Positions 1 through 64,000 of a stretch of DNA of 64,000 nucleotides are shown here, one piece after another. The notes beneath the pieces are model-generated. The model saw only the letters and a list, made by a program, of their open reading frames with translations. It was not told where the DNA came from and searched no databases. The stretch covers positions 157-64,156 of the forward strand of contig CAVSGX010000003.1 of NCBI GenBank assembly GCA_963727715.1, read 5' to 3'. The stretch is from an uncultured bacterium (GTDB lineage: Bacteria > Patescibacteriota > Minisyncoccia > Phycocordibacterales > DATDWN01). Numbering within the stretch: position 1 is the first letter of the stretch; the number at the start of each line of letters is the position of its first letter. The position numbers were made by a program, and so were the translations under genes.

Positions 1-622
1 CAACCGTATAAGTTTGTCCATTCAAAATAAAACTTTGCGGTTTGTAAATTTCTTGCGCGTTCCCATCAGTGGTCTGATGATAAATGATCTCTTTTTTCAA
101 TAGGCCTGGATTTTCGTCAGCTTCTCTTAAATAAGCAATCATAATTGGCACTTTAAGAAGAGAAGCTGGTGCATAAGTATTATTTTCGTTGACCCCGGAC
201 CAGTGTCCACTGTCAAGCCCGCGGAAATAAATAGAGATATCTTGCGCATCGCCGTTTCGAATGCTTTGGTTGATATAAGATTGAAATTTATCTTCTATTG
301 GTTTGTACTGACTAAATTGTTTATCTTCGGAAATATTACAAGACAAAAGAGGGTTGATGAAAGTATATCCCCCCTCTCGCACAGCGTAGCTTGTTTGGGT
401 ATGAGGCAAATAATATTTCTGCAAAAAAATTTCCACCACTAAACCAAGACAAAGAAAAACAACCACAATCAGTGTATTTTTTTTATTTATCTTTTCAATC
501 ACCCCCAGATTATAAAAGATATTGTGCTGTAAAGCAACCGTTTTCTATACTCTTAAATATTTTTAGATGTATGATATTTGGTATATAATATGTGGGATTA
601 TTTTTAATGTTTAAAAAATCAT

Positions 623-2101
623 ATGCCTACCATTTCAATTAATAATTGGTTTACAAAATTTTTTCTCATTTCCATTTTTCTATACACGCCTGTTGTTTTT
701 GCTGATGGATCGGTCAGCATTCAATCTCTCTCGCCAGGGCAAACCGACAGAGTTGGCAATGAAGTGACATTTAACATTGTCTCATCTGGTTTTAATAGTG
801 CGATTTCTTATGCAATTTCCGACTCACTTTCCGGGAGCAGTATCTCCTCAAGCAACATTAATTCAAACGGAATTTTTGCTTGGATACCGACGTCTGCTGA
901 TGTTGGCACTCATAATCTGACCATCAATTTGACAGATCAATCCGGTGATTCGGCTACTCTAACAGAACAGCTAATTGTTCCCCTTTTGCCGGTCGTCTCC
1001 ATAAACTCTGTTTCTCCAGGTTCATCAGTAAACGTCGGACAAACCGTCTTCTTTAATGCATCAGCCGTCGGTTTTATCAATCCGCAATATTCAGTGGCGG
1101 ATTCGGTTATGACTTCCAGTTTGACTCCTTCGGCTATAAATTCTTCCGGCGGTTTCAGTTGGACGCCGAAAAATCAAGATGCCGGAAGTCACAGTATTAC
1201 CGTTACGGCCAACGATTATTTGGGTGACAGCGCCAGCGCGACAATCGGTGTAAATGTCGGTGTTGTCTCATCCAGCATACAATCTCTCTCACCCAGCGCG
1301 ACGGTTTTTCTATCTCAAAATGTTACGTTTACTGTCGTTACGACTGGATTTACCAATCCAACCTATACGATTTCCGATTCTCTCTATGGAAGCAGTATCA
1401 ACAGTTTAAACATAGATTACAACGGAAATTTTAGTTGGACACCAAAAAGTCAAGATGTTGGTTCGCATAATATCACCGTAATGGTTAGAGATTCTCTGGG
1501 TAATGTTTCCACGGTATCGCAACCGATAATTGTTTCCGGTACTGGTATTTCAATAAGTTCCATGAGCCCCGGACTCTCAATTACACCCGGAACGATTTTT
1601 GCTTTCATCGCTTCAACCACGGGATTTGTTAATCAATCGGTTTATTCTGTATCTGATTCGTTTGTTGGGACGAGTCTTACAACAAAAAATATAACTGCTG
1701 ACGGAGTTTTCAGTTGGACCCCGATTTTAAGCGACATTGGCACGCATACGATATCGGTTTTCACCTTGGATAATTTTGGTCAAAGTTTAAGAAGTAGTAT
1801 TACTGTAAATGTCGCACAAGCGACGACAACCACCACAACTTTAGGGACAAATTCGGTTGGTAATAACACAACCACAGGAGCACTCAAATATCACTTCTCC
1901 CATCCCCTTTCTGTTGGTTCGAGAGGCGCGGATGTTACAGCTTTGCAAAACTTTTTGATCAGCCAAAAATTTTTCTCCGGCCCGATCAGTGGATATTTTG
2001 GCTCATTGACATTCGCCGCGGTTAAAAAATTTCAAAAAGCCCACAATCTTTCACAGGTTGGTACGGTTGGTCCGCTGACTCGGGCTTTACTCAATCAATA
2101 A
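623..2101 (+). CDS. Cell-surface protein: N-terminal hydrophobic anchor/signal, five tandem Ig-like repeats of about 95 aa, C-terminal peptidoglycan-binding-like domain
   Basis: 492-aa ORF. Hydrophobic N-terminus FTKFFLISIFLYTPVVFA. Repeat unit (SIQSLSPG..VTF..TGF.N..Y.ISDS..GSSI....GNFSWTP...DVGSHNITV) recurs 5 times. C-terminus GSRGADVTALQNFLISQKFF..GYFGSLTFAAVKKFQKAH resembles the PG_binding_1 helical domain. Confidence 0.6.
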   Translation: MPTISINNWFTKFFLISIFLYTPVVFADGSVSIQSLSPGQTDRVGNEVTFNIVSSGFNSAISYAISDSLSGSSISSSNINSNGIFAWIPTSADVGTHNLTINLTDQSGDSATLTEQLIVPLLPVVSINSVSPGSSVNVGQTVFFNASAVGFINPQYSVADSVMTSSLTPSAINSSGGFSWTPKNQDAGSHSITVTANDYLGDSASATIGVNVGVVSSSIQSLSPSATVFLSQNVTFTVVTTGFTNPTYTISDSLYGSSINSLNIDYNGNFSWTPKSQDVGSHNITVMVRDSLGNVSTVSQPIIVSGTGISISSMSPGLSITPGTIFAFIASTTGFVNQSVYSVSDSFVGTSLTTKNITADGVFSWTPILSDIGTHTISVFTLDNFGQSLRSSITVNVAQATTTTTTLGTNSVGNNTTTGALKYHFSHPLSVGSRGADVTALQNFLISQKFFSGPISGYFGSLTFAAVKKFQKAHNLSQVGTVGPLTRALLNQ

Positions 2102-2188
2102 AAAGAATATTCAACTTCAACAAAATTAAACATTAAGAAAGAATCTTCGGCCACAAAACCACGGCAGGTTGTCAAAAAGGAATCTTTA

Positions 2189-2701
2189 ATGTATATTGTA
2201 ATAGTTCCCTATTGGTCAATGACACTTCATATGATTTCCAACCCATTTTTTTTCATTTACATATTGGCTGTTATCGTTTTGCTTTTTATAGTTTGGATTA
2301 TTCGTTTGGAAATAAAAATGAGAAAGCTTTTGCGTGGTGGAAATGGAAAATCTTTGGAAGAAATTATCAATCAAGCTCATAATTCCATTTCTAATTTGCA
2401 GGAATTTCAAAAAGATTCCATTGAATATTTTCATAGTGTGGAAAATCGTTTACGATCCAGTGTGCAGGCGGTAGAGACAATTCGTTTCAATCCTTTCAAA
2501 GGCACTGGAGACGGTGGCAACCAAAGTTTTTGCACAGCCTTTGTCAACGAAAAAGGCGACGGGGCTATAATTTCCAGTCTCTATTCGCGCGACAGAGTCA
2601 GTGTTTTCTCCAAACCGCTTGCTGGTTTTGAAAGTTCGTTTGAGCTGACAGACGAAGAAAAAGAAGTTTTACAAACAGCCAAAGCCAAACTTAAAAATTG
2701 A
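2189..2701 (+). CDS. Hypothetical membrane protein (N-terminal TM; conserved RFNPF.G.GG.QSF.. motif; possibly DUF4446-like)
   Basis: 170-aa ORF; one strong TM helix (FFFIYILAVIVLLFIVWII), then a soluble domain; family assignment is from memory only. Confidence 0.35.
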   Translation: MYIVIVPYWSMTLHMISNPFFFIYILAVIVLLFIVWIIRLEIKMRKLLRGGNGKSLEEIINQAHNSISNLQEFQKDSIEYFHSVENRLRSSVQAVETIRFNPFKGTGDGGNQSFCTAFVNEKGDGAIISSLYSRDRVSVFSKPLAGFESSFELTDEEKEVLQTAKAKLKN

Positions 2702-2763
2702 ATTTTAAAAAACGGTGAGTATAAAAATTTTCATCGAATTGTTTTTAAATCTGATTTAATTTT

Positions 2764-4266
2764 ATGAATCAACCGGACACAAACAATCAAATAGAAAGAC
2801 CACCCATTGTAGCCATGATGGGACATATCGATCACGGTAAATCAACCCTGCTTTCTTACATAAGAAAAAATTCAAAATCACTTGATGAGGCCGGCGGTAT
2901 TACACAGCACATCTCGGCCTATGAAATAGAGCACAAAGACGAAAACGGTCGCAACAGAAAAATCACCTTTCTAGATACGCCGGGACACGAAGCTTTTTGT
3001 GGCATTAGAACGCGTGGAGCCAAAATTGCAGATATCGCAGTTTTAGTTGTCTCAGCCGAGGACGGTGTCAAACCGCAAACATTGGAAGCTTTGCGTTCCA
3101 TTGAATGTGAAAAAACGCCATACATTGTGGCTGTAAACAAAATTGATAAAAATGGTGCTGACATTGTTCGCACAAAACAATCTCTAGCCGAGAACAATAT
3201 TTTTGTTGAGGGTTATGGTGGAGATGTGCCGGTGGTTTCTGTTTCCGGCAAGACCGGAGAAGGAATTCCGGAGCTTTTGGATATGATTTTGCTTATGACC
3301 GATCTCTCCGACTTGAAAGCCGATCCAAACGCAATGGGTCAAGGAGTGGTTATCGAAAGCAATTTGGATTCAAAAAAAGGAATATCAGCTACTTGTGTTA
3401 TAAAAAACGGCACTGTCACAAAAGGCAAATATATCGCCTCCGGAGAAAGTTGCGCTCCGATTCGCATTATGGAAAATTATCTTGGAGGACAAATAAATTC
3501 GGCCAGTTTTTCCAGTCCGGTTAAAATAATCGGCTGGGATCTCATTCCTTCGGCTGGCGCTGAATTTTTTGTTTTTGATACGCGCGATGAAGCTCTTTCG
3601 TATGTTGAAAAAGAAAAACAAAAAAAATCAAAAGAGGACAATTCAAATATCAAAACTCCGGCGATAGAAATCCCAATCATTGTCAAAGCTGACACCGGCG
3701 GCAGTTTAGAAGCTGTTTTGTATGAAGCAAGAAAATTAGCAACAGACGAAATCGGATTAAAAGTTATTTTCTCCGGCATCGGCACAGTTTCAGAAAATGA
3801 TATTCGTTTGGCCCAAGGAGAAACCAAGGCCACGATTGTTTGTTTTAATGTTAAAACAGAAACTTTGGCCAAAAATTTTGCCGAGCGCTCTGGTATTGAA
3901 ATCAAATCTTTTGATGTTATTTATAAAATGATTGAGTGGATGGAAAATTTTCTTTCATCGCAGAAACCAAAAGTTTTGGAAAATCAACTTGTCGGTTCGG
4001 CGAAAGTTTTAAAAACTTTCAGTCGTGTCAAAGATAAGCAGATCATCGGATGTCTGGTTCAAAACGGGGTTATTTCAACCGGTGGAACGGTCAGCATAAA
4101 AAGAAGAGAAGCCGAAATAGGACAGGGCAAGATCCGCGGTCTAGAACAACAGAAAAAGAAAACCGACAGTGTCAGTCAAGGAACAGAATTTGGCGCTTTG
4201 GTTGAAGCCAAAGTGGAGATTGCCGTCGGAGATATTATTGAAAGTTTTACGGTGTCTGAAAAATAA
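2764..4266 (+). CDS. infB: Translation initiation factor IF-2 (short form, G domain onward)
   Basis: G1 AMMGHIDHGKSTLL, G3 DTPGHEAF, G4 NKIDK; C-terminal beta-barrel domains; followed immediately by rbfA. Confidence 0.9.
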   Translation: MNQPDTNNQIERPPIVAMMGHIDHGKSTLLSYIRKNSKSLDEAGGITQHISAYEIEHKDENGRNRKITFLDTPGHEAFCGIRTRGAKIADIAVLVVSAEDGVKPQTLEALRSIECEKTPYIVAVNKIDKNGADIVRTKQSLAENNIFVEGYGGDVPVVSVSGKTGEGIPELLDMILLMTDLSDLKADPNAMGQGVVIESNLDSKKGISATCVIKNGTVTKGKYIASGESCAPIRIMENYLGGQINSASFSSPVKIIGWDLIPSAGAEFFVFDTRDEALSYVEKEKQKKSKEDNSNIKTPAIEIPIIVKADTGGSLEAVLYEARKLATDEIGLKVIFSGIGTVSENDIRLAQGETKATIVCFNVKTETLAKNFAERSGIEIKSFDVIYKMIEWMENFLSSQKPKVLENQLVGSAKVLKTFSRVKDKQIIGCLVQNGVISTGGTVSIKRREAEIGQGKIRGLEQQKKKTDSVSQGTEFGALVEAKVEIAVGDIIESFTVSEK

Positions 4267-4593
4267 ATGTCGAATATTCACACCAGCCGAAAAAAAGAAA
4301 TCATACGCGATTTGAGCGCGCGTTTTTTGAATGAGGAAGGCAACGGCGCTTCTCTCATTACAGTCACCGGAGTAGAGATGTCAAAAGACGAAAAATATGC
4401 TAACATTTTTTTTACGGTTTTCCCGGATGCGCAGGAGAAGACGGCTTTGGAATTTGCCAAGCGCAAGCGCAGTGAATTTAAAAGTTTTGTGCGTCAAAAC
4501 TCAACGCTTGGCAGAATTCCATTCTTTGATTTCTGTCTGGATCTCGGCGAAAAAAATCGTCAGAAAATCGACAGTTTGTTGAATCAAAAATAA
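4267..4593 (+). CDS. rbfA: Ribosome-binding factor A
   Basis: 108 aa; ATG directly after the infB stop; RbfA-like VTGVEMSKDEKYANIFFTVF segment; conserved infB-rbfA order. Confidence 0.75.
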   Translation: MSNIHTSRKKEIIRDLSARFLNEEGNGASLITVTGVEMSKDEKYANIFFTVFPDAQEKTALEFAKRKRSEFKSFVRQNSTLGRIPFFDFCLDLGEKNRQKIDSLLNQK

Positions 4594-4665
4594 GGCCTGG
4601 TCGTCAAGTAGTAAGACATAGATCTGCAAAATCTATACACGCGGGTGCAATTCCCGCCCAGGCCT
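4594..4665 (+). tRNA. Candidate tRNA-Cys (anticodon GCA) with noncanonical T-loop
   Basis: Manual fold: acceptor GGCCTGG/CCAGGCC, anticodon arm TAGAT-CTGCAAA-ATCTA (GCA), T-arm GCGGG-TGCAATT-CCCGC, discriminator U73 (a Cys identity element). G at position 55 and a D-loop without GG are atypical. Starts 1 nt after the rbfA stop. Confidence 0.4.
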
Positions 4666-4698
4666 CAAGAAAAAGCAAAACTTTTTCTCTTGCAATTT

Positions 4699-4783
4699 GC
4701 CCGAGTGGCGGAACTGGTATACGCGCACGACTTAAAATCGTGTCTCGAAAGGGATGTGGGTTCGATTCCCACCTCGGGCACCA
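4699..4783 (+). tRNA. tRNA-Leu (anticodon UAA)
   Basis: Acceptor GCCCGAG/CTCGGGC, anticodon arm CACGA-CTTAAAA-TCGTG, long variable arm, T-arm TGGGT-TCGATTC-CCACC, encoded CCA. Confidence 0.85.
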
Positions 4784-4883
4784 AAATAGAACTCAACGGT
4801 TTTCGATCCCAGACAAAAAGCAATAACATTGCTTTTTTCTGAGTCACAAATTAAAAACTGCCTTAACAGCAGTTTTTAATTTG

Positions 4884-4956
4884 TGCACCCAGCAGGGATC
4901 GAACCTGCGACCTTCTCCTTAAGAGGGAGTTACTCTACCAGCTGAGTTATGGGTGC
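4884..4956 (-). tRNA. tRNA-Lys (anticodon CUU)
   Basis: Reverse complement folds: acceptor GCACCCA/TGGGTGC, D-arm ACTC-AGCTGGTA-GAGT, anticodon loop CTCTTAA, T-arm GCAGG-TTCGATC-CCTGC. Confidence 0.8.
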
Positions 4957-5044
4957 TCGGTAAATTAGATTTCATATTAGCATAAATAATTCAAATCATA
5001 AAATACTTTATATTTTTTATTTATTAGTGTAATGTAAATACATC

Positions 5045-5125
5045 GGGCGAGTGGTGAAATGGCAGACACACCAGCTTTAGGAGCTGGTGCCGCAAGGCAT
5101 GGGAGTTCAAGTCTCCCCTCGCCCA
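5045..5125 (+). tRNA. tRNA-Leu (anticodon UAG)
   Basis: Acceptor GGGCGAG/CTCGCCC, anticodon arm CCAGC-TTTAGGA-GCTGG, long variable arm TGCCGCAAGGCAT, T-arm GGGAG-TTCAAGT-CTCCC. Confidence 0.8.
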
Positions 5126-5290
5126 CAAAAAACAAACTGCATTAGCGATTTTTGATTCCTATCTCAATCCCATATTCCATCCTTATTTAAAGTTATATTT
5201 TTTGTAGTCCAAAACCTTGACTTTTTATTGTTTTTATGATAGCATCTAATCAGGTGTCAGTTCTTTGACACTTGAAAGGAAAAGAGAAAA

Positions 5291-6505
5291 ATGCGAAAGT
5301 TTTGGGTGACCCTATTTGTTTCTGTCATCTTGGCTGTGCTTGCCTACGGGTTGAGCGAGTTAAGCGACGGAGAAGTATCATTCTTGGCGATGTTTTTCTG
5401 CGAAGTTGTGATCTGCGCAGTATGCACGATTAGCTTCTGGAAACTCGCCGAACACGATATCATTTTTGGTTTCTTCTCGAGTAACCAAATTGCTATTGTA
5501 GAATCTGGAGAAAAGCCGGTCAAACTGATCGGTATACCAACAGAAGGAAAGTCCATCCAAGGACTCAAAGTCCTGTCAGGTGAACAGAAACCAAACTGGT
5601 GGAATCCTTTTGAGATATGGTTCAACATGTTCTTCATTGGTCTGCCATGGAGAAGAATAAAGAGATTTATCCTCATCCATGAAAGATTCAGCAAAGAAGA
5701 ATTACCAAGGGGTGCCTCGCCGACAAAGTATATTGTTGCGGATCCAGAAGACGAACATCCGGCGGAACGATTTTTGCTCGGTAATTCTTTGCACGATTTC
5801 ATCGTGCCAGATATTGAGCTTGCCGAGGGATACTCGGCGCACATCAAAGTAACCGGCGAACTGGATCTGGAAGATCCGATTATCTCCGTCTACAGGAGAG
5901 CTGGAAGTTCACCTCACAAAGATGGTCTCTACAAGGTTAACTTCTACGGGCCAATCGGCGATGTGGTCAACACAGCCGTCGACAATGCCTGCAGAGGCAT
6001 GGGCTACTACCCGTCTGATCCAAAACCGGTAGACCCGAACATACCTCAACCAATTCTCTCAGACAAAGAATCACTCAATAAGAATGGTTTTTTGGCTGCA
6101 GACAAGTCCAGCCAAGGCACCCTATGCCAGATTATTTTGAAAGAAATCGCGGCCTCGGTGCGCCAACTCAGCGGGTATAATGTGATAAGAGTCTTTATCC
6201 CTGGGTGGGATCTGACAACAGACGAACAACGAGATCTCGTGCAACAGCGTGAACGTGCCAGAATCACTCGCGATGTCAAGCTTCTGGAAGCTGAAGGTGA
6301 GAATGCTGGGACGGTCAATCTCATGGCAGCCATGAAGAAGGAGTACCCAAATGCCACTGACTCTGAGTTGGCTCAGAGAGTGACTGAATTGGAAATCTCC
6401 AGAAACATTGCCGGGATGCCAAACCTTACGGTCTACGCTCCTGGTGCTAATTTAGCGGTCAGTACGCCACAACAGAGTGGCAACAAGAAAGGATCTGGCA
6501 AATGA
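5291..6505 (+). CDS. SPFH/band-7-like (stomatin/flotillin/HflKC-like) membrane protein
   Basis: 404 aa. Two N-terminal TM helices, then a soluble domain whose C-terminal part (VIRVFIPGWDLTTDEQRDLVQQRERARITRDVKLLEAEGENAG) resembles the SPFH coiled-coil region (..ERE.RA.I..AEGE..A). Stop overlaps the next start (ATGA). Confidence 0.45.
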   Translation: MRKFWVTLFVSVILAVLAYGLSELSDGEVSFLAMFFCEVVICAVCTISFWKLAEHDIIFGFFSSNQIAIVESGEKPVKLIGIPTEGKSIQGLKVLSGEQKPNWWNPFEIWFNMFFIGLPWRRIKRFILIHERFSKEELPRGASPTKYIVADPEDEHPAERFLLGNSLHDFIVPDIELAEGYSAHIKVTGELDLEDPIISVYRRAGSSPHKDGLYKVNFYGPIGDVVNTAVDNACRGMGYYPSDPKPVDPNIPQPILSDKESLNKNGFLAADKSSQGTLCQIILKEIAASVRQLSGYNVIRVFIPGWDLTTDEQRDLVQQRERARITRDVKLLEAEGENAGTVNLMAAMKKEYPNATDSELAQRVTELEISRNIAGMPNLTVYAPGANLAVSTPQQSGNKKGSGK

Positions 6506-7632
6506 GCTTCGTTAATTGGGTTATTCTTATAGCTCTGGCCTCACTCTTTTTTGGCCTCTGCTACCTGTTGAACTGGTTGCGTGGAAAGTTCCTAGTAGTT
6601 GACACCTACTGGAAAAACGGCACAATTTGGGCTTTTCTGGCTGTCATACTTGTCCACATGGGCATCTGGTGGCTGTGGCCCGAATTCTGGCATGAGTGGT
6701 GGTCAAGGTCAGGTTTTTTGTTCTTCCAGATTCTGGTTGGGGTAGGATTCTACCTCAGACTCGGTTTGAAAGACAAGAAATTCCTAAGGCACCTTGGGCT
6801 TATCCTTATCGCACTTGGGGTGGTTGGCATCGGCTGGAACATTTACTCCGCTTTGCGGGTTCATCGTTCGGCCACAGAAGTGATGTCACCTGCGGAATTA
6901 AAAAACCTCCCGAAACAGAATTGGGACGGAGAACAAAAGGTGACCAGGTTCTGGAAGAACCATCTGCCGGAAGAGTCTGCTCTGGCGATATTGCGAATCG
7001 TCAGACGTCAGTCCGGCTTCAACCAGTTTGGCGAAAATGGTAAGCCATACCGCAATCCGGCAAACCCGTCAAAGGTCGGGGTGATGCAGATTGACGACTC
7101 GATTTGGTCCGAAAGGGCTCGCGAGCTCGAATATAATCTGTACGAGATGGATGGGAACCTCCGCTTCGCGCTCTGGCTCTACAAGGAGCAAGGGTTTGCG
7201 CCCTGGCTCGGGAATAGTCAGACCACGCTTGATTCAGCCAAACAGGTTTCGTCGGCTATTGGTGATGCTTTCAGTAGCAAACCGAAGGCCGACGAGCGAC
7301 AGGCCAAAAGAATTCGGGACTTTCTGGACAGAAACAGGACAGATAATCCCGAGGTCTTGACGCGGTTGATTCGGACCATAGAAATGTGGCCGACAATGAT
7401 CGGACCACGTTCTCGGGTTGTCAACATTCCGGCCACCGGCTGGAGTGAAAAGATCGCAATCGGAAAAACTCCGATGCGAATCCGTCCGTCAGAAGACATG
7501 GTCGTGTCAGACGACCATGGCAGAGAATATCCAATCTCTGTCATCAATCCGAACTGGAACTTTCCCCCTACCGAATGGGTGAGATACCGGTCGGTCTCTG
7601 GCAAGCCAGCCATCGTGCTGGTCAGCCCATGA
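6502..7632 (+). CDS. Polytopic membrane protein (4 TM) with C-terminal SLT/lysozyme-like domain; catalytic Glu replaced by Gln
   Basis: 376 aa. Segment ALAILRIVRRQSGFNQFGENG..PSKVGVMQIDDSIW..EYNLYEMDGNLRFALWLY matches SLT family-1 motifs (ES-GFNP, GLMQI, Y..DP.NI) but has RRQSGFN where RQESGFN is expected. Confidence 0.45.
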   Translation: MSFVNWVILIALASLFFGLCYLLNWLRGKFLVVDTYWKNGTIWAFLAVILVHMGIWWLWPEFWHEWWSRSGFLFFQILVGVGFYLRLGLKDKKFLRHLGLILIALGVVGIGWNIYSALRVHRSATEVMSPAELKNLPKQNWDGEQKVTRFWKNHLPEESALAILRIVRRQSGFNQFGENGKPYRNPANPSKVGVMQIDDSIWSERARELEYNLYEMDGNLRFALWLYKEQGFAPWLGNSQTTLDSAKQVSSAIGDAFSSKPKADERQAKRIRDFLDRNRTDNPEVLTRLIRTIEMWPTMIGPRSRVVNIPATGWSEKIAIGKTPMRIRPSEDMVVSDDHGREYPISVINPNWNFPPTEWVRYRSVSGKPAIVLVSP

Positions 7633-7652
7633 TCCTTTCAAGTGAAATTAAC

Positions 7653-7690
7653 AGTCGCGTGGCCAAATGGTTGCGCGACTTTTCTTTTAC
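7653..7690 (+). terminator. Rho-independent terminator after the SLT-like gene
   Basis: 7-bp stem AGTCGCG/CGCGACT, 12-nt loop, followed by TTTTCTTTT. Confidence 0.5.
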
Positions 7691-7764
7691 CCCGTAGTAG
7701 ATTTTTACAAACAAAACACCCGACCATTGGCCGAGTGTTTTTTTTAGACAAATTAACTGTCTGA

Positions 7765-8049
7765 TTACAACTTTGTTCCTATAAATGGCACATTGGTGGT
7801 ATTGGGAGTTACGCCGAAGGTATTCAAGACAAAACTGATGATACCATAAACCGAAAACATTATGAGCATTCCAACCAGTCCCCAAATGATAGCGTCCCGC
7901 GCCTCCACCTTCTTGCTATCCGAAGGTTCTAATCTCAAATATTCCACTATGCCATAGATGAAATAAACAGTGGCGACGGCGAAAAGAAGCAGAATAATCG
8001 GATTCAAAATCTCGGCGTCTACATTTTGTAGAAACTTGGTAATGTCCAT
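7765..8049 (-). CDS. VirB2/TrbC-like (T4SS-type) pilin paralog A (no obvious signal peptide)
   Basis: 94 aa; two hydrophobic helices separated by the loop YLRLEPSDSKKVEARDAIIWG; same architecture as the five paralogs downstream. Confidence 0.5.
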   Translation of the reverse strand: MDITKFLQNVDAEILNPIILLLFAVATVYFIYGIVEYLRLEPSDSKKVEARDAIIWGLVGMLIMFSVYGIISFVLNTFGVTPNTTNVPFIGTKL

Positions 8050-8064
8050 TTATGTGAGAATGAA

Positions 8065-8421
8065 TTATAGACCGGTAACTGTAGGAGGCTGAAGACCATT
8101 GTTGTCGCTCTTGACTCCGAATATTCCTGTCAGCCAACTGACCAAACCAAACAGAGCGGCCATAACAGCTATGGCAACAACACCCCAGATCATAATACCG
8201 CGTCCTTCCTTGGCTTTTTCCGGGTCGCCGGCAGATCCGATGTATTTTATTAAACCCCAGAAGAAATAAATAATAGCCAATCCGAACATTATAGGAATCA
8301 AATCCTTAACAATTGTGCCGAGACCAGTAACCCAACTCTGTATATAACTAGTACCGGTTTGATTTTGAGCTAAGGCCAAAACTGGTCCAAAAGCTAACAA
8401 ACCATAAAAAATTCTTTTCAT
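8065..8421 (-). CDS. VirB2/TrbC-like pilin paralog B
   Basis: Start trimmed to MKRIFYG. Signal peptide MKRIFYGLLAFGPVLALA, then Q; two TM helices; loop IGSAGDPEKAKEGRGIMIWG. Confidence 0.55.
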   Translation of the reverse strand: MKRIFYGLLAFGPVLALAQNQTGTSYIQSWVTGLGTIVKDLIPIMFGLAIIYFFWGLIKYIGSAGDPEKAKEGRGIMIWGVVAIAVMAALFGLVSWLTGIFGVKSDNNGLQPPTVTGL

Positions 8422-8563
8422 TATTTTTTTGTTATTAATAATTAATAAAATCTTAAAACTAATAGTAAACGCGCTAAACACCGACCACGCTTTTACGAAT
8501 ATACCTATATTATATATCAAAAAAGCCAAAAAACAAGGGGCTGTGGATAAAAATTCACCATAA

Positions 8564-8986
8564 TCAATTTCCAGTACAAGGCCCTCCTTCATCTCCGACA
8601 TTGCCCGAAACAAAGCAAGGTGTGCTACCGCCGGATACACCATTACCGGAGCCGGAGGCGTTAGATTGCTGTGTACCAACCACCAAGCTTCCGACCAGAG
8701 AAATTACACCAGCCAGAGAAAATATGACGGCTATGGCTACAATCCCCCACATTATTTTCAATCTGCCTTCTCTGCGTGCTTCCTCCTCTCCGGAATGCAA
8801 AATGAACTGTCCGACACCCCAGAAAAAGTAAACCACGGCCAAACCGGCCATAACAGGCAGTATACTGCCGACGATTTTGCCTGTGGATGTCAGTAAATCT
8901 TTAACCCCGTTTGAATTGGCGGCCGAGGAAACTGCCGGCAAGAACAAGCAAAACGACAGGATAATTGGATACAATTTTCTTTTCAT
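8564..8986 (-). CDS. VirB2/TrbC-like pilin paralog C with Gly/Ser-rich Cys-containing C-terminal tail
   Basis: 140 aa; signal peptide; two TM helices; loop HSGEEEARREGRLKIMWG; C-terminus GSGNGVSGGSTPCFVSGNVGDEGGPC. Confidence 0.55.
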   Translation of the reverse strand: MKRKLYPIILSFCLFLPAVSSAANSNGVKDLLTSTGKIVGSILPVMAGLAVVYFFWGVGQFILHSGEEEARREGRLKIMWGIVAIAVIFSLAGVISLVGSLVVGTQQSNASGSGNGVSGGSTPCFVSGNVGDEGGPCTGN

Positions 8987-9003
8987 ATTTTATAAATAAT
9001 AAA

Positions 9004-9354
9004 TTACGGCAAAAGCGAACCACTCTCACTCGGAGAGGAAAAACCAAAAGTGTTGGTGGCTATGCCGATGATGGCCACATAGGAAGTTAGAATGAACAGA
9101 ACCAAAATGCCCCACATCATATATTCTTTGCCTGTTTTCAATAATTTTTCGTCTCCGGCTGAAATGACATATTTGGTCAATCCCCAAATGAAAACAATAA
9201 AAGCCAGAGCGAAAAGTATCGGTATGAGAAGATTAATCAAACTAATAACATAAGAGACGATGTCGCTAAATGAGCTGTTTTCCAAACTGAAACCTTGAGC
9301 CGAAACAAGCAAAGGAGAGAAATATAAAATTGGCAAAATAAAATATTTTTTCAT
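9004..9354 (-). CDS. VirB2/TrbC-like pilin paralog D
   Basis: Start trimmed to MKKYFILPIL (overlaps the stop of paralog E, ATGA). Signal peptide ends VSA then Q; loop ISAGDEKLLKTGKEYMMWG. Confidence 0.55.
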   Translation of the reverse strand: MKKYFILPILYFSPLLVSAQGFSLENSSFSDIVSYVISLINLLIPILFALAFIVFIWGLTKYVISAGDEKLLKTGKEYMMWGILVLFILTSYVAIIGIATNTFGFSSPSESGSLLP

Positions 9355-9740
9355 TTGGTTAAAAGGGTTTTGATAGTGGCTTGCAGAACTTCCGATATGC
9401 CCGTAGCGGCCAAAATAACACCGACTCCGATAAGTGACCAAAGAAGATTCTGTTTAGCATCTTTTATTTCTTGAGGATTGCCTTTGGCCTGGACAAACTT
9501 AAAACCGGCCCAGATGACCCAGACAACGCAAGCCACTCCGGCAATGGGCATAATGATGTTAGTTAAGATGGCTGTCAACAAAGTCAAAAGAGTGCAGTCA
9601 CCGCCAGCCCCACCACAATTGAAAGGATTCGGGATGCTGACGGATTGATTAAAATCTTGGGCGTGCGTTGCAAACGGTAAAATGATAAGGAACAAAACCA
9701 CAACCCCGAACAAATATCTTGCGTATTTTTTTCTTTTCAT
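9351..9740 (-). CDS. VirB2/TrbC-like pilin paralog E
   Basis: 129 aa; signal peptide ends THA then Q; CGGAGGDC disulfide-like motif; two TM helices; loop QAKGNPQEIKDAKQNLLWS. Confidence 0.55.
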   Translation of the reverse strand: MKRKKYARYLFGVVVLFLIILPFATHAQDFNQSVSIPNPFNCGGAGGDCTLLTLLTAILTNIIMPIAGVACVVWVIWAGFKFVQAKGNPQEIKDAKQNLLWSLIGVGVILAATGISEVLQATIKTLLTK

Positions 9741-9759
9741 ATTTTTAAAATTGTTTAAA

Positions 9760-10194
9760 TTACTTCAAAAGTTGTGGGACACCAGTACCGGCTGTTAAAG
9801 TGGTCATAATCAGATTTATTACCAACCAAGCTCCCAAAACCCAGAAAATACCCCAAAGAACTTTGACAAACATATCGTTAGCCTCTTTTCGTTTGTCCGG
9901 TTTACCTCCAGATGTCAGGTAAATATAACCGGCATAGACAATAACGATCACAGAAAAAGGTAGAGCAACACTAACCACGGCAAAGTTTGTGACTTGTTTA
10001 ACTGCATCAATCAATTGGGCAAAAGTGCTACAAGGACCACCGCCTGGACAAACATAAGATATTCCACTTGGTTTTCCTAGACCCTGCTGGTCTTGAGCTG
10101 TGATCGAAGTCGTAGGTATCAAAACAAAAAGAACAAAAATAACTACCAAAATTTTTTCACCAATATTCTTCCTTGTTCCTTTTAGAAATTTCAT
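9760..10194 (-). CDS. VirB2/TrbC-like pilin paralog F
   Basis: 144 aa; signal peptide ends ITA then Q; CPGGGPC motif; two TM helices; loop TSGGKPDKRKEANDMFVKVLWG. Confidence 0.55.
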   Translation of the reverse strand: MKFLKGTRKNIGEKILVVIFVLFVLIPTTSITAQDQQGLGKPSGISYVCPGGGPCSTFAQLIDAVKQVTNFAVVSVALPFSVIVIVYAGYIYLTSGGKPDKRKEANDMFVKVLWGIFWVLGAWLVINLIMTTLTAGTGVPQLLK

Positions 10195-10198
10195 GCTT

Positions 10199-11488
10199 TT
10201 ATTTTAACGCATCATTTAAATTTTGACTAGCTGAGTTTACAGAGTCGCTGATTTGGGACTGGCCACTGGTTATGGAATTTATCATACTGCCGAAGATACT
10301 GGACGTTTGCGAAGGATCCGGATCAACAAACGATCTTGCGATCAAGGCCGAATTGTAGAAAACCACGCGATATGGATCTGTCGGCAGATTGGACAAAAGA
10401 TCTCGACGGGCTGACGGCAGATTCGTTTGAGCTTCCAGAGCTGTCAGGGCGGCCGGCTCGGTCAGTGAAGTGACCAAAGTAAAAGCTCCTGCCACAGATT
10501 TGGATTGTTTGACAATGGCTGTGGCATAAATATGAGCGAAATCTATCTTATTTGTCCCACCGCGAATCTGCGGAATATCCGTGACATCAAAGTTTAAATT
10601 CGGATTTTTCTGTTGGACGGGAAAAAGTTCGCTGGCTTCTCCGACATACATAGCCAGATTGCCGGAAAGGAAAAAGTTTAAAGAAGAAGGTAAAGCTCTG
10701 TTCCAACTGTAATAAGCTGAAGTTGGGTTGGAAAATTGGGTGTAAAAATTCAAAGCCGACTCTGCCGGAGAAATCGCTTGGCCGGAATTTTCGTCCAAAA
10801 ACGAAGAGTATTTTTTTTGAGTGGAGTCGTAGCTTACAATCGGCGTGCCGGCTTGCAGAAAAAGTAAAGACAAAATTTCTTTGGCGTTTGTCACATTATC
10901 CCATTCACCAAAAGAGATAGCGCTTTGGGAGATATCGGCCGAGCTGTCTTTGATTGTGATTTTCCCGGTCAAGTTGTAAAGCTCGTCCCAATATTTCGGC
11001 GGGGTGGCGACCAGAGAGTTCCCAAAAAGATCGCGATTCCAGTACAAAACCAACGGATCAACATAAAGAGGCAAAGCGGTAACACCATCTGGCGTCAAAA
11101 ACATTTCAGCTTCTTGGGTGAAAGTATCTTTGAATGTTCTTTCGGAATAACTCGTGTAAGGTATAACTAAAAGTCTGTTTCGGTTTTTGTAGAGAGAATC
11201 TTCGCGCATGACCACCACATCCGGCCCGGTGCCGTCTGCCAAAGCTTCTATAAAATCGGTATCAAAACTGCTCTGATTTTTTTGGATATAATTTACATTG
11301 ATGTATTTATTTTTACTGACAGAAGATGCTTTGTATAAAGTAGTCCATTCGTCTTGAGACATAACCCCCCAAACTTTCAGATTGTACGTTGTTTGTCCGG
11401 CGCCGGCTTTGTACATAGCAAAAAGTATCACTCCAACGACGATGCTGACCGAGAAAATGGCAATGACGACGATTTTAAAATTACTCAT
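10199..11488 (-). CDS. Membrane-anchored extracellular solute-binding-protein-like (SBP_bac_1/MalE-like fold) protein
   Basis: 429 aa; N-terminal TM anchor; motifs GPDVVVMREDSL, LYWNRDLFG, KYWDELYNLTGK typical of family-1 ABC substrate-binding proteins; no permease or ATPase genes adjacent. Confidence 0.5.
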   Translation of the reverse strand: MSNFKIVVIAIFSVSIVVGVILFAMYKAGAGQTTYNLKVWGVMSQDEWTTLYKASSVSKNKYINVNYIQKNQSSFDTDFIEALADGTGPDVVVMREDSLYKNRNRLLVIPYTSYSERTFKDTFTQEAEMFLTPDGVTALPLYVDPLVLYWNRDLFGNSLVATPPKYWDELYNLTGKITIKDSSADISQSAISFGEWDNVTNAKEILSLLFLQAGTPIVSYDSTQKKYSSFLDENSGQAISPAESALNFYTQFSNPTSAYYSWNRALPSSLNFFLSGNLAMYVGEASELFPVQQKNPNLNFDVTDIPQIRGGTNKIDFAHIYATAIVKQSKSVAGAFTLVTSLTEPAALTALEAQTNLPSARRDLLSNLPTDPYRVVFYNSALIARSFVDPDPSQTSSIFGSMINSITSGQSQISDSVNSASQNLNDALK

Positions 11489-12012
11489 AATTTCTTGAAA
11501 ATTAAACCGTAATGATGAGGACCAGCAACAATTTCTCTATCCAAATGAAAACCGTTTTTTTCAAACATTTCTTGAGCGTCTTTTTTTAGAAAAACTTTTT
11601 CCGGCGCTGGGCCGATACCGCCGAAAGAATCGTTCCAATCCACAACCAAAACTCGTCCATTCGGTCTAAGAATCCGTTTGATTTCATCCAAAACAGCCTG
11701 CTTTTGTTCCAACTGAAAAAGAATGTTAGTCAAAAACACCAAATCAATAGAAGCGTCTGCCAAATGTGTGCCAGACGGTTTTTCAACGTCCCCCCAAATA
11801 ATTTCGACATTGTACAAACCCTGCGAAATGGCTTGGTTTCTTATTTTAACCAACAGGTCTTTTTGAACATCAATAGCATAAACTCGGCCGGTGGCGATCA
11901 AAGCTCTGGCCGCGGCGATAGTGTAAAAACCGGAACCGGCGCCGAAATCGGCGATTTCCATTCCAGCCTGTATACCGCAACTTTCCATAATTTTTTGAGG
12001 GTCAGAGAACAT
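11485..12012 (-). CDS. Class I SAM-dependent methyltransferase
   Basis: Motif I IADFGAGSGFYTIAAARA; post-I acidic residue in YAIDVQ; start trimmed because the longer ORF runs into the palindromic repeat at 12060-12225. Confidence 0.7.
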   Translation of the reverse strand: MFSDPQKIMESCGIQAGMEIADFGAGSGFYTIAAARALIATGRVYAIDVQKDLLVKIRNQAISQGLYNVEIIWGDVEKPSGTHLADASIDLVFLTNILFQLEQKQAVLDEIKRILRPNGRVLVVDWNDSFGGIGPAPEKVFLKKDAQEMFEKNGFHLDREIVAGPHHYGLIFKKL

Positions 12013-12059
12013 ATCTATATTATAGTATGAAAATTTATAAATGAAAAGAAAAAAGTGGA

Positions 12060-12225
12060 CAAATCTCACATCATTTTTATTTTTTGGAGACGAAAGCTCG
12101 GCCAGCGCCGAGCTTTCTCGGTCCTCGCCTCGGATTTGTCAAGAGCCCTCGCAAAGCTCGGGTCATTGACAAAACCAGCTCCTCGCCTGCGGATGCTCCA
12201 AAAAATAAAAATGATGTGAGATTTG
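12060..12225. repeat. MITE-like element with 26-bp perfect terminal inverted repeats and a GC-rich core (family C)
   Basis: CAAATCTCACATCATTTTTATTTTTT at one end and its exact reverse complement at the other, flanking a GC-rich core with internal hairpins (GCTCGGCCAGCGCCGAGC). Confidence 0.6.
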
Positions 12226-12506
12226 TTAAGTTGTGATTTCAATATAAAAAATAAATTCCAATCAACACTTAAGTTTTTCGGGACAGTTTTTTCTTTTCAG
12301 GATTTTGTCTGGGGGTCAATCCTTGTAATCGATTTCTTTCGCAATCACTTATGAACTGAGCATTTGCCAAATGAATATTTTCATCTACCTTAGATCCGAG
12401 AACCCTCGCCTCATCGGCCAATCTCAATTCTCTCAATTCTTTCATCAAAGGATCATCATCTGAATGATCGCACGAATAGGACATATTGCCTCCGATAAGA
12501 AATATA

Positions 12507-14984
12507 CTACAAACAAATTAGAGATGCAATCGAATCCCCTTCTCGTAATTTCATTATCCGAACGCCTTGAGTCTGACGGCCGAGGGTTGGAATTTCTTTG
12601 ACGTCAACACGAATGACTTGCGATTTTTTGGAAATGGAGACGACTTCGGCGTCGCCGCCTTCAAAAACTTTGGCTGAAATAAGAATGCCTGTTTTGGACG
12701 TCACTTTGGCTGTTTTGATACCTGATCCGCCACGTTTCTGGATTTTGTACTCGTCAACATCTGTGCGCTTGCCGTAGCCGTTTTGAGAGATGACCATCAG
12801 CGTCGGCGTGTCCGATTCCTTGTGAATAACATCGGAAGAAATAACATAATCGCCTTTTTTCAAACGCATCCCACGCACACCCATTGAAGTTCGGCCTGTC
12901 TCGCGGATATCCGACTCGCGGAAATGAATGGCCTGACCTTTGGCCGTGACGATCATATTGGTATCGCCTTTGTGAACGAAGGAAGCTGAAATGAGTTCGT
13001 CGCCCGGATCCAGTGTGATGGCGATAATGCCGGAGATGCGCACATCGCTGAAGCTGGCCGCTTTGCATTTTTTGATTACACCCTGTTTGGTGACCATAAG
13101 AAGTGAGGCGTCGGATTTTTTAACTTCTTTCGGCATCGGCAAAATGGAAGTGATTTTCTCACCTTCGGAAAGTGGCAAAAAGTTTTGAACAGACTTGCCA
13201 CGCGTGGCCCTGCGACCCTCCGGAATGTCGTACATTTTGGTTTGGTAAGCTTTGCCACGATCGGTGAAGAACAAAAGGTCGCTGTGTGTGGAAGCGAGTA
13301 AAAGAGTCGTCACGAAGTCTTCCTCTTTGGTGTCCAGATCTACTACGCCGACTCCCCCGCGTTTTTGTTTGCGGAATTCATCTGGGTTGGTGCGTTTGAT
13401 ATAACCGCCGGCTGTCAGTACCAGCGCGTTTTCCTCGTCTGGCACTAAATCCTCGACAGACAAAACCTGCGCGCCACCTTTTATGATGCGGGTGCATCTG
13501 TCGTCGCCGTATTTTTCTTTGATGGCCTTGGACTCATCTTTGATGATTGACAAAATCTTTTTAGCGCTGGCCAAAATGGTTTTCAACTCCTCAATCAAAA
13601 GTTCCACCGCTTTGAGTTCATCTTCCACTTTTTTGCGTTCCAGTCCGGCCAAACGTTGCAATTTCATTTCCAAAATAGCCGTGGCTTGAATAGTCGAAAA
13701 TTTGAATTCTTTCATCAAGTTTCGATGAGCCTCCATTGTATCTTTTGAAGCGCGAATAAGTTTGACGATAGCGTCAATGTGGTCCAGAGCTTTTTTCAGG
13801 CCGAGCAAAATATGCTCGCGCTCCAAAGCTTTTTTCAAATCAAATTCTGTCCGACGACGGATGATTTCTTTGCGGTGTTTTATAAATTCCTCCAGGATGT
13901 CCTTGAGCGACAGCGTCTGTGGCACGCCGTCAACCAGTGCGACCATATTGTAGTGGAAAGGATCTTCCAGTTGAGTGTGTTTGTATAAAAAGTTCAGAAC
14001 TGTCTGTGGGTGAGCCGTGCCTTTGAGATCAATAACAATGCGGATGTCGTTGGTTGATTCGTCTCGGATATCTTTAACACCCTCCAGTTTTTTGTTACGG
14101 ATTAAATCAACGATTTTTACTATCAACTCTGATTTGTTGACGCGGAAAGGAATGGAGGTGATGACGATTTGAAAATTACCAGCTTTGTTCTCCACAATTT
14201 CGGCCGCTCCTCTAATCACCACCCCGCCTTTGCCTGTGGCGTAAGCGTGAGCGATGTCTTTTTGTCCGAAAGCGATAACCGGACCACAACCGAGCGGGAA
14301 ATCCGGACCTTTGACGAACTGCAGAAGATCCTCTGTGGTGGCGTCAGGATTGTCCGCCAAATGTATCGTGGCGTCCATCACTTCGTTTAGATTGTGCGGG
14401 GGGATGTTCGTAGCCATGCCGACGGCGATACCGAGTGTGCCGTTTAAAAGAAGGTTTGGCACGGCGGATGGCAGAACAGTCGGCTCTTTTTTGGTACCGT
14501 CATAATTCGGCACAAAATTAACTGTTTCTTTTTCTATGTCGCGTAAAATTTCGGCGCAGATTTTTGACATCTTGGCCTCGGTGTAACGCATGGCTGCCGG
14601 TGGGTCGCCATCAATGTTCCCGAAGTTACCTTGGCCGATAACCAGTGGATAGCGCATGGTGAAAGGTTGAGCCATTTTGACCAGAGAATCGTAAATGGCC
14701 ACATCGCCATGCGGGTGGTAGTTGCCCATGGTGTCGGAGACAGGCACAGCCGACTTGCGTGTTTTGCCACCAGCGGTCAGGTTTGCCTCGTTCATTGCAA
14801 AAAGGATGCGACGATGCACCGGCTTGAGGCCATCTCGTACATTCGGCAAGGCGCGGTCGGTGATGACCGACATAGCGTAGTCTATGAAAGACTCTTTCAT
14901 TTCGGTCGTGATTTCACGCTGGATCACACTTACTCTCTGTGGTAATTCACCACCCTCAGCAATTTTTGTGTCGTTTTTAGCCAT
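12507..14984 (-). CDS. gyrA: DNA gyrase subunit A
   Basis: 825 aa; [25 protein letters not shown]; active-site Tyr region; C-terminal beta-pinwheel repeats. Confidence 0.92.
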
Positions 14985-15048
14985 AAATTATAAAGGTATT
15001 ATAGCATATTGTCGTTTAAAATTCAAAGCGAATTTTGTGAATTCGGGA

Positions 15049-15273
15049 CACAAAACCACACACAATTATTTTTCAGAGCACGGATAAATTTCTGCTGAAA
15101 TTTTCCTTTCGCTCAGCGATCAAGAAAACAATCAACTCTGATTCGTAGCTCTCCGCAAACAGCCTCGGCCGCCCCTTCTTTCAGAGGGGTCGCTGCTACG
15201 AGCTTACTTCATCCTCACTGTTGTTTTCTAATTGCTTCTGCAGTCTCTGAAGAATAATTGTGTGTGGTTTTGT
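15049..15273. repeat. MITE-like palindromic repeat, family A, copy 1
   Basis: TIR ACAAAACCACACACAATTATT..TCAGAG at both ends; conserved core CACGGATA..CTCGCTCAGCGATCAAGAAAACAATC..CGTAGC..GTTGTTTTCTAATTGC..GCAGTCTCTGAA with internal long inverted repeat (CAAGAAAACAA / TTGTTTTCT). Confidence 0.65.
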
Positions 15274-15299
15274 TAGTGCCAGATTCGAGTACGAAAAAA

Positions 15300-15922
15300 C
15301 TCCCATCTGCGTAATTGCAGACGAGAGTTGTGTGTGGAGGGGGGCGACTACTTATTCATTGCTAAGTTCGCAGTGTCTGCGAGCTTGAAGCTTTGTAACG
15401 TTCATCACCCCACTCTCCCTTGGTTTTGAAAGACATTTTTAATTCCCTTCAGCAGGCCTACGTTAGTTCGGCCAGATATCAGGAATCTACTAGTGCCCTT
15501 CTGGGTGGCCAAATGTCACCCGTATCGAGATTTTGGGTCAATCGGTGACCCGGTCCGGATTGGTAACTTTTAAGTTACCGACGCATCTAAATTCCCGAGT
15601 AACGCCCCGGGAAGAGGGTCACCCGCCCGGGATCCTAACTCGAACAAATTAAGGGGCGGGGCCCAGTGTCATTTCTTGTATTCCTGCCCGAGGAGATATC
15701 CGTCTGCGTTCATCACGCAAGTTTGGTAGGTTTTGCCGTACCTTTACCGGCCTCTTTTCGGGTGCGGGGGCTAGATACCCTCCTTTGGGCGCTAATTTTT
15801 AGGTGTAGCAGCCCTCATCCCGATCATCGTGATCGGAACCGCCGAAGATTTTTCCATGTCTTCGGTCAGGATTGGGTCCTAGTTTCCTAGGCCCGGCCCG
15901 ATTTCAGACGAGTCAAAGGCAT
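15300..15922 (+). ncRNA. rnpB: GC-rich structured noncoding region with RNase P RNA-like motifs (candidate rnpB); boundaries uncertain
   Basis: No credible ORF and GC well above local background. Motifs: GGTCCGGATTGG (P4 5' strand-like), GAGTAACGCC (P8/P9 GGUAACGCC), GGGTGCGG (P11-like GGUGCGG), GGCCCGGCCCGATTT (P4 3' strand-like CCCGGCUUA); many local hairpins. Confidence 0.35.
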
Positions 15923-16956
15923 CCCCTAGCCACCTTTGAAGTAGGACAGTTAGAATTAATGCATTAGTCGAAAATTAATTTTAATTGTCATATGAAAAAC
16001 AAATATCATCATTTGTCTTTTGAAGAGAGGTTTTGTATTGAAAAGATGTATTGCGCCGGTTCGGCCATTCGCAAAATTGCCGAATTTCTCGGTCGGAGTG
16101 TCAACACTGTGAGCAGAGAAATACAAAAACACAGTGTTAATGGGGTGTATGAAGCGGAAAAAGCCAAGCAGAAAGTTTCAATGAAAAGATGGCGAGCCAA
16201 ACAGCAGTGTCTGAAAGTGGCGCTTGACCCGTTTCTCTGTCGATTCGTGGTGGAACGATTAACCAAGCCGTATCATTGGTCGCCGAAGCAGATTAGCGGG
16301 TATCTTGAATGTGAAATGGGTATCATCTGCTCGGCCAAAGCCATATACAAATTTGCCGAGTCGAGAGGTCTAAACCACCTGCTTTTTTGGGGTTGGAACA
16401 ATCACAAGGGTGGGAGAAAACGAAATCATTGGAAGCACATTCAGGATGGCAGGAAGTATATTGATGTCAGACCGGAGAGAAAAGGTCTAGGACACATTGA
16501 GCTCGATTTCATCGTTTCCAAAGACAGTTCGTGGGTACTTTTGGTTGCTGTGGATTGGCAAGCCAAAAGAACATGGGTCAGGAAACTGCCCAACAGAAAA
16601 CGCGACACTATTCGTGCCGCGCTTTCCCGTCTGTTCCATGGTGTTGAATTGAAGAGCATCACCACAGACAACGATATTGCATTCACCTGTTGGAAAGAGT
16701 TGGAAACTCTCCTGCAAGTGCCAATCTATTTTACACATCCATACCATTCTTGGGAAAAAGGTCTGGTGGAAAACACCAACAGATGGATCAGATGTTTTGT
16801 GCCTAAACGAAGAGATATTGAGTCAGTCACTGAGGAAGAATTGCAAGAAATACATTCCTTCCTAAACAACCGACCGAGAGAAGTGATTGGCTTCCGCGCG
16901 CCAATGAGTTATTATTCAAACATTAGTTCTGTCCTACTTGAGGGGTAATTGGAGGC
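15923..16956 (+). mobile_element. IS30-family insertion sequence, copy 1
   Basis: Boundaries taken from identity with the second copy at 36785-37830 (shared ends CCCCTAGCCACCTTTGAAGTAGGAC ... GTCCTACTTGAGGGGTAATTGGAGGC); single transposase ORF. Confidence 0.8.
15992..16948 (+). CDS. IS30-family DDE transposase
   Basis: 318 aa; N-terminal HTH; C-terminal DDE region (..DNDIAFTCW..E..) typical of IS30 transposases; about 99% identical to the copy at 36756-37751. Confidence 0.85.
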   Translation: MKNKYHHLSFEERFCIEKMYCAGSAIRKIAEFLGRSVNTVSREIQKHSVNGVYEAEKAKQKVSMKRWRAKQQCLKVALDPFLCRFVVERLTKPYHWSPKQISGYLECEMGIICSAKAIYKFAESRGLNHLLFWGWNNHKGGRKRNHWKHIQDGRKYIDVRPERKGLGHIELDFIVSKDSSWVLLVAVDWQAKRTWVRKLPNRKRDTIRAALSRLFHGVELKSITTDNDIAFTCWKELETLLQVPIYFTHPYHSWEKGLVENTNRWIRCFVPKRRDIESVTEEELQEIHSFLNNRPREVIGFRAPMSYYSNISSVLLEG

Positions 16957-17151
16957 ATCATATTCCGCAATAAGCCTATCACAGAATAAAAAATCTGTCA
17001 AGTGATTTTGGAAAAAAAAGCAAAATTCTTTTTCTGAATTCAAAAATAACCTTATTTTAAGCCATTTTTGAGAGGTCAAAAAATATTGAGTAATTTTTGT
17101 TTTTTGTTCTTTTCCAACTTTTTACCACGAACACTTTAAATTTCTGGTCAC

Positions 17152-19431
17152 TCACTTTGCCACTGCCACAGCTTCGTCAAAAGCCACCGAGAGCAGTTTG
17201 GAACCGCCGTTTTGGTTCATTGTCACGCCGTAAAGAATGCCGGCACGGGACATTGTTTCGCGATTGTGAGTGATGACGATGAGTTGGGAAAATTTGGAAA
17301 GGTTCTCCAGCATATCGGCGTATTTTTTTGAGTTGGCTTCGTCGAGGGCCGCGTCGGTTTCGTCCAAAATAATAAATGGTGGAGGATTGACTTGAGAGAT
17401 GGCAAAAAGCAAAGCGATGGATGTCAAAGCTCTCTCGCCTCCGGAAAGCATCATCAAACCTTTGACTTTCTTTTTCGGCAGAACAACTTCTATTTCAATT
17501 CCCTCTTCTTCTTTATCATCCTCAGCAAATTCTTCCTCTTCATTTGTTTGTGTTTGTTCCATATCTAAGTTTTCATCGCCAAACAAAAGGGTGTCATCTC
17601 TACTTTTCTTTTTTACTATTTTAATAATTGTCAGTTCCGCCTTTCCTCCGCCAAACATCAAAACAAAATAATCTTGGAATTGGGCGTTTATTTTTTCTAC
17701 GCCGATTTTAAACTCGCTATTCAAACGACCGTCCAAGTCAGCGATGAGTTCGGTCAAAGAATCAGCTGATTTTTCCAGATCGGTCAACTCCCTGGAAAGA
17801 AAAGCATCTCGCTCGGAAATTTCGTTGTACTCTTTCAAAACATCGGCTCCACCGACGTTGTCGCTGTCTTCCAAACGGATTTTTATCTTCTCAATTGTTC
17901 GCCTTCGCTCCTCCTGTTTTTCGCGCGGTTCGGAAAAATCAAAAACAAGCAACTGAAATTGCAAAACAGCTGGTCCGAGCATCATAGAAAGTTCGGTTAT
18001 TTCTCTTTTGAAATCATCTCGAACAATGCGCAAAGTTTCTTCCTCACTGGCTAGGGCGCGCAAATCGGAGTGCACTTCCTGTTCTTCGGCCATAATCCGA
18101 AAAACCGCTTTCTCGGCGTCACGGCCGGAATCTTTCTCCTTATTTATTTTTTCCTGCAAAGCCGAATACTCGGCTGAAAGTTTTTGTTCTTCGTCGACAA
18201 TTTTTTGCATTTGCTCGGCCACCATCTTTTTGTCATCAGCCAAAACATCTAAATCTTTTTGAGCTTCGCCGAGAAGAGTGGTGTCCACCTTGTCTTTGTT
18301 GTTGTCAATGAATTCGGAAATGGCGGAACTTATTTCATCCAGCGCCTTTAAAATCATCTCCATGTTTTGCAAATTTTTTGCGCCGGATATTTTTTGATTG
18401 ACATTTTGGTAAAGGGCTTCCACCGAAACCAGTGTGACGGTTTTGTGAAGATATGAATTGGCGATTTCCTCCTGTTTTTTTATCATTCGCGACAGAGAAA
18501 TAATTTCTCCATCCAGCCGTCCCGACTCGCGCAAAAGCTCGTCTTTTTTCTGGCGAACAGCCGAGAGTTCATTCCCCAAAGAAATTAGTTTGTTGCTGGT
18601 CAAATCGCGGTGCTCGGCATTTTCCAAAATATTTTTGGCGGTTTCAAGTTCTTTTTTCAAACGATCTTCCTCTTTTTTTAATGGTCTCTTTTTTTCTTCA
18701 ATTTCAGTTGTTTTGCGTTTGATGTATTCATCCTCTCGTCGCAAATATTCCATGGCCTGCTCGTGCAATTCTTCTTTCATCCGTAAAGTTTTCTGGTTTT
18801 TCTCCACCTGCTTTTTCAAAAATTTAATGTGGGGCAAAATTTCCCGACGCAAAGATTCCACTTGCCGAATATTTTCACGCGTCTTTTCCAATTTTTTCTG
18901 GCTTTCCTGTTTTTTGTATTGGTACATCTTCAAACCCAAAGCGTCCTCAATCATTTCCCGACGCTCTTTCGGACTTGCTCCCAAGATTCTGTCAGCCTCG
19001 CCTTGCGAGATAATGTGATGACCGGAGGCGCCGATGTGAGCCGAAGCCAAAAGTTCAACCACATCGCGCAGACGCACCTGCGAGCCATTAATCAAATATT
19101 CATTCACTCCATCGCGGTGAACTACCCGTTCCACTAAAACATCTTCAAAATCAATAGGCAGAAATTTTTTGCTGTTATCAAAAACAACTTTGACTGAAGC
19201 CCGACCGGCTCTGGGCAAATCTCCCACTCCGTTCCAAATCAAATCCTCACCGCGTTTGCCACGCAAAGATTTGATGGACTGCTCGCCGAGGACAAAACGA
19301 AATGCCTCGGCAATATTTGATTTGCCGGAACCATTTGGCCCGACGATAGCCGAAATCGGCGAAGAAAACAAAAGCTCGCTTTTCTTGGCGAAACTTTTAA
19401 AACCGGAGAGTTCGATGCTTTTCAGATACAT
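17152..19431 (-). CDS. smc: Chromosome segregation protein SMC (short form)
   Basis: Walker A GPNGSGKSNI; long coiled coils; signature LSGGERALTSIAL and Walker B FIILDETDAALD. Start trimmed to MYLKSIELSGFKSF because the upstream extension is translation of a MITE. Confidence 0.85.
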   Translation of the reverse strand: MYLKSIELSGFKSFAKKSELLFSSPISAIVGPNGSGKSNIAEAFRFVLGEQSIKSLRGKRGEDLIWNGVGDLPRAGRASVKVVFDNSKKFLPIDFEDVLVERVVHRDGVNEYLINGSQVRLRDVVELLASAHIGASGHHIISQGEADRILGASPKERREMIEDALGLKMYQYKKQESQKKLEKTRENIRQVESLRREILPHIKFLKKQVEKNQKTLRMKEELHEQAMEYLRREDEYIKRKTTEIEEKKRPLKKEEDRLKKELETAKNILENAEHRDLTSNKLISLGNELSAVRQKKDELLRESGRLDGEIISLSRMIKKQEEIANSYLHKTVTLVSVEALYQNVNQKISGAKNLQNMEMILKALDEISSAISEFIDNNKDKVDTTLLGEAQKDLDVLADDKKMVAEQMQKIVDEEQKLSAEYSALQEKINKEKDSGRDAEKAVFRIMAEEQEVHSDLRALASEEETLRIVRDDFKREITELSMMLGPAVLQFQLLVFDFSEPREKQEERRRTIEKIKIRLEDSDNVGGADVLKEYNEISERDAFLSRELTDLEKSADSLTELIADLDGRLNSEFKIGVEKINAQFQDYFVLMFGGGKAELTIIKIVKKKSRDDTLLFGDENLDMEQTQTNEEEEFAEDDKEEEGIEIEVVLPKKKVKGLMMLSGGERALTSIALLFAISQVNPPPFIILDETDAALDEANSKKYADMLENLSKFSQLIVITHNRETMSRAGILYGVTMNQNGGSKLLSVAFDEAVAVAK

Positions 19432-19459
19432 GAGAATATGATAACACAAATTTCTTTCT

Positions 19460-19607
19460 GCCAAAATCTTTTCCGCCACCAGAATAATTTTCTGGTGAAA
19501 ATTTTCTTCTCGCTCGTCGGTCAAGAAAACAATATCCTCGATGCGTATGCTCGCATCTATGTCTTTGTTTTCTAACCTCCTGCGCGATGTGCCGGAAAAG
19601 ATTTTGC
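19460..19607. repeat. MITE-like repeat, family A, copy 2 (internally deleted)
   Basis: TIR GCCAAAATCTTTTCCG / CGGAAAAGATTTTGC; retains the CTCGCTCGTCGGTCAAGAAAACAAT and GTTTTCTAACC core pieces. Confidence 0.5.
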
Positions 19608-19958
19608 AAAAGAAATTTGTTTAGTGGTGAAAGTTGGATACAGAAAAACCGCCGACCGTGGCCAAACGGTTTCCCATTGGCGCCGGTTGGCGGGTGTTAT
19701 CTCTTTCTCCTGATCTTCCAAATCGTTCCCGGAGGCCAATCATTTTTCTCCGTAGAGAGAATCTGTTCCTCAGCCTCTTTTCTGCTGGTCGCATTGAACT
19801 CCCAGCTTGCCTTTCTCTTGAGCCAACTTCCATTGTGAGAAGCTGTAACCCTGTAAGTATATCTTCATGGCTCTCCTTCCACTGGGAATTATAGACCTTT
19901 TATATTATTTGTCAAGCACGAAAAAGTGGCTAGAAATAAAGCTAAAAATTAAAAATTG

Positions 19959-21056
19959 CTATTTCATCAAATTGAAAACATCATGCGCGGAGATGAAGAG
20001 CATCAGGGCGAGGAGGAGAAAAAAGCCGATGGTGTTGAGCCAGCTTGCTACTTTAGGTGGGATTTGGCGACGAGTGACAGCTTCAATGGCTACAAAAAGC
20101 AGACGACCACCGTCCAAAGCTGGAAACGGCACTAAATTAATTAGAGCAAGATTGATGGAAATGATAGCGACAAGCGAGAGTAAATAAATAAAACCGAGAC
20201 GCGAAGCTTGCCCGACCACGCCGGCTATGCCGATCGGGCCGGAAACTTCCGACCAGTTGGATTTGAGATTGATTGTCTGCCAAAGAAAATCGATCAGACC
20301 TTGAGCTGTGGAAATTGTTAGGAGATATGTGGTGCGCGCTCCTTCCAGAACCGCAAAATAAAACGGCAGTTTCAAAGTTCCCATATCGTCCATTGCCACA
20401 CCGATCAGACGCTTCCCTTGGACCAGATTTGGACTCGGTGTGATTGTCACTTTTTTCGGCGGACTGTTTTTTTCTGTGTAGGAAATTATCACATCACCGT
20501 GATTTTTGGAAATAGTCGAAGAAATATTTTCAGCCGTCGGGTTGATGATTTGCTCATTGCCAATCTCCGCGGAAACAATCACATCTCCCGCTTTTAAGCC
20601 CGCCAAATCGGCCGGCGATTTCGGCAGAACATCAGTGATGACCGTTTGCACATTTTGAGTCTGGCCGAAAACACTCTGTCCAACTGGAGATTGCATGCCG
20701 ATAGAAAAGCAGACCGAAATCAAAAGCCAAGCGAAAATCAGATTGAAAAAAATGCCGGCAACAAGAACGAGAGCCTGAATCCATTTCGGCTTACTGGAAA
20801 AACTGCGCGCTTTTTCCGGCTCGCTCAATTTTACGTCGTCGGCCGATTCTTCACCGAGCATTTTGACGAAACCGCCAAGCGGAATCCAATTTATCGAGTA
20901 CAAAGTTTCGCCGATCTTTTTGCCCCAAGCTCGCGGTGGCAATCCGATGCCAAACTCTTCCACCAAAACGTCGAATTTTTTGGCGACCAAAAAATGCCCA
21001 ACTTCGTGGACGAGAACCAAAACGGCGATGATTATTATGAAAATTATTACAACCAT
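19959..21056 (-). CDS. rseP: RIP metalloprotease RseP (site-2 protease)
   Basis: HEVGHFLVAKKF zinc motif; PDZ domain; C-terminal LDGG motif (PFPALDGGRLL). Confidence 0.85.
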   Translation of the reverse strand: MVVIIFIIIIAVLVLVHEVGHFLVAKKFDVLVEEFGIGLPPRAWGKKIGETLYSINWIPLGGFVKMLGEESADDVKLSEPEKARSFSSKPKWIQALVLVAGIFFNLIFAWLLISVCFSIGMQSPVGQSVFGQTQNVQTVITDVLPKSPADLAGLKAGDVIVSAEIGNEQIINPTAENISSTISKNHGDVIISYTEKNSPPKKVTITPSPNLVQGKRLIGVAMDDMGTLKLPFYFAVLEGARTTYLLTISTAQGLIDFLWQTINLKSNWSEVSGPIGIAGVVGQASRLGFIYLLSLVAIISINLALINLVPFPALDGGRLLFVAIEAVTRRQIPPKVASWLNTIGFFLLLALMLFISAHDVFNLMK

Positions 21057-21088
21057 AGTTTATTCAAATTCTCGGCTTCTTATAATTT

Positions 21089-21275
21089 TTTTGAAACATC
21101 GCGCAGGAAATTAGAAAACAACGACGAAGATGGAGTAAGCTCGGAGCAGTGACCCTCCTGAAAGAGAGGGCGACCTCAGCAGAGGTCGTTTGCGGAGAGC
21201 TACAAGTCGAGGAAGATTGTTTTCTTGATTTCCGAGCGTAGTAATTCGCCAGCAGGCGAATATACGTGTTTCAAA
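21089..21275. repeat. MITE-like repeat, family A, copy 3 (inverted relative to copy 1)
   Basis: Its reverse complement aligns almost base for base with the copy at 42129-42337. Confidence 0.6.
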
Positions 21276-21295
21276 AAAATTATACAGAAGCCAGT

Positions 21296-21847
21296 TTACT
21301 CTCCTATCTCCTTCTCTTTCTTCCCAAAAATTTCTTCCAATTTTCGGCCGGCTTCGTCCACCATTTTTTGCAACTCGGTTTTGAAACGAAATTTTTCATC
21401 TTCGGAAATTGTTCCGGATTTTTCTTGCGCGTCAATATCTTTTATCACTCGCTCTCGTTCTCCACGCAATGTCGTCTTGGCATCTTCCAATTTTTGCTTG
21501 GCGATTTTGAGAAGGGCCACGCGCCTGTCCGCGGTCAGTTCTGGGAAAATTACTCGCAGGCTGACACCATCCACTGTAACTGAAAGTCCCAAACCGGAGG
21601 CGATAATGGCTTTTTCGATCGGCTTTGTCTGGGTGGTGTCCCAAGGCGAAATGCGGATCATTCTGGCCTCTTCGGTGGCAATGGTAGCCAGCTGACTCAC
21701 CGGCATTTGCGAACCGTAGGCTTCCACCAAAACGCCGTCCAAAATGGCCGGACTGGCCCGCCCAGTGCGGATGCCGGCAAACTCGCGTAATAACCATTCA
21801 TGGATTTCGGTGCTCTTTTGTTTGAATGGTGTGAAGTTGTAGATCAT
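21296..21847 (-). CDS. frr: Ribosome recycling factor
   Basis: 183 aa; typical RRF pattern (REFAGIRTGRASPAILDGV..V..YG...P..QLA..). Confidence 0.88.
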   Translation of the reverse strand: MIYNFTPFKQKSTEIHEWLLREFAGIRTGRASPAILDGVLVEAYGSQMPVSQLATIATEEARMIRISPWDTTQTKPIEKAIIASGLGLSVTVDGVSLRVIFPELTADRRVALLKIAKQKLEDAKTTLRGERERVIKDIDAQEKSGTISEDEKFRFKTELQKMVDEAGRKLEEIFGKKEKEIGE

Positions 21848-21888
21848 GGTTTGATTTTAACAAAAAAGTCCCAAAAAAGAAAATCCAC

Positions 21889-22329
21889 TTGATTAAATTG
21901 ACAAACCTTACGGGTGGGCATAGTATTTTCGAGGGGTCAAACATGCTAATTGAAAATTCGGAAGCGACTTTTGAAGTGAACATTCACAAAGAAGAAGACC
22001 GCAGAAATGAAATTGTCGTGCATATTGATGGTCATTATGCTCATCCCGATGTTATTCTTGAAATAGAAACGCTAGTAAGTTTTCAGTGGGAGGGGAAAAC
22101 ATTTGTTAAAGACGCTGGGCAGTCTTTGATGGATCTGCTTAGGGAATTGATCAAAGTAGATTCCAGATCGCGTGGAGATGTCGATGAGCACGAAATCCAT
22201 TTTGAGATTCAGATTTCCGAAGGAAGAGTAGTTTTCAAAAATAATAAAATTTTTCTTCGTGAAGTTTCCTTTGTTCTTAAAAAAGTCATCTCTGTCAAAC
22301 CAATTTTGACAGAAACAAAACCGTCTTGA
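21889..22329 (+). CDS. Hypothetical protein
   Basis: 146-aa ORF with local codon usage; no recognisable motif. Confidence 0.3.
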   Translation: MIKLTNLTGGHSIFEGSNMLIENSEATFEVNIHKEEDRRNEIVVHIDGHYAHPDVILEIETLVSFQWEGKTFVKDAGQSLMDLLRELIKVDSRSRGDVDEHEIHFEIQISEGRVVFKNNKIFLREVSFVLKKVISVKPILTETKPS

Positions 22330-22370
22330 GCATTCAAGACGGTCTGTTTTTTAAAATTTATCTAGATTTA

Positions 22371-23414
22371 TTACTTCCCTACCACATCATATTTGCCATC
22401 TTTCAGCTTCTTGAAAAGTTTTGGATTTTGCAAGTTGACCATAATGGTGTTTTCCTTGACATAGCGTTCCTTCAAAACTTTCTTGATGATTTCTTCTTTG
22501 GTCATCGGGCCGTTCTTTTGCAGGACATTGCGGATGACATCCTTGACCACGCCGGCCATATAACCCCACTCGGTCAGAGCGTAAAGTCCGCGACCAACCA
22601 GCACAAAGCGTGGGTCTTTGATGAGCTCATTGTGAGTCGTAGCTACATGAGCTTTCTTTTTGAAAAGTTCGGTAATCAGTTTGGCCACTTCGCGGAAGTG
22701 AATTGGGCTACCGTGCCTTCGAATAACCAGAAAAGCGTAATCGCGCATACCTTTGGCGTTGATGTTCGGAGAACTCTTCTTGCCCCACTCGCCGAGAGGA
22801 TTTTTATCTATCAGTTTGGACAACGCCAAGTATCGTTTGGCAATTTCTTCGGTCTTGTATTTATCGGAAACATCTTTGAGATTTTCCAGAAACTTTTCCA
22901 CCATATCGGCTTCAACCAAAATCTCATCATTGGAAAGTGAACTGTAAAGTTTGCGCAGAGCTTCGTGGATTTTCTGGGACAGCTCTTTGTCGACATGCCA
23001 GCGGTGTTTGAACTCATCATCTTCTTTTTCTTTGACAAACTCTTCGCCAATGACCAGCATAAAATGAATATGGTTTTGGGTGGATTTATCCTTGGAGATA
23101 TGCTTCAAAAAACCCTCCTCGGAGACTACTGAGCCAAGTTCAACCAAAATATTTTTTAGTTCGTCAAAGGCTGGTTTTTCTTTGGTATATTCTTTGGATT
23201 TACGGATATTAGTCAGAGAATAATTTTCAATTTGGCGGACTCTTTCACGGGTAATCTTATATTTTTTACCAATGGCTTCCAGAGTCATTCGCTTGGTCTC
23301 TTTGCCGAGACCGAAACGACCGGATAAAACATCTTGAGCTCGAGCAGACAAAACAGACAGCAGTCTTTTTGTCACTTGTTTTGGTTTGAAACTGACCATT
23401 GATTTTTCGTTCAT
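22371..23414 (-). CDS. Sigma-70 region-4-like HTH protein with C-terminal HARE-HTH-like winged helix (not a canonical sigma factor)
   Basis: N-terminus RMTLEAIGKKYKITRERVRQIENYSLTNIRK is a sigma r4.2-type HTH. C-terminus HFREVAKLITELF..ELIKDPRFVLVGRGLYALTEWGY resembles the RpoE/delta HARE-HTH motif. No sigma region 2. Confidence 0.45.
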   Translation of the reverse strand: MNEKSMVSFKPKQVTKRLLSVLSARAQDVLSGRFGLGKETKRMTLEAIGKKYKITRERVRQIENYSLTNIRKSKEYTKEKPAFDELKNILVELGSVVSEEGFLKHISKDKSTQNHIHFMLVIGEEFVKEKEDDEFKHRWHVDKELSQKIHEALRKLYSSLSNDEILVEADMVEKFLENLKDVSDKYKTEEIAKRYLALSKLIDKNPLGEWGKKSSPNINAKGMRDYAFLVIRRHGSPIHFREVAKLITELFKKKAHVATTHNELIKDPRFVLVGRGLYALTEWGYMAGVVKDVIRNVLQKNGPMTKEEIIKKVLKERYVKENTIMVNLQNPKLFKKLKDGKYDVVGK

Positions 23415-23510
23415 ATTTTTAATATTTTTTTAGAACCTTTAATAGTTCAACAAATGTCCACTTATTTCTATCATTATCGCCAATTTAAGTCAAGTCGCCC
23501 CGAAATCTTG

Positions 23511-25947
23511 TCAAGAGATGACAAAATTCAGGAGACGGTTTGGAATATGAATTATTTTTAGAACATTTTTGTCGGCAAGCCACTTATCCACACCGGGTAC
23601 TTTCCGAGCCATGGTCACAAGCTCGTCTTTGGACATATCGCGCGCCACCGTGATCTCTGCTCGGACTTTGCCGTTGACCTGAATGACCACACTGACTTCC
23701 CCGCTTTGCATTTTGGCTTTGTCAGCCTCCGGCCATTTCTCGGAAACCAAAAATGTTTTATGACCGAGATTGTGCCAAAGCTCATCGCTTATGTGCGGAG
23801 CGAACGGCGACAAAATTTTCAGAAAAATTTCAAAATATTTTTGTGGCACAGCCGACGCTTTTTCAAATTGGCCGATTAAAATCATCATAGCCGAAATAGC
23901 TGTATTGAAATGCATAATCTCAATATCACCCGAAACTTTTTTGACAGTTTGGTTTAAAAGTATTTCAAGATTTTTATTTTGACCGGCTTTTTCGGATATT
24001 TTCTCTTGCAATTTCCAAACTCGTTCCAAAAATCTTCGCGAACCGGAAATGCTATTTGTGTCCCAGTTGATGGCCTGATCAAATGGGCCCATAAACATTT
24101 CATAAACACGCAAAGTGTCGGCGCCATAAGTTTTAACAATGTCGTCCGGGTTGATAACATTGCCACGCGATTTGGACATCTTCTCGCCGTTCTCGGCCAA
24201 AATGAATCCGTGCGATGTGCGTTTTTTGTACGGCTCGCTTGTCGGCACCAGTCCGATATCAAACAAAAATTTGTTCCAAAATCGCGAGTACAAAAGATGC
24301 AGCGTAGTGTGTTCCATTCCGCCGTTGTACCAATCCACAGGCATCCAGTATTTCAGTTTTTTCATGTCGGCGAATTTTTTGAAATTTTTTGGATCAGCAG
24401 TAGCGCAGAAAATACCAACTGGATCCGGCCCAGTTTGGCATCGTATCCGTTTCGCGCTTGGCCTTGCCTCCACACTTTGGGCATTTGGTGTTGACCCATT
24501 TTGAAATGTTGGCCAGTGGCGACTCGCCGGTTTCTGTCGGCTGATATTTCTCCACTTTCGGCAATTTCAGTGGCAAATCTTTTTCCGGCATAGCAACCAA
24601 TCCACAATTTTCGCAATCCACAACCGGAATCGGCTCGCCCCAGTAGCGTTGTCGTGAAAAAACCCAATCGCGCAGTTTAAATGTTTCTGTCATTTTACCA
24701 CCTGCAAACTCGGTGATTTTTTTCTTGGCTTCTTCACTTTTCATTCCGTCAAATTTGCCGGAGTTGATCATTTTTCCTTCTCCAACATAAGCTTCTTTCA
24801 TTTCTTCCACATTATTTTCAGATGACACCACTTCTTTTATAGGCAAACCATATTTTTTTGCAAACAAAAAATCACGCTCATCATGGGCCGGCACAGCCAT
24901 AACCGCGCCCGTGCCATAGTCGGCCAAAACATAATCGGCAATCCAAACCGGCATTTCTTCGTTGTTTGCGGGATTAACCACCAAAACTCCATTCAATCTC
25001 ACACCCGGTTTTTTCCTTTCGTCGTTTGTCCGTTCAATCTGCGCCGTCTTTTTTGTCTGTTCAAGTATTTTTCGACTTCCGGCTAATTTTTGATTTCCTC
25101 TTTCCAACTTCTGTACCAAGTGATTTTCTGGTGCAACAACCAAATATGTCACACCAAACAAGGTATCCGGCTCGTGTGGTGAAAACTTTTACTTACATTT
25201 TGAAATTTGGATTTTGGATTTATTTGTCATTTGAAATTTGGATTTTGAAATTTATTTCCGCCCCTTCCGAACGCCCAATCCAGTTTCTCTGCTGTAATTT
25301 TTATTTTCTCCAAATAATCCACCGTATCCAAATCTTTGTCCAGACGGTCGGCGTATTTGGTAATGCGCAGCATCCACTGTTCCTTTTCGCGTTTCTCCAC
25401 CGGTGTGCCGCAGCGTTCACATTTGCCGTTCACCACTTCCTCGTTGGCCAGGCCGATTTTGTCTTTCGGACACCAGTTGATGGCGATTTTGCTTTTGTAA
25501 GCTAAATCGTGTTTAAAAAATTGCAGAAAAAGCCACTGCGTCCATTTATAATATTTCGGGTCAGTCGTGTTGATTTCGCGCGACCAATCAAAAGAAATTC
25601 CAAGATAGTTTTATTTGCCGGCGAAAATTTTCCGATATTTTTTTTGGTTACTTCGGCTGGTTGCACGCCGGTTTTGATGGCGTAATTTTCTGTCGGCAAA
25701 CCAAAAGCGTCCCAACCCATCGGATACAGCACATCGTAGCCTTCCATCCTGCGTTTGCGCGCGACGATATCAATCCGATGTATGGTCGTGGATGTCCGAC
25801 ATGCAAGCCATCGCCTGACGGGTATGGAAACTCCACCAGCGCGTAATATTTGGGTTTCTTTGAAAAATCTTCAGCCTGAAAAATTTTCTTTTTCTCCCAT
25901 TCTTTCTGCCATTTTTTTTCTATCGTTGAGTGATTGTACACTTTCAT
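23511..25947 (-). pseudogene. leuS: Leucyl-tRNA synthetase interrupted by at least 4 frameshifts (assembly errors or a pseudogene)
   Basis: Five consecutive ORF fragments (25648-26184 HIGH region HVGHP, 25502-25747 [11 protein letters not shown], 25227-25436, 24394-25161 editing domain, 23511-24473 KMSKS and anticodon-binding domain) are collinear with LeuS; breaks fall at homopolymers such as T8 near 25637. Confidence 0.8.
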
Positions 25948-26014
25948 GATTTTTAAATAATACATAAAAAACCGCTTCTTGGCAAAGCGGTTTTTGCTGG
26001 TAATTTGTTTAATA

Positions 26015-26944
26015 TCATTTTGCGACTGGCACTGGAAAAACTTGCGGATAAGCAACCGGTTGTTTTGTGATTGTCTGACTAAGACAATATCTGCCGGCCG
26101 AATGACGTAGATAAGTATAACCAATATTTTCACCCGGATAAGCACTTTGAGGATTGGCTTTGTTAAACACGGCGCAAACTTCAAACGTCGTATCGCTGGT
26201 TTTTATGTACTCATATTGATTATGAGTCTGCGGATCTGTTGGAATGACGTAATAATTATTTAATGTGGCCAAATCAACAAGCGACTCCGGTAAAACATTT
26301 TTTGAATAGAAATAATTTTGAACCTGTCCGCTGATGCTTTGCAAGTCACTGACTCTTTGCTGATCATATTTGTAAAGTTGTTGTGTCCACGGCGAGCCGA
26401 GTACGGCAAATCCCCAGACGATTGAAGCGACGATAATAAGCAAAGCCAAAACAACCCACGATTTTTTTTCGTGTGAAGTTAGTGTTTTGCGAATATCGGA
26501 AATGTAGTAAAGAAAAACCAACCCGGTCACGACAAGCACGGATAAAACTTTTAGAAGAAACCCGGTGGTCATTTCCTGTCCGTCAAGAAAATAATAAAGC
26601 ACGGTCACCAAATCTCCGGCCAGCGTCAGTCCGGCGATGAAAAGGGTGATGTATGTCAGCCACTTGCGCACGCCAAGATTTTTTTTCTCTGGTTCCATGA
26701 GATAACTTTTTTCCAAAAACCATGAGAGCAAAATGAAAATCGGAAAGAAAATTATCAATGTAGCTACCGGAAAGCTGATGGAACTACTGCCTACATAATA
26801 ATAGTCTGTGATTTTTGGGTAAGCTTGGTTAATTACGGTGAAAAGTAAATTGAGCAAAGAGACAACCGTCGTGTAAAGTGCGACAATGGCGCCGAGGTTT
26901 AGAAAAAAATCCTTGGCACTCGTTTTTGGTTTTTGTGGGTCCAT
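26015..26944 (-). CDS. Hypothetical polytopic membrane protein
   Basis: 309 aa; about 6 predicted TM helices in the N-terminal two-thirds, then a soluble C-terminus. Confidence 0.4.
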
Positions 26945-27019
26945 AAAAATTAGTTAGTTGATATAAGCGTATTATACCAAAATAAAAGTCCCTGTACATT
27001 AGGGACAATTTTTCTCCTT

Positions 27020-27232
27020 CTAATTTTCTTTTAACAGTTTTATGGTTTTTCCTGAAAGAATAGCCACAGTTGTCCAGGATATAAAACCAATTCCATAGAT
27101 AATTGTTCCAATCGACTGTTTGTTATAATATACAGAGCCGATCGTAGCCACTAAACAGAAAGCAAGCATAAAAAGAGCAAGATAAAAAATTATTCTCAAA
27201 AATATTTTCATCGCATTGTCCTCCGATGCCAT
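27020..27232 (-). CDS. Small hypothetical membrane protein
   Basis: 70 aa; two hydrophobic helices. Confidence 0.3.
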   Translation of the reverse strand: MASEDNAMKIFLRIIFYLALFMLAFCLVATIGSVYYNKQSIGTIIYGIGFISWTTVAILSGKTIKLLKEN

Positions 27233-27254
27233 ATTAACTCAATATAGAAAAAAG

Positions 27255-28259
27255 TCAAATCCTAAATTCAATCACATCGCCATCCTTTACCACATATTCT
27301 TTACCCTCGGTTTTGACCAAACCTTTCTCGCGAGCCTTCGCGTACGAGCCGGAAGCGAGAAGATCGGACCAGAAAACAATTTCGGCGCGGATGAATTTGT
27401 CGCGGAAGTCGGTGTGAATAGCTTGTCCGGCCACAGGTGCAGTGCTACCGCGGACAACCGTCCAAGCTCGCGATTCATCTTTGCCGGTAGTAAAATATGT
27501 AATGAGTTTGAGTGTCTCGTAGGCTTTTTGAATCAGAGAATCCAAACCTTTTTCAAAAATCGGATCAATCTCAACATACGGCCCGGGGATTTTGTTGGCA
27601 ACTTCGGTCAAATTTTTAGACGACGCTTCGGATGTGTTCAAAACATACAAAATCAGCTTCATACTCAAGAGATGCATCGATTTGACGAAAACGATTTCTT
27701 TTTCATCAAGGGCGGTGGTGTTGGCCATTTTGCTGTCCTCAAGTATTTTTTGAATTTTGGCTAAAACCCCGTCTTCTTCAATCGCCTCTTTTTTGTGTGC
27801 TTTGATTTCTTTGGAAAGATTTTCGCGTCTTTTGGTCACGGTCTGCAAGTCGGCCAGAATCAATTCCAGATTTATAACTTCAATATCCGACAGTGGATCA
27901 ACTTTGCCACTGACATGAATAATATCGTCATCCTCAAAAATTCTGACAACTTCGGCGATAGCGTCCACTTCGCGGATATTTGACAGAAATTTGTTGCCGA
28001 GTCCCTCGCCAACGCTCGCACCTTTGACCAAACCGGCGATGTCCACGAATTCCACCACAGCCGGAATGGTTTTAGCCGACTTGCTAAACTCTGACAATTT
28101 CCACAACCGCTCGTCCGGCACAGGCACGATGCCAACCGATGGATCAATGGTGCAAAAAGGATAATTCTCGGCCGGCACAGACTTTTTGGTCAGCGCGTTA
28201 AAGAGCGTGGACTTTCCGACATTCGGTAAGCCAACTATTCCGATTGAAAGAGATTTCAT
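27255..28259 (-). CDS. ychF: Ribosome-binding ATPase YchF (Obg-family GTPase)
   Basis: P-loop IGIVGLPNVGKSTLFNALT; YchF-type G motifs; C-terminal TGS domain. Confidence 0.85.
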   Translation of the reverse strand: MKSLSIGIVGLPNVGKSTLFNALTKKSVPAENYPFCTIDPSVGIVPVPDERLWKLSEFSKSAKTIPAVVEFVDIAGLVKGASVGEGLGNKFLSNIREVDAIAEVVRIFEDDDIIHVSGKVDPLSDIEVINLELILADLQTVTKRRENLSKEIKAHKKEAIEEDGVLAKIQKILEDSKMANTTALDEKEIVFVKSMHLLSMKLILYVLNTSEASSKNLTEVANKIPGPYVEIDPIFEKGLDSLIQKAYETLKLITYFTTGKDESRAWTVVRGSTAPVAGQAIHTDFRDKFIRAEIVFWSDLLASGSYAKAREKGLVKTEGKEYVVKDGDVIEFRI

Positions 28260-28299
28260 AACTTTAAAATAACATGTACAAATATTTTTGAAAAGGATG

Positions 28300-28357
28300 T
28301 TGACAAGATTTTGAATTTATGTAGCATATCTGACAGAGATCATTTTTAGATCTTTGT
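28300..28357 (+). promoter_or_regulatory. Sigma-70-like promoter (TTGACA, 16 nt spacer, TAGCAT) followed by an imperfect dyad GACAGAGATCATTTTTAGATCTTTGTC, upstream of the GC-rich gene
   Basis: Consensus -35 and plausible -10 in AT-rich native sequence directly 5' of the GC-rich block; the dyad is a candidate operator. Confidence 0.4.
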
Positions 28358-28456
28358 CAAAAAGGGGGGTATCAAGCGAACACAAAAGCCCTCCCAAACC
28401 GTCAACCAGGAAAGAGGCGCGGCGGGAACGTGGCGCTTCGAAACGTGAAGGACCAC

Positions 28457-28885
28457 ATGAAGTTCAAACTTCTCGCTATCGTTTTCGCGTTCGCCTTCGC
28501 GGTGAGCGCACTCGGTGGAACACGTTCGTATTGGGACACTCTGTCCCAAGCCGAGAAAGCTGACTACGCTACGGCGGCTCGGGAGCACTGCATGGCGAGC
28601 AAGTTGCTCGGCGATGACCCGCTGCTCAAGACGGCGGACTCGTTCGGCGGACAATGCTCTTGCCCGAACCAGGGGAAGCTGTGTAGCGTTGACAACGACA
28701 ACTGCGCCGCCGACCCAATCGGGACGACATGTCAGATTTGGCAGACGTGTTTCTGCAAGCTCGACACGATCTATGCGTATCCGGATTGGTCGTTCTGGGG
28801 CCACTGCGCTTTATCTAACAAGAACAATGGCTCGCTCACACCACATCGCAGCCGTGTACTCGCGTCGATACCGGATGGGAAGTGA
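28457..28885 (+). CDS. Secreted cysteine-rich small protein in a GC-rich (about 58%) foreign island
   Basis: Signal peptide MKFKLLAIVFAFAFAVSALG; 9 Cys (CSCPNQGKLCSVDNDNC, TCQIWQTCFC, HCAL); strong G/C third-position bias unlike every neighbouring gene; RBS AAGGA 7 nt upstream. Confidence 0.55.
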   Translation: MKFKLLAIVFAFAFAVSALGGTRSYWDTLSQAEKADYATAAREHCMASKLLGDDPLLKTADSFGGQCSCPNQGKLCSVDNDNCAADPIGTTCQIWQTCFCKLDTIYAYPDWSFWGHCALSNKNNGSLTPHRSRVLASIPDGK

Positions 28886-29130
28886 TTTTGGAATCCGGGC
28901 GCGCGAGCAAAGCAGGCCAATGCCGGATGGATCTATGTTGGCGACACGACCATCATGGGACATCGCACGGCCATCATTGAACACTCTACGGGAACGATTT
29001 CCTGCCAGCGTTCAGGGTCATTCACCGGATTGCTCAAGGGTACGCCCTTGGCAGACGTGCTGAACAACCTCTCCAGTAGCCGCCACTAACAGCGACAAGA
29101 AGTTCTTTCAAAATGCGAATTTTATTCGCA

Positions 29131-29160
29131 GCCCGGACGATACCATCGTCCGGGTTTTTT
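29131..29160 (+). terminator. Rho-independent terminator closing the GC-rich island
   Basis: CCCGGACGA-TACCA-TCGTCCGGG hairpin followed by TTTTTT. Confidence 0.65.
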
Positions 29161-29264
29161 CATACAAATTTTTATTATTATTCAATAAATCTTACTAGAT
29201 ATCCAACTTTCCCTTTTCTAGATCCATAATCCACACTTTTTCTTAAATGGATAAAAAACAAACG

Positions 29265-30158
29265 CTATTGCAATTGACACCGCGCTTTCAGCTCGGCTAT
29301 GTCGTCCTTGCTCAAGTATTCGTTCGGACCGATATTCAGAGCGTACATTATTGAAGCTGGGTTGTTGTTGTGTGCCAGACCTAAAGCGTGACCAAGTTCG
29401 TGAGCCAGGACGCGGACCAGTTTTTGATTATCGCTGAATTCGTAAACGTTTATTTGGTCTGTGTTTGGGTCGTATTCCCCCTCCTGAAATTCCTTGCCCG
29501 CAGTTTGATTTATTTTATTGACGTTTGAATTGGCGTCGTTGACCAGCAAATTATATTTCTGAATAAAAGAATTGATTTGATCAGCCAGGCTATTTATTTG
29601 AACCACTTTATCGTTCAAAGTATTCTGTTCGGTCAAAAGGTTGTTTCTTTCAACATTCAATTTATCATATTCACTTTTTGGAGCACCCCCTTTATTGTTC
29701 CAATATTGCACTTCGGAGTTGTAAGAACTCTGATCTTGATTGAAAGTATTCAATTGGCTGGCATACTCCGTTTGAAGCGCCTTATATTGTTGCTCCAGAG
29801 AAAGATATTGCTGTTTTACCGCGTCAGCCGAACCGGCAATTTTGTTGACATCGGCTTGCAGAACCGCATTTTGCTGTGTGGTTTGTTGTCTCTCATCATA
29901 AACCAAGTTTATAACCAAACTGCCATTCGGATTATATTCAAATAATTTTTTACCAGCCGATTTTTGCCATATTGTTGTCGCCTGACTTATGTCGTCCAAA
30001 AAAGTTTTTTGGGTTATGCCAAAATGCGCGTCAAAAGAACCGAGCTTGTATTTAATCGGAGAGTCGCAAGGTTTTTTGTGCGAGAAATAAAAATATCCGT
30101 AAGCGCCGGTGCAGATAAGAATGACAACCAGCCAGAATGTGATATTTTTTCTAGACAT
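29265..30158 (-). CDS. Membrane-anchored metzincin (matrixin-like) zinc metalloprotease with a coiled-coil spacer
   Basis: N-terminal TM; Q/N-rich coiled-coil region; HELGHALGLAH (HExxHxxGxxH) motif near the C-terminus and a Met-turn candidate (SIMYA). Confidence 0.7.
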   Translation of the reverse strand: MSRKNITFWLVVILICTGAYGYFYFSHKKPCDSPIKYKLGSFDAHFGITQKTFLDDISQATTIWQKSAGKKLFEYNPNGSLVINLVYDERQQTTQQNAVLQADVNKIAGSADAVKQQYLSLEQQYKALQTEYASQLNTFNQDQSSYNSEVQYWNNKGGAPKSEYDKLNVERNNLLTEQNTLNDKVVQINSLADQINSFIQKYNLLVNDANSNVNKINQTAGKEFQEGEYDPNTDQINVYEFSDNQKLVRVLAHELGHALGLAHNNNPASIMYALNIGPNEYLSKDDIAELKARCQLQ

Positions 30159-30221
30159 CAGTTTTACAAAATTTTAAAAAACTCACACTGTTTGAATGTC
30201 CAATATGAAATAAATGCCTTT

Positions 30222-30635
30222 TTATTTCAAACCATGAGATTTAAAACATTCCTTGTATTTTTGATCTGTATTCATAATGTGGTCAATCAGCCAGTTTTCA
30301 ACAAAATCCACAAGCTCAAAAGCAAACTCCATAGTGTATTTCGGATATTTTTCTATCAATGCTTCCAGTTCCTCACTGAATTGTTTATGTCTTTCCTCAT
30401 GCTTTTTTGTTCCCTCATAGTTAAACATTTCAAAATATTTTTCTTCGGTCGCAAAATGAATATTTTTGTATTTTAGCAGTTCATCAACCACTCCTTTCAA
30501 ATATTTTTCCGGATCGTTTGTATTTATAACGTCGAATAGTTCATTTATAGCGGAGAATATCAATTTATGTTGATCGTCTATCTGAGCAACCCCGACGCTA
30601 TATTTATCATCCCACTCTAATTTTTTTATGTTCAT
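30222..30635 (-). CDS. Bacteriohemerythrin
   Basis: 137 aa; W.D.....V..ID.QH at the N-terminus plus H..., HF..EE, H...H, WL..HI..D iron-ligand pattern of the hemerythrin family. Confidence 0.8.
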   Translation of the reverse strand: MNIKKLEWDDKYSVGVAQIDDQHKLIFSAINELFDVINTNDPEKYLKGVVDELLKYKNIHFATEEKYFEMFNYEGTKKHEERHKQFSEELEALIEKYPKYTMEFAFELVDFVENWLIDHIMNTDQKYKECFKSHGLK

Positions 30636-30742
30636 ATTTAATATTTATTATTCAACTTATTTGCCATAACATTATACAACACCAAACCTTTATCGCCTCC
30701 GGTTTTTGTGGATAATAATTTGGAGTCCAGTCAAATTCTGAA

Positions 30743-30967
30743 TCACATCAACCTTTTCAAATCAGCTTCGTATTTTTTAGTCACAAATAGAGCGGCATCG
30801 GTTTGGCTTTTACCCTTTTTCATTTCAGCTTGTGTTTCCTCGGCGATTTTTTGAAATAAAGCCGGATCTTTTTCAAGCATGGCAAAAATTTTTTCCTGTT
30901 CGGCGACTGGCACACCGGCCATTTGCCTGGCTAGCATTTTTTTCATTAAAAAATTTTGAATAGACAT
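30743..30967 (-). CDS. Small hypothetical protein
   Basis: 74 aa, charged and helical, no TM. Confidence 0.3.
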   Translation of the reverse strand: MSIQNFLMKKMLARQMAGVPVAEQEKIFAMLEKDPALFQKIAEETQAEMKKGKSQTDAALFVTKKYEADLKRLM

Positions 30968-31128
30968 AAAATCATGATATCATAAATCCGTACACCAAAT
31001 TTGGCATCGTTGCAATTATTTTTTGGAAAATTATGAAAGCGGTTTAAATTATATCACAGAAATAATATTTGAAATAAGAATAACATTGCAACAAAAAATA
31101 ATGCCAAAATTGGTGTCCGGATAAAAAT

Positions 31129-31920
31129 ATGAAATGGAAACACATCATCTCTCTAGCTGGTTTGGCTGTGTTTGGTTTTTTGGTCTTTGTTTTTTATTAC
31201 GGGTTCACTTGGGACGATCTGGCTTCCCTGTCTTTCTACGAAACTCTGGCCAATCCTTCGGCGCGCATTATCAAAATGGATCCCGGTTTGCGCAAGGAAG
31301 AAATAGCTGATATTGTCGGCGATGAACTTGGTTGGAATGATAGTCAAAAAAGTCAGTTTATCAATTCTCCTCTGGCTGTGGCTGGAACAAATAATGAGGG
31401 CCACTTTTTCCCGAAAAGTTATCTGCTTTTGAAGAGCGACTTGCCTCAAGCTGTCGGGCAAATGATGTTTTCGGAATTTAACAAACAAGTGCAAAAAATT
31501 CCCAAATCGAAAACCACTCGCGTGGTAAACCAAGACACCGCTGTCAAAATCGCTTCCATCATCCAACGGGAATCCGGTGGCAAGAGCGATATGAGACTGA
31601 TCTCCGGCATTATTTGGAACAGATTGTTTGCCGGAATGAAATTGCAAATGGATGACACTTTGCAGTATGTTAAAGGAAATTCAAATAATTGGTGGCCAGC
31701 TATTACTCCTGCGGATAAAAACATTGACTCGCCTTACAACACTTATCTTTATCCATCCTTGCCACCGTCTCCCATTAACAGCCCTGGTTTGGACGCTTTA
31801 ACCGCCGCTTACAACCCGCAAACCACCTCCTGTCTTTTCTATCTACACGACAAAGCTGGCAATATTCATTGTTCGGTCACTTATCAAGGTCAGTTAAACA
31901 ACATCGCCAAGTACTACTGA
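31129..31920 (+). CDS. mltG: Endolytic murein transglycosylase MltG (YceG-like)
   Basis: N-terminal TM; YceG motifs ASIIQRESG and SPYNTYLYPSLPPSPINSPG. Confidence 0.8.
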   Translation: MKWKHIISLAGLAVFGFLVFVFYYGFTWDDLASLSFYETLANPSARIIKMDPGLRKEEIADIVGDELGWNDSQKSQFINSPLAVAGTNNEGHFFPKSYLLLKSDLPQAVGQMMFSEFNKQVQKIPKSKTTRVVNQDTAVKIASIIQRESGGKSDMRLISGIIWNRLFAGMKLQMDDTLQYVKGNSNNWWPAITPADKNIDSPYNTYLYPSLPPSPINSPGLDALTAAYNPQTTSCLFYLHDKAGNIHCSVTYQGQLNNIAKYY

Positions 31921-31945
31921 TGGTTATTTATGTTTGGAAGCATCT

Positions 31946-33088
31946 TTAACAGCGTTTGCCACGACGCGAGCCACTCGTCTGTCGAATGGGCTTGGAATAA
32001 TATATTGAGTTGATAAATCTTTCTTGGAAATCAATCCGGCGATAGCTTTCGGCCGCCGACATTTTCATTGTGTCGGTGATTTGTTTGGCTTGCGCGTCAA
32101 GAGCCCCGCGAAATATTCCCGGAAAAGCCAGAACATTGTTTATTTGATTTGGGTAATCGCTTCGGCCGGTACCAAAGATTTTTATTTTTGTTTTCTTGGC
32201 GTCGGAGAATGAAATTTCCGGATTCGGATTGGCCATGGCGAAAACGATTGGATCATTTGTCATCTTACTTATCCACTCGGGCTTTAAGGCCGAAGCCACT
32301 GATACGCCAATAAAAACATCCGCTCCAGCTAGCGCTTCCCTAAGCCCGCCCACGACTTTTTTGCCATTGCTTTTTTCGGCCACTTTTTTCTTGTACGGAT
32401 TCAGACCCTTTCTTTTTGTGTTTATTATTCCGACGCTGTCGAGCATTATTATATTTTTGGCAGGGATTCCGTAGATGACGAGTAAGTTAAATATGGCCAT
32501 TGCCGCCGAACCGGCTCCGTTTATAACAAGCTTCACTTTTGTCTGATTTTTTTTGACGACTTTCAGAGCGTTTATGAGAGCGGCCAAAACAACAATAGCT
32601 GTGCCATGCTGATCGTCATGCATCACCGGAATATCCAGTTCTTTTTTCAATCTTTCCTCAATTTCAAAACATCTTGGCGCGGAAATGTCTTCCAGATTTA
32701 TTCCACCAAAGCCGACGGAAATATTTTTGACGGTTTTTATAATTTCTTCAGTATCCTGTGTGTTGAGGCAAATCGGATAAGCGTCAACTCCACCGAACTC
32801 TTTGAAGAGCACAGCTTTGCCTTCCATCACCGGCATAGCCGCTTCCGGTCCGACATTGCCAAGTCCCAGCACAGCTGAACCGTCGGAGACAACAGCCACA
32901 GCGTTTGATTTCAGCGTGTAGTCCCAAATAGCCGATTTGTTTTTATTGATTGCCCGACTGACCTCGGCCACACCTGGCGTGTAAGCCAGCGATAAATCAT
33001 TTTTGTTTTTCAGTTTGACTTTTGAATAAACTCCGAGCTTGCCTTTTTTCTTTTTGTGAAGTTCTAACGATTTTTTAAAGTAATCCAT
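31946..33088 (-). CDS. NAD(P)-dependent malic enzyme (short archaeal-type)
   Basis: LSLAYTPGVAEVS..VAVVSDGSAVLGLGNVGPEAAMPVMEGKAVLFKEFGGVDAYP signature, then a Rossmann NAD-binding domain; start trimmed to MDYFKK. Confidence 0.8.
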   Translation of the reverse strand: MDYFKKSLELHKKKKGKLGVYSKVKLKNKNDLSLAYTPGVAEVSRAINKNKSAIWDYTLKSNAVAVVSDGSAVLGLGNVGPEAAMPVMEGKAVLFKEFGGVDAYPICLNTQDTEEIIKTVKNISVGFGGINLEDISAPRCFEIEERLKKELDIPVMHDDQHGTAIVVLAALINALKVVKKNQTKVKLVINGAGSAAMAIFNLLVIYGIPAKNIIMLDSVGIINTKRKGLNPYKKKVAEKSNGKKVVGGLREALAGADVFIGVSVASALKPEWISKMTNDPIVFAMANPNPEISFSDAKKTKIKIFGTGRSDYPNQINNVLAFPGIFRGALDAQAKQITDTMKMSAAESYRRIDFQERFINSIYYSKPIRQTSGSRRGKRC

Positions 33089-33225
33089 ATTGATTAGTAT
33101 AATGTTTAATAACAAAAAATTTTGTGTCTGTAATAAGTTTACGAAAGCCGAGCGTAAAAAGTTGCCAAAACAAAAAACTCCGAAGAGTTTTTTGCCGAGA
33201 ATTCTCAAAAATTTTCTCAAACAAA

Positions 33226-33450
33226 TTACATTTTTGGCTGAACTGGTGCAGACTCGCAAGCTTTGCAGTTTTTCTTGTGAGTGAAAATTTCATACAAAGC
33301 CGACAAACCGACCAAAATGTAAATAATGCGCGAAACAACGGCCGCTTGGCTCCCGAACAGCATTCCAATATCCCAAGAAAAGATACCAACCAAAAGCCAA
33401 TTCAAACCGCCGATAATGACCAAAATATAAGCTAATTTATGTAATTTCAT
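33226..33450 (-). CDS. DUF378-family small membrane protein
   Basis: 74 aa; IGGLNWLLVGIF matches the DUF378 (YuiB-like) signature IGG.NWGLVG. Confidence 0.6.
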   Translation of the reverse strand: MKLHKLAYILVIIGGLNWLLVGIFSWDIGMLFGSQAAVVSRIIYILVGLSALYEIFTHKKNCKACESAPVQPKM

Positions 33451-33549
33451 ATTTTTAATGATATAAAAAGAATCGACCTTTTAGAGCGACTGCTCTCGTC
33501 ACAATTATCCTATTATTATTTCAATAAGGCAAACTGCTTATCCCCACCT

Positions 33550-34281
33550 TTACTTCAAAGATTCTATTTTAGCTTGAATTTCCTCGTCGCTAGAAAGATA
33601 ATAATGTTTGATTTCATTTCCATTCTCATCAAATTCATAAATCAACGGCTCGCCTGTCGGAATGTTCAATTCTGGGATCTGCTCATCAGAAATATTATTC
33701 AGATTTTTAACAACGGCTCGGCAAGAGTTCCCACTCAAAACGATTAAAATATTTTTACCTTGCTTTATTTTTGGCATGATTTCCGAATTCCACAAAGGCA
33801 TCGTTCTTTTTTCAGTATCTTCCAGTGATTCACTCAAAGGCAATTCATTTTCCGGGATATCTTTGTATTTCTCTTGATTTTTCGGAGCGGTCGGATCGTT
33901 TGGCGAGAGAAGGGGCGGTCTTTCGCGAAATGACCGGTGCCATAAATCAAACTTTTCCTTTCCAAATTTTTCGATTATTTCCTGATGGTTGTGACCCTGC
34001 AAAGCGCCGTAATGTCTTTCGTTCAGTCGCCAAGAAAAAAATTGCGGAATATTTTCTTTGCCCAAAACTTTCAAAACAATTTTCATTGTTTCTTCAGATC
34101 TTTCCAATACAGACGAATACGCCTCGTCAATTTCTATGCCGGATTTTTTAATAAGTTCGCCGGCCCGCCTAGCTTCCTCCTCGCCGGCCGGCGCCAGTGG
34201 GACATTTGTCCAACCCGTAAATTTTTTTTCAATATTGTATTGCGTTATACCATGTCGTAGCAAAATTATTTTTATGGTCAT
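33550..34281 (-). CDS. gpmA: 2,3-bisphosphoglycerate-dependent phosphoglycerate mutase
   Basis: LLRHGITQYN..FTGW.NVPL (RHG motif); RLNERHYGALQG; about 240 aa like dPGM. Confidence 0.88.
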   Translation of the reverse strand: MTIKIILLRHGITQYNIEKKFTGWTNVPLAPAGEEEARRAGELIKKSGIEIDEAYSSVLERSEETMKIVLKVLGKENIPQFFSWRLNERHYGALQGHNHQEIIEKFGKEKFDLWHRSFRERPPLLSPNDPTAPKNQEKYKDIPENELPLSESLEDTEKRTMPLWNSEIMPKIKQGKNILIVLSGNSCRAVVKNLNNISDEQIPELNIPTGEPLIYEFDENGNEIKHYYLSSDEEIQAKIESLK

Positions 34282-34536
34282 GAGTTTATTTTACACTTTT
34301 TTATCAATCTAAGAAATCCTTGACAGAATATTTTTGATATGATAAGCTGTCAAAGCCTCATGGCTTGTGAAAACAGGTAAGGGACATCGTCAGGAATGGC
34401 GACACGAGAAGTGGTTATTGTCCACAAAAGACCACTGCGGGAGAATAGGCCCCTCCGACTGTAAGCCCTAACACCTCTGGTTGATACTATTTTTTACAAA
34501 TATGTGTCACAGGGGTGTTTTTGTTTTTTCAAATTT

Positions 34537-36234
34537 TTATTGCAACAAAATATTCGTTTTCGGTAACGAGTCCAAAAGTTGGCGGATGACTCCAACCGCG
34601 CCGAACTGATTGGTTTTGCTGGCGCGTTCCATGACTACTGCGAAGGCATACTTCGGGTTATCAGCCGGCCAAAAACCGATTGTCCACGAGTTGACCAAAT
34701 CTTTTGAAACGCCGAGTTGAGCTGTGCCTGTTTTGGCTGCGATATCGAGGTATGGCACATTAAGCGCGGTGCAAGTTCCTTCCGTCACGCACAATCTCAT
34801 TCCTTCGCGAACGATTTGAAAATATGTCGGATCAAGCTGAATTTTTACAATTGGTCGAGTAAAATAATTTTTCAAAAATGTTGGCACCTGAAGCACACCA
34901 TTGTTTGCGATAGCTGCCACCGCTCGCACAGCTTGTATTGGCGTGACTTGAAAACCGTACTGGCCGATGGTGGTATTGTAAGTATCGCCGATGCGCCAGA
35001 CTTCACCCTTGAAATTAACCGCTTTCCAAGCCGGATCGGGGATGATGCCGGTTTGTTCACCTGGGAAATTAATATCAGTTGTGGTGCCGAAACCAAACAT
35101 CCTCATATATTTTTCTATATTATCTATACCTAAACCTTTCTGTGTCCCAAATCCCCCGCCGACTTCGTAAAAATAAACATCAGAAGAAACAGCCAAAGCG
35201 TGACGCAAATCCACCAAACCGTTCACACGCCAGTCCATAAAAATGGATGGTTTATTTTTGTCATAAGGATTTGGCACAGAAATGGAACCAGTGGAAAGAA
35301 TCTGTTTGGTCGGGCTGATTATTTTTTGGTCCAAAACACCCATAGCTATGAATGGCTTGACGATAGAACCGGGTGTGTAAAGACCATCCACCACGCGATT
35401 GAGAAAAGGTTTGTTGTTGTCACTTAGCCAAGCGTTTATTTTTGTACTATCGCTTCCGTCGGTCAAAACTTGTGAGGAAAATTCCGGAAAGGTGGCGCTG
35501 GCTATTATTTCACCAGTGTTGATATCCATTATCACTCCGCCTCCGCCCTTGAAACCGGCTTGTTCGGCGACCGAAAGCATAGCCTGATACAATTTTTCTT
35601 GAACCGTCTTATCAATTGATAAGACTAAATTTTGTCCGCTTTGTGGTGGGTGCACCACGCTCTCCGATATGACATTACCTTTAACATCAGTCTCCACGAT
35701 TTTGCTGCCGTCGGATCCGGAAAGGCTGGCGTCATAAATTTTTTCCAAACCGGCAATCGGTACGATTTTACTTTGATAATAAATTCCGGAAGAATCCTTG
35801 GATGGATATTTAATATAACCCAAAAGCGTCGACAGTCCGGTGGAAGTGGCATAAACACGCAAAGAAAAATCGGTGGAGTTTGGATTGATGTCGTTCCAAA
35901 CCAAAGGATTAGCGTTTCTGTCGGTTATGAGTCCTCTGTCGGCCAAAACCGGAGTGACTCGCAAACTGTTGTTTTGGCTTTTAGAAAGAAGATTGTTGCC
36001 ATTTATAATTTGCAAATTCCATGTTTTGCCAACAAAAATCAAAATGACGCAAATAATAATCAAAAAGAAAAAAGTGAAAACTTTTCTGCCGATTGGCCGC
36101 TCGATCCGTCCCTCAAACTGATCTTTGTTGAACTCCGGCAAGTTTTGCGAGTCCAAAAAAATCTCGTCCGGATCAATCGGGGCGTAATATCGCGAGGTTT
36201 TGCTTTTGATGTAATTTTTCAGTTTGTGGAGCAT
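34537..36234 (-). CDS. mrdA: Penicillin-binding protein 2-like transpeptidase
   Basis: N-terminal TM; SxxK (GSIVKP) and KTGT(A) motifs; adjacent to mreD/mreC/mreB. Confidence 0.8.
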   Translation of the reverse strand: MLHKLKNYIKSKTSRYYAPIDPDEIFLDSQNLPEFNKDQFEGRIERPIGRKVFTFFFLIIICVILIFVGKTWNLQIINGNNLLSKSQNNSLRVTPVLADRGLITDRNANPLVWNDINPNSTDFSLRVYATSTGLSTLLGYIKYPSKDSSGIYYQSKIVPIAGLEKIYDASLSGSDGSKIVETDVKGNVISESVVHPPQSGQNLVLSIDKTVQEKLYQAMLSVAEQAGFKGGGGVIMDINTGEIIASATFPEFSSQVLTDGSDSTKINAWLSDNNKPFLNRVVDGLYTPGSIVKPFIAMGVLDQKIISPTKQILSTGSISVPNPYDKNKPSIFMDWRVNGLVDLRHALAVSSDVYFYEVGGGFGTQKGLGIDNIEKYMRMFGFGTTTDINFPGEQTGIIPDPAWKAVNFKGEVWRIGDTYNTTIGQYGFQVTPIQAVRAVAAIANNGVLQVPTFLKNYFTRPIVKIQLDPTYFQIVREGMRLCVTEGTCTALNVPYLDIAAKTGTAQLGVSKDLVNSWTIGFWPADNPKYAFAVVMERASKTNQFGAVGVIRQLLDSLPKTNILLQ

Positions 36235-36245
36235 TGTGTGTAGTG

Positions 36246-36400
36246 TAAACCCTGTCGCTTGTATTCCTCGAAAGGCAATCTGTCTGGCAAAGCTTTGTCA
36301 GCGAACTTCTCGTCGCTCAAGAAAATTATGTTCGGAATACCTCACTAGTTTTCTAAGCTCCTGCGAAAGGCCTTTCTCGAAATACTAGCGACAGGGTTTG
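36246..36400. repeat. MITE-like palindromic repeat, family B, copy 1
   Basis: TIR AAACCCTGTCGCT.GTATT / AATACTAGCGACAGGGTTTG; core CAATCTGTCTGGC..AGCGAACTTCTCGTCGCTCAAGAAAATTATGTTCGGAATACCTCACTAGTTTTCTAAGCTCCTGCGAAAGGC. Confidence 0.6.
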
Positions 36401-36451
36401 TCTGTCAAAATTCCTTTCTCGACAATCAAGAAAATAATTCTACCAGAAGTT

Positions 36452-36691
36452 TCAAGTCCTGATTCTGGTTTTTATCATCATAACCAAAATCAAAAAAATT
36501 GTCGCGGAAATGAGGCCGATGTGCTGGTTGGAGTAAAGTGTATCCAAGAGAAAACCGAAAAAAACCGCTTCGGCGTATGTTGGCAAATAAACGGTCAGTG
36601 CCACAACAATCACAGCCGTAATCCACCACGGCAAAGTCAGCGCACAAATATAAACCACCACAAACAATACAACTCTCTGCCAAGTTTTCAT
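36452..36691 (-). CDS. mreD: Small polytopic membrane protein, possibly MreD
   Basis: 79 aa; three hydrophobic helices; lies between mrdA and mreC-mreB as mreD does in canonical operons; no diagnostic motif. Confidence 0.35.
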   Translation of the reverse strand: MKTWQRVVLFVVVYICALTLPWWITAVIVVALTVYLPTYAEAVFFGFLLDTLYSNQHIGLISATIFLILVMMIKTRIRT

Positions 36692-36755
36692 GAAAGTATT
36701 TTAGCACGAATAGCTTTATTTTCGGCCAATTTTCAACACTTGACTTTATATTTAA

Positions 36756-37751
36756 TTAGGTGTATAATATAGGTAGGAGGTGAGGCCTCCCAATTACCCC
36801 CTCAAGTAGGACAGAACTAATGTTTGAATAATAACTCATTGGCGCGCGGAAGCCAATCACTTCTCTCGGTCGGTTGTTTAGGAAGGAATGTATTTCTTGC
36901 AATTCTTCCTCAGTGACTGACTCAATATCTCTTCGTTTAGGCACAAAACATCTGATCCATCTGTTGGTGTTTTCCACCAGACCTTTTTCCCAAGAATGGT
37001 ATGGATGTGTAAAATAGATTGGCACTTGCAGGAGAGTTTCCAACTCTTTCCAACAGGTGAATGCAATATCGTTGTCTGTGGTGATGCTCTTCAATTCAAC
37101 ACCATGGAACAGACGGGAAAGCGCGGCACGAATAGTGTCGCGTTTTCTGTTGGGCAGTTTCCTGACCCATGTTCTTTTGGCTTGCCAATCCACAGCAACC
37201 AAAAGTACCCACGAACTGTCTTTGGAAACGATGAAATCCAGCTCAATGTGTCCTAGACCTTTTCTCTCCGGTCTGACATCAATATACTTCCTGCCATCCT
37301 GAATGTGCTTCCAATGATTTCGTTTTCTCCCACCCTTGTGATTGTTCCAACCCCAAAAAAGCAGGTGGTTTAGATCTCTCGACTCGGCAAATTTGTATAT
37401 GGCTTTGGCCGAGCAGATGATACCCATTTCACATTCAAGATACCCGCTAATCTGCTTCGGCGACCAATGATACGGCTTGGTTAATCGTTCCACCACGAAT
37501 CGACAGAGAAACGGGTCAAGCGCCACTTTCAGACACTGCTGTTTGGCTCGCCATCTTTTCATTGAAACTTTCTGCTTGGCTTTTTCCGCTTCATACACCC
37601 CATTAACACTGTGTTTTTGTATTTCTCTGCTCACAGTGTTGACACTCCGACCGAGAAATTCGGCAATTTTGCGAATGGCCGAACCGGCGCAATACATCTT
37701 TTCAATACAAAACCTCTCTTCAAAAGACAAATGATGATATTTGTTTTTCAT
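36756..37751 (-). CDS. IS30-family DDE transposase (copy 2, C-terminally extended)
   Basis: 331 aa, identical to copy 1 except G115D and the extra C-terminal VIGRPHLLPILYT. Confidence 0.85.
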   Translation of the reverse strand: MKNKYHHLSFEERFCIEKMYCAGSAIRKIAEFLGRSVNTVSREIQKHSVNGVYEAEKAKQKVSMKRWRAKQQCLKVALDPFLCRFVVERLTKPYHWSPKQISGYLECEMGIICSAKAIYKFAESRDLNHLLFWGWNNHKGGRKRNHWKHIQDGRKYIDVRPERKGLGHIELDFIVSKDSSWVLLVAVDWQAKRTWVRKLPNRKRDTIRAALSRLFHGVELKSITTDNDIAFTCWKELETLLQVPIYFTHPYHSWEKGLVENTNRWIRCFVPKRRDIESVTEEELQEIHSFLNNRPREVIGFRAPMSYYSNISSVLLEGVIGRPHLLPILYT

Positions 37752-37830
37752 ATGACAATTAAAATTAATTTTCGACTAATGCATTAATTCTAACTGTCCT
37801 ACTTCAAAGGTGGCTAGGGGAGGGCTATGA
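36785..37830 (-). mobile_element. IS30-family insertion sequence, copy 2 (inverted relative to copy 1)
   Basis: Near-identical to 15923-16956 in reverse orientation; a 1-nt difference at the transposase stop extends the ORF by 13 codons into flanking DNA. Confidence 0.8.
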
Positions 37831-38111
37831 AAAAGATTCTCTCGTTAGACAGTCGGGCATGGTCAGCCAGCTTTCTGAATGCTGCTGCCATGGCTAACGG
37901 GTTCTGGACACTGTGGACGAGCCGGAATGTCTCCGGCACGTCACTCGTGATGATGGCAATTTTTTTGTACGTCCAGATCACTTACGCTCAGGTCGGCTAC
38001 AAGACCAAATCGCTGGCCCTTCTGTGGGGCATGGTGATTAGTGCCGTATTCACCACAGCGATCATTGTGTTCGTTTTGTACATTCGATTTTTTCATCCCC
38101 ATCTGCCCTAG
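37827..38111 (+). CDS. Hypothetical small membrane protein abutting the IS end (possibly a remnant or created by the insertion)
   Basis: 94 aa; ATG lies in the last bases of the IS inverted repeat; two TM helices. Confidence 0.25.
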   Translation: MKKILSLDSRAWSASFLNAAAMANGFWTLWTSRNVSGTSLVMMAIFLYVQITYAQVGYKTKSLALLWGMVISAVFTTAIIVFVLYIRFFHPHLP

Positions 38112-38149
38112 TGGCCGTTGGGGATTTCGTTTTATAAATTTTTACAAAA

Positions 38150-39004
38150 TTATTTCTGGACAAAAACCCATTTGGTTTGGAAAACATTTCCGGGGATGCG
38201 GATGAAAATTGTTTTGAAGGATGATTGGGCTGACTGGTCAATGTAAAAAACACTGCCGATAACGGAAGTCTTGATATTCGGATAACTAAAAACATCGCCC
38301 CACATAATGTCCGCGTCTTTCGGCACCTCAACCAACATATCGGCTCCACCTTGACCGACGATCTCATATGTCGTGCCGGTGCGCTCGTCAGTCAAAAAAT
38401 TTTGCATTCCGCCCTTGGAAAACAAACTGACCACTGATGTTTTGCCGGTCACATCACTCACCTCGCCTACCAAAATGGTGTCCGAAATGTAGACTTTATC
38501 GCCGACAGCCACGCCATTTTCCGAACCCACATCCAAAACAAAAGTGTCGTAAGGCGATTGTGGCGGTTTTGATAAAACGTTTGCCAAAAGACGATTGCTT
38601 GCGATATTGCCAACATTTCGACCAAACGAATTTTTCAAATCCTGATTTTCTTGGCTGATGGTGTCGTAGTCAACCTGTTTTAGCTCTAGCGAAACGATTT
38701 GGTTTTGCAGACTGTTGACTTCGGCGGTAAGTGACGACTTTGAAGAAAAAAACTGACCCAAACTACCGGCCCCGCTTCCGATGGTTCTGCCGACTGTCCA
38801 AACGGGTCTGGCGGTGGCGCTGAAAATATTTCTTAAAGTTTTAGGAAAAAGAAAATTCAAAATCAAAAGCAGAAGAAAAAATAAAATAACAAAAATTATT
38901 TTTAAAAAAGTTGGATGTCTCGGTCTGTCAAAAGTCCTGTGAAAAATATTTGGTTTGCTGTTTGTTGTTTTCAGACCGGATTCATTTTTTCGGAGGTAGT
39001 TCAT
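38150..39004 (-). CDS. mreC: Rod shape-determining protein MreC
   Basis: N-terminal TM; coiled coil; C-terminal beta-domain; overlaps the mreB stop. Confidence 0.75.
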   Translation of the reverse strand: MNYLRKNESGLKTTNSKPNIFHRTFDRPRHPTFLKIIFVILFFLLLLILNFLFPKTLRNIFSATARPVWTVGRTIGSGAGSLGQFFSSKSSLTAEVNSLQNQIVSLELKQVDYDTISQENQDLKNSFGRNVGNIASNRLLANVLSKPPQSPYDTFVLDVGSENGVAVGDKVYISDTILVGEVSDVTGKTSVVSLFSKGGMQNFLTDERTGTTYEIVGQGGADMLVEVPKDADIMWGDVFSYPNIKTSVIGSVFYIDQSAQSSFKTIFIRIPGNVFQTKWVFVQK

Positions 39005-40043
39005 TTTCGCTGATGATTAAAATATCTTTGTAAGTGTTCATCTTTTCCAAAATAATTCCAGTACCACGACAAACAGCGGTCAAAGGATCTTGAGCAATAT
39101 GCACAGATATTTTTGTGTACTCTTCAATAATTTCGGCTAAACCTTTGATCAGCGCTCCACCTCCGCAAAGATAAATGCCTCGTTGCATTATGTCCGAGAC
39201 GATTTCCGGCGGTGTGGTTTCCAAAACTTCCTTGGTTGATTCAATCAAAGTGTCTATTGACTGTGAAATGGCTTCGCGAATGTCCGAGTCGGTGACGATA
39301 ACTTCGCGCGGAAGCCCCGAAATAAGATCACGTCCTTTGATCGGCGCTTCTGAAGGTATTTTGTCGGATAAAATGGCCCCGATGGAGACTTTAATATCTT
39401 CGGCTGTTTTTTCGCCGATTAAAATTTTGAATTCCGAGCGAATGTAAGAAATAATATCGTTGTTGAGCTTGTCTCCGGCAATGCGCAGATTTTTGGAACG
39501 AACCACCCCGCCGAGGGAAATAACAGCGATGTCGGATGTCCCGCCACCGATATCAATAATCATCGTGCCGACCGGCTCAAGCACAGGCAGTCTCAGGCCG
39601 ATAGCCGCAGCCATTGGCTCTTCCACAATGTGAACCTCGCTTGCCCCGGCATTTCTGGTGGCGTCGCGCACCGCTCTGATCTCCACATTGGTAATGCCTG
39701 ACGGTACTCCGACCACCACTCGCGGGCCTAGAAATTTTTTGTTGTTTTCCTGCGCTCGATTCAAAAGATAGGTAATCATTTCTTCCGTCACTTCAAAATC
39801 GGAAATAACACCATCCACCAAAGGTTTGACCGCCATAATGTGTCCCGGCGTGCGACCGAGCATATTTTTTGCGTCTTTGCCGATGGCCACCACTTGACCG
39901 GTTTTGCTGTTGACGGCCACAACTGACGGCTCGTTGATGACGATACCCTTTCCACGAACATAAACCAAAGTGTTGGCCGTGCCAAGGTCAATGCCGATGT
40001 CGTTTGAAAGCAACCTTTTCAATTGTTCGAAGTTTTTAATCAC
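38982..40043 (-). CDS. mreB: Rod shape-determining actin homolog MreB
   Basis: DLGTANTLVYV phosphate-1 motif; VIDIGGGTSDIAV phosphate-2; 353 aa. Confidence 0.92.
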   Translation of the reverse strand: MIKNFEQLKRLLSNDIGIDLGTANTLVYVRGKGIVINEPSVVAVNSKTGQVVAIGKDAKNMLGRTPGHIMAVKPLVDGVISDFEVTEEMITYLLNRAQENNKKFLGPRVVVGVPSGITNVEIRAVRDATRNAGASEVHIVEEPMAAAIGLRLPVLEPVGTMIIDIGGGTSDIAVISLGGVVRSKNLRIAGDKLNNDIISYIRSEFKILIGEKTAEDIKVSIGAILSDKIPSEAPIKGRDLISGLPREVIVTDSDIREAISQSIDTLIESTKEVLETTPPEIVSDIMQRGIYLCGGGALIKGLAEIIEEYTKISVHIAQDPLTAVCRGTGIILEKMNTYKDILIISENELPPKK

Positions 40044-40086
40044 ACTGACATACTATCTCAAAAAATGATTTGGCGCAAAAAGACAA

Positions 40087-40223
40087 AACAATAAGGTTTT
40101 CTCAGAGCAATCTGTCTGGCTCTACTGAGCCAGCGAACTTCTCGTCGCTCAAGAAAATTATGTTCGGAGTACCTCACTAATTTTCTAAGCTCCTGCGAAA
40201 GGCTCTGAAAAAACTTTATTGTT
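40087..40223. repeat. MITE-like palindromic repeat, family B, copy 2
   Basis: TIR AACAATAAGGTTTTCTCAGAGC / GCTCTGAAAAAACTTTATTGTT; core nearly identical to copy 1 at 36246-36400. Confidence 0.6.
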
Positions 40224-40269
40224 TTGTCACCGGATATTTATTTTCAAATAAAAAAATCACCGTCTGACA

Positions 40270-40610
40270 AGAAGTCAGACGGCTTATGGAACCGGGATGG
40301 TTGACAGGGTTTTGCTTTCGCTCAACCACCACCCCGGTTCCTCTCTCCCATGCAGATATGGACGACGTTACGCCCACGGAAAGATGCTACCAAATCCACA
40401 AAATAAAATCAAGACAAAAATTAACCACCCAATGGTTTGGGTGGTTTTACGGGACCGGGGGTCCAAGGCAGTTTGGCTTTTGGCCACACCACCAAGGATC
40501 GACCCCCCGGTCCCCTTGCGTTAGAATGCGGGTGCCATCACCCGCGCCACGTGCCGTTCAGTGAGTCCCAGGACCCACTGCCGTAAATGCTACAAAACTC
40601 GTAAATTAAA
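40270..40610. ncRNA. GC-rich, highly structured noncoding region (candidate large ncRNA; identity and strand unresolved)
   Basis: About 340 nt at roughly 58% GC in a 40% GC genome. Nested stems: GGAACCGGG..CCCGGTTCC with inner GGTTGA..TCAACC; AACCACCC-AATGGTTT-GGGTGGTT; GCGGGTG-CCAT-CACCCGC; CAGTGAGTCC-CAGGAC-CCACTG. The ORF predicted here is Pro/Gly/Trp-rich and implausible. Confidence 0.4.
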
Positions 40611-40802
40611 GTCAAGATAAATAAAAAATAAAAATTCTTTTTGAAATTATGTCAATTTTTTGAAAACAAAAAAGCTCGGAACAAGTCCGAGACTTTTGAT
40701 ATCCCCACGACAGCACCATGCGCACAATACTGTCGTGGGGACCGCTAAAACGGCAAGTATCGTACTCCCTCAACCAAAGACACTTTCTGCCACATCAACG
40801 GG

Positions 40803-42083
40803 TTATTTGGGATTTCCCCTCAATGGCAGTTCCCAATCAGGTATAGTTTTCAAAATTTTCTCAGCAGTTATCATCTCTGATTTGTCGGATGTGCGAAATT
40901 TCATTTCTATTTTTCCTTCGGCCACTGTTTTTTCGCTGACGACCAGTCGCACGGGTATGCCCAAAAGATCGGAATCGGCGAATTTTTCTCCCGGACGCAA
41001 ATCGCGGTCGTCGTAGAGAACTTCCACTCCGGCTTTGTCGAGTTTTTGGTACAAATCACCGGTCGCTTTTTTGACTTCAGTTGAATCGCCAATTTGTAGA
41101 AGATGCATGACAAAAGGGGCGACGGACTTCGGCCAAATGATTCCTTTCTCATCGGCCAAAAGTTCAACGATTGTGCCCATAAGTCTTTCCAGGCCAATGC
41201 CGTATGAGCCCATGAAAACCAGCTTGTCTTCCCCATTTTCATTTTTGTATTTCAAATCAAACGGTTCTGAAAATCTTGTGCCGAGCGTGAATATGTTGCC
41301 CACCTCAATAGCTTTCTTTTCCACAAAATCTTTTTTGTTCGTGCCGATTTCTTTTAAAACTTCATCATTCCAAACTTCTTTGTTGACCGCGATTTTTTTA
41401 TCTTCGTTCACAAAAATGGTGTCCTCTCCAGCTTCACAAACTGTTTGAAATTCGTGCGAAAATTTAGAAAAAGTACCACCGGAGGCAAAAGTCAGATAAG
41501 TTTTGTCTCCTATGCCGGTGCGATTGAAAATATTTTGGTAGGCCGTTTTGGCTTTCTCGTAAAAAACATTGTGCTCGGATTCGTCTTTGGAAAATGAATA
41601 CAAAGCCTTCCAATAAAATTCTCGGACTCTCATAATTCCTGATTTACTTCTGGCTTCGTTTCTGAAAATTTCTTTGAAGTCGTAAGGGTAAACCGGCAAG
41701 TCTTTGTATGAGCTGACATATTGTTTCAAAATGTTTGAATAGGCTTCCTCGTTGGTGAACGACAGGCCGACTTCCCCGCCATTTTTCAGTTTCGTTTTAA
41801 ACCAACTGTCCACAACTTCGTCGTCCCATCTGTTTGATTTCTCCCAGACTTCTTTGTTTTGCAAAACGGATGTTTTCATCTCTACACCGCCGATAGCGTC
41901 TATTTCTTCTCTGATGATGTTTTCAATTTTTTTTATAACCCGCAGACCGAGTGGCAAATATGAATAAACCCCGGCCATTTCTTTGTGAATATATCCGGCG
42001 CGGATCAAAAGCTCCGCATTTTTTGACACCTCATCCGCCGGCGCCTCCCGACGCGTTTTTGTAAAAAGTTGTGATTGTCTCAT
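40803..42083 (-). CDS. proS: Prolyl-tRNA synthetase (short bacterial type lacking the editing insertion)
   Basis: Class II motifs; 426 aa; C-terminal anticodon-binding domain. Confidence 0.85.
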   Translation of the reverse strand: MRQSQLFTKTRREAPADEVSKNAELLIRAGYIHKEMAGVYSYLPLGLRVIKKIENIIREEIDAIGGVEMKTSVLQNKEVWEKSNRWDDEVVDSWFKTKLKNGGEVGLSFTNEEAYSNILKQYVSSYKDLPVYPYDFKEIFRNEARSKSGIMRVREFYWKALYSFSKDESEHNVFYEKAKTAYQNIFNRTGIGDKTYLTFASGGTFSKFSHEFQTVCEAGEDTIFVNEDKKIAVNKEVWNDEVLKEIGTNKKDFVEKKAIEVGNIFTLGTRFSEPFDLKYKNENGEDKLVFMGSYGIGLERLMGTIVELLADEKGIIWPKSVAPFVMHLLQIGDSTEVKKATGDLYQKLDKAGVEVLYDDRDLRPGEKFADSDLLGIPVRLVVSEKTVAEGKIEMKFRTSDKSEMITAEKILKTIPDWELPLRGNPK

Positions 42084-42128
42084 AACTTCATTCTATATCA
42101 AAAAAGTTTTTTGAGCAAAAAAGCACAC

Positions 42129-42337
42129 TTTGAATCATTTCTTAAAACACGCATATTCGCCTGCTGGCGAATTGCTACGCTCGTCAATCAAGAAAACAAT
42201 ATCCTTAATTCGTAGCCCTACGCAAACGACCTCTGTTGAGGCCGTCCTCTCTTTCAGGAGGGTCGCTGCTTCGGGTTTACTTCATTTTCGTCTTTGTTTT
42301 CTAATTGACTGCGCGATGTTTTAAAAAATGATTCAAA
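42129..42337. repeat. MITE-like repeat, family A, copy 4
   Basis: TIR TTTGAATCATTTCTTAAAACACGC / GCGCGATGTTTTAAAAAATGATTCAAA; conserved core (CAATCAAGAAAACAAT..CGTAGC..GTCTTTGTTTTCTAATTG). Confidence 0.65.
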
Positions 42338-42351
42338 ATATGCAAACAGAT

Positions 42352-43044
42352 TTAATTCCAACCGCGAGCTTTCAAAGCTTCCCTAGCGGCGGATTGTTCG
42401 GCGTCTTGTTTGCTGTCGCCTTCACCTTCGGCCACTTTTTCTTTGCCGACAAAAATACCGACTGTGAATTTCTTTTCGTGGTCCGGGCCGGATTCGCGCA
42501 GAGTTTTGTATGATGGAGTAACGCCGTCAAACTCTTGAGCTTTTTCTTGAAACAAACTTTTGGCGTCAATCCAACTGCCGGCGGAAATAATGCCATCAAT
42601 GAGTGGAGTGAACTCTCGTTCAATAAAAGATTTGGCGCTGTCGTAGCCGAGGTCCAGATAAATCGCGCCGATGAAAGCTTCCAAAGTGTTGGCCAAAATG
42701 TACTGACGCGCGCGACCGGTGTCCTTGCTCTCGCCTTTGGAAAGCAAAAGATATTCGTTCATGCTGAGATTCGTGGCGATGTCCGAGCATGTCGTGGCGT
42801 TGACCAAAGCGGAACGGTAAGAAGTCAAATCGCCTTCGGTTTTTGTCGGATACTTTTGATACAAAAAATCAGTGATGACAAGCTCCAAAACGGCATCGCC
42901 CAAAAATTCCAGACGCTCATTGTGGGACAGCCCGGAGTTTTTATTTTCATTTATATATGAGCGGTGGACAAAAGCCTGCGTCAAAAGATTTTGGTCTTTG
43001 AAACTGACCCCCGCCCGCTTTTGAAATTCGGTATAGTCTTGCAT
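42352..43044 (-). CDS. rnc: Ribonuclease III
   Basis: ERLEFLGDAVLELVITDFLY RNase III signature; C-terminal dsRBD. Confidence 0.9.
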   Translation of the reverse strand: MQDYTEFQKRAGVSFKDQNLLTQAFVHRSYINENKNSGLSHNERLEFLGDAVLELVITDFLYQKYPTKTEGDLTSYRSALVNATTCSDIATNLSMNEYLLLSKGESKDTGRARQYILANTLEAFIGAIYLDLGYDSAKSFIEREFTPLIDGIISAGSWIDAKSLFQEKAQEFDGVTPSYKTLRESGPDHEKKFTVGIFVGKEKVAEGEGDSKQDAEQSAAREALKARGWN

Positions 43045-43083
43045 AGGAACAATATAACACAGAAATCAATTTTTGCAAAAATT

Positions 43084-43464
43084 TTATTTAACCAATTTTT
43101 TTGCAGATTTAATTTGTATTCTATCTTCTTTAGTATAATCACCAAAACCAAGAGATTTTCCTTTCGGGATTCTTTCATATTCACACAAAAAATGGTCTCC
43201 ATTTTGAATAGAGTTGTATTCTTCTTCTGTCACAGAAAACTCACCCTCTATATCTCCCATCTTCAAATGGACTAGGTAAAATGTTTTTGAACCACCAAGC
43301 CCAAATCTCATTTGTAATGCATAGTTGCCTAGTGTATTAACAATCTCTTTTCCAGTTACAACACCTTCACCTTTGCGAGTATTTTCTTTTTCTGTTTGTT
43401 TTTCTTTTTCACTAATTTTGATCATAGCAGCTGTAGCTCCAACCGCCCCAAGTGCACCTAACAA
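43084..43464 (-). CDS. Hypothetical small secreted or membrane protein
   Basis: 126 aa; N-terminal hydrophobic segment; very AT-rich local sequence. Confidence 0.3.
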   Translation of the reverse strand: MLGALGAVGATAAMIKISEKEKQTEKENTRKGEGVVTGKEIVNTLGNYALQMRFGLGGSKTFYLVHLKMGDIEGEFSVTEEEYNSIQNGDHFLCEYERIPKGKSLGFGDYTKEDRIQIKSAKKLVK

Positions 43465-43527
43465 AAAATCTCTCCTATTAAATTTATTTGCCTCTTTTAG
43501 ACTTTCTTCATATTCTCCATCATCTTA

Positions 43528-44454
43528 CTACTTTTTCAGTAAAATATTAATGGCTTTTGTTACCAGAGGCAAAATGTCGTTGTAGAAGTTGAGTTCCAAA
43601 ATATCGCCCATTTTAAACCAGCGGGCGTCATCAAGACCGCCGGTGTTAGAAAGTTTGAGGTCCACAAACGGCGACTCCACCAAAAAGTAAGCCACGTGTT
43701 TTTTGATTTTGCCTTTTTCTGGGTGGTAGCTTATGTATTCGTTCTCGCCGAGCTTTTCTTTGATTTTCACATCCACGCCAATTTCGTCTTTGATAACTTT
43801 GGCCACCTCAGCTTCCGGATCGCTGCCCTCAATGTGACCTTTGGAAAGAGTCCAACGACCGAAAACATCGTGCACCAGCGCCAGGTAGATGTCGTCGCCG
43901 GAGTGAGCGAAAACCACCGCGCCGGCCAGATATTCTGTCGGCACGTTTGCCGGAATAACACCTTTTTTCTTGTCTTTGGTTGTTTCGTCTTTGCCCGGTT
44001 CGCCGAGCTCTTTGTAAACCGCGCCCAAAACACCGTTGATGAATTTGCTGGAAGTTTCTCCGCCGAAACTTTTAGATAACTCAATGGCTTCGTTGATAGC
44101 CACTTTTGGCGGAACCTGCGAGTGATCGGCAAAAAGAAGCTCGTAAAGCCCGATGCGCAGAATATTTCTGTCCATTACGTTGATTTTGTCTATCGGCCAG
44201 TCCGGCGCGGCTTTTTCAATAACCAAATCCAAATCTTTTTTCTTGTCCAAAACACCTTTGAGGAGATCTTCCATAAACGAAAAATCGCCCATACCAGGAG
44301 CGAACTCTTCTGCATCACGCTTAAATATTTCCATTGCTTCCGCGCGGTTTTTGCTGTTGAAATCCCATTCGAACAGGGATTGCAAGACTATGCTTCTGGA
44401 AAGGTGCCGATTAGCCATTTGTACAATTATATAAAGGTCAAGAAAAAGATGCAA
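43528..44454 (-). CDS. nusB: NusB (transcription antitermination) fused to a C-terminal Nudix hydrolase domain
   Basis: N-terminal NusB pattern (LSRSIVLQSLFEWDF...AINEAIELSKSFGGETSSKFINGVLGAV); C-terminal Nudix-box-like GHIEGSDPEAEVAKVIKDEIGV in a 150-aa domain. Confidence 0.7.
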   Translation of the reverse strand: MHLFLDLYIIVQMANRHLSRSIVLQSLFEWDFNSKNRAEAMEIFKRDAEEFAPGMGDFSFMEDLLKGVLDKKKDLDLVIEKAAPDWPIDKINVMDRNILRIGLYELLFADHSQVPPKVAINEAIELSKSFGGETSSKFINGVLGAVYKELGEPGKDETTKDKKKGVIPANVPTEYLAGAVVFAHSGDDIYLALVHDVFGRWTLSKGHIEGSDPEAEVAKVIKDEIGVDVKIKEKLGENEYISYHPEKGKIKKHVAYFLVESPFVDLKLSNTGGLDDARWFKMGDILELNFYNDILPLVTKAINILLKK

Positions 44455-44480
44455 GTCAATCCGATAGAAAATTTCTTTTG

Positions 44481-44667
44481 CCCCAAAATTTTTCAGAGCA
44501 CGGATATTTTTCTACTGAAAAATTCCTCTCGCTCGGCAATCAAGAAAACAATCGTCCTCGACTCGTAGCCCTATCGCAAACTCGCTTCGCTCAAACACTG
44601 CTTCGGGCTTACTCCGTCTTCGTCGTTGTTTTCTAATTGCCTCCGCAGTCTCTGAAAAAATTTGGGG
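44481..44667. repeat. MITE-like repeat, family A, copy 5
   Basis: TIR CCCCAAAATTTTTCAGAG / CTCTGAAAAAATTTGGGG; full conserved core. Confidence 0.65.
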
Positions 44668-44684
44668 CAAAAGAGATAATCAAA

Positions 44685-44912
44685 TTATCTTCCCTCATTC
44701 TCTTTTGCCTTAGCTCTCTTAGCTTGCTTATCAAGCTTGGCTTGGACGTCGATGACCTGTCTGTCTTTGTATTTTCCGGTAACCAAAGAAGCTCTGTGGC
44801 GCAGGTGCGGGACATTTGTGTTTTTATCCAAAGTTAGCGCCGGCGAAGACAGCCTGTGATGAGACCGTGTGTTTCCGCGCTGGGCTCGTGTATGTCGCAT
44901 TCGTACTACCAT
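44685..44912 (-). CDS. rpmF: 50S ribosomal protein L32
   Basis: MVVRMRHTRAQRGNTRSHHRLSSPALTLDKNTNVPHLRHR matches L32 (..RRSH.ALT.P.LS.DK.SGE.HLRHH); yceD-like gene upstream. Confidence 0.75.
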   Translation of the reverse strand: MVVRMRHTRAQRGNTRSHHRLSSPALTLDKNTNVPHLRHRASLVTGKYKDRQVIDVQAKLDKQAKRAKAKENEGR

Positions 44913-44971
44913 AATGAAAAAGATTAGCATAACTGTTGAAAAAACGCAACAAAAAATAACGCCCGATGTTT

Positions 44972-45283
44972 TTAGACATGGGCGCCACCGTCAACTCTTG
45001 TCACAGACCATAAATGTTCAAGAAACGCCGTTTTACATTGCTTACACTCCTCGTTTTCTTTCTCGATGTGGACGAGAAAATCCAGATACCTAGTGGGATT
45101 TCCACAAAATTTTTTGAAAAATTCTTTTCCCCGCGGACACATTTTATTTCTAACCTCAACAAGACCAGACGAGTTTCTTCCACTAGACAAGTCATTGTAC
45201 CACTGCATCATCCTTCTTATATATTCGGAGTTGCGCTCGAAAGACATCGTGGGATGACTTTGTACCGTTGAATGTGACATCAA
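44972..45283 (-). CDS. yceD: YceD/DUF177-family protein (large ribosomal RNA accumulation protein), short form
   Basis: 103 aa; two CxxC pairs (CPRGKEFFKKFC, ECKQCK); immediately upstream of rpmF as in many bacteria. Confidence 0.45.
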   Translation of the reverse strand: MMSHSTVQSHPTMSFERNSEYIRRMMQWYNDLSSGRNSSGLVEVRNKMCPRGKEFFKKFCGNPTRYLDFLVHIEKENEECKQCKTAFLEHLWSVTRVDGGAHV

Positions 45284-45326
45284 AGAACCCCTTGCTAATA
45301 ATATCCTTCATTAAAAAACAAAACAA

Positions 45327-46031
45327 TCAAAAATGTGTGCAGAAAGTTTTGCGGTGCAGGGGCGAAAGACCGTGAGCGGAAATGGCTAAGCGGTGTCTAG
45401 TCGTGCCATAACCTTTGTGAATTTCAAAGCCATACCGTGGGAATTTTTTGCCGGCGCGTGTCATTAGTGCGTCGCGCGAGACTTTGGCCAGAATGCTGGC
45501 CCAAGCGATAATTTTTTCTTTCTCATCGCCTTTTATTATCGTTTTTTGATTTTTGAACTCTGCTGGCGCTTTGAGTGAACCGTCCAAAAGCACTTGGCAA
45601 TTTTTTGGGTTCAGTTTCAATTTCTCAATCCCCTTTCCAACCGCTGTTTTGATGCAAAAAGAAAGTCCTTTTTTGTCGATGGTTTTGTTGGAGATGTGGA
45701 TAATTGAGTAGTTGAAAATTTCTTTCTCCCCAAGTCTCTCGCGAAAAACGCGTAAAATTTCTGCTGAAATTTTCGCTCTTTCTTGCCTGCCCGGCTCCGA
45801 GAGGTTTCCGCTCGAAACTTGGGTCAACAAAATTTTCAAATTACTCAAAAATTCGGCATATTTTTGACGAGAGATTGGAGAAAGTTTTTTGCTGTCGAGG
45901 CCTCGCGGTGGCAGATTTTTGTTTCTTTTCAGTTTTTTATAAAAATTTTCCTCGCAAACAACCACACAAACAGTCACAGGCCCAGCCAAAGGTCCTCTCC
46001 CGACTTCGTCAATACCAACTATATAATTCAT
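45327..46031 (-). CDS. rnhB: Ribonuclease HII
   Basis: GIDEVGRGPLAGPV active-site motif; 234 aa. Confidence 0.88.
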   Translation of the reverse strand: MNYIVGIDEVGRGPLAGPVTVCVVVCEENFYKKLKRNKNLPPRGLDSKKLSPISRQKYAEFLSNLKILLTQVSSGNLSEPGRQERAKISAEILRVFRERLGEKEIFNYSIIHISNKTIDKKGLSFCIKTAVGKGIEKLKLNPKNCQVLLDGSLKAPAEFKNQKTIIKGDEKEKIIAWASILAKVSRDALMTRAGKKFPRYGFEIHKGYGTTRHRLAISAHGLSPLHRKTFCTHF

Positions 46032-46123
46032 GCAAACATTTTAACATCTAAACAAAACAAAAGCCCCGAGCATTTTCGCGCAGGACTGGATACAAGTTTA
46101 GTGCGGGGTTCGATCCCACACTG

Positions 46124-46318
46124 TTATTTGATTTTATAAACAACACAACGGGTAAAATGGGTTGGAACACCATCGTGAAAGACAGTGTCTTTCACAGACA
46201 GAATCTCCACATGGTGTGTTTTATTACTAAAAAACTGATTAAACATTCTATCAAGTTCCGCGTGGATTTCTTCAAGAGTATATACTCCAGGACGAACAAC
46301 AAAAGTTTTTGTATTCAT
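46124..46318 (-). CDS. Small hypothetical protein
   Basis: 64-aa ORF with local codon usage. Confidence 0.25.
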   Translation of the reverse strand: MNTKTFVVRPGVYTLEEIHAELDRMFNQFFSNKTHHVEILSVKDTVFHDGVPTHFTRCVVYKIK

Positions 46319-46468
46319 TGCTACCCCTAATTTTAGAGTCTAAACATTTTTCAAATTTTGTCAAGCGGGCGGGGAATGAGAAATTTGGTACAATGGGTTC
46401 ACAATGACTTCTAAATTTACCCACCCCAGTAGCAGAGCATAGCTCGCTACGGAGCAAGTCTTCACACC

Positions 46469-49400
46469 ATGCAAAAATTTACACACTTACATACACATAG
46501 CCACTACTCTTTACTTCAAGCTTTGCCGAAAATTGACGAGCTGGTTAAGACGGCCAAGAAGATGGGCATGGAGTCACTGGCTTTGACTGACAACGGCAAT
46601 CTTTACGGGGCCATTGAATTTTACAAGGAATGCGACAAGCACGGTGTCAAACCGATTATCGGTGTGGATTTTTATGTGGCGTTTGGATCTAGGCTAGAAA
46701 AACGCGCTGGCGTGGACAAGGAGCGATATCGGCTGGTGCTTCTGGCCGAAAATGAAATCGGCTATAAAAATTTGATTCAGCTTGTGACCGTCTCCCACCT
46801 TGAAGGTTTTTATTACAAACCGCGAGTGGACAAGGAAGTTTTGGAAAAATATCACGAAGGACTTATTGTCATCTCGCCGTCTTTCTCCGGCGACATAGTC
46901 AAATCTCTTGGAATGTCGCGTGATGATGAAGCTCTATCTCGACTTGATTGGTACAGAGAAATTTTCGGACCAGATAATTTTTTTCTGGAAATCACTCATC
47001 ATCCGGAAATAAAAGGTCATCAGGAAAAAATGAAAAAACTTGTGAGCTTTGCCCGAAAGAACAAACACTCCCCTCGTCGCCTGCCACGATGTCTATTATA
47101 TGTCGCCAGAGGACAGACCGGCTCGCGAGACTTTGATGTCTGTTATGAACAACGGCGACTTTTCCGACAGGCAAGATGAAAAAACAGATGACTTCTCTTT
47201 CATTTCACAGGAGACAGCTGAAAAATATTTTGCCGATTTACCGGACGCTTTAGAGAACACTGAGAAAATTGCCGAGAGATGCAATTTGAAATTGGAACTT
47301 GGCAAATGGGTCTTCCCGAATTTCGTCGTGGAAAGCGGGCTCTCGCACGATGAAGAATTAAAAAAACTGACATACGAAGGATTGGTCAAGAGAAATGTTG
47401 AACAAACGAAAGAAGTGACGGAGAGAATAGAATATGAGTTGAGAATTATTTTCAATAAAGGTTATTCGCCGTACTTTCTGGTTGTCGGCGATCTGATGCG
47501 CTACGCTAGCGAGAACGGTATTCTCTCAAACATTCGCGGTTCGGTTTCCGGCTCGCTGGTCACTTACCTCGCCGGTATCACCAACATCAACCCGCTGGAA
47601 TACGACATTCCTTTTGAACGATTTCTTGAACCCTGATCGCCCATCACCGCCGGATATTGATATGGACTTTGCCGACAACCGTCGAGATGAAATGGTGGAA
47701 TACGCCAAACGAAAATATGGCGCGGACAAAGTGGCCCAGATCGGCACTTTCGGCACAATGGCCGCTCGCGGCTCGGTGCGTGATGTGACACGCGCTATGG
47801 GTTTTCCTTACGCACTTCGGTGACAGCATCGCCAAAATGATTCCGTTCGGCGCGCAAGGTTTCCCAATGACCATTGACCGCGCGCTCGCCGAAGTGCCGG
47901 AGTTGAAAGAACGTTTACGACAGCGAAGTAGATGTCAAAACAATAATTGACATGGCCAAAAAAATTGAAGGTTGCGCTCGGCACATGGGCATTCACGCCG
48001 CCGGCGTGGTTATGGCGCCGACGCCGATTACCGATTACACTCCGCTTCAATACGATCCAAAAGGTGAAGGTAAAATCATCACCCAGTATGATATGTATTC
48101 CATTGAAGAGGCCGGACTTTTGAAGTTTGATTTTCTGGGATTGCGAAATCTTTCCATTATCGCCGACACTTTGGCTTTGATAAAAAAATTGGACAATGTG
48201 GATTTTGACGCCGGAAGAAATTCCAATCAATGACAAGAAAACTTTTGAAATGTTGGCGCGAGGCGAAACAGCCGACCTTTTCCAACTCAACGGCGACGGA
48301 ATGACTAAATTTTTGATTGATCTTAAGCCGACCGCCATTCACGACATCAACGCCATGGTCGCTTTGTATCGTCCCGGACCTTTGCAATTTATTCCGCTTT
48401 ACATTCAGGGCAAACACAATCCAGCTAAAGTGAAATATCTAGACCCGATGCTCAAACCAATCTTACAAAAGACTTACGGCGTGCTGGTTTATCAAGACGA
48501 TCTTTTAATGATGGCCAGAAATATTGCCGGCTATTCTTGGATTGAAGTGGACAAATTCCGCAAAGCTGTCGGCAAAAAAATTCCGAAGGAGATGCAGGAA
48601 CAAAAAGAGAAATTTATAAACGGATGCGTGGAACATTCCAAGTGGCCGCTAAAAAAAGCGCAGGAGCTTTGGACATGGATCGAACCTTTCGCCGCTTACG
48701 GTTTCAACAAAGCCCACTCTGTTTCCTACGGTCTCGTGGCCTACCAGACGGCTTACCTCAAAGCCAACTTTCCAGCCGAATATATGGCCAGCGTTTTGAC
48801 TCACCACGACGGCGATGTGGAAAAAGTGTCCGAGTCGGTGCAAGAATGCAAACGCCTCGGTATTTCCATTTTACCACCGGACATCAACGAATCGTTCAAA
48901 GTTTTCACTGTCATAAAATCAAAAACAGCTGACCAGCCAGATAACATTCGTTTTGGACTTAACACCATTAAAAATTTCGGCGAAGGAATTTCCGAATCAA
49001 TAATTTCCGAGCGCAAGAAAAATGGGCCGTACAAATCTCTGTCGGATTTTTTGCGCCGAGTCAAAGATAAAAACCTCAATAAAAAATCTCTGGAGTCGCT
49101 TATCAAAACCGGCGCCCTAGACTCCCTCGGCGATCGCTTCACACTCCTCCACAATCTTGACCGGCTACTGACTTTTCATAAAGAAGAAACAAAATCAGAA
49201 ACAAACCAAGACTCGCTTTTCGGACTTTTTGCCAGCGCGTCGCACAATGAAGTTGAGTTGGAAAAAGCGCCGATCACAAATCAGACAAACAAATTGCAAT
49301 GGGAGAAAGAACTTCTCGGCCTCTACATTTCGGGACACCCGCTAGATAATTTTCGCCACAAACTTGATGGTCGCGAAATGACAATTAAAAAAATTAAAGA

Positions 49401-49662
49401 AACAGTCAAAGATAAGCAAGAAGTAGTTTTTGGCGGGATGATTGAAGAGATAAAACCGATTATGACCAAATCCGGAGACAAAATGGCTTTCATCAGGGTG
49501 GCTGACCTCTCCGGTTCAATTGAAACAGTGGCTTTTCCGAAAGTTTTGGCTGAATTTGTCGACATCCTCGCCCCCGAATCCTGCGTGGTCATCAAAGGAA
49601 CACTCTCTCTGCGCAACGGCGAAAAAAGCGTGTTGATGGAAAAGGTCAGGATGATGGAGTAA
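46469..49662 (+). pseudogene. dnaE: DNA polymerase III alpha subunit interrupted by at least 5 frameshifts (assembly errors or a pseudogene)
   Basis: Collinear fragments 46469-47179 (PHP domain), 47049-47636, 47614-47823, an unannotated stretch 47824-47951, 47952-48233, 48196-49662 (fingers, beta-binding, OB). One break reads CGTTTACGACAGC where ERYDSEVD needs CGTTACGAC, an extra T. Confidence 0.8.
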
Positions 49663-49670
49663 AACAAAAA

Positions 49671-49857
49671 CCAATCATATTTTTCCGAGCACGCATAAAG
49701 TCCTGCTGGACTTTTGCTCTCGTTCGGCAATCAAGAAAACAATCTCCTCAATGACGGGGCTCTCGGCAAACTCACTTCGCTCAAACACTGCCTTCACCCT
49801 CTTTCATTTTGTCGTTGTTTTCTAATTACCTCCGCAGTCTCGGAAAAATATGATTGG
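49671..49857. repeat. MITE-like repeat, family A, copy 6
   Basis: TIR CCAATCATATTTTTCCGAG / CTCGGAAAAATATGATTGG; conserved core. Confidence 0.65.
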
Positions 49858-49945
49858 TTTTTTGTTAGTTATATTTCTAGGTTTGTCAAGAAGTGCCGAT
49901 TTAGCAGTTGAAATAAAAATCTGGCTGTGTTAGAATGGCGAAACT

Positions 49946-50191
49946 ATGATAAATGCCGAAGTTGTCAAAAATAACAACGAAAACAATTTGAACTTAATCC
50001 GCCGGTTTACCAAAAAGGTGCAGGGCTCTGGCGTTTTACCGCGCGTGAGAAGTATCCGCTATGCTTCGCGCAAACAGTCCGAGTATGTCAAAAAGAAAAA
50101 AACTCTGAAGGTGCTGAAACGCCGAGCCGAAGTTGATGAACTTATCAAAATGGGCAAAATGGTGGAGTTTACGCGTGGTGGCAAGAAATAA
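49946..50191 (+). CDS. rpsU: 30S ribosomal protein S21
   Basis: NLIRRFTKKVQGSGVLPRVRSIRYASRKQSEYVKKKK matches the S21 pattern (ALRRFKR...GVL.EVR.R..YEKP...RKR). Confidence 0.7.
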   Translation: MINAEVVKNNNENNLNLIRRFTKKVQGSGVLPRVRSIRYASRKQSEYVKKKKTLKVLKRRAEVDELIKMGKMVEFTRGGKK

Positions 50192-50192
50192 A

Positions 50193-50573
50193 ATGAAAGA
50201 AAGTTTTACAATAACAAACACAACAAAAAGCACGCTACCGAGCGTGCCTTTTGCAAAAATAAAAGAGACAGTGCTTGGCAAAAAATATGAGTTGTCTCTG
50301 GTTTTCGTGGGAGACAAAAAATCACAGTCGTTGAACAAATCATATCGTGGTAAAAACAAGCCAACCAACTGTCTGTCTTTTCCCCTCGACAAAAATTCAG
50401 GCGAGATTTTCTTAAATCTGGGGAGAGCTAAAAAGGAGGCGTCATCATTCGGACAAAAATTTGACGACTTTACCACTTTTCTATTTATTCACAGTTGCTT
50501 GCATTTGAAAGGAATGGAACATAGTAGTAGAATGGAGAAAGCAGAAATGAAATTTTTCAAAAAATTTCAATAA
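50193..50573 (+). CDS. ybeY: rRNA maturation endoribonuclease YbeY
   Basis: HSCLHLKGMEH (H...HL.G..H) zinc motif; about 126 aa; follows rpsU. Confidence 0.8.
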   Translation: MKESFTITNTTKSTLPSVPFAKIKETVLGKKYELSLVFVGDKKSQSLNKSYRGKNKPTNCLSFPLDKNSGEIFLNLGRAKKEASSFGQKFDDFTTFLFIHSCLHLKGMEHSSRMEKAEMKFFKKFQ

Positions 50574-50582
50574 GCTTTTTTT

Positions 50583-51761
50583 ATGCGTAACATTGCAGTC
50601 GGCATAGACATCGGCACATACCAAGTCAAAGTGGTAGTGGCCGAACTCATCCAAGAGGGTGAGAAAAAAATTCCGCGCATCATCGGAACAGGTTTTTCCG
50701 AGTCCAAAGGTCTGCGCCACGGCTACATTATAAACGGGGGCGATGTCACTGAGGGTGTTCGTACGGCTATTTCTTTGGCTGAAAAATCTTCCGGTGTCAA
50801 AATCCACAAAGCTTTTTTGGCCATCGGCGGTATCGGACTTTCGGCCATAACAAACACAGCCAGCGTTATGGTCAGCCGAGCCGATCTTGAAGTGACCGAG
50901 CTCGATATGATCAAAGCCTCCGAGCTTTGCGAAGAAAGCATTCCGGCTCCGCTCATTCAAAACCGTCGAGTTTTGCACAGTATCCCCCTTTCTTACAGAG
51001 TTGACGGCAAACCAATCATGTCAAGAACCCCAATCGGCATGAAAGGCGCAAAATTGGAAATCAAAATGCTTTTCATCACCTGCTTTGAGTCACATCTGGC
51101 CGACCTCTTGCAAGCCGTGGAAGATGCCGGTGTGGAAGTGATAGATGTTATGGCTTCGCCTATTGCCGCCAGTTTTGTCACCCTAACCAAATCGCAAAAA
51201 ATGGCCGGCTGTGTTTTGGCCAACATTGGAGCGGAGACAATTTCCATTATTGTTTTTGAGAACAACATTCCTATCTCATTGGAAATTTTCCAAATCGGTT
51301 CTACTGACATAACTAACGACATCGCTTTGGGTTTGAGAATTCCTCTGGAAGAGGCGGAAAATATTAAAATCGGCTCTCTCGGCGGGAATTCCTATTCCAA
51401 GAAAAAATTGGAAGAAATTATTGAAGCTCGCCTGTCCGATATGTTTGAACTCATTGAAAACCATTTGAAAAAAATCAGCCGAAGCGGTCTTTTGCCGGCC
51501 GGCATTTTTATTACAGGTGGCGGGGCCAACATCGGCACCATTGAGGACTTTGCCAAAGTGGCTCTGCGCCTGCCCTCCCGCATTGCTTCCATCAATCTCG
51601 GGGATTCTAAAAGCAGAGTAAAAGATTCAACTTGGGCCGTGGCCTACGGTTTGTGTGTTCTTGGTTTTTCGAACGAAGAAAAAAAAGAACTCGGCGTCAA
51701 AGTTTCTTTAAGTCAAACAAAAGAAAAAATTTTCGGCTGGGTCAAGCAATTTTTGCCCTAG
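50583..51761 (+). CDS. ftsA: Cell division protein FtsA
   Basis: Actin-like fold (VGIDIGTYQVKVVV, FITGGGANIG); directly upstream of ftsZ. Confidence 0.85.
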   Translation: MRNIAVGIDIGTYQVKVVVAELIQEGEKKIPRIIGTGFSESKGLRHGYIINGGDVTEGVRTAISLAEKSSGVKIHKAFLAIGGIGLSAITNTASVMVSRADLEVTELDMIKASELCEESIPAPLIQNRRVLHSIPLSYRVDGKPIMSRTPIGMKGAKLEIKMLFITCFESHLADLLQAVEDAGVEVIDVMASPIAASFVTLTKSQKMAGCVLANIGAETISIIVFENNIPISLEIFQIGSTDITNDIALGLRIPLEEAENIKIGSLGGNSYSKKKLEEIIEARLSDMFELIENHLKKISRSGLLPAGIFITGGGANIGTIEDFAKVALRLPSRIASINLGDSKSRVKDSTWAVAYGLCVLGFSNEEKKELGVKVSLSQTKEKIFGWVKQFLP

Positions 51762-51789
51762 GTTAAAAAACTTTTTTATATTTTGAAAT

Positions 51790-52128
51790 TTAAAAAGCCG
51801 ACCCATATACATAGGGCCGGCTGGGCTTTAGACCTGCAAAATTGTTTTCGCCCGTGCGCATCTTAATGAAGGCCGATATGGCCGTGCGCCGAACTGTCAC
51901 AATATCAATTTTCTTCTCTTCGGCAACTTCCTGCCAAGAGAAACCCCCAAAGAAGTGCATCTCGACAACCATCTTCTCTTCTGGAGACAGAGTAGCCAGT
52001 AAACGCTGGCACATTTCTTGCGAGCAGACTCTCTGCTCTGTACCGTCTTCACCGACAGCCATGGTCTCCAGTTCCTGTGGCGAAACAAGACCCTGGGCAC
52101 CATGATGGCCGATCTTCCATGGCCACAA
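51790..52128 (-). CDS. ECF-sigma-like fragment: sigma-70 region 4 only (region 2 missing or frameshifted)
   Basis: LSPEEKMVVEMHFFGGFSWQEVAEEKKIDIVTVRRTAISAFIKMR is a region-4 HTH; a TAA lies just upstream in frame and only about 30 codons of region-2.4-like sequence (ESSFQT) sit in another frame. Confidence 0.4.
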   Translation of the reverse strand: MWPWKIGHHGAQGLVSPQELETMAVGEDGTEQRVCSQEMCQRLLATLSPEEKMVVEMHFFGGFSWQEVAEEKKIDIVTVRRTAISAFIKMRTGENNFAGLKPSRPYVYGSAF

Positions 52129-52380
52129 ATCGCCACGGGTTTAACAGATGTTTGGTTTGGAACGAGGAATCCTCAGCTCGGATTTCGTCGCTCCGGTTAT
52201 CATCAAAGAACTGCCTTGTTGCTAGCATTAGCCAGTCCCTTTCTTCCGAAAGAAGTAACTTTTCTAACGTTTATTAAAGCAAATTGGCAAGTCTTTGTCA
52301 ATTGTTTTCTTATCCACAGCTTTCTGATATGATAGGGCGACAAAAAGAAGTCAAATTAATCAACTAATAAATTTACAAAC

Positions 52381-53526
52381 ATGCCACAAATCAAACCGGA
52401 AGTAGAAGCTTTCGCTCGCATCAAGGTTCTTGGCGTCGGCGGCTCTGGCAAGAATGCGCTGAATCACATGATAAATTCCAAAATCAAAGGAGTTGATTTT
52501 ATTGCCATCAATACCGACTCACAGGATCTGCACAACTCACTGTCCAAAAAGAAAATCCACATCGGCAAAAACCTGACTCACGGACTTGGCGCCGGTATGA
52601 ATCCGGAACTTGGTAAAAGAGCTATTGAAGAGACTAAGGAAGAAATACAGGAAGCGGTCAAAGGAGCCGATATGATTTTCATTGCCGGCGGTTTGGGAGG
52701 TGGCACTTGCACCGGCGCCGCGCCGATCATTGCTCGCATTTCAAAAGAGATGGGCGCGCTAACTGTGGCCGTAGTGACCAAGCCATTTTTCTTTGAAGGA
52801 TCACAGCGAATGAAAATAGCCGAAGTCGGGCTGGAAGAATTGCGTCAGGCTGTGGACGCCATTATTGTTATTCCAAACGATCGCCTGCTTTCAACTATCA
52901 CCAAAGAGACGACGGCCAAAAGCGCTTTTGCCATTTGTGATGATGTTCTGAAATCGGCCGTTGAAGGTATTTCCGATCTCATCACTACACCGGGTATCAT
53001 TAACATTGATTTTGCCGACATCAAAGCGGTCATGGCTAACGCCGGTGCGGCTTTGATGGGTATTGGCGTGGCCACGGGCGAAAAAAGAGCCGAGGAAGCG
53101 GCCAGAATGGCCATCAGCTCGCCTCTTTTGGAAGTTTCCATAAACGGAGCCAAGGGTGTGCTGTTTTCCATCGCCGGTGGAGACGATTTGGGTATGTTTG
53201 AAATTCAAGACGCGGCCAAGATTATCACCGAGTCGGTTGATCAGAACGCCAAAATCATTTTTGGAGCAGTACGCGATGATAAGCTGAAAAAGGGCGAGGT
53301 CAAAATTACCGTTATAGCTTCAAACTTTCCGGAAAATTTCACCAAGAAAACGCTTTTTCAAGCCGAACAAATCCAGCCCGGGGGTCAAATGAATGAACGC
53401 AAGGATAAAGAAACGGAAGAAAAAGGCAAAATTTTTAATTCAATCCCGACAACCGATGATAAACTGGACAATGATGAGGAGTGGGGCGCCGTGCCGGCAT
53501 TTCTTCGAAGAAGCAAGATAAAATAA
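52381..53526 (+). CDS. ftsZ: Cell division GTPase FtsZ
   Basis: Tubulin signature GGGTGTGAAPIIA; 381 aa. Confidence 0.95.
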   Translation: MPQIKPEVEAFARIKVLGVGGSGKNALNHMINSKIKGVDFIAINTDSQDLHNSLSKKKIHIGKNLTHGLGAGMNPELGKRAIEETKEEIQEAVKGADMIFIAGGLGGGTCTGAAPIIARISKEMGALTVAVVTKPFFFEGSQRMKIAEVGLEELRQAVDAIIVIPNDRLLSTITKETTAKSAFAICDDVLKSAVEGISDLITTPGIINIDFADIKAVMANAGAALMGIGVATGEKRAEEAARMAISSPLLEVSINGAKGVLFSIAGGDDLGMFEIQDAAKIITESVDQNAKIIFGAVRDDKLKKGEVKITVIASNFPENFTKKTLFQAEQIQPGGQMNERKDKETEEKGKIFNSIPTTDDKLDNDEEWGAVPAFLRRSKIK

Positions 53527-53577
53527 AAAAACAAAAGTCACCCGCAAGGGTGATTTTGCAAAGCAAATGTTTTGGGG

Positions 53578-53650
53578 AGCCGGCACGAGGGATCGAACCC
53601 CGGACATTTCGCTTACAAAGCGAATGCTCTGCCAACTGAGCTATGCCGGC
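53578..53650 (-). tRNA. tRNA-Thr (anticodon UGU)
   Basis: Reverse complement folds: acceptor GCCGGCA/TGCCGGC, D-arm GCTC-AGTTGGCA-GAGC, anticodon arm TTCGC-TTTGTAA-GCGAA, T-arm CGGGG-TTCGATC-CCTCG. Confidence 0.8.
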
Positions 53651-53656
53651 AATTAT

Positions 53657-53917
53657 TTAACTAATTTTAATATATCCTTCTTTTATAATTTTTTCAATAT
53701 AATCTTTCCTTTTTAAATGTTTGAGTTTAATTTCTATCCTTCTCGCTTCTTCTAAAGTATCAAACATCTGTGAAAAAACTAAATTCAATTTTCCCATTCT
53801 TTTTGTAGTTTGTGTATGTCCAGAATTATGTTGACTAAATCTCCTCTTTACATCATTAGTGCTTCCTATATAAAATCTATGATTGGAATTCTCCAATATA
53901 TAAACATATCCTTTCAT
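53657..53917 (-). CDS. GIY-YIG nuclease-family protein (YhbQ/UPF0213-like)
   Basis: 86 aa; GYVYILENSNHRFYIGSTNDVKRRFSQH is the GIY-YIG core (GYVYIL..GSTN...R...H). Confidence 0.75.
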   Translation of the reverse strand: MKGYVYILENSNHRFYIGSTNDVKRRFSQHNSGHTQTTKRMGKLNLVFSQMFDTLEEARRIEIKLKHLKRKDYIEKIIKEGYIKIS

Positions 53918-54018
53918 TTTTTTCTACCAAAGCCGACGCTTCGGTCGGCTCTCCGACATCCGACTTCATGTCGGATCGTCGGAGCTGAGCTAAGATGGCG
54001 CGTGGCTAAGGGGGCGAT

Positions 54019-54396
54019 TTAAATTTTGTTATGCGAAGTATCCGGCTTGTCGCTGATGTTTTGCAGAAAAGCCGAGACGGAACCGCCCTCGCGAAGCATC
54101 CTTTTACCGCGAAATTGATTATTGGTGCTGTAATAATACTTGGCCAAATAATCTTTCAGCTTGACTAAAAGTTTGTAAATATAGGATGGCAAAAAATCAA
54201 AGAAAAATATATGGACGATTTTACGTTGGCGATGATAATTGTAGATCATCCGACCGATCCAGATATGAATCTGTTTGTCGGCTTTTGTATAGACTTCAGC
54301 CAAAATGTTTATCCTGCGAACTTTGATTTCCCAAACCTTTGAGGCCAGCATAACAAACAAAACAATCAAAGATACGACAAATAGTATAAATATCAT
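54019..54396 (-). CDS. Hypothetical membrane protein
   Basis: 125 aa; N-terminal TM; Tyr/Lys-rich. Confidence 0.3.
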   Translation of the reverse strand: MIFILFVVSLIVLFVMLASKVWEIKVRRINILAEVYTKADKQIHIWIGRMIYNYHRQRKIVHIFFFDFLPSYIYKLLVKLKDYLAKYYYSTNNQFRGKRMLREGGSVSAFLQNISDKPDTSHNKI

Positions 54397-54416
54397 AAAA
54401 TTTGAGTTAAGAGAAT

Positions 54417-55019
54417 TTAGAGTGAATACCGCACAAAACGCGACAACTCTATTTTCTCACCGAATTTCTGGATGGCAGACTCGATCAGCTGGCGAATAGT
54501 TAATTCTGGGTTTTTAATAAATGCTTGTTCCAATAATACTCGTTCGCTCCAGTAAGCGTCTAGCTTGCCGGCCAAAATCTTGGTTTTGATCTCTTCCGGC
54601 TTGCTTGCCCCTTTGCCGTCGGGGCCTCCCACTTCTTTGGCGAACATTTCCTCGGCCATTTCGGCTGACTTTTTATCAATATCCTCTCTCTTCAAAAATT
54701 GAGGATTAGTGGCCGAAATGTGCATGGCGATATCGTAGGCCAGCTTTTTGAACTCCTCGTTGCCAGCCACGAAGTCCGTCTCACACAACAATTCTACCAT
54801 AGTTCCGACTTTATGGGTATTGTGAATGTAAGCTTCCACCACGCCAGCCCCCAGAGTTCGTCCTTGTTTCTTTTCAGCAAAACCGGCGCTTTTCTTGAGC
54901 AAAACCAAAACAGCCTTTTCCACATCACCACCGGTTTCCTCCAATGCCTTTTTGCATTGCATGACCGAGACGCCTGTTTTATCGCGCAATTGTTTGATTG
55001 TGTCAGTAGTTATCTCCAT
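54417..55019 (-). CDS. tsf: Elongation factor Ts (short form)
   Basis: N-terminal UBA-like ITTDTIKQLRDKTGVSVMQCKKALEETGGDVEKAV; tsf-rpsB gene order. Confidence 0.88.
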   Translation of the reverse strand: MEITTDTIKQLRDKTGVSVMQCKKALEETGGDVEKAVLVLLKKSAGFAEKKQGRTLGAGVVEAYIHNTHKVGTMVELLCETDFVAGNEEFKKLAYDIAMHISATNPQFLKREDIDKKSAEMAEEMFAKEVGGPDGKGASKPEEIKTKILAGKLDAYWSERVLLEQAFIKNPELTIRQLIESAIQKFGEKIELSRFVRYSL

Positions 55020-55031
55020 TTTTTTGAATTT

Positions 55032-55772
55032 TTATTTTATAGCCTCTTTCTTTCCAGCTTCGTAAGCCTCAGCAATTTTTTTCAAAAAGAATTCAATGCT
55101 GGCTTTGGACGAGTCGTTGGCTGGGATCGGGTAATCCACTTCGTCAAAATTGTTGTCTGTGCCACAGATGGCGATAATCGGAATTTTCAAGCGTCTGGCT
55201 TCGCGAGCGGCCGTTATTTCCCTTTTGGCATCTACGATAAAAACAACTTGGGGAGGACGCTTCATTGAAGTGATGCCGGAAAAGAATTTTTTGAGCTTCT
55301 CAATCTCCCGATCAATCAAAAGTCTTTCTTTTTTAGTGTATTTTGCCAACTCACCCTTTTCCTTTTGGTTTTGCAGGTCTTCAAATTTCTCCACTCGTTT
55401 GCGAATTTCCGGAAAATTGGTCAAGGTCCCACCGATAAAACGGCCTGACACAAACGGCTGACCGATGCTTTCGGCCACTTTTGTCACTACCGGTGCGGCT
55501 TCGTTTTTGCCACCGACAAAAAGAATTGTACCATTCTTGCTTGCCAAAGTCTTAACGAAATCCACAGCTTTGGCCAGTTGTTCGCCTGTTTTTTCCAAAT
55601 CAAAAATCTCAATTTTGTTTTTGATGCCAAAAATAAACGACTCGGCCGAAGGATGGCGACGACTTTTGACGAAACCGAACTGGGCTCCGACCGAGGCCAT
55701 CTCTTCAATTTGGGCATCTGTCACATTATTTTGGACGGAATCATTTGTAGTCATATCTCGGAAGTTTAGCAA
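55032..55772 (-). CDS. rpsB: 30S ribosomal protein S2
   Basis: 246 aa; S2 motifs (HFG..KSRRHP, ILFVGGK, PIIAICGTDNN). Confidence 0.9.
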   Translation of the reverse strand: MLNFRDMTTNDSVQNNVTDAQIEEMASVGAQFGFVKSRRHPSAESFIFGIKNKIEIFDLEKTGEQLAKAVDFVKTLASKNGTILFVGGKNEAAPVVTKVAESIGQPFVSGRFIGGTLTNFPEIRKRVEKFEDLQNQKEKGELAKYTKKERLLIDREIEKLKKFFSGITSMKRPPQVVFIVDAKREITAAREARRLKIPIIAICGTDNNFDEVDYPIPANDSSKASIEFFLKKIAEAYEAGKKEAIK

Positions 55773-55843
55773 AAATAGAAATAAAATGCAACAGAAAAAC
55801 CGCCGACCATGGCCGGACAGTTTCCTGCCCGCCGTAGTGGCGG

Positions 55844-57073
55844 TTAATGGCAGTCGGGTTTGACAAATATTGTAGTTGACGATAACCCTTCTGTCACAAC
55901 ATTAAAAGCGTTGGTTCTAGTTTCGAGAATGATGATTTTAACCTTATCACCAATCACCGGCATCTTGAGAGTCGCGCCGGGGCAACCACTGACGTCTAAG
56001 TAGACCAGGTGGTTGAGAGAATGGAATTCACCTGGCCGATGCGCCTGCGCCACATATAATGACACAGTACCATCAACCGGCTCAAAACTTGATGCCATTA
56101 TCCACTCTTCTTCCCCTTCCGTCAATTTGCCATTCCAGTTTTGCATTGCCTCAATAATCGGCTCAATGTTGCCGGCTAGAATTTTCTCAATATTGTGCCA
56201 AGATTGTTTCAAGCGGTGGTCGGTGATGCGGTCTTGTAAAATGTTGTATGTGCGGATTTTCTCCGAGCGGTCAGCCGTGCCGACTTGCTGTTTTCTGTCG
56301 GCTGAGTATTTGGCTGATTCCTCGGCTTCTTTTTTTTCTTCAAGCTTGGCAATCAAAATGCTCATAGCCGCTTCTCGGTTTTTCAGCTGGCTTCGCTGGG
56401 CTGTGGAACGAACATCAATGCCGGTCGGTTTGTGAATAATGCGCACAGCCGTTTCCACTTTGTTGACATTCTGCCCGCCTGCCCCGCCGGAACGAGAAGT
56501 TTCTATTTCCAAATCGTTTGGAGAAATGACAATGGAAGTTTTTTTACGCACCGGAAGGACGGCCACCGTGGCGGTGGAAGTGTGCACCCTGCCGATTTTC
56601 TCAGTGGCCGGCACGCGCTGGACGCGATGCACGCCCGTTTCAAATCGCAATTCTTTGTAAACATCTTTGCCACGAATTTCAAACGAGGCCTCTTTATACC
56701 CGCCCACAGAAGAGAGCGACTCGTCTATTTTGCTGACAGACCAACCGCGATTTGTGGCGTAGTTTGTGTACATTTCAGCAAGCTCGTGGGCAAAAAGCGA
56801 AGCCTCCTCACCACCGGCGCCGGCACGCACTTCCAAAATAATTTCGTTCGGAAACTCTTCCTCTTTTTCTTCTTCGCGAGTGATATTTTCCATCTGTGAC
56901 CACAGGGCGTCTTTTTGCAATTTCAAATCTTCCAATTCGCCCTTGGCCAGCTCGGCCATAGCAGGATCGCCGTCCAGCATTTTTTGCGTTTCAGATTGCT
57001 GAATTTCCATTTTTTTATATTCGCCGGCCAGATAGGCCGTCTTCGGGTTTTGTAAGAATTTTTCTAAATCCAT
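55844..57073 (-). CDS. prfA: Peptide chain release factor 1 with a C-terminal extension of about 65 aa
   Basis: RF1 tripeptide-anticodon PAT ([17 protein letters not shown]) and GGQ ([11 protein letters not shown]). The canonical C-terminus ([10 protein letters not shown]...GEEE) is followed in frame by [14 protein letters not shown]...VKPDCH. Start trimmed to MDLEKFL. Confidence 0.8.
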
Positions 57074-57137
57074 AATCAGATAATAGCAGAAAAAATCGCT
57101 TTTGAGAATAAAAAATAGCAACCCTTGCGGGGTCGCT

Positions 57138-57356
57138 TTACTTGCATATTAATTGACGACCCAACTTGTCACCAAGAGCGGTGATTCTAGAATGCAATTG
57201 TTCAAGTTCAGTAGTCAATTTTTCTACTTCTTCCAATCTACCGGCTTTTTGCGCTTCCAATAATTGTCTAGAGAGTTTGAAAGACTCTCCGTGCATAGTG
57301 TTGAATCTATGACATTCGGAACAATGACAAGCCGGACCATGTTTTGTGATGGACAT
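57138..57356 (-). CDS. Small putative zinc-binding protein
   Basis: 72 aa; N-terminal CHCSECH cluster; C-terminal coiled coil. Confidence 0.3.
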
Positions 57357-57407
57357 ATTTGTGCCTCTAACATTAGACTAGCGCCATTTTTTGAAAAGTC
57401 AATAGGA

Positions 57408-57680
57408 TTATTTTTTCACCACTTTCTTTGTAGCTTTAGCTTGTTTGGCTTTGAACCTCTCAACTCGCCCGGTGGCGTCAAGAATTTTATCGTTGCCGGT
57501 GTAAAAAGGATGCGAAGCGCTGGAAGTTTCAATGTGAAAAACCGGGTATTCTTTGCCATCGGCTTTGGCTTTAGCCGTTTCTTTGGTTGCCACAGTTGAA
57601 GAAATTAAAAATTGCGCGCCATTGGAGTTGTCGATAAATAAAACTTTTCTGTAATCTTTCGGGTGTATATCTTTTTTCAT
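57408..57680 (-). CDS. rpmE: 50S ribosomal protein L31 (type B, non-zinc)
   Basis: MKKDIHPKDYRKV..; ..HPFYTG; no CxxC. Confidence 0.85.
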   Translation of the reverse strand: MKKDIHPKDYRKVLFIDNSNGAQFLISSTVATKETAKAKADGKEYPVFHIETSSASHPFYTGNDKILDATGRVERFKAKQAKATKKVVKK

Positions 57681-57727
57681 TGTCCGGTTATCCTATCAAA
57701 TTGTCTTGATTTTGGCAAATTTCATAA

Positions 57728-58990
57728 TTATAAATTCGCCAATGGGTCGATCATTGTTGTCTGGATTGAGGAGGCGCGAGCCATGACTTGGTTGCCGTAA
57801 AAAGCATTGGCCGCGCGTCTCCAATTGGCGCCGGCGTAATATTTCAAAGCGGCGTTTCTTTCGGCTGTATATCCTCCGCCGGAAGCACCGAGCTCGGAAA
57901 GGTAGATGGCCGAGGCCATAAACGCGTCTTCCGGATTCCACGGGCTGACTGTACTGCGACCGACCGCCGCTTCGATTTTTGGTTCGTAAAGTTCCCATGT
58001 AGTCGGAATAAACTGGGCAGGTCCCATCGCTCCGCCCCAACCGGTACCGCCAATCGGGCAAGACAATGGCATTGTGTCAGGGTTTAGTCCCAAAGCCGAA
58101 GTGATACGCAGGTAAGCGCTCTGGTCGTCGCGACTGGAGCCACTGTTCGGACCGGGCATAATATTTTTCCAACTTTTGCTCGGCGGATCACCCGACCGGT
58201 TGCAAGTGCCGACATTTTTGCCGAGATTGCTCTCCTGGGTCAAGATGGCCAAAAGAAAAGCGGGGTCAACACCTGTTTTGGTTTGAGCTTCCTGCGCAAA
58301 TTTCAAAGCGTCGCCGAAAGGAATGGCTGCCGTGTCGCGCAAAGAGAAAAGAGCCGCACGAATCTTGGCCGCCGCCGCTTCTCTTTCATTCAAAACTTGC
58401 TGGTAAGTTTTTTCCTGTTTTTTGTTTATAGTTATCAGATACTCCTTTTGTTTTTCTTCGCTTTGAACCTGCTGTTGTTGAAGTTGCATGGCCATTTTAG
58501 TGTCCGTTTCCTTATCTTTCTGCGTGCTTAAATCAGCTTTGGCTTGTTCAACCAATGTTTCGTTAGCCAAAATTTTAGCGAACAAATCGGCCAGAGATTT
58601 TTTAATCATATAAAAATAATCAATATCGGAAAAAAAGTCAGATAAGTTTTGACCACTTAAAAAAACTTCCGGCAAAGAGGTATCGTCCAACTGCTGTTCC
58701 TGGCGCAAAATCTGGGCCAGCGATTCGTGCCCGCTTTCTATTTGGTTTTCCAGGTCACCAATAACCTGGTTTTTTTGGTCAATGCTGGACTGCAGTTGCT
58801 GGATAGCGATGTTTTTTTGTTTGATAAAATCTTGAGCTTGTTTTATTTTGGCATTCAAAATGGAGGCGTCGCGCTGGAGAGAAGCTGTGCCGGCTTTGGT
58901 TGTGTCCAAAATGCTCTGCCACTTGGCTATGTCGGCTTCTGTTTGAACTAGCTCGGCCTGCCACTCGGCTTCCTGCTCGGCCGGAGTCAA
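57728..58990 (-). CDS. Lytic murein transglycosylase (MltB/SLT_2-like) with long N-terminal coiled coil
   Basis: C-terminal domain AILTQESNLG..GGAMGPAQFIPTTW..ASAIYLSELG matches the MltB family (GPMQFMP.TW); N-terminal 200 aa is Q/E/K-rich coiled coil. Confidence 0.75.
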   Translation of the reverse strand: MTPAEQEAEWQAELVQTEADIAKWQSILDTTKAGTASLQRDASILNAKIKQAQDFIKQKNIAIQQLQSSIDQKNQVIGDLENQIESGHESLAQILRQEQQLDDTSLPEVFLSGQNLSDFFSDIDYFYMIKKSLADLFAKILANETLVEQAKADLSTQKDKETDTKMAMQLQQQQVQSEEKQKEYLITINKKQEKTYQQVLNEREAAAAKIRAALFSLRDTAAIPFGDALKFAQEAQTKTGVDPAFLLAILTQESNLGKNVGTCNRSGDPPSKSWKNIMPGPNSGSSRDDQSAYLRITSALGLNPDTMPLSCPIGGTGWGGAMGPAQFIPTTWELYEPKIEAAVGRSTVSPWNPEDAFMASAIYLSELGASGGGYTAERNAALKYYAGANWRRAANAFYGNQVMARASSIQTTMIDPLANL

Positions 58991-59252
58991 TTTGGGCGTA
59001 GTTGTGGCTATATCTGTTTGGAGCGCGAAATATGCCCAGGTAAAGAAAAAACAAATGAAATAATCAAAAAAAGAAAAATTGAAATGGATTTTTTCTTAAA
59101 AAAATAAATATTGGTCATACAAAACGGACAAATTTTTAATTAACCTAATTATACTAATTAAACTAAATAAATCCTAATAACTAAAAAATAAACAAAAAAT
59201 ACCCAATTGGACATTGAGTATTATTTAAAAATTAGAATAATTAGAAATTAGG

Positions 59253-59934
59253 TTAATTTTTTTCTGCTGTTTCTTCCTCTTTCTTGCCCTTCTTTTCAAC
59301 TTCAATAGTTGACAAATCGACAGGTTCAGCTGGTGTTGGAACCTCTTCGGCTTTCGGTTCTTCCACGGCGACCACAACTTCTTCCGGTTTTTCAATAAGA
59401 ATTACTCCGTCCGGCAAAAATATGTCAGAAGCCACAATTTGGTCTTCAAAAGTCGCCAATGTGGAGATGTCCACGGAAATAGAATGTGGAATATGTTGCG
59501 GGTCGGCCGAAATTTTCAATTCGCGCAAGACTTTCAGAAGGTTGCCTCCTAAATCTTTGACTGCTGGCGAAACACCGACGAACTCAAGCGGGACATCCAC
59601 CTCTATTTTCTTGCCCTTTTCAAAAGCGTAGAAATCAACATGTTCCGGTTTGTCCGTGGCGGGGTTCCAAGAAATATCGTGAATGAGGACATCAAAACTT
59701 CCGACTATGCCTTTCAAGTTAACCACACCGGACTCGCCCGCTTCCTTCCAAACTTTCAAAAATTCTTTTTCTGAAATGGTGATTGGACGTTGAAGGAGTT
59801 TTCTTGCCATAAACCACCGCCGGCAAAAAACCACTCTTTAGCGAAGCGCGGAGTTCTCCACGGATTTGTCTCGGTTTTTTATTTCCAATGTTGTCATATT
59901 CGGGAATGGTATCAGACTTCACCGAAAAAATCAA
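59253..59934 (-). pseudogene. rplY: 50S ribosomal protein L25/Ctc interrupted by one frameshift near the N-terminus
   Basis: N-terminal motif ELRASLKSGFLPAVVYGKK is in ORF 59719-59934; the rest (LKGIVGSFDVLIHDISWNP..., acidic C-tail) is in ORF 59253-59834. Confidence 0.7.
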
Positions 59935-59937
59935 ATT

Positions 59938-62873
59938 TTATTTCAAAAGTCTGCGATATCCACAATATCTGCAAGCCGGATCGTCACAATATTGCTCAGT
60001 GATTTCCCCACTCCAGATGGCTTTGACCAGCGCGCCAATCTCATCTTTGACTCTCTTCACATCTTCTGCGCCGACAGGCAGGCTGACAATCGGACATCTG
60101 CCTTTGTTGTCCGGAGAAACAAAAACCAGCGAAGTTTGTATTTTCTTTCCGCGCCAATGCGAAGTTTCAAGTAGAATATTGTAAAAAACCAACTGTCTGA
60201 AATAATTTCCGTCATCGTTCCGGGTCTCGCCTTTAATGGCAGCTTCTGACATAGCTTGTTTTGTTTTGTAATCAAAAACCGAAACTTGCGGACCGGTATC
60301 AATAATAGTGTCCAGTTTGCCGTGAAGATTTATACTTATCCTTTCCTTTTCAAACTCGCTATCAAAAGGGACTTCAACCCACCTCTCCGACGAAATGTTT
60401 CCTTTACTTTTCCAATGCGGTAAAAGCGAAGTGGCCACCGCCGGCGCGTTTTTGGAGAGTTCATTCTCAAGCGCTTCTCTGTCGGAGAGTGACAAAAATG
60501 ATTTGTTGACGTATTCTGTCGCGGATTCGGCAATGCACTTTTCAATTTTTTCTGCGCCCAAAGTTTTCTTGTTCAATTGCCAAATTTTTGAAATAGCATA
60601 GTGCATCGCGCTTCCCTTCTCGGCCATAACCGACGGAGCCTGTGGCAGTTTGAGAATGCTTTCGTAGAGAAACTTGCTTGGGCATTCTAAATAGTGGTTG
60701 AGAGCTGTCACGGACAGACCGGTTTCGGTCAAAATTTTTTTGGCTTCGTTTACGAGCAAAATCTGGTGGTCTTTTTTGTCACCACCACTGACAGATTTGA
60801 AAGAAATATTGGTTCTTGGCAAAACTTTTTTGTTTGTCTCCTTTTCCTTGAGCTCGTCTATAAAACGCAAAGGTGTCATTACTTTGCCATCTGGTTCTTC
60901 CAAAGCGTAAAGAATAACGGCGTGTTTTTTTGCCCTGGTGACAGCGACATAGAAAAGTCGACGCATATCTTTGACATTGTAGTCACTGTAATTTTTCTCC
61001 GGCAGGATAAAAGATGACCCGCGCGATCGATTTATCCAAAATTCTTCGTTAGCGTATGGAATAAAAACATAATCAAACTCCAAACCTTTCGAACCGTGAG
61101 CGGTCATAGCTTTTATTTTAAAATCCGGAGCGCCGACGGAGACTTTGACCGGCTTGAGCTCGGCTGATTGCCTGTAGTCAAGCATAAGCTTCATCAGTTC
61201 CATCAGATTTTGAATATCGCCTTCGCGGGCAAGCGACTGAGCTAAAGTGACGATTCCTCTCCAAACATGAACGTAGGAAGGATCGCTGGAAACCAAAGCT
61301 GTAAAGCCAGACTCTTCGGCTACGTGAATAAGGCCAGGCAAAGCTCCGTCATTTTGCATTTGTTTTCTGATGACGATCAGTGCTGGCAGATGCTTCCCCA
61401 ATTCACTGACATCATTTTTTTTAAGCAGACGAATAACCTCCAAAGATTTGTTGAAAGGAAGTCCCCATATTCCGGCAGCCAGAGTTCCGGCCAGAGAGTC
61501 TAGTCTTGAGTGATCGACGAGGTATTGTATGAGATCGAAAAAAGCCACGCCGACAGGATGGTGAAATATATCAATGCTTCGTTCGGATGAGACTTCAATT
61601 TCGTTTGATTCCAAAAGACGCAGAACTCTTTGAGTTCACGATTGCGTCTTGTGACGACGGCCACGCTCGCCTCCGGTTCCGTTTTGGAAATTTCTTTGAG
61701 TTGCTCTACAAGGTATTCGTCCATAGCCGGAGAATTGTCGCTAGCCACTATATCAATCGGTCTTTTTTCCGCGCCACCGGCAGATTTGAGTTTGATTCTT
61801 AAATTTTCATATTCGCCATCACCATAATTATTTTCAATCATACTGAAAGTGGCATCCAGAATTGACTGGTGGGAACGATAGTTTGTATCAAGAGAAATAA
61901 CTTTCATTTTTGGCCAGCGTTTTTGCAGACGCAGAAAATTTTCCACCGAAGCGCCCTGGAAACGATAGATGGCCTGCTTTTCATCACCGACAACAAAAAT
62001 ATTCGGTGTTTCAAAAAATTCGGCCAGAAGCCCCACGATAAAGTTTTGGGCGTCGTTGGTATCTTGATGTTCATCAACCAATATGTAAAGAAATCGTTCT
62101 TGCACCAGACGCAAAAAAATCTCATCATTTTTGAGCGCCACCAGAAGTTCTATAATAAGGTCATCATAGTCACGTAATTTTTCTTCCTTCTTTTTTTCTT
62201 CATACTTTTTATAAATATCAGCCAAAAGGAGAGTTCTTTTAACTTTCTCCAGTTTTTCAAGCACTTCGGCCTTGAGATTGCCCTTGCTCGCGCCCCGTGT
62301 GGAAATATTTGATTCGTCGTTTTCAATATTTTTTTTCTGCGACAAAGCGTATTGGCCGAGCTCTTTTGGCGTCATGGCGTCTCTTTTGGCTTCCGAGATA
62401 GCTCTGATTATGGACGATAGATAGGCGTCCGGCCGACCAAGCGGATGAAGAGAGACAAATGACAGGGCGGTAAGAATGGAGCGAATCATGGATCCCGATC
62501 CACCTCGGTCATTTGTTTCAAATCACTGACTCCGACAAAATGATCTGGATATTCGGAAATCATGGCCGAAGCAAAAGAATGAAAAGTGTGAATGTAAATT
62601 TCATGGGCGCGGTTGCCGATTATTTCTCTCAATTTTTCCCTCATGGCCCTGACGCCGGCATCGGTAAAAGTCAACGCCAAAATTCCGATGGCGGTGTGTC
62701 GGTTTTGAGCAAAATGTTGGCTATGCGCAAGGTCAAAATCGTCGTTTGCCCGTCCCCGGCCCAGCCACCACCATTACCGGACCTTCAATTTCATCCACCG
62801 CGCTTTTTTGCTCGGCGTTCAGTTTTGGTGCGTTCGTCGAATTTTCCTTGTGATTTTTGTCGAATGCCATTTT
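59938..62873 (-). pseudogene. UvrD/PcrA-like superfamily-1 helicase fused to a C-terminal PD-(D/E)xK (RecB/Cas4-like) nuclease with a Cys cluster; interrupted by at least 3 frameshifts
   Basis: Walker A VVAGPGTGK near 62780 (start ATG at about 62873), TFHSF motif in ORF 62486-62680, helicase core in 61500-62489 (DEHQDTN, VGDEKQAIYRFQGA) and 59938-61614; C-terminus with CPSKF...CDDPACRYC typical of RecB-family nuclease Fe-S variants. Confidence 0.7.
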
Positions 62874-63513
62874 ATTTTTTTACACTATTTGTTATTTTGG
62901 TCGTCGTGGAAAGAGACTGAGCGGTTGTGGTAGCTTGACTACTGCTCGCAATATTTAAAACAGGATTGAAACGGTTGTAGTTGTAGTGGAAATATCTGGA
63001 GTTTTATTTGAATTCAAAAAAAGTGAAGCCGACCGATTTCAATTTGGACAACTCGCCACTGATGCCATTTGTGCCTTGCGACAAAATTTGACCCAAAGTT
63101 ACTAAACGGACTCGGCGAACACTTTGCACACGGTCAGTGATATCTTTTTCCTGAGTCAATTTGGAAACACGGAAAAAATCCAGAAAACAAAAATAATTCC
63201 GGCGCACAAAGTCGCCACGCCAGAAGCAATCAATTTTTTGTCCTCTCCGGTTTTCCCCTCAATTTTTCTATGTAGTCGAACATAATTCATTCAAACATAT
63301 TTTTTCTAAGCGATTCTCGGATTTATGTGAAATGTAGAATAATTTTTTCTACGGAACTACCGGACGACCTCTACTGAGGTCGGTTTTGTCAATGACCCGA
63401 GGGACACTAAACGCTCCTTCGTAGAAAAAATTATCAACGATTTCAGCCACAAAATCCTGAGCGAATGCTCGAAAAAATATGTTTTCATTTTAGTTGAAAA
63501 ATGAATCATTAAA

Positions 63514-64000
63514 TTAAACACTGGAAGAAATGACCACCACATCCCCCTCCTTGCCCTCCAAATCTTTTTTCTTGATGGTCAGTTTGTCCACCGCTGTCGC
63601 GCCTTCCTCGCCAGCTTCTTTCAAAAATGTTTTGAGCGCACCGGCTGTGCCAACATCGCCAAAGTGGCTAGGAATAATGAGTTTGGATTCAAATTGCACT
63701 GCCAGCTTGTGCGCTTTGTCTGGTGGCAAAACACCGTCGCCACCTATCGGCACAACCAAAATATCCACACCGTCTATCGCCTCGACAGTTTTTGCCGGCA
63801 GTTTCTCGTCTGACAGAGCGCCGAGAAAACAAAGTGTGATGCCTTCCAAGTTTATTGTGTAAATGGTATTCAAACTTTCGCCACCATTTTTTTCAGCACC
63901 ATAATTCGACTTGCTCAAAAAACCTTTGATGAAAACCCCGCCGATTTCATATTCACCCGGACCATTGACAATGAACGGCTCTTTTTCGGCGCGAGAAACG
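63514..64000 (-). CDS. MBL-fold metal-dependent hydrolase (partial; N-terminus beyond window end)
   Basis: DILVVPIGGDGVLPPDKAHKLAVQFESKLIIPSHFG typical of the Lactamase_B_3 family; ORF stays open to position 64000. Confidence 0.6.
   Translation of the reverse strand, partial: VSRAEKEPFIVNGPGEYEIGGVFIKGFLSKSNYGAEKNGGESLNTIYTINLEGITLCFLGALSDEKLPAKTVEAIDGVDILVVPIGGDGVLPPDKAHKLAVQFESKLIIPSHFGDVGTAGALKTFLKEAGEEGATAVDKLTIKKKDLEGKEGDVVVISSSV

Follow-up and report, generated by a model that had tools for sequence, protein, structure and literature searches.

The described systems closest to the locus reported here are the VirB1-type hydrolases, among them VirB1 of A. tumefaciens and PrgK, TraG and TcpG of Gram-positive conjugation, whose genes stand next to those of type IV secretion pili and code for a domain of the lysozyme/SLT superfamily. 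An extra C-terminal part of VirB1, known as VirB1*, may act non-enzymatically in pilus formation. Two other groups of proteins bear on what follows. The first is the SPFH scaffolds, the genes for which in prokaryotes classically sit in operons with NfeD. The second is the lysozyme fold stripped of its chemistry: alpha-lactalbumin is a lysozyme relative that has lost its catalytic residues with its fold kept under selection, and variants of the E35Q type are inactive in SLT-type enzymes too. The epibiotic life of Patescibacteria depends on type IV secretion components and arrays of VirB2-like pilins. According to a 2025 survey of type IV secretion systems, most VirB2-bearing Patescibacteria are without a detectable VirB1, and other glycosidases may fill its role (PMC12102498).

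A coupled gene pair facing a pilin array

Genes A and B lie in the window, by which we mean the whole 64-kb stretch of DNA that was analysed. They belong to an ultra-small bacterium of the Parcubacteria type and form a two-gene, translationally coupled operon that is conserved in such bacteria. The pair and the features around it are as follows.

5217..5245, + strand: promoter-like site TTGACT-17-TAGCAT with TG, about 45 nt 5' of gene A (consensus scan, a pattern match only)
5291..6505, + strand: gene A, 404 aa, a membrane-anchored, highly divergent SPFH/Band 7 (stomatin-like) protein by its open reading frame and profile bridges
6502..6505, + strand: ATGA start/stop overlap of A and B, the mark of translational coupling (open reading frame coordinates)
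6502..7632, + strand: gene B, 376 aa, with a four-transmembrane-helix (4-TM) anchor, lysozyme-like domain, linker and C-terminal beta domain
7653..7680, + strand: terminator-like hairpin, a 12-bp stem with 7 G-C pairs and then a T-run, between gene B and the last pilin gene
7765-8049, 8065-8400, 8564-8986, 9004-9333, 9351-9740 and 9760-10194, - strand: six VirB2-like T4SS pilin genes (Pfam T4SS_pilin; NCBIfam Mbov_0395 pilin-like family)
10199..11488, - strand: membrane-anchored SBP_bac_8 protein, upstream of the pilin array and co-oriented with it (Pfam)
11485..12069, - strand: SAM methyltransferase, co-oriented with SBP_bac_8 and the pilins (Pfam)
57728..58990: canonical SLT_2 protein with an intact ES motif

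The overlap of A and B had been noticed in a first-pass annotation of this DNA and is confirmed by the plus-strand reading frames at 5291-6505 and 6502-7632. That annotation had the pilin array diverging from the pair. It does not: gene B and the pilins are convergent, tail to tail, with the hairpin at 7653-7680 between them. Among called genes, homologues of A and B overlap by 4 nt or 1 nt in 10 related loci; in L018, a 449-aa reading frame 5' of the B homologue does not overlap it and is not recognised as SPFH. As for the pilins, five of the six pass the T4SS_pilin (PF18895) threshold of 26.6 bits (27.7, 32.6, 33.5, 50.2 and 26.7 bits), and the sixth, at 9004-9333, scores 19.1 bits, below that threshold.

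Conservation across related genomes had been suggested as a check on the operon, and it was found. The recurring block has overlapping A and B and, facing them, five to six VirB2-like pilin genes with the genes of a solute-binding protein and a methyltransferase. It is present in about 10 loci, the order from pilins to methyltransferase being the same in L003, L009, L011, L012 and L014. What lies to the left of A changes from locus to locus (IF-2/RbfA/tRNAs, HisRS/RNase H, enolase, sortase or histidine kinase). A 12-sequence B alignment served as the query in the metagenome scan for related loci, and a scan of genome contigs for more of them returned only the MAG already found. Plasmids and phages searched by tblastn with gene B gave no match, so nothing points to a mobile element. 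Our literature search found no paper describing the pairing of A with B, in agreement with what the first reading had supposed.

Does the neighbourhood say anything about function? It is possible, though in our judgement doubtful, that A and B bear no specific relation to the pilins and constitute a general envelope module, an SPFH scaffold with a wall-remodelling or anchoring protein for growth or division, whose position is simply inherited gene order in small, syntenic genomes. The pair does have a convergent transcription unit of its own, closed by the terminator-like hairpin, and MreB and a PBP2-type transpeptidase are encoded in the same window. GyrA too lies within the conserved block; some of the synteny may therefore be no more than shared gene order. 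No T4SS ATPase is found nearby, and VirB4, VirD4 and VirB6 are all absent from the large reading frames of the window. What argues for a tie to the pilins is that the left flank of A varies, yet A-B always adjoins the array, even where the B orthologue shares no more than 22-33% identity with the B of the window. Moreover, the lysozyme-like domain also exists in short stand-alone homologues that have no pilins beside them (L022), which ties the pilin link specifically to the 4-TM form. The likeness to VirB1 or pilus-assembly hydrolases drawn in the first reading is plausible and fits the synteny of about 10 loci.

Family membership of the two proteins

Neither protein matches anything in Pfam or NCBIfam, Band_7 and SLT included, even at E<=1. 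HMMER searches against these two models had been proposed as the check on the original calls of an SPFH-like protein and a lytic transglycosylase and, taken as single-sequence HMM searches, their outcome formally goes against both. Searching PDB by phmmer with A or B yielded nothing useful, and their 4-sequence and 3-sequence subfamily profiles were also blank. A word-indexed homologue search found only two to three relatives for each. Both family assignments do hold, but only through family profiles and bridging homologues.

For protein A, the bridges are orthologues at related loci. Seven of these (from L006, L009, L011, L012, L013, L017 and L020) score between 25.6 and 39.8 bits against Band_7 (PF01145), the gathering score of which is 23.6 bits. 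Using hhalign, the subfamily profile of window A, A4, could be joined to two of them, the L006 orthologue (28.2 bits against Band_7; 99.2%, E=6.8e-20) and the L011 orthologue (28.1 bits; 99.95%, E=1.5e-38). It gave no direct link to the L013 orthologue, so the SPFH connection of gene A rests on the L006 and L011 bridges. Against PDB, an 8-sequence profile of the A family matched PH stomatin 3bk6 (E=3.2e-6) and human stomatin (about 1.5e-5). Through these sequence intermediates protein A is homologous to bona fide SPFH proteins, and the SPFH-like call stands.

In A an N-terminal anchor of two hydrophobic helices is followed by the SPFH domain and then by a helical oligomerisation region, a helical C-terminal half being seen in the AlphaFold2 (AF2) secondary structure and in the alignment. 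The helical region is shorter than in orthologues, and A also has an insertion. The AF2 model itself, built on a shallow alignment, is of low confidence (pLDDT 39.6). The anchor is the following feature.

5300..5431, + strand: N-terminal hydrophobic hairpin of gene A, residues 4-47, two helices (hydropathy, K/R counts, AF2 helices)

With such a hairpin the SPFH part would probably be cytoplasmic; the number of helices varies among orthologues, which leaves the topology of A uncertain.

Protein B is built from four parts.

6511..6855, + strand: four-helix membrane domain, residues 4-118 (hydropathy; AF2 helices at pLDDT 64-85)
6904..7221, + strand: lysozyme-like domain, residues ~135-240 (homologue family, profile matches)
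7222..7386, + strand: variable linker, residues 241-295, in which a second lysozyme-like domain survives as a degenerate remnant
7387..7629, + strand: C-terminal beta-rich domain, about 80 aa, conserved at the C-terminus of the family

The four hydrophobic helices at the N-terminus agree with the four transmembrane segments originally proposed. Their K/R pattern, 0/3/1/4, predicts that both termini are out, which would place the lysozyme-like domain outside the cytoplasm. The four-helix domain is 68% identical to that of the orthologue P0002, the linker stretch 27% identical; aligned with P0002, in which the second lysozyme-like domain is intact, window B has lost most of it. P0135, a fragment, seems to be without a lysozyme-like domain altogether. 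A custom HMM found the C-terminal beta domain in 46 of the 154 collected proteins, and it has no relative in Pfam or PDB. The AF2 model of B, from a 3-sequence alignment, reaches a pLDDT of 55.3 and falls below 50 across residues 180-271, in the lysozyme-like domain; as for A, confidence in the model is low.

It was a full-HMMER search of representatives that opened up the B family, for which there is no existing model or name: at least 1052 homologue clusters, defined at 50% identity, at E<=1e-3. All of the Pfam matches of its members (SLT 29, SLT_3 8, Lys 4, Transglycosylas 2) belong to the lysozyme-like clan. The SLT model (PF01464; gathering score 21.3 bits) is matched by 29 of 150 B homologues at E<=0.01, the best at 1.7e-5, with P0003 at 13.5 bits. 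In PDB, c-type lysozymes are the best matches of the family profile (6ukc, E=5.4e-4), with ES and D.G..QIN aligned, and hhalign pairs the profile with hen lysozyme (HEWL) at 88.9% and E=2.4e-6 over 44 columns. By these profile matches the domain in B is a member of the lysozyme-like superfamily (c-type lysozyme/SLT fold), as had been called. The narrower label of family-1 lytic transglycosylase was too specific, given that window B has no SLT match and that the family profile fits SLT no better than c-type lysozymes.

The SPFH partnership invites the thought that B is an NfeD-type partner into which a lysozyme-like domain has been inserted; take that domain away and what remains is a 4-TM segment with a small beta domain after it. 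We consider this highly improbable and rejected it, there being no Pfam or PDB support. NfeD (PF01957) matches neither B nor any of 33 aligned C-terminal domains in Pfam at E<=1, and PDB gives no match. Furthermore, the beta domain of B is predicted to be outside the cell, whereas the OB domain of NfeD faces the SPFH domain.

Catalytic positions of the lysozyme-like domain

Two codons of gene B concern us here, both placed by profile alignment.

7009..7011, + strand: CAG codon, Gln170, in the column of the catalytic Glu (HEWL E35)
7072..7074, + strand: codon of Lys191, in the column of the second acid (HEWL D52)

Around them the protein reads RRQSGFNQ and KVGVMQID. Most members of the B family keep both acids of c-type lysozymes, in the form ES...D.G.MQIN. 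The Glu35 column has Glu in 128 of 138 homologues, with Gln found in window B and P0002 only; the Asp52 column has Asp in 99 of 140. The suspicion of the first-pass annotation that Gln occupies the catalytic position is thus upheld by the Q170 alignment. An upstream PEES had been named as a possible alternative source of the Glu. It was rejected, since the alignment puts it where the helix begins, 13 residues ahead of the catalytic column.

Is the glutamine real? A CAG codon is one base from GAG, and window B is without most of the second domain that P0002 keeps, both of which might suggest a sequencing or assembly error or a decaying pseudogene. This is scarcely credible. The 68%-identical orthologue, which comes from another assembly and is present in L001/L002/L016, loci of other samples, shares this CAG, and the codons flanking it differ synonymously. 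The reading frame of B is intact, and the identical protein has been recorded by three sources. Within the lysozyme-like domain pN is 0.19 and pS 0.64, giving a dN/dS of about 0.15 (about 0.09 overall), and the cleft motifs SGFNQF, GVMQI and GNLRFALW are strongly conserved under purifying selection. The shared CAG with its synonymous flanks, together with this selection, excludes sequencing error. Two explanations had been offered at first, a dead scaffold or an error in the sequence; the error is gone, and the dead scaffold is favoured by the sequence evidence.

The enzymes of family GH22 use Glu35 and Asp52, and E35Q-type variants are made as the standard inactive constructs (PMC6887759). 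With Q170 and K191 in these two positions, canonical cleavage of glycan is almost certainly beyond the domain in window B. Could it cut in some other way? B might still be an active muramidase or lytic transglycosylase if another acid, such as D198 or D199 in MQIDD, or substrate-assisted chemistry tolerated the Gln, which would then tune activity. The purifying selection on the cleft motifs would suit an enzyme, as would the acidic residue that the family conserves after QIN, which is Glu in 94 members and Asp199 in the window. We nonetheless regard activity as improbable. Both canonical acid positions are changed, and relatives have replaced the Glu with Val, Ala, Lys, Arg or Leu, none of which can act as an acid.

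Window B is not the only such case. The catalytic Glu has been lost in at least five separate places on the family tree, in 10 of 65 full-length representatives as against 3 of 76 other forms, and P0023, with Val in that position, sits in the same intact gene block. Repeated loss of this kind suggests that the conserved function may be binding rather than cutting.

A proposed role and its relation to known systems

Our preferred reading, to which we would give a probability of roughly 0.6 on the sequence evidence, makes B a gate in the cell wall of the VirB1 kind. An SPFH microdomain would hold it, and in this lineage it would only bind peptidoglycan. A would be a very divergent SPFH protein of the stomatin/flotillin type, anchored by its hairpin and with its SPFH part probably in the cytoplasm. 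B would be a four-helix membrane protein displaying a lysozyme-like domain and an 80-aa beta domain outside the cell. The SPFH oligomer may cluster B or confine it to a patch of membrane, and coupled translation would hold the two proteins in a fixed ratio. In those family members that bear the Glu and Asp, B is probably a local gate that cuts peptidoglycan for the neighbouring pilins, functionally like VirB1, PrgK and TraG. In the lineage of the window the domain would be a pseudo-lysozyme; its cleft motifs are still under purifying selection, so it is most likely kept as a module that binds or anchors peptidoglycan strands. Any cutting that is needed could fall to a different enzyme, for example the SLT_2 protein at 57728-58990. 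We infer the function of A-B from sequence and synteny, and this holds alike for topology, loss of activity, peptidoglycan binding, an interaction between A and B and the link to pilus biogenesis.

A bolder proposal, which we think rather unlikely, is that A, B and the operon of pilins, solute-binding protein and methyltransferase make up a previously unrecognised, self-contained platform for surface fibres in Parcubacteria. An SPFH cage would organise B, the outward-facing lysozyme-like and beta domains of which would dock the VirB2-like pilins to the wall or thread them through it. On this view the lysozyme fold would serve mainly for something other than catalysis, and that would account for the Glu having been lost again and again. 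If true, Patescibacteria would here have their 'missing VirB1', and SPFH scaffolds would have found a new use.

The preferred reading, that of a gate which here only binds, has consequences of its own. It makes the A-B locus a concrete candidate for the missing VirB1, one overlooked by current HMMs. The Glu losses, accompanied here by loss of the second acid, would amount to a natural experiment on catalysis, and B would be a new kind of client protein for SPFH biology. The parts of A and B belong to known superfamilies, and existing knowledge is not overturned.

How, then, does the locus stand beside systems already described? B shares with the VirB1-type hydrolases its domain and its place beside pilus genes, with the Gram-positive ones also its membrane anchorage, and its extra C-terminal part may act non-enzymatically, as VirB1* may. 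Unlike them, it goes undetected by VirB1, TrsG or CD419-type models, falls outside Pfam SLT and combines a four-helix anchor with an obligate SPFH partner; it neighbours pilins only, no VirB4 lies nearby and in this window the catalytic Glu is gone. With SLT lytic transglycosylases (PF01464; Slt70, MltE) the B family has the ES and G-[LV]-M-Q motifs in common, but in most of its members the D52 position holds Asp, as is usual for hydrolytic lysozymes and not for transglycosylases. Its ES.F.Q ... D.G.MQIN..W pattern aligns with E35-S36 and D52...N59 of HEWL, a c-type (GH22) lysozyme, and the B lineage resembles alpha-lactalbumin in having lost catalytic residues while the fold stays selected. 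Unlike c-type lysozymes, B is bacterial and membrane-anchored with no disulfide framework, the similarity is that of remote profiles only (E about 1e-4 to 1e-6), and for many family members SLT is the better-scoring model, ahead of Lys.

The LytM factors EnvC, NlpD and DipM offer another parallel: a hydrolase fold there keeps a groove for substrate or partner with its catalytic residues lost, as in B, although theirs is a metallopeptidase fold and chemistry and not a lysozyme-like glycosidase. Among SPFH scaffolds (HflK/C-FtsH, the stomatin-NfeD operons, flotillins FloA/FloT), Band_7 is undetectable directly in window A, and A has a shortened helical region and an insertion. A nevertheless has their N-terminal anchor, Band_7 domain and Ala/Glu-rich helical region, and its gene, like theirs, is tightly coupled to that of a polytopic membrane partner, which in this case is a lysozyme-like wall protein and not a protease or NfeD.

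Genes A and B and their surroundings

Two genes of the window concern us here: gene A, for a putative membrane protein of the SPFH (Band_7) kind, and gene B, for a lysozyme-like partner with four transmembrane helices.

Upstream of gene A: IF-2, RbfA and four tRNA genes
5217-5245: promoter-like site before gene A
5291-6505 (+): gene A, ORF of 404 aa
6502-7632 (+): gene B, ORF of 376 aa
7653-7680: terminator-like hairpin after gene B, 12-bp stem
7765-10194, opposite strand: six small genes downstream of gene B
Preceding these, in the same orientation: a membrane-anchored SBP_bac_8 protein, a methyltransferase and GyrA

On inspection of the sequence A and B overlap in ...AAATGAGC..., so that the ATG of B shares bases with the TGA of A. 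Five of the six small genes pass the Pfam T4SS_pilin threshold. As the pilin genes lie downstream of B on the opposite strand, the two run convergently, and not divergently as the first-pass annotation had it. Neither VirB4 nor VirD4 was found among the large ORFs of the 64-kb window.

The same arrangement recurs in related loci. In every locus with enough flank, an A-family gene (367-446 aa) overlaps the beginning of the B homologue by 1 or 4 nt (L001, L003, L006, L009, L011, L012, L013, L014, L015, L017 and L020), except in L018/L019, where an unrecognised upstream ORF of 449 aa does not overlap B. In every locus with downstream sequence, five or six pilin genes converge on B, followed by the solute-binding protein, the methyltransferase and usually GyrA. 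What stands to the left of A varies from locus to locus (IF-2/RbfA/tRNAs, HisRS/RNase H, enolase, sortase or a two-component system), so on that side the conserved block begins with A. The collections searched held no relatives of B on plasmids or phages.

In its remaining content the window resembles the core chromosome of a Patescibacteria/CPR organism, with SMC, RseP, MreB, PBP2, a release factor and tRNA synthetases. Directly 5' of A is the four-tRNA cluster (4594-5126; Cys-GCA, Leu-TAA, Lys-CTT on the minus strand, Leu-TAG). Near the A/B locus, 623-2101 (+) encodes another cell-wall-associated surface protein, of 492 aa, which carries PG_binding_1 at its C-terminus besides several bacterial Ig-like domains. 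The SBP_bac_8 and SAM methyltransferase genes overlap by 4 nt (10199-12069, -) and always lie directly upstream of the pilin array, co-oriented with it (window, L003, L009, L011, L012, L014); no ABC permease or ATPase is near the pair. Two ORFs with identical HTH_38 + rve (IS30-like transposase) domain matches lie inverted, about 20 kb apart, at 15992-16948 (+) and 36756-37751 (-). A class I tRNA synthetase (23511-25161, -) and DNA polymerase III alpha (46469-49662, +) each seem to be broken into several ORFs that overlap or lie side by side, a 488-aa ORF at 48196-49662 beginning at the finger domain; real gene splitting, frameshifts and errors of assembly are all possible causes.

Remote assignments of the two proteins

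Neither protein matched Pfam or NCBIfam at E<=1, or any PDB entry by sequence, and word-indexed protein searches returned only three real relatives of A and two of B. Taken literally, direct searches yield no significant SLT or SPFH match, the outcome the first-pass annotation had named as counting against it. For A, bridging evidence rescues the SPFH-like label that direct HMM search could not sustain. Partners upstream of B homologues in seven loci pass the Band_7 threshold (23.6 bits) with 25.6-39.8 bits; hhalign links the window's A subfamily to two Band_7-passing orthologues (99.2% and 99.95%); and an eight-sequence A-family profile matches archaeal and human stomatin (E=3e-6 to 2e-5) and, more weakly, prohibitin, HflK and QmcA. 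These links argue for a very divergent SPFH protein, a remote and transitive assignment. Its topology is uncertain, since helix number varies among orthologues.

For B, full HMMER with a three-sequence profile picked out 1052 cluster representatives at E<=1e-3, of which 166 reach E<=1e-10; at 50% identity the whole domain family numbers at least 1052 clusters. Among the best 150 homologues, some 65 are built like B, with N-terminal helices and the domain, and many others are ~150-aa stand-alone proteins. Scanned individually against Pfam, homologues matched SLT (29), SLT_3 (8), C-type lysozyme (4) and Transglycosylas (2), with no further recurrent match. The best PDB matches of the B-family profile are c-type lysozymes (6ukc, E=5.4e-4), aligning ES with E35-S36 and D.G.MQIN with D52...N59, and hhalign against hen lysozyme (HEWL) gives 88.9% probability (E=2.4e-6). 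Together these assign residues ~135-240, remotely and transitively, to a family that lacks a Pfam model within the lysozyme-like superfamily; the superfamily proposed earlier stands, but membership of SLT family 1 is not demonstrable. Outside the window, a large set of secreted-looking homologues (P0066-P0154; ~125-200 aa; CES.FRQ...D.G.MQIN) keeps both c-type-lysozyme acids, matches Pfam models only weakly and looks like a bacterial lysozyme-like family for which no model exists.

The four helices of B are seen in hydropathy and an AF2 model (pLDDT 64-85 in the helix region). Loop K/R counts of 0/3/1/4 predict both termini, and the lysozyme-like domain, outside the membrane. Of a second lysozyme-like domain, the linker (residues 241-295; 7222-7386) retains the leading helix (...DNPEVLTRLIRT) and the trailing Trp, ~75 residues having been deleted; in the 68%-identical orthologue P0002 this domain is complete yet degenerate (SEASRFNQ...GVMGID). 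The last ~80 residues (7387-7629) form a beta-rich domain (consensus APV..WSE...G....F.S....PV.V.V) without Pfam or PDB relatives; by our own HMM, 46 of 154 collected proteins end in it (P0031, P0055 and P0076 among them).

Loss of the catalytic acids

Glu35 and Asp52 are the acids of the GH22 mechanism (PMC6887759). By hhalign, Q170 of B falls on HEWL E35 and K191 on D52, so both are replaced. In a 150-sequence alignment the Q170 column holds Glu in 128 of 138 sequences, bearing out the Glu-to-Gln change noticed at first reading, and Gln only in the window protein and P0002; the 40%-identical orthologue P0003 has QEESNFNQ opposite RRQSGFNQ. Asp occupies the K191 column in 99 of 140 homologues. 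A nearby PEES was rejected as the source of the catalytic Glu: by hhalign it sits at the far end of the helix, outside the catalytic column.

Sequence error, once offered as an alternative, fails. The same CAG occurs in an orthologue from other samples (L001/L002/L016), where surrounding codons differ synonymously (CGT/CGA, TCC/TCT, CAG/CAA), and dN/dS across the lysozyme-like domain is ~0.15 (pN 0.19 vs pS 0.64), a rough figure because synonymous sites are near saturation. The Gln is real.

Nor is it alone. With the domain realigned for 65 full-length representatives, Glu is absent in 10 (Q3, V2, A2, R, L, K), and in a neighbour-joining tree these ten are spread across five places or more; other forms lack it in only 3 of 76 (Fisher p=0.037). 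P0023 has Val there in a complete, intact block. One subclade combines Lys at the D52 position, a GVM.ID motif and loss of Glu in most members; it also supplies the degenerate second domain of P0002. Such scattered loss suggests that the indispensable role of the 4-TM proteins is something other than catalysis.

A candidate wall gate beside the pilins

The best-supported reading of these sequences is an SPFH scaffold and a wall gate near VirB2-like pilins, with a non-cutting pseudo-lysozyme here. A would be the scaffold, probably facing the cytoplasm and produced in a constant ratio to B; B in most relatives would be a membrane-tethered, muramidase-like gate associated with the pilins, and in the window's lineage it would bind without cutting. 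The first-pass interpretation was largely right in spirit, its gene pair and Gln included, if wrong in gene orientation and over-specific in family. The proposed link between B and the pilins is drawn from their adjacency across a convergent junction, and gene order in these genomes is generally conserved. Elsewhere in the window, a canonical SLT_2/SLT protein of 420 aa (57728-58990, -) has its ES motif intact (LTQESNLG) and is probably an active lytic transglycosylase; its N-terminal half is a long coiled coil.

The A/B locus provides a candidate, open to testing, for the VirB1 'missing' from Patescibacteria, and the B family offers a natural series of catalytic-residue losses. A survey of their type IV secretion systems reports VirB2 arrays, finds VirB1 generally absent and suggests that other glycosidases may substitute (PMC12102498); an SPFH partner is mentioned neither there nor in other literature we found. 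Secretion-associated wall hydrolases and SPFH scaffolds are each known kinds, and on the wall-gate reading the B proteins of most relatives would be functionally analogous to VirB1, PrgK or TraG while escaping existing models.

Follow-up and report, generated by a model that had tools for sequence, protein, structure and literature searches.

The six small genes at 7765-10194 of the 64-kb stretch analysed here (the window, from a contig of 64,378 bp) most likely belong to a conserved chromosomal operon of the Paceibacteria (Parcubacteria, Patescibacteria/CPR), in which a homologue of solute-binding proteins (SBP) and six specialised VirB2/TrbC pilins serve a VirB4-based type IV secretion system (T4SS), a reading to which we assign a probability of roughly 0.6. 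Arrays of this sort are known from the literature, with 441 VirB2-like arrays, each of 2-11 genes, described from 383 Patescibacteria assemblies (PMC12102498); multi-paralog arrays in the CPR had been mentioned in the original prediction, and its alternative of a novel appendage is not supported. New here is the Paceibacteria operon of which this array appears to be one copy; about 74 species-level relatives share its gene set and gene order. The published definition of an array is two or more pilin genes in tandem or one gene apart, with low identity between paralogues (PMC12102498); the present array has six contiguous genes that are 21-42% identical in pairwise comparison, against a mean of 25% and a maximum of 54% in the published Patescibacteria arrays.

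As predicted, the six genes (P1-P6, Table 1) share the minus strand and encode 94-144 aa in the open reading frame calls, and the same six lengths were obtained independently from a gene call on a 6.4-kb Logan contig of identical sequence. From P1 to P6 the intergenic distances are 15, 142, 17, -4 (an ATGA overlap) and 19 nt. Hydropathy places two hydrophobic segments, read as TM helices, after the leader of each pilin; the leaders themselves have a hydrophobic core and an A|Q or A|A junction at their end. The four A|Q cleavage sites mentioned in the original prediction are reproduced, in P2, P4, P5 and P6, as predicted sites under the -3/-1 rule, whereas a signal peptide, expected in all six proteins, is found in five, with P1 starting at a mature-type N-terminus. 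The loop ending in xxWG likewise holds for five pilins and not for P5, which reads LLWS. Both Cys pairs noticed earlier are real (CGGAGGDC in P5 and CPGGGPC in P6), and a third, CFVSGNVGDEGGPC, is carried by the Gly/Ser tail at the C-terminus of P3. Type IV (T4P) pilins were rejected as a candidate, there being neither a class III signal peptide (G|F/M-T-L-x-E) nor a single N-terminal helix; T4P pilin families are also absent from the Pfam matches of the six proteins. No repeats or recombination substrates were found within the array, Rfam matched nothing in the operon (its sole find was a tRNA outside it), and tblastn of P5 against 72,556 plasmids returned no match.

Table 1. Features of the pilin operon and its convergent neighbours, in window positions
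Feature	Position	Strand	PF18895 (bits)	Description
Y404	5291..6505	+		Divergent membrane protein of the SPFH/Band_7 family; lies upstream of X376, same strand
X376	6502..7632	+		Polytopic membrane protein with C-terminal lysozyme-like domain, convergent to the array
Terminator-like hairpin	7653..7680	+		Closes the plus-strand pair; 12-bp stem with 7 GC pairs, T tract
Terminator hairpin	7713..7741	-		After P1; 13-bp stem, then U-rich tract
P1	7765..8049	-	27.7	Terminal leaderless pilin, 94 aa
P2	8065..8421	-	32.7	Penultimate pilin, 118 aa; signal peptide ALA|QNQ, without Cys
Internal intergenic region	8422..8563	-		Between P3 and P2; candidate internal promoter for P2-P1
P3	8564..8986	-	33.5	Middle-position pilin, 140 aa; signal peptide SSA|ANS
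P4	9004..9354	-	18.4	Position-3 pilin, 116 aa; signal peptide VSA|QGF; start overlaps P5 stop (ATGA)
P5	9351..9740	-	50.2	Position-2 pilin, 129 aa; signal peptide THA|QDF, CGGAGGDC, helical hairpin
P6	9760..10194	-	26.7	Position-1 pilin, 144 aa; signal peptide ITA|QDQ, Cys-pair N-terminal ectodomain, two TM helices
SBP homologue	10199..11488	-		429 aa, membrane-anchored, N-terminal TM helix; SBP_bac_8, E 1.9e-15
Methyltransferase	11485..12069	-		Class I SAM-dependent, 194 aa; Pfam Methyltransf_31/11/25

The assignment to the VirB2/TrbC pilins made in the original prediction agrees with curated HMMs. Five of the six proteins, all but P4, pass the gathering cut-off of Pfam T4SS_pilin (PF18895, 26.6 bits), P1 and P6 barely exceeding it. 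P5 alone passes TrbC (PF04956, 28.5 against a cut-off of 27.9 bits), with no match reported for the other five at E <= 1. NCBIfam NF045849 is matched by all six, P5 scoring 50.2 bits against a cut-off of 40 and the other five 15.9-31.1 bits, under that cut-off. P4, which falls below the PF18895 cut-off, can clearly be classed as a paralogue of P2, to which it is 40% identical over 102 aa, and it scores 115 bits against a purpose-built array HMM. All six pilins are mutually homologous, with non-hydrophobic motifs in common. As judged from sequence, the six proteins belong to the T4SS_pilin family, and the similarity of the array to that family is far beyond chance.

Comparison with relatives shows how strongly the arrangement is conserved. 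In 74 of 80 related loci the SBP gene is followed directly by pilin genes, and in the remaining six the contig breaks off within ~400 nt of the SBP; wherever there is enough contig (all 74), five to eight pilin genes follow. Their order is fixed as P6-P5-P4-(P3/P2 types)-P1, the middle P3/P2 types being those that are duplicated or lost. P6 is the best match at position 1 in every six-gene array giving a match (35/35), while P5 occupies position 2 in 35 of 36 six-gene arrays, P2 position 5 in 34 and P1 the last position in 35. Features follow position as well: at least two Cys are present in 35 of 36 position-1 orthologues, and the position-6 orthologues are 87-112 aa long and without an N-terminal K/R. 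Mean identity to homologues in relatives is 35-47% for the pilins (P1, at 47%, is the highest of the six), 48% for the SBP, 57% for the methyltransferase and 73% for GyrA. The nearest P5 orthologue is 67% identical in protein sequence, and identity does not exceed about 60% for the other pilin orthologues that were compared, so synonymous sites are expected to be saturated. The paralogues form ancient, ordered orthologue groups, and the earlier suggestion of diversifying selection is not supported. One relative encodes a 2170-aa protein (L074) whose C-terminal pilin domain is preceded by Ig, cadherin and PKD repeats, which suggests that the N-terminus of the pilins is external. The nearest relatives by SBP and synteny are MAGs named Zambryskibacteria, Paceibacterota or Parcubacteria, and three of the loci (L016, L026 and L065) come from assemblies classed as Paceibacteria in Table S1 of PMC12102498. 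The organism itself is in all probability a member of the Patescibacteria; the window proteins that were checked are sole members of their 90% clusters or are without a full-length relative in the collection searched, and a DUF5671 protein is also encoded in the window.

The SBP-like neighbour of the original prediction was confirmed by its SBP_bac_8 match, and its stop codon lies 4 nt from the start of P6. A single-sequence scan of a genome contig collection found no relative of this SBP; an alignment-based rescan gave at least 548 relatives among GTDB species representatives, with names that include Zambryskibacteria, Paceibacterota, Taylorbacteria and Wolfebacteria. In two relatives (L066 and L082) the SBP is fused in frame to the first pilin, pointing to a physical link between the two. 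The TM anchor of the SBP is not unusually conserved (0.55-0.59, against 0.34-0.75 in the rest of the protein). The window shows no ABC permease or ATPase with which the SBP could pair, and none recurs among the ORFs of at least 400 aa in the flanks of relatives; the pilins themselves may therefore be its partner. The stop codon of the methyltransferase gene overlaps the SBP start by 4 nt, and 66 of 80 related loci likewise have a homologue ahead of the SBP; the methyltransferase gene is possibly the first of the transcription unit.

The longest gap in the array, between P3 and P2, contains a DnaA-box 9-mer, TTATCCACA (8542-8550), followed by TTGTTT (8531-8536), a 16-nt spacer and TATAAT (8509-8514). 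Among relatives a median of 101 nt separates the last two genes from those before them, compared with 4-16 nt elsewhere in the array. An exact box occurs in 25 of 66 arrays, and in another 27 the only matches have one mismatch; 43 exact or one-mismatch boxes sit exactly two genes from the array end, and the flanks hold just 14 exact boxes in 951 kb. Five boxes occur in the window, where 0.42 are expected. One of the window's boxes lies 62 nt upstream of ftsZ. A simple promoter scan, which did not rise above its shuffles, did not flag this block, and the proposal of an internal promoter is therefore drawn from conservation only.

Downstream of P1, the array faces two genes on the opposite strand, X376 and Y404, whose convergent orientation places them outside the pilin operon. 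The hairpin after P1 has a predicted energy of -22.7 kcal/mol (z = -5.97), and none of 200 shuffles was as stable when folded as RNA. X376 itself has no Pfam match, SLT included, and it matches a profile of its positional homologues with E 2.4e-54; 58 of 60 loci have a gene at this place with the same orientation. The profile of its C-terminal domain was made from these positional homologues (a direct homologue search gave two usable sequences) and finds C-type lysozymes in the PDB (1gd6_A, E 3e-07). The SLT-like neighbour, to which the original prediction gave a VirB1-like role, thus probably belongs to the lysozyme-like superfamily, but its nearest matches are C-type lysozymes, and the column of the catalytic Glu, which is E in 38 of 52 homologues, holds Gln170 in the window protein. 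The SPFH assignment of Y404 similarly stands through its positional homologues, 30 of 48 of which match Band_7 and whose profile matches Y404 with E 1.7e-27, while the window copy itself is without a Pfam match. A further 1.4 kb of left flank carries a DUF6390 gene and a beta-lactamase-like gene.

The proposed link between the array and a T4SS is based on homology at the family level and on findings in other lineages. As the original prediction noted for VirB4 and VirD4, the 64-kb contig encodes none of VirB4, VirD4 or VirB6, nor does any lie within 10 kb of the 80 related arrays. Such a distance is not unusual, however, because among 1,948 published assemblies with VirB2-like pilins and VirB4 the pilin is near virB4 in only 1,135, leaving about 42% with the pilin elsewhere (PMC12102498). 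The three relatives that can be checked (L016, L026 and L065) carry the operon and are listed as VirB4-positive (Table S1, PMC12102498), which fits secretion machinery encoded elsewhere in the genome. Pilin arrays of the same family sit within the essential T4SS cluster of S. epibionticum (PMC10633639, PMC12857230), and T4SS pilins are among the highly expressed genes of Paceibacteria that parasitise methanogens (PMC10936435).

In the mechanism we propose, five pilins would be inserted by Sec and then cleaved by signal peptidase I, and the leaderless P1 would insert directly. Each pilin would span the membrane with its two TM helices, N-out and with a short loop in the cytoplasm, and would be extracted and polymerised by a VirB4-based Patescibacteria T4SS encoded elsewhere in the genome, yielding a pilus or conduit that combines several types of pilin. 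In P6 and P5 the variable N-terminal ectodomains with their putative Cys bridges, together with the P6-associated SBP, may act as external binding modules. Additional transcription from the conserved internal promoter would cover P2 and P1, possibly the bulk subunits, and the convergent lysozyme-like and SPFH proteins may help with passage through the wall and with membrane scaffolding.

Several observations count against this reading. The lack of VirB4, VirD4 and VirB6 on the contig and near the 80 arrays is one; another is that the constant partner of the pilins is an SBP, a protein for which no described T4SS has a place. P4 falls below the Pfam cut-off, and the window lysozyme-like protein is without the catalytic Glu. 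The AlphaFold model of P5 (mean pLDDT 81.7) has a leader helix at 3-25 and hairpin helices at 51-84 and 89-128, and supports the hairpin topology; Foldseek returned generic helical hairpins for it, with T-pilus VirB2 (8exh_A) at rank 49 (E 4.6; TM 0.50 normalised to the target, a comparison that is not diagnostic). The pilin sequence profile found no solved pilin among PDB sequences. To our knowledge, no filament has so far been seen for any Patescibacteria VirB2 homologue.

The closest known systems are the published Patescibacteria arrays, among them the one within the T4SS cluster SEML1_0006-0019 of Southlakia epibionticum ML1, the TM7x "Sec-secreted array" and the 441 arrays mentioned above (PMC10633639, PMC12102498, PMC12857230). 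These likewise match PF18895 and consist of small, tandem, same-strand genes on the chromosome with no relaxase context; the essential S. epibionticum array also has six pilins (PMC10633639). Unlike them, the array here and in the 80 Paceibacteria relatives lies outside any T4SS cluster, is led by an SBP, keeps a fixed order of paralogues and contains the internal TTATCCACA-promoter block, and the SBP lead, fixed order and promoter block are absent from the main text of PMC12102498, where arrays are most abundant in Microgenomatia and Saccharimonadia. VirB2, TrbC and TraA of Gram-negative T4SS share the signal peptide, two-helix hairpin and short charged loop; they are usually encoded by one gene beside virB3/virB4 and are cyclised or acetylated, in contrast to the six paralogues without adjacent T4SS genes found here, and no significant match in sequence or structure links the latter to the solved pilins. 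The Patescibacteria envelope is treated as monoderm (PMC12857230). The Mycoplasma ICE Mbov_0395 family, represented by NF045849 and so matched by all six pilins (five below its cut-off), comes from wall-less monoderms whose ICEs have VirB4 homologues, although its members are ICE-borne single genes and not a chromosomal six-gene operon. Several divergent virB2 copies in tandem are also found in Bartonella, Anaplasma and Rickettsia. Antigenic or host-range variation has been proposed for the arrays of Bartonella and Anaplasma, and the arrays of these pathogens are read in that way; the paralogues here instead fall into ancient, ordered orthologue groups.

A less probable account is that the SBP and the six two-TM proteins form an envelope module independent of a T4SS, a device for substrate capture or uptake, or a scaffold, in which the VirB2 fold is re-used without VirB4. 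An SBP that is always adjacent where VirB4 is not, its fusion to a pilin in two genomes, the absence of a visible ABC partner from the window and from the flanks (ORFs of at least 400 aa) and the constant presence of an SPFH scaffold gene nearby would all suit such a module. Against it stand the VirB4-positive status of all three checkable relatives, the unremarkable distance from virB4 and the place of the same family in the essential T4SS cluster of Saccharibacteria, and the giant adhesin N-termini suit a displayed filament better than a transporter. More doubtful still, and at present speculative, is a "bindosome-like" filament or platform of VirB2 type that bears the SBP, captures host solutes and possibly works independently of VirB4, with the two bulk subunits tied to DnaA and the cell cycle via the TTATCCACA box. 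Type IV pili use sets of major and minor pilins, and in the archaeal "bindosome" sugar-binding proteins are assembled by a pilin-type pathway. The specialised subunits in fixed order and the coupling of a solute-binding protein to a pilin system are alike by analogy only; those systems are not homologous, having a class III G|F(T/S)LxE leader and a single N-terminal helix with a globular head, unlike the signal-peptidase-I-type leaders and two-TM hairpins found here.

Antigenic or host-range variation has also been suggested for the arrays of Patescibacteria (PMC12102498), which would make the locus a cassette of interchangeable major pilins under diversifying selection. The low paralogue identity, the variable N-terminal ectodomains, the range of five to eight genes through gain or loss of middle genes and the lower conservation of the pilins than of the SBP, methyltransferase and GyrA could be read in this way. 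We consider it improbable, as each position is a distinct orthologue group whose order is kept in about 74 species-level genomes, a fixed order that argues against such a cassette, and as position-specific features (the position-1 Cys pair, the leaderless last pilin) and the lack of repeats or recombination substrates point in the same direction; the pattern is one of non-redundant subunits with specialised roles, much like major and minor pilins. That the proteins are not pilins at all, but holins, class II bacteriocin or immunity proteins, or membrane peptides that match an HMM by hydrophobicity, is largely refuted and very improbable: they are small two-TM proteins, P1 and P6 only just exceed the cut-off and the fold search gives generic hairpins, but Pfam (E <= 1) and PHROGs (E <= 0.01) show no holin or bacteriocin similarity, which the original prediction had named as a possible refutation, P5 passes three independent curated pilin models, the shared motifs are non-hydrophobic, and the Sec leaders, chromosomal housekeeping context and deep conservation are unlike lysis or bacteriocin cassettes.

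A large part of bacterial diversity belongs to the Patescibacteria, which live at the expense of other cells, and no such system other than the T4SS with pilin array of S. epibionticum has been shown to be essential for growth. While the locus itself adds nothing new in kind, its comparison with relatives yields testable handles for the Paceibacteria, the largest class. These are a fixed set of about six specialised pilins, as opposed to a variation cassette; an SBP as obligatory partner, joined to a pilin in two genomes and in keeping with published speculation on a role in uptake; an outer pilin N-terminus able to carry giant adhesins; and a conserved internal promoter, inferred from conservation, with a DnaA-box-like element. 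For the few Paceibacteria that can be cultivated, such handles would help to decide which targets to take up by cryo-ET, proteomics and genetics.

The locus is a Patescibacteria VirB2-like pilin array. Six consecutive minus-strand ORFs fill positions 7765-10194, as the original prediction had observed, and are transcribed from P6 to P1 with successive gaps of 19, -4 (an ATGA overlap), 17, 142 and 15 nt. The same six products came from a separate gene call made on a public 6.4-kb contig of identical sequence. The P3 protein is recorded from the Logan assembly only and is absent from the NCBI/ENA gene calls for the same contig; in the deposited MAG, P3 is perhaps un-annotated or differently called. 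Upstream of P6 lie a gene for a solute-binding-protein homologue (SBP), a methyltransferase gene and, farther upstream, gyrA, while two plus-strand genes, Y404 and X376, converge on the array from downstream. Two hairpin terminators divide transcription of the array from that of the convergent pair.

Coordinates of the pilin array, its bordering elements and the TTATCCACA copies in the window
Feature	Position	Strand	Remark
Y404	5291-6505	+	converges on array from downstream
X376	6502-7632	+	converges on array from downstream
Hairpin terminator	7653-7680	+	closes Y404/X376 pair
Terminator hairpin	7713-7741	-	after P1; z = -5.97
P1	7765-8049	-	ORF, 94 aa
P2	8065-8421	-	ORF, 118 aa
TATAAT hexamer	8509-8514	-	in gap before P2
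TTGTTT hexamer	8531-8536	-	in gap before P2
TTATCCACA box	8542-8550	-	in gap before P2 (8422-8563)
P3	8564-8986	-	ORF, 140 aa
P4	9004-9354	-	ORF, 116 aa
P5	9351-9740	-	ORF, 129 aa
P6	9760-10194	-	ORF, 144 aa
SBP	10199-11488	-	429 aa, SBP_bac_8; 4 nt from P6
SAM-dependent methyltransferase	11485-12069	-	overlaps SBP start by 4 nt
TTATCCACA copy	23584-23592	+	
TTATCCACA copy	30707-30715	-	
TTATCCACA copy	45695-45703	-	
TTATCCACA copy	52310-52318	+	

Profile searches bore out the proposed VirB2/TrbC pilin family, to which P1-P6 almost certainly belong. Five of the six exceed the Pfam PF18895 (T4SS_pilin) gathering cut-off of 26.6 bits (P1 27.7, P2 32.7, P3 33.5, P5 50.2 and P6 26.7), and P5 also passes PF04956 (TrbC/VirB2; 28.5 bits, cut-off 27.9). 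P4 falls under the PF18895 cut-off (18.4 bits), yet is 40% identical to P2 across 102 residues, within a range of 21-42% among the six paralogues. The hydropathy profiles show a leader followed by two transmembrane segments, with the leader missing in P1; the other five carry putative Sec-type leaders, four ending A|Q and one A|A, the cleavage sites of P2-P6 being placed by eye from the sequence. The AlphaFold model of P5 (mean pLDDT 81.7) has a leader helix and a hairpin (residues 51-84 and 89-128), a fold too small for comparison with solved structures to discriminate. No holin or bacteriocin similarity was found for P1-P6 in Pfam or PHROGs. All six match NCBIfam NF045849, the Mycoplasma ICE "Mbov_0395 pilin-like conjugal transfer protein", and P5, at 50.2 bits, exceeds the cut-off of 40. 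Given these matches, and since MPF-FATA-class systems are described as being without VirB2 homologues (PMC12102498), the Patescibacteria pilins and a Tenericutes ICE component possibly share ancestry.

The SBP gene belongs to the pilin module. An alignment search of GTDB species representatives returned at least 548 SBP relatives; the best 80 come from MAGs that bear the names Zambryskibacteria, Paceibacterota, Parcubacteria, Taylorbacteria or Wolfebacteria. With an HMM made from the array, pilin genes were detected in 74 of these 80 loci, solely in the position immediately downstream of SBP; in the remaining six, the contig stops about 400 nt or less from SBP. GyrA lies near the array in 71 of the 80 and the methyltransferase in 66. 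The upstream position of the methyltransferase in these 66 relatives could reflect pilin or SBP modification or mere synteny. Metagenomic loci with P5 orthologues (up to 67% identity) have the same layout: the methyltransferase and SBP genes come first, five or six PF18895 genes follow, and two convergent genes complete it. The window proteins checked were each the sole member of their 90% cluster or had no full-length relative in it.

In two related loci, SBP and the position-1 pilin are encoded in one ORF (L066, 9992-11674, +, 560 aa; L082, 3510-5216, +, 568 aa), with the pilin leader missing at the junction and the pilin Cys pair kept. These fusions are Rosetta-stone-type evidence that SBP and the first pilin act jointly. 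A third locus, L074, holds an array member of 2170 aa (9747-16259, +) with Ig (He_PIG, Big_9), cadherin and PKD repeats ahead of a C-terminal pilin domain (residues 2061-2170), which looks like a pilin-anchored giant adhesin. All three proteins place large binding domains N-terminal to the hairpin and, by analogy with VirB2 topology, these domains would lie outside the cell. For the SBP, the window shows no gene for an ABC permease or ATPase, and in the flanks of the relatives none is recurrent among ORFs of 400 aa or more. Neither an SBP partner nor a gyrA linkage is mentioned in the main text, at least, of PMC12102498, and a targeted literature search of limited extent did not find the SBP-pilin link.

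As originally stated, VirB4 and VirD4 are absent from the window genes, as is VirB6, within 64 kb that make up nearly the entire 64,378-bp source contig. Every window ORF of 300 aa or more is a housekeeping gene or an IS element; these include IF-2, GyrA, SMC, RseP, an aminoacyl-tRNA synthetase fragment, YchF, PBP2, MreB/C, FtsA/Z, RF, AddAB-like and IS30-like ORFs. Likewise, no VirB4-like ORF occurs within 10 kb of any array in the 80 related loci. Table S1 of PMC12102498 lists three of the relatives (GW2011_GWA2_40_14, C7867-006 and Zambryskibacteria RIFOXYC1_FULL_39_10) as VirB4-positive Paceibacteria; as no VirB4 is found near their arrays, the ATPase appears to be present in relatives and encoded away from the array. 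In the same survey, a pilin gene was near virB4 in only 1,135 of 1,948 pilin-bearing, VirB4-positive assemblies (PMC12102498). The most likely reading, to which we give a probability of about 0.6, is that the array supplies a T4SS-associated pilus or conduit of the Paceibacteria cell with its subunits, the ATPase gene lying elsewhere. The main rival, an SBP-pilin envelope module independent of VirB4, would draw on the SBP linkage and the array neighbourhoods free of VirB4; set beside the three VirB4-positive relatives, it is unlikely.

By sequence comparison, the paralogues are ancient and ordered. Among six-gene arrays the best hit of P6 is at position 1 (35/35), that of P5 at position 2 (35/36), that of P2 at position 5 (34/36) and that of P1 at position 6 (35/36), and the modal reciprocal order is P6-P5-P4-P3-P2-P1. 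Arrays have six genes in 36 loci, seven in 17 and five in 11, the differences arising where middle genes of the P3/P2 types were duplicated or lost. The position-1 protein has a Cys pair in 35 of 36 arrays, and the last-position protein is leaderless, with 87-112 aa. These fixed positions and position-specific features favor specialized, non-redundant subunits and speak against an antigenic-variation cassette, a rival to which the faster evolution of the pilins (mean identity to relatives 35-47%, compared with 48% for SBP, 73% for GyrA and, for the methyltransferase, 57%) might otherwise lend itself.

The gap before the last two pilin genes has a median length of 101 nt (142 nt in the window), and other gaps are 4-16 nt. 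Across arrays it contains TTATCCACA, the canonical DnaA-box sequence, followed by 5-7 nt, (C)TTGT, 16-18 nt and TAnnAT. Of 66 arrays, 25 have an exact box and 27 more have one-mismatch matches alone, and 43 exact or one-mismatch boxes stand precisely two genes from the array end; the 951 kb of flanking DNA contain just 14 exact copies. The gap before P2 may be read as a candidate promoter, and DnaA may bind its box. A generic promoter scan did not flag this site. The window holds five copies of TTATCCACA where 0.42 are expected; one of them precedes the ftsZ start by 62 nt and another precedes a 137-aa ORF by 71 nt. Dozens of related genomes keep the pilin-gap copy.

The convergent genes are also conserved, with opposite-strand genes of the X type beyond the array in 58 of 60 loci and of the Y type in 53 of 55. 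Profiles of these positional homologues recover X376 (E 2.4e-54) and Y404 (E 1.7e-27), and 30 of 48 Y-type proteins match Band_7/SPFH. The X-type proteins, a bacterial membrane-protein family, share a conserved C-terminal domain (consensus ES.F.QF...G..QIN...W) whose profile matches C-type (animal-type, GH22) lysozymes in the PDB (best E 3e-07). The suggestion of an SLT-like neighbor in a VirB1-like role survives in part: the family is lysozyme-related and a wall-remodelling role for it is plausible, but the catalytic Glu column, Glu in 38 of 52 homologues, is Gln170 in X376, making such a role for X376 itself doubtful. The Pfam SLT models do not match X376 and weakly match one of 57 family members (E 0.0046).

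Elsewhere in the window, two inverted, 100% identical 1033-nt copies of an IS30-like element (HTH_38 and rve transposase; 15913-16945 and 36798-37830) flank about 20 kb and could form a composite element or a substrate for inversion. In 58 relatives, a homologue of the gene at 63514-63918 is found no more than 10 kb from the SBP gene, a placement for which the inverted pair may account. A second pair of inverted repeats (127 nt, 85% complementary; 21087-21213 and 42202-42328) is intergenic and far apart. Some housekeeping genes are apparently split into adjoining or overlapping ORFs (23511-25161, 46469-49662 and 59938-62489), comprising a class I aminoacyl-tRNA synthetase, a lone DnaE C-terminal half (48196-49662) and a UvrD/AddA-like gene; frameshifts, pseudogenes or MAG assembly errors are possible.

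VirB2-like pilin arrays are a kind of locus already known. A search of 3,035 Patescibacteria genomes using PF18895, PF04956 and related profiles identified 441 arrays, each with 2-11 genes, across 383 assemblies; paralogue identity averaged 25% (PMC12102498). The S. epibionticum pilin series, within a T4SS cluster, is essential (PMC10633639) and consists of six VirB2-like pilins conserved in structure and divergent in sequence, speculated to form a conduit for uptake from the host (PMC12857230). In Paceibacteria that parasitize methanogens, T4SS pilins are listed with the highly expressed genes (PMC10936435). Three testable features give the present locus its value: the conserved SBP linkage and fusion, the fixed paralogue order and the conserved putative promoter block inside the array.

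Follow-up and report, generated by a model that had tools for sequence, protein, structure and literature searches.

REP/BIME sequences are extragenic palindromes that sit at gene ends, are maintained at the DNA level, often form nested or clustered mosaics, are mobilised in trans and are, on current understanding, recognised in folded single-stranded form. Individual REPs measure 20–40 nt and carry a conserved GTAG head, and to our knowledge they have not been found inside ORFs. MITEs are defined by terminal inverted repeats (TIRs) common to the copies and a parent insertion sequence (IS), and by target-site duplications (TSDs). The IS200/IS605-derived PATE elements, other elements of single-strand transposition and integron attC sites are imperfect hairpins with conserved bulges read on one folded strand; in PATE and attC the structure is conserved more than the sequence, and single-strand targeting of the lagging strand predicts an orientation bias. 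Quasipalindrome template-switch mutagenesis perfects imperfect inverted repeats by copying one arm from the other. Prokaryotic MITEs (type II; Correia/NEMIS, RUP, ERIC) are small, dispersed, hairpin-forming and strain-polymorphic, and sometimes lie inside genes (PMC10969869). Rickettsia palindromic elements (RPEs) are palindromes of about 100–150 bp found both between genes and in frame within unrelated housekeeping genes, where they are translated, and no transposase is known for them (PMC10969869).

The window analysed here, a stretch of 64,000 nt from an uncultured member of the Patescibacteriota, carries palindromic repeats that can be compared with each of these systems. A preliminary description had reported six copies of one family, here termed family A, and all six are present where it placed them (Table 1). 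The 23-nt core pattern CGYTCRNNRRTCAAGAAAACAAT matches these six loci and no others in the window, against 0.00 expected in 100 shuffles; in copy 3 the match lies at 21216-21238 on the minus strand. Core blocks of the 5' and 3' sides common to the remaining five copies were identified by direct-repeat search (15067-15254, 19502-19598, 42169-42327, 44487-44659 and 49678-49848). With a covariance model (CM) trained on copies from the window together with foreign copies, the six score 102.8-194 bits (E 1e-23 to 1e-46). Inverted repeats of 18-29 nt, 89-100% complementary, bound every copy, and each forms a single long hairpin of 140-225 nt. The RNA fold of copy 1 reaches -90.1 kcal/mol (z = -10.6), while copy 5 folded as DNA gives -45.4 kcal/mol on the plus strand and -48.4 kcal/mol on the minus strand (z -8.9 and -8.7). 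Long copies of the window resemble one another at only about 75-90%, so nothing indicates a recent burst, a point against the reading as mobile repeats. Copy 2 has the motif ACAAATTTCTTTCT at its 5' end and close homologues in L040, L026, L005 and L050 (3292-3434), and copies 3 and 4 belong to one subfamily with the base AAACACG...GATGTTT. At copy 4 the sequence of L017 is identical to that of the window, and that comparison therefore provides no polymorphism.

Table 1. Palindromic elements of the window, with the gene that hosts the in-frame element
Feature	Position	Strand	Evidence	Terminal arms	Location
Family A copy 1 (long form)	15050..15273	+	CM 167.1 bits	15050-15078/15245-15273; 29 nt, 97% complementary	gyrA start on one side; on the other a 640-nt non-coding stretch, then an IS30-family IS
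Family A copy 2 (medium form, without apical module)	19450..19607	+	CM 102.8 bits	19462-19479/19589-19606	upstream of smc start
Family A copy 3 (long form)	21081..21284	-	CM 163.1 bits on minus strand	21081-21098/21267-21284; 100% complementary	between rseP (M50 peptidase) and frr
Family A copy 4 (long form)	42123..42343	+	CM 164.4 bits	42123-42149/42317-42343; 27 nt, 89% complementary	between rnc and class II aaRS
Family A copy 5 (long form)	44471..44677	+	CM 194 bits	44471-44498/44650-44677; 28 nt, 93% complementary	between rpmF (L32) and NUDIX-NusB gene
Family A copy 6 (long form)	49666..49862	+	CM 163.3 bits	49666-49689/49839-49862; 24 nt, 100% complementary	directly 3' of dnaE stop codon
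Family B element 1	40082..40228	+	CM 54.7 bits, E 1.6e-11	27 nt, 93% complementary	between aaRS and mreB
Family B element 2	36247..36399	+	CM 26.9 bits	30 nt, 87% complementary	upstream of PBP transpeptidase gene
Isolated 5' half element (AAAATTCCTTTCTCGACAATCAAGAAAATAAT)	about 36400..36440	+	sequence reading; pattern match 36427-36438
Short-type relative	45712..45839	+	CM 17.1 bits, E 0.05		antisense in rnhB
rnhB (RNase HII, 234 aa), host of in-frame element	45327..46031	-	alignments with homologues and solved structures
Family C long hairpin	12059..12226	-	arms and fold	31 nt, 100% complementary
Second family C-like hairpin	63328..63445	+	arms	26 nt, 81% complementary

Two assignments of neighbouring genes had to be revised. 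Copy 1 had been located after gyrA, which is wrong: the gene runs on the minus strand from 14984 to 12507 and the element is upstream of its start. The gene beside copy 4 that had been named proS does encode a class II aaRS (426 aa, with tRNA-synt_2b and HGTP_anticodon domains); it has no ProRS C-terminal domain and is a candidate proS at most. The remark that the elements spuriously extend predicted ORFs held for both examples, with the SMC ORF reaching 19524 and the methyltransferase ORF ending at 12069, within an arm of the element that begins at 12059.

Six is not the full number of elements: weaker and architecturally similar relatives bring the total to at least 11 hairpin elements, which occupy about 3% of the window. 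The family B element at 40082..40228 has the core CTCAAGAAAATTAT...ATTTTCTAAG, and the second member of that family contains a 97-nt core that is 91% identical to 40107-40203 in the direct-repeat search. No matching 3' half was found for the half copy at 36400..36440. The two family C hairpins have GGTTTTGTCAATGACCCGAG and a TACT-loop side hairpin in common; in the one at 12059..12226, which gave no match to covariance model R1, the side hairpin reads GCTCGGC-NNNN-GCCGAGC. The short-type element in rnhB has no more than the chassis, made up of an outer helix, the TTTCTC/TCAAC loop, a stem of variable sequence and a side hairpin (AAAATTTC-TGCT-GAAATTTT), and its architecture aligns with that of stronger short-type members. 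The six long copies are tied to this in-frame type by shared architecture and by a chain of similarity, along which the short types of L001 and L010 reach E 1e-8 to 1e-10 and the rnhB element E 0.05.

Across all forms the elements range from 90 to 290 nt. The outer helix is often ACAAA.../AAATTTC-like, the short and medium forms have a conserved asymmetric loop (5' TTTCTC, 3' TCAAC), and a near-perfect variable stem of 10-25 bp is accompanied by a junction whose sequence, AGAGCACGSATA ... CCGCAGTCTCT, is conserved. Only the 5' arm bears a side hairpin, whose 7-bp stem covaries freely and whose loop is TGCT, TACT or TGGT. Long forms add a further helix that is conserved (GCAATCAAGAAAACAAT / GTTGTTTTCTAATTGC) and in which a CAA/TA asymmetry is constant; on top of this helix is a variable apical module. 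The terminal arms had been called copy-specific, and they do differ between copies, but not wholly: several copies end ACAAA...TTTGT, AAATTTCTTTCTC opens many of them, and homology between the arms of different copies can in some cases be recognised.

In an alignment of 31 copies, 97.7% of the cells are paired, compared with 82.6% after shuffling and at most 56.8% after sliding. Changes on both sides of a pair affect 125 cells versus 35.8, and the covariation score is 0.411 versus 0.125 when shuffled and at most 0.091 when slid. The same helices were recovered by an independent run of MAFFT/RNAalifold. Only 5 of 836 paired cells (0.6%) are G-U, and in the outer arms 651 Watson-Crick pairs stand against 39 transversion mismatches and wobbles numbering 9 on the plus strand and 14 on the minus strand. 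The two strands fold equally well, both as RNA and as DNA. The orientation of 44 copies relative to their neighbouring genes follows no rule (SS 11, AA 5, mixed 15). Within the window 8 of 9 copies are on the plus strand, which raised the idea of a lagging-strand or antisense bias, but the bias is gone over the 44 copies. Because pairing is almost purely Watson-Crick, both strands fold equally and orientation is random, the evidence points to a DNA-level palindrome and not to an RNA gene or a terminator.

The family extends beyond the window, as the preliminary description had thought worth checking in related genomes. We obtained 11 true homologues in MAGs of Saccharibacteria, Parcubacteria/Paceibacteria, Minisyncoccia and Zambryskiibacteriota, and 19 further CM matches in metagenome contigs. 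No element was found in viral contigs; three viral-contig matches to the 5'-arm pattern, all without a 3' arm, were attributed to chance. We could not find such elements described in the full-text literature on Saccharibacteria, Patescibacteria and the candidate phyla radiation (CPR), and this large superfamily of hairpin repeats is apparently undescribed.

The elements are discrete, dispersed and non-coding, as had been supposed, and are not segments of a larger duplication. In a comparison of the window with L019, L050, L018, L045, L048, L052, L024 and L003, occupancy differs at nearly every orthologous site, also in L050 and L019, which are collinear with the window at about 78-84% nucleotide identity. 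Presence/absence polymorphism was seen at the YbeY-FtsA, L32-NusB, NusB-rnc, aaRS-MreB, dnaE-downstream and rnhB sites. The YbeY-FtsA spacer is 9 nt long in the window and holds a short type in L019, a family B element in L050 and a long family A element in L003. Between L32 and NusB there is family A in the window and family C in L045 and L046; L019 has a composite element of 290 nt at this place, L050 just an A+T hairpin, and L048 and L052 have nothing, and a family C homologue also occupies the NusB-rnc spacer of L018. The aaRS-MreB spacer contains family B in the window and a long family A element in L024, and downstream of dnaE L007 has a long copy in the orientation opposite to that of copy 6. 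At one locus L019 and L050 have common outer arms and different interiors. Small perfect hairpins are present at some of the 'empty' sites (in L050, at rnhB and L32-NusB), and such hairpins could represent insertion targets, footprints of lost elements or relics in decay.

Short-type relatives are inserted in frame in rnhB (in the window, L019, L052 and others) and in rnr (L048 and L049). The window element corresponds to aa 64-106 of RNase HII, a segment missing in L007, L050 and L051, and alignments, including those to solved RNase HII structures, set the 234-aa product against homologues of 194-212 aa. In rnr of L048 the element is represented by aa 340-380, which is exactly the alignment gap relative to solved RNase R. 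L052 carries an element at the same codon of rnhB, and the reverse complement of the window element matches it at 91.8% identity, whereas the flanking gene is only 74.2% and 70.5% identical; a paired change from C-G to A-T is seen in the stem of the rnhB element. Length arithmetic in RNase R suggested that arms might be inverted duplications of host flanks made at insertion. At L32-NusB, by contrast, the supposed host tract is the element's own conserved motif, while at rnhB the outermost 6-9 nt on each side of the element do align with codons present at empty sites.

Through these insertions the elements are likened in behaviour to RPEs, which also form several palindromic families, both intergenic and in frame, in the reduced genome of a host-dependent bacterium. 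However, in-frame read-through is here a property of the short-type relatives only. The six long family A copies are exclusively intergenic, and an RPE-like ORF compatibility was rejected for them, since a copy has on average 0.55 open frames and almost every frame is interrupted by stops. Unlike RPEs, the elements have hypervariable arms around a conserved core, span phylum-level CPR lineages rather than one genus, and include the same element in both orientations at one codon. Given the taxon, sequence similarity to RPEs would not be expected.

The preliminary description had offered nonautonomous transposable elements as one explanation. The mobile part of this proposal is supported, because occupancy turnover, in-frame insertions and an element that outconserves its gene and is inverted are all mobile-DNA-like; the reading as classical MITEs is not supported. 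Similar to MITEs, the elements are short (90-225 nt), non-coding, hairpin-forming, dispersed in multiple copies (besides the six, the 64 kb contain at least five relatives) and polymorphic, and some lie in genes. In contrast to MITEs, the terminal arms vary and the interior is conserved: no family-wide TIRs were found, only short recurring motifs, and no parent IS with matching ends is present in the window. The only transposase in the window, of the IS30 family, was considered as the cognate enzyme and rejected, its element having unrelated ends (CCACCTTTGAAGTAGGACAG...) and its own 18-nt inverted repeats. The flanks of 27 copies contain no consistent direct repeat that would indicate a TSD, and the filled and empty genomes are too divergent to fix the junctions. 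No filled/empty pair among the relatives was more than 95% identical. The elements are not classical MITEs. Since about 40 ORFs of the window include no HUH/Y1 enzyme, Y1_Tnp domain, TnpA, TnpB, reverse transcriptase or cognate transposase, any mobilising activity is hypothetical.

REP/BIME sequences are similar in being nested, DNA-level palindromes at gene ends. The present elements are larger nested structures of 90-290 nt with a different sequence, and there is no RAYT/Y1 gene in the window. The likeness to PATE and attC lies in the imperfect hairpins with conserved bulges and in structure prevailing over sequence. No TnpA, TnpB or IntI is encoded nearby, though, each element is one giant hairpin and not two subterminal ones, and the neighbours are housekeeping genes rather than cassettes. 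Nor is the orientation bias of single-strand transposition apparent from GC skew on the element strand (negative for 23 copies, positive for 21), local skew on short contigs being a weak proxy.

On balance we favour the reading that these nested palindromes form a superfamily of DNA repeats which is restricted to Patescibacteria (CPR), non-autonomous, RPE/REP/BIME/MITE-like in behaviour, selfish and mobilised in trans, and we hold it to be somewhat more probable than all else considered here taken together. The element would work as DNA, not RNA. A trans-acting enzyme, encoded away from the copies, would recognise those asymmetric features that are conserved, in DNA folded as a single strand or extruded as a cruciform, and would then copy or move the element. 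Its preferred targets would be places at the ends of genes that are rich in A+T and prone to form hairpins, together with permissive protein loops. For the arms, pairing would be the sole requirement, with changes in one arm passed to the other at the DNA level by templated 'quasipalindrome' correction during replication. Such transfer would account for the near-perfect Watson-Crick arms and, together with the constraint on pairing alone, for arms that are copy-specific around a constant core. Quasipalindrome template switching would be expected to change both members of a pair without passing through a G-T intermediate, and paired double changes of this type are seen here. Gain and loss of interior modules inside a resident chassis would produce the short, medium, long and composite forms.

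A bolder reading, which we consider rather unlikely, is that hairpins home into hairpins and represent a new kind of mobile DNA. A folded single-stranded module would enter the loop of an existing palindrome, or the space between its arms, the target being either a host hairpin or an older element. Nested structures would result, in which the outer arms belong to the locus and the inner modules to the family. This would explain a conserved core with copy-specific arms, the repeated use of the same spacers by different family members, the common arms with swapped interiors in L019 and L050, the small perfect hairpins at 'empty' sites, and the near-identical rnhB element in both orientations at one codon. 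Spread could occur by template switching during replication without a dedicated transposase, or through an unrecognised CPR enzyme.

The elements could alternatively be host-maintained DNA structural sites. Selection would preserve each copy because a chromosomal protein uses it, as a cruciform or single-strand hairpin, for binding or extrusion, much as gyrase and IHF bind to REP/BIME elements, and the family would spread only rarely. Such sites could serve in DNA uptake, in replication, in organising the chromosome or in managing supercoils. Conservation of the core blocks is as high across phylum-level lineages as inside a single genome, which could reflect per-copy purifying selection for host function rather than selfishness. 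Foreign copies were retrieved with a pattern requiring TCAAGAAAACAAT, and both the invariance of that block and the apparent rarity of elements per genome are partly ascertainment effects. The Watson-Crick-only pairing, the symmetric mismatches and the equal folding of both strands would likewise suit such sites, as would the retention of about 3% of a very small genome as elements and an rnhB element that outconserves its gene. Occupancy, however, is not conserved, the same spacer being empty or holding another family in close relatives; the insertions in essential genes look opportunistic, and no candidate binding protein was found. We judge this explanation to be of low probability.

A structured RNA, also suggested in the preliminary description, is disfavoured, and we regard it as improbable. 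The elements would then be a multi-copy RNA gene or a cis-acting mRNA element, for instance a module that governs stability or processing by RNase III, and pairing would be all that is required of the outer stem. Very stable folds (z about -10), strong covariation in the side hairpin and main stem, and conserved asymmetric loops suggestive of strand-specific reading speak for it, and intergenic copies within operons would be transcribed in any case. Against it, only tRNAs reach the gathering threshold when the whole window is searched against Rfam 15, and for copy 5, at E up to 10, the best match (E 2.2) has 17.9 bits against a cut-off of 45 bits. G-U pairs are nearly absent, mismatches of the wobble type show no strand preference (9 versus 14), and orientation relative to flanking genes is random. 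Near-identical elements occupy one site in both orientations, and relatives in rnhB and rnr are translated in frame. Duplicated terminator modules, possibly bidirectional, are not supported and very unlikely: the elements are hairpins in intergenic spacers with A-runs and T-runs flanking the basal stem (TTTTTCAGAG...CTCTGAAAAA), and small A+T hairpins directly follow stop codons at some empty sites, but terminator and promoter scans gave no enrichment (12 terminator-like sites versus 12.4 expected, none of them in elements, which have no G+C-rich stem with a T-run), a canonical G+C-rich terminator at 40283-40259 adjoins the element at 40082..40228, elements lie inside ORFs and between co-transcribed essential genes, and termination has no need of a conserved 150-nt core.

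The CPR/Patescibacteria have some of the smallest cellular genomes and are usually called streamlined. In this member about 3% of a 64-kb core housekeeping stretch is made up of nested palindromic repeats, with relatives inside the essential genes rnhB and rnr. Read as selfish repeats, they would join those of Rickettsia as a second major example of reduced genomes in which selfish palindromes remodel proteins, here across phylum-level lineages. They pose an annotation problem, as they extend or create ORFs (smc, the methyltransferase, and 'genes' of 60-90 aa called over elements), and they mark synteny breakpoints. With Watson-Crick-only pairing and compensatory change without G-U intermediates, they are also a natural data set for the evolution of palindromes at the DNA level.

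Six family A copies are found in the window at the positions that the preliminary description had assigned to them, as placed by a 23 nt pattern and a direct-repeat search. The pattern, CGYTCRNNRRTCAAGAAAACAAT, has exactly six matches, the inverted copy at 21216-21238 among them, against an expectation of none from 100 dinucleotide-preserving shuffles. The direct-repeat search recovered a common 5' block (..CGCTCGGCAATCAAGAAAACAAT..) and a common 3' block (..GTTGTTTTCTAATTGC..GCAGTCTC..) in the five plus-strand copies. An inverted repeat of 18-29 nt, 89-100% complementary, bounds each copy, and copy 1 folds with z = -10.6. Direct reading of the sequences reveals more structure than in a plain palindrome: a small side hairpin is present on the 5' arm alone, with a 7 bp stem that varies by copy (aaatttc/gaaattt, attcgcc/ggcgaat, aaagtcc/ggacttt) and a constant loop (TGCT, TACT or TGGT). 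The central helix carries a fixed asymmetry, CAA opposite TA. All six copies are intergenic, as had been described, and contain stops in almost all frames.

Weaker or architecturally similar relatives were found with a covariance model (R1) built from window and foreign copies and with an inverted-repeat scan. Short-type members from five genomes, when aligned, share one chassis: outer helix, asymmetric loop of conserved sequence (5' TTTCTC / 3' TCAAC), variable stem, conserved junction and side hairpin. To this chassis the long form of family A adds a CAAGAAAACAAT/TTGTTTTCTAA helix and an apical module. All elements together occupy ~1.9 kb, or 3% of the window.

Hairpin elements and insertion sequences located in the window
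Feature	Position	Character	Basis
Family A copy 1	15050-15273	long	23 nt pattern, direct-repeat search
Family A copy 2	19450-19607	medium	23 nt pattern, direct-repeat search
Family A copy 3	21081-21284 (-)	long, inverted	23 nt pattern
Family A copy 4	42123-42343	long	23 nt pattern, direct-repeat search
Family A copy 5	44471-44677	long	23 nt pattern, direct-repeat search
Family A copy 6	49666-49862	long	23 nt pattern, direct-repeat search
Family B copy	40082-40228	weaker relative	R1, inverted-repeat scan
Family B copy	36247-36399	weaker relative	R1, inverted-repeat scan
Short type	45712-45839	weaker relative, within rnhB	R1, inverted-repeat scan
Half copy	about 36400-36440	weaker relative	sequence reading, pattern match
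Family C hairpin	12059-12226	similar by architecture	inverted-repeat scan
Family C hairpin	63328-63445	similar by architecture	inverted-repeat scan
IS30-family IS	15922-16960 (+)	1041 bp; copies 99.5% identical in DNA	
IS30-family IS	36781-37821 (-)	1041 bp; copies 99.5% identical in DNA	

By its NUDIX-NusB protein, which matches best in MAGs labelled Paceibacteria/Zambryskibacteria, the window belongs to a member of the Patescibacteria like these. The family extends beyond this genome. A search of 185,579 species-representative genomes by means of the 23 nt pattern gave 13 loci, 11 of which are full homologues with both arms, the side hairpin and their own outer inverted repeat, from Saccharibacteria, Parcubacteria, Minisyncoccia and Zambryskiibacteriota MAGs. 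The other two, from Clostridia, are chance matches, as are the only matches in viral contigs. A metagenome scan yielded 24 further contigs, in which 19 matches were confirmed by R1. Because the foreign copies were retrieved by requiring the block TCAAGAAAACAAT, ascertainment accounts in part for the invariance of that block and for the finding of one copy per 8 kb locus. The retrieval pattern did not include the 3' block TTTTCTAA, which is also invariant, or the junction sequences. No family in Rfam 15 matches the elements, and no description of them was found in the literature searched.

Gene order across 38.5-55.2 kb of the window is the same in contigs L019 and L050 from related genomes and, in part, in L018, L045 to L049 and L052. 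The NusB proteins of L019 and the window are 92% identical, and the genes of L050 share about 78-84% nucleotide identity with those of the window. Nearly every element site differs between the window and these relatives. YbeY and FtsA are 9 nt apart in the window; L019 has a short-type element between them, L050 one of family B, and the Saccharibacteria contig L003 a long one of family A. At this site the outer arms of L019 and L050 are recognisably homologous and the interiors different, and a resident chassis thus gains or loses modules. The L32-NusB spacer is filled by copy 5 in the window and by family C in L045 and L046. In L019 its occupant is a 290 nt composite that has the same outer arms, in L018 an unrelated A+T palindrome and in L050 a bare 13 bp A+T hairpin; in L048 and L052 there is nothing. 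Between the aaRS gene and MreB, the window has family B where L024 has long family A. Copy 6, downstream of dnaE in the window, corresponds to a long copy in opposite orientation in L007 and to a 77-79 aa ORF in L019 and L050. Small perfect palindromes, mostly A+T-rich, were also seen where other genomes carry full elements, such as the YbeY stop (window 50547-50570, GAAATTTTT-c-AAAAATTTC), the sequence after L32 (L050 10885-10920, TTAAAAAATTCTT-caaaa-AAGAATTTTTTAA) and rnhB of L050 (below). These could be targets, excision footprints or collapsed relics.

Elements also lie inside genes. The short-type element of the window is read through in frame within rnhB, and the encoded RNase HII has 234 aa, compared with 194-212 aa in most homologues; the extra residues, 64-106, are the part that does not align with solved RNase HII structures. 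Inserts with three or four unrelated peptide sequences occupy the same loop in at least six homologues. One of the homologues (P0122, 269 aa) carries, besides the insert at this hot spot, a second, separate insert of 28 aa (NRSSYRSYSKTSLGLNERITAHSSLACF) after the LKR motif, and there are therefore at least two permissive sites in rnhB of this clade. In L048 and L049 the RNase R gene contains a short-type element with 33 nt arms, whose interior (CTCAAGTCTCGGCTACCCGCCTGCGAAG) is almost the same as that of a Saccharibacteria copy; it forms residues 340-380, exactly the gap in the alignment with Bacillus RNase R.

The rnhB element of L052 lies at the same gene position as that of the window (coding nt 195-317 versus 194-318), and the two are flipped relative to each other, being 91.8% identical as reverse complements and 51% on the same strand. 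One stem difference is a clean C-G to A-T double change. Since the flanks are only 74.2% (5') and 70.5% (3') identical, the elements share either a more recent ancestor than the surrounding essential gene does or a much stronger constraint at the nucleotide level. Two explanations fit this pair: independent insertion of the same element at the same site, or inversion of a resident that was held almost constant. Insert-free rnhB genes have hairpin-prone sequence at the insertion spot, with a perfect 11 bp hairpin in L050 (GTGTCAAAGAG-tct-CTCTTTGACAC, codons ~64-71) and AAAAATT...AATATCTTTTT in L051. The outermost 6-9 nt on each side of the rnhB element align with codons of insert-free genes, which hints that the outer helix may be supplied by the target, at a divergence too great to fix the junctions.

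In dnaE of L019 (4555-4650) there is a 93 nt in-frame insert (31 aa, VRDDVIISQDLASSFQSKANEKSDKVYSSRR), absent from the window, built from small hairpin modules (such as gagatgat-gtt-atcatctc) that resemble those in composite elements and lacking recognisable chassis ends. Compared with the intact 1099 aa L019 orthologue, the window dnaE (46469-49662) shifts frame at least five times, and leuS (23511-26184) is split into several ORFs. Either assembly indel errors or pseudogenes would account for these breaks, which bear on any frame-based argument in the window.

The 426 aa gene at 40803-42083 (-), next to copy 4, marks a break in synteny. Called proS in the preliminary description, it has tRNA-synt_2b and HGTP_anticodon as its only domains and no DNA-level match to the 485 aa ProRS (with ProRS-C_1) at the corresponding place in L019, and its product may be a different class II synthetase. 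A 126 aa ORF without a Pfam match lies between nusB and rnc (43084-43464, -), and one of equal length between rnc and the aaRS gene in L019 (9751-10131); none was called at either place in L050 or L048. The window ORF may represent a small mobile gene, or else non-coding DNA called as an ORF. NusB (43528-44454, -) is fused to an N-terminal NUDIX domain, a fusion widespread in Paceibacteria-like genomes; the protein has 296 aa in relatives, and the 308 aa window ORF is probably extended by 12 codons, from a TTG within or beside copy 5. The element preceding nusB in L045 has a 3' outer arm that supplies TTGAAA 17 nt upstream of a conserved TATAAT, as judged by eye (L045 860-880, L019 8040-8087, window ~44455-44470), so elements may contribute putative -35 boxes to downstream promoters. 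Between copy 1 and the IS30-family element, about 630 nt (15290-15921) are comparatively G+C-rich and hold no convincing ORF; no Rfam match at E up to 1 and nothing similar in the loci compared was found, and this stretch may be decayed DNA or a large RNA not yet recognised.

Pairing was assessed in an alignment of 31 copies that was itself fitted to the model. Pairing holds in 97.7% of cells, compared with 82.6% when shuffled and at most 56.8% with partners slid; 125 cells are changed on both sides, against 35.8. The covariation score of 0.411 compares with 0.125 after shuffling and no more than 0.091 after sliding. The same helices were obtained in an independent MAFFT/RNAalifold run. Of the 836 paired cells, only 5 are G-U. 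In 27 copies the outer arms contain 651 Watson-Crick pairs and 39 transversions, with 9 would-be wobble mismatches on the plus strand and 14 on the minus strand. The two strands fold equally well as RNA (copy 1, -90.1 and -89.4 kcal/mol) and as DNA (copy 5, -45.4 and -48.4 kcal/mol, with z of -8.9 and -8.7). No orientation rule was apparent over 44 copies (sense to both flanking genes 11, antisense to both 5, mixed 15), nor was local GC skew on the element strand of one sign (negative 23, positive 21). A plus-strand bias of 8/9 within the window disappears over the 44 copies.

The pairing is thus not RNA-like, and we conclude that the constraint acts on DNA, either on both strands or on a duplex or cruciform. 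Paired double changes that bypass G-T intermediates would be the expected product of templated 'quasipalindrome' correction, to judge from established mutational mechanisms. The structured RNA proposed in the preliminary description is disfavoured by the scarcity of G-U, the like folding of both strands, the absence of an orientation rule and the lack of an Rfam match. Its terminator reading fares no better, as none of the 12 terminator-like sites in the scan (12.4 expected) falls within an element; a canonical G+C-rich terminator adjoins the 40082-40228 element.

As to mobility, a comparison of about 40 ORFs with Pfam found nothing in the window that explains movement of the elements. The only transposase is the IS30-family enzyme (HTH_38 + rve), identical at 317 of 318 aa between its two copies, which are inverted, about 20 kb apart, bounded by IRs ACCTTTGAAGTAGGACAG / CTGTCCTACTTGAGGGGT and each 0.4-0.7 kb or less from a hairpin element. 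The ends of this IS bear no relation to the hairpin elements. No target-site duplication was definable at any site, the relatives being too divergent to fix the junctions. A classical MITE differs in having conserved TIRs and a parent IS, neither of which was found here. The proposal of non-autonomous mobile elements is supported in part, by the site differences among relatives, the insertions in genes and the flipped rnhB copy, but not by TIR conservation or a parent IS. The main alternative, that each copy is kept for a DNA-structural function in the host, appears unlikely to us.

If the elements are mobile, a trans-acting protein might recognise the folded strand through its conserved asymmetric features, the candidates being the one-sided hairpin with its fixed loop, the CAA/TA bulge and the TTTCTC/TCAAC loop. 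That hairpins home into hairpins is a further reading, and an unlikely one. A folded-strand substrate is an idea common to REP/RAYT, IS200/IS605-derived elements and attC sites, yet their anatomy and partner genes are unlike those of the present elements. The closest analogue in behaviour is the Rickettsia palindromic element (RPE). RPEs form several families of palindromic repeats, about 150 bp long, within a reduced genome, often in frame within housekeeping genes and with no transposase known (PMC10969869). Unlike RPEs, the long family A copies are not ORF-compatible, their arms are hypervariable around a conserved core, and one site has the same element in either orientation. The elements are probably palindromic selfish repeats and, again in contrast to RPEs, the family spans phylum-level lineages.

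Follow-up and report, generated by a model that had tools for sequence, protein, structure and literature searches.

The explanation that we favour for a GC-rich block situated between ychF and a metalloprotease gene, with moderate confidence in the whole of it, is that an orphan gene was imported from an unsampled source and was subsequently truncated by a nonsense change. On this explanation the block consists of one gene transcribed as a unit of its own, from a promoter to a terminator. The block carries one reading frame of approximately 211 sense codons that is broken by a single stop, with moderate support for its unity; the in-frame TGA and the continuation of the frame beyond it are new relative to an earlier note on this DNA, which had described a tidy gene ending at the TGA, a description that does not hold, the in-frame continuation of 68 codons having been overlooked.

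The best two-change-point fit placed the block (hereafter the island) at 28364..29154 of the window, that is, of the whole 64-kb stretch of DNA that was analysed, with 56.8% GC inside and approximately 30% in the immediate AT-rich flanks. The GC peak of the entire window is the 700-bp segment starting at 28391, which has 57.6% GC against a mean of 43.2% (sd 3.7). The earlier note was thus right in reporting a GC-rich block unlike the rest of the window (about 57% versus 43% GC) and in placing it between ychF and the metalloprotease gene; its description of the window as about 40% GC with A/T third positions was less exact, as the window has 43% GC and native genes range from 0.33 to 0.61 in third-position GC (GC3), which is not simply A/T. 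The genes around the island are ychF, the matrixin protease, hemerythrin and yceG, and beyond ychF lie a DUF5671 gene and LeuRS. No mobility gene or integrase was present among these neighbours, no tRNA was found nearby, and no significant repeat was found flanking the island. A candidate target-site duplication, TACAAATATTT/TACAAATTTTT (28277/29163, a direct repeat matching at 10/11 positions), was rejected as being at chance level in AT-rich DNA, in which approximately 0.3 would be expected by our estimate. The features of the locus are as follows.

27255-28259, minus strand: ychF, flanking gene, divergent from the island gene
28285..28363, plus strand: imperfect inverted repeat, 25-nt arms at 28285-28309 and 28339-28363, 72% complementary
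28300..28327, plus strand: sigma-70-type promoter, TTGACA at 28300-05, 16 nt, TAGCAT at 28322-27; 10/12 consensus matches
28335..28456, plus strand: predicted 5' UTR of approximately 122 nt, with the transcription start placed from the position of the -10 element
28457..28885, plus strand: open reading frame, part 1, 142 codons plus TGA; GC by codon position 0.51/0.50/0.71; 9 Cys
28457..28510, plus strand: predicted Sec-type signal peptide, MKFK / LLAIVFAFAFAVSA / VSA-L, read off the translation by inspection
28655..28807, plus strand: Cys-rich core, residues 67-117, C-x-C-x6-C-x6-C-x8-C-x5-C-x-C ... C
28883..28885, plus strand: in-frame TGA at codon 143, followed by T; also present in an independent assembly
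28886..29092, plus strand: same-frame continuation, 68 sense codons plus TAA (29090-92); one more Cys, residue 183
29130-29156, plus strand: intrinsic terminator hairpin, 12 pairs, then a T run; feature span 29115..29160
29265-30158, minus strand: Peptidase_M10/matrixin-type metalloprotease gene, flanking gene, convergent with the island gene

The island is protein-coding on the plus strand. The GC3 excess of the first part of the frame (0.71) was reached by none of 20000 permutations, and the antisense and shifted reading frames were Arg-rich and displayed the wrong periodicity. Translation from the ATG at 28457 starts with MKFKLLAIVFAFAFAVSALGG; by inspection this start has a positive n-region, a hydrophobic h-region and a small-x-small cleavage motif, and the signal peptide is likely cut after VSA, at residue 18. 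The earlier note had announced a signal-peptide protein of 143 aa with nine Cys, of which the signal peptide (by inspection) and the nine Cys (residues 45, 67, 69, 76, 83, 92, 98, 100 and 117) stood, the length from the ATG being 142 aa; the NCBI/ENA annotation gives 151 aa from a GTG at 28430, ending at the same TGA. Provided that translation stops at UGA-U, the mature product would be approximately 124 aa long, with an odd number of Cys. The presence of eight Cys within 51 residues would imply disulfide folding outside the cell. An AlphaFold model, built on the single sequence without an alignment, had a mean pLDDT of 35 and was unusable.

Two further readings of the compositional anomaly were weighed against that of a genuine coding locus. 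In AT-rich genomes, RNA genes are conspicuous by their high GC content, and the folding energy of the whole unit, with z about -5 on both strands, would be in keeping with a structured non-coding RNA gene. This value is not unusual, however, because it arises mostly from the terminator and leader hairpins; for the open reading frame alone z was -2.3 to -3.2, within the span of sixteen native coding segments (+2.3 to -3.8). A search of the island against Rfam, including the GC-rich GOLLD, ROOL, OLE and HEARO families, gave no match at gathering thresholds, and at E values up to 10 returned solely chance-level, far sub-threshold matches to the terminator and leader hairpins. With the strong three-base periodicity and the canonical signal peptide also against it, we regard an RNA gene as extremely unlikely. 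The other reading, named in the earlier note, is an assembly chimera in which DNA of a high-GC organism was misjoined into the contig, and both the abrupt change of composition and the occurrence of the island protein in a single MAG contig of the protein database would suit it. Yet an independent Logan assembly of ERR11594402, whose contig was located through contigs encoding exactly the same YchF or protease, reproduces 5148 bp corresponding to window positions 25874-31021 with a single mismatch at 30600, far from the island; this contig, for which the reads of the MAG may themselves have been the source, spans the whole island together with its two junctions and the TGA, and is identical across the junctions. 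Moreover, the backbone on both sides of the island is syntenic with relatives (yceG, a small ORF, the variable slot, ychF, DUF5671 and LeuRS), such that a chimera would require two misjoins 790 bp apart, both returning to the same syntenic backbone, and would have to coincide with a block that is exactly one promoter-to-terminator unit. A chimera is therefore largely excluded and is to be considered very improbable.

The transcription signals that the earlier note had described were all recovered. Its consensus, native-looking promoter, TTGACA-N16-TAGCAT, is of a motif type that is over-represented in this genome: the host-type -10 element is TAGNNT, and TTGACA-N15-18-TAGNNT was observed six times in the window versus 0.32 expected. 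The dyad in AT-rich DNA is likewise present, and its 25-nt arms bracket both the promoter and the predicted transcript start, making it a possible operator for the island promoter. The leader contains a 5' stem-loop (28335-28355), then the GC boundary at 28364 with a GGGGGG...CCCTCCC hairpin, and an SD-like GAAGGA at 28447-28452, 4 nt 5' of the ATG at 28457; the switch in GC content consequently falls inside the 5' UTR, approximately 30 nt past the predicted start of the transcript. At the far end, the strong intrinsic terminator said to close the block was found as a 12-pair hairpin with a T run, directly preceded by a small hairpin at 29115-29129, and this terminator could also be used by the convergent metalloprotease gene.

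The codon usage of the island lies approximately 5 SD from that of the pooled native genes (size-matched distance, z = 5), in agreement with the earlier claim of a codon and third-position bias unlike that of native genes. Lys is encoded by AAG in 82% of cases in the island versus 20% in native genes, Thr by ACG in 62% versus 16%, and Leu by CTC or CTG in 72% versus 33%, while the AGA/AGG Arg codons are absent from the island. The four most GC3-rich native genes lack this shift towards G-ending codons, having 27% AAG and 20% ACG. These observations fit foreign coding DNA placed behind a host-type promoter, and we infer horizontal transfer from composition alone. Horizontal gene transfer and genomic islands are reported to be common in Patescibacteria (PMC12455944).

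The earlier note had proposed a homology check of the BLASTP/HHpred type, and its outcome is an orphan. In word-indexed and exhaustive HMMER searches the island protein matched only itself in 5.8 billion clusters and in 1.84 billion representatives, the latter scanned exhaustively, and no homolog was found among approximately 15 billion proteins overall. There was no family or structure match in Pfam, PHROGs, NCBIfam or the PDB, and no match to the island protein in phage and plasmid records (tblastn), viral contigs or metagenome contigs. The suggestion that the product might be a toxin, effector or bacteriocin found no backing, there being no toxin or bacteriocin homology and no adjacent immunity, transport or maturation genes. 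Of the suggestion of a recent acquisition from a high-GC donor, the foreign-like composition stands, but no donor or homolog was seen among the approximately 15 billion proteins and the timing is unproven; GC content alone does not date the event, because the GC-rich secreted-protein genes of relatives stay GC-rich across deep divergence.

Residues ~150-207, which lie past the TGA, aligned at 30-39% over 40-55 aa with a unit that is repeated in T9SS surface proteins of Bacteroidota (P0002, P0003 and P0005), and the alignment takes in the Cys as well as the motifs SFT and GTPxxDVL. Homology to these repeat proteins was rejected and is not claimed, as the E-values were inflated by the summing of 6-8 near-identical repeats, whereas one repeat by itself scores just 24 bits, too few for significance against a database of 1.8 billion.

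The relatives identified through YchF are all Patescibacteria/Paceibacteria-type MAGs, the best at 75% identity, and a genome scan for close relatives found none nearer than this; a metagenome scan with the neighbouring protease gave just 34-44% relatives, without synteny. The host of the window is itself a tiny groundwater-type bacterium of the Patescibacteria (Paceibacteria-type). Relatives that have the same backbone lack the island gene, the nearest having only 75% YchF identity, and the content of the slot varies. The backbone is shared by the nearest relative, L001, and by four metagenome contigs (L083-L086) from at least four samples, and between yceG and ychF these contain a different GC-rich gene, of 0.58-0.62 GC in genomes of 0.34-0.37, which encodes 288-325 aa with a signal peptide and a collagen-like stretch. 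This gene resembles the island gene in its backbone slot, TTGACA/TAG-type promoter, signal peptide, hairpin terminator and similar codon shift; in contrast to the island gene it is found in at least four samples, has an intact frame and is in the opposite orientation, and the two have no sequence similarity. In a comparison of L001 with L083, identity is 86% over the N-terminal 447 nt of the slot gene and 72-76% in the flanking core genes, and the C-terminal halves are unrelated; the gene is thus a mosaic that moved more recently than its hosts diverged.

Immediately upstream of ychF, two other relatives have unrelated GC-enriched genes for proteins with a signal peptide, namely a 508-aa PG_binding_1 protein in L015 and a YkuD-type L,D-transpeptidase in L052. 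The L015-type gene has only four full-length relatives and occurs in three contexts in three genomes, at 38-41% protein identity, each time 0.10-0.15 richer in GC than its host. A donor of these sister islands was not found, the L001 and L015 genes having only a few lineage-restricted relatives. The GC-rich exported-protein genes of the relatives all shift to the same high-GC codons, and none of the sister islands has an in-frame TGA. Compositionally odd exported-protein genes thus recur reproducibly in this group, which agrees with reports of frequent horizontal transfer in Patescibacteria (PMC12455944). A TCTGWCAGAG motif shared by the island promoters of the window and L001 (2 versus 0.11 expected) was dropped as a coincidence, because a second copy in the window and copies at other loci sit in coding sequence and because L001's own sister promoter lacks the motif.

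Past the TGA, the frame retains the character of the part that precedes it. Its GC by codon position is 0.49/0.54/0.67, a GC3 excess with p=0.03; a 68-codon frame stayed open in 7% of shuffles (p=0.07); and a codon model trained on the part upstream of the TGA favours the same frame downstream. Two nearly identical in-frame stretches of 21 nt (28945/28966) translate into a peptide repeat, and the extension brings the total number of Cys to ten, which is even. The GC-rich block runs approximately 200 nt past the TGA, beyond the supposed end of the gene, because the frame continues through it, and 28886..29092 is probably the original C-terminal part of the protein. In the host, TGA is the stop of 15 of the 45 long ORFs, and conserved genes are intact under code 11; since the host reads TGA as a stop, the product would be truncated at 142 aa or the gene would be decaying. 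With moderate confidence, and not conclusively, we regard the gene as nonsense-truncated, either a shortened survivor or an early-stage pseudogene.

It is conceivable, if unlikely, that the gene truly ends at the TGA at 28885, giving 142 aa, and that what follows, 200 bases rich in GC, is either 3' UTR or leftover donor DNA in which the same frame is open by chance. The NCBI/ENA annotation stops there, a U after UGA generally makes for efficient termination, and neither the frequency of such a frame in shuffles nor the GC3 excess, at just p=0.03, is extreme. On the other hand, continuity is favoured by the frame and the GC3 bias, which are the same on both sides of the TGA, and by the codon model, as well as by the in-frame near-duplicate and a Cys count that becomes even only with the extension; residues 150-207 also bear a weak likeness to an extracellular domain that occurs in repeats, a hint that is not significant alone. 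The continuation of frame and codon bias past a single UGA would also be expected if this codon were decoded, whether in a donor with genetic code 25 or 4, in which UGA stands for Gly or Trp (a member of Gracilibacteria/Absconditabacteria or a phage with a recoded genome, for example), as selenocysteine, or by readthrough in the host. Here the use of TGA as a stop by the host and the intact conserved genes under code 11 point the other way, the sister islands contain no in-frame TGA, and no SECIS-like or otherwise stable hairpin lies downstream of the UGA, which sits in a loop in a local fold with z = 0.2. The known code-25 and code-4 lineages are, moreover, generally low in GC, and decoding of the UGA appears very unlikely.

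A different objection concerns the origin of the gene, which might be native: a lineage-specific, fast-evolving secreted-protein gene rather than a recent high-GC import, whose high GC was kept by codon or mRNA selection in a highly expressed gene or through GC-biased gene conversion, the slot being prone to recombination. Several of the observations above would agree with this. The L015-type gene keeps its GC excess over the host in three genomes and contexts at 38-41% identity, and the slot gene of L001 and L083 is rich in GC in both species, with flanks no more than 72-76% identical between them; a near-consensus promoter with a strong terminator suits a strongly expressed unit, and the total absence of homologs suits a fast-evolving orphan. 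However, the codon dialect differs even from that of the native GC3-rich genes (AAG 82% versus 27%, ACG 62% versus 20%), the GC content changes abruptly, within the 5' UTR and again just before the terminator, and a premature stop is at odds with strong selection. We judge a native origin to be unlikely, about on a par with a true gene end at the TGA.

According to the preferred reading, that of an imported and later truncated gene, the gene would have entered the variable slot beside ychF by horizontal transfer, either downstream of a host-type promoter or together with it. Its original frame would have had approximately 211 sense codons, passing through what is now the TGA. A later nonsense change would have produced the TGA at codon 143, leaving a host with the standard code to make only a 142-aa precursor with nine Cys. 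The near-consensus promoter would transcribe the gene, possibly under control exerted through the bracketing dyad, into an mRNA with a leader of approximately 122 nt, and the hairpin terminator would end the unit. The precursor, judging from its sequence, would leave the cell via Sec, lose its signal peptide by cleavage after VSA and adopt an extracellular fold rich in disulfides. Because of this class of protein and the cell-envelope theme of the slot genes in relatives, our guess is that the product acts at the cell surface or in contact with a host.

Cases of this kind, in which an orphan gene was probably gained by horizontal transfer, are already known. The horizontally acquired orphan genes and genomic islets of atypical composition that are reported from Patescibacteria (PMC12455944) have in common with the island an abrupt shift in GC and codon usage, a variable slot, the lack of homologs and an extracytoplasmic product; unlike them, the island is a single gene of approximately 0.8 kb, without integrase, tRNA, repeats or a donor, which has a host-type promoter and is interrupted by a stop. 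[quoted passage not shown] The best-known members of this class are effectors and toxins of fungi, oomycetes and animals. The island protein differs in being bacterial, in belonging to no Pfam, NCBIfam or PDB family and in the odd number of Cys of its truncated form; the class is descriptive and not a homologous family, and there is no evidence of effector or toxin activity here.

Taken alone, the island is one more orphan, probably imported and partly decayed gene in an uncultured bacterium, and matters little. As the GC-rich block maps exactly onto one interrupted gene, the lesson that it offers is that compositional islands should be read frame by frame. A broader proposition, which we put forward as a speculation and consider decidedly unlikely in its full form, is that in Paceibacteria-type Patescibacteria unrelated genes for exported and envelope proteins, written in a shared high-GC dialect, move as single-gene, partly mosaic cassettes with their own strong promoter and terminator, often beside ychF, and perhaps come from a single pool, mobile or host-derived, that serves surface or host interaction. 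If the cassette pattern generalises, it would represent a gene pool renewing the surface and secreted proteins of host-dependent ultra-small bacteria, and such a pool, if real, would provide a handle on the host interaction of these bacteria. The GC-rich exported-protein cassettes around ychF are accordingly a lead for systematic survey. When the clear cases only were counted (L001-type, L015 and L052), approximately three of the eight blocks fell in 11.5% of the sequence, a weak, post hoc enrichment with p ~0.05.

In the variable slot between yceG and ychF, the nearest relative (L001) and the metagenome contigs sharing that backbone (L083-L086) carry a GC-rich unit of a single gene (GC 0.58-0.62, against 0.34-0.37), which differs from the island gene of the window even though the slot is the same:

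L001:4376-5400, GC-rich single-gene unit in the yceG-ychF slot
L083:5875-7000, GC-rich single-gene unit in the same slot; also in L084-L086

The product is a collagen-like, signal-peptide protein of 288 or 325 aa, and the L001 and L083 proteins are 87% identical across their N-terminal 149 aa (86% at the nucleotide level); the flanking core genes in the same comparison reach only 72-76%, below the nucleotide identity of the N-terminal part, and the C-terminal halves of the two proteins are unrelated. Judged from these alignments, the slot gene looks like a mosaic cassette that would have been exchanged recently.

GC-rich blocks were also concentrated directly upstream of ychF (1.5 kb examined) in L001, L009, L015, L017/L018 and L052, all loci of related genomes, and these lineages were mutually non-homologous in their blocks. 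The enrichment, assessed post hoc, gave p of about 0.003 with all 5 lineages and about 0.05 when restricted to the 3 clear coding cases; the region upstream of ychF may be a slot prone to insertion. Two small GC-enriched ORFs, neither with a Pfam match, were observed at these loci:

L001:7055-7339 (+), 94-aa ORF directly downstream of ychF, GC 0.55 vs 0.37 for the genome
L052:1852-2253 (+), 133-aa ORF with a lipoprotein-like N-terminus (LLFLQGC), GC 0.60 vs 0.43

High GC is a lasting trait, not a passing mark of import, in the L015-type PG_binding_1 family, a signal-peptide protein of 490-508 aa:

L015:4398-5924 (-), PG_binding_1 protein gene
L088:5001-6479, PG_binding_1 protein gene
L089:1289-2767, PG_binding_1 protein gene

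The gene lies 0.10-0.15 above its host in GC in these 3 Patescibacteria genomes, in 3 different gene contexts and at an identity of only 38-41%, and its GC-richness is therefore persistent.

Two other regions of the window are GC-rich:

5291-7632 (+), two neighbouring genes that top the native genes in GC (0.475 and 0.515; GC3 of 0.51 and 0.61) and whose folding z-scores, -3.8 and -3.7, are unusually negative
57751-58250, block ranking second in GC within the window (up to 0.565)

This second block sits within a gene for 420 aa at 57728-58990 (-), in its C-terminal portion. The gene product resembles a cell-wall hydrolase whose N-terminus is a coiled coil, and the block itself probably reflects a conserved domain and not an island.

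Annotations conflict over the existence and start of the island gene. Window 28260-29264 corresponds to positions 1758-2762 of L087, an independent Logan assembly contig (run ERR11594402); the Logan gene caller called zero genes in the island, whereas NCBI/ENA called a 151-aa protein starting at GTG 28430.

Promoter-like sites whose -10 hexamer has the unusual form TAGNNT, with G as its third base, numbered 6 in the window against 0.32 expected, the island promoter among them:

16973-17001 (-), TAGGCT site
21898-21926 (+), SD-like GGGG motif then ATG within 25 nt
36382-36408 (-)
46337-46364 (-), SD-like GGGG motif then ATG within 25 nt
49941-49968 (-)

This recurrence suggests that TAGNNT is a promoter form characteristic of the organism. 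The TAGGCT site is directed into 16850-16972 (-), which contains a GC-rich segment (ggcgcgcggaagccaatcac...), has no obvious ORF on that strand and no Rfam match, and could be a small RNA or long leader. The tRNA genes of the window are as follows:

4594-5126, four-tRNA cluster (Cys-GCA, Leu-TAA, Lys-CTT, Leu-TAG)
53576-53650, fifth tRNA gene, Thr-TGT
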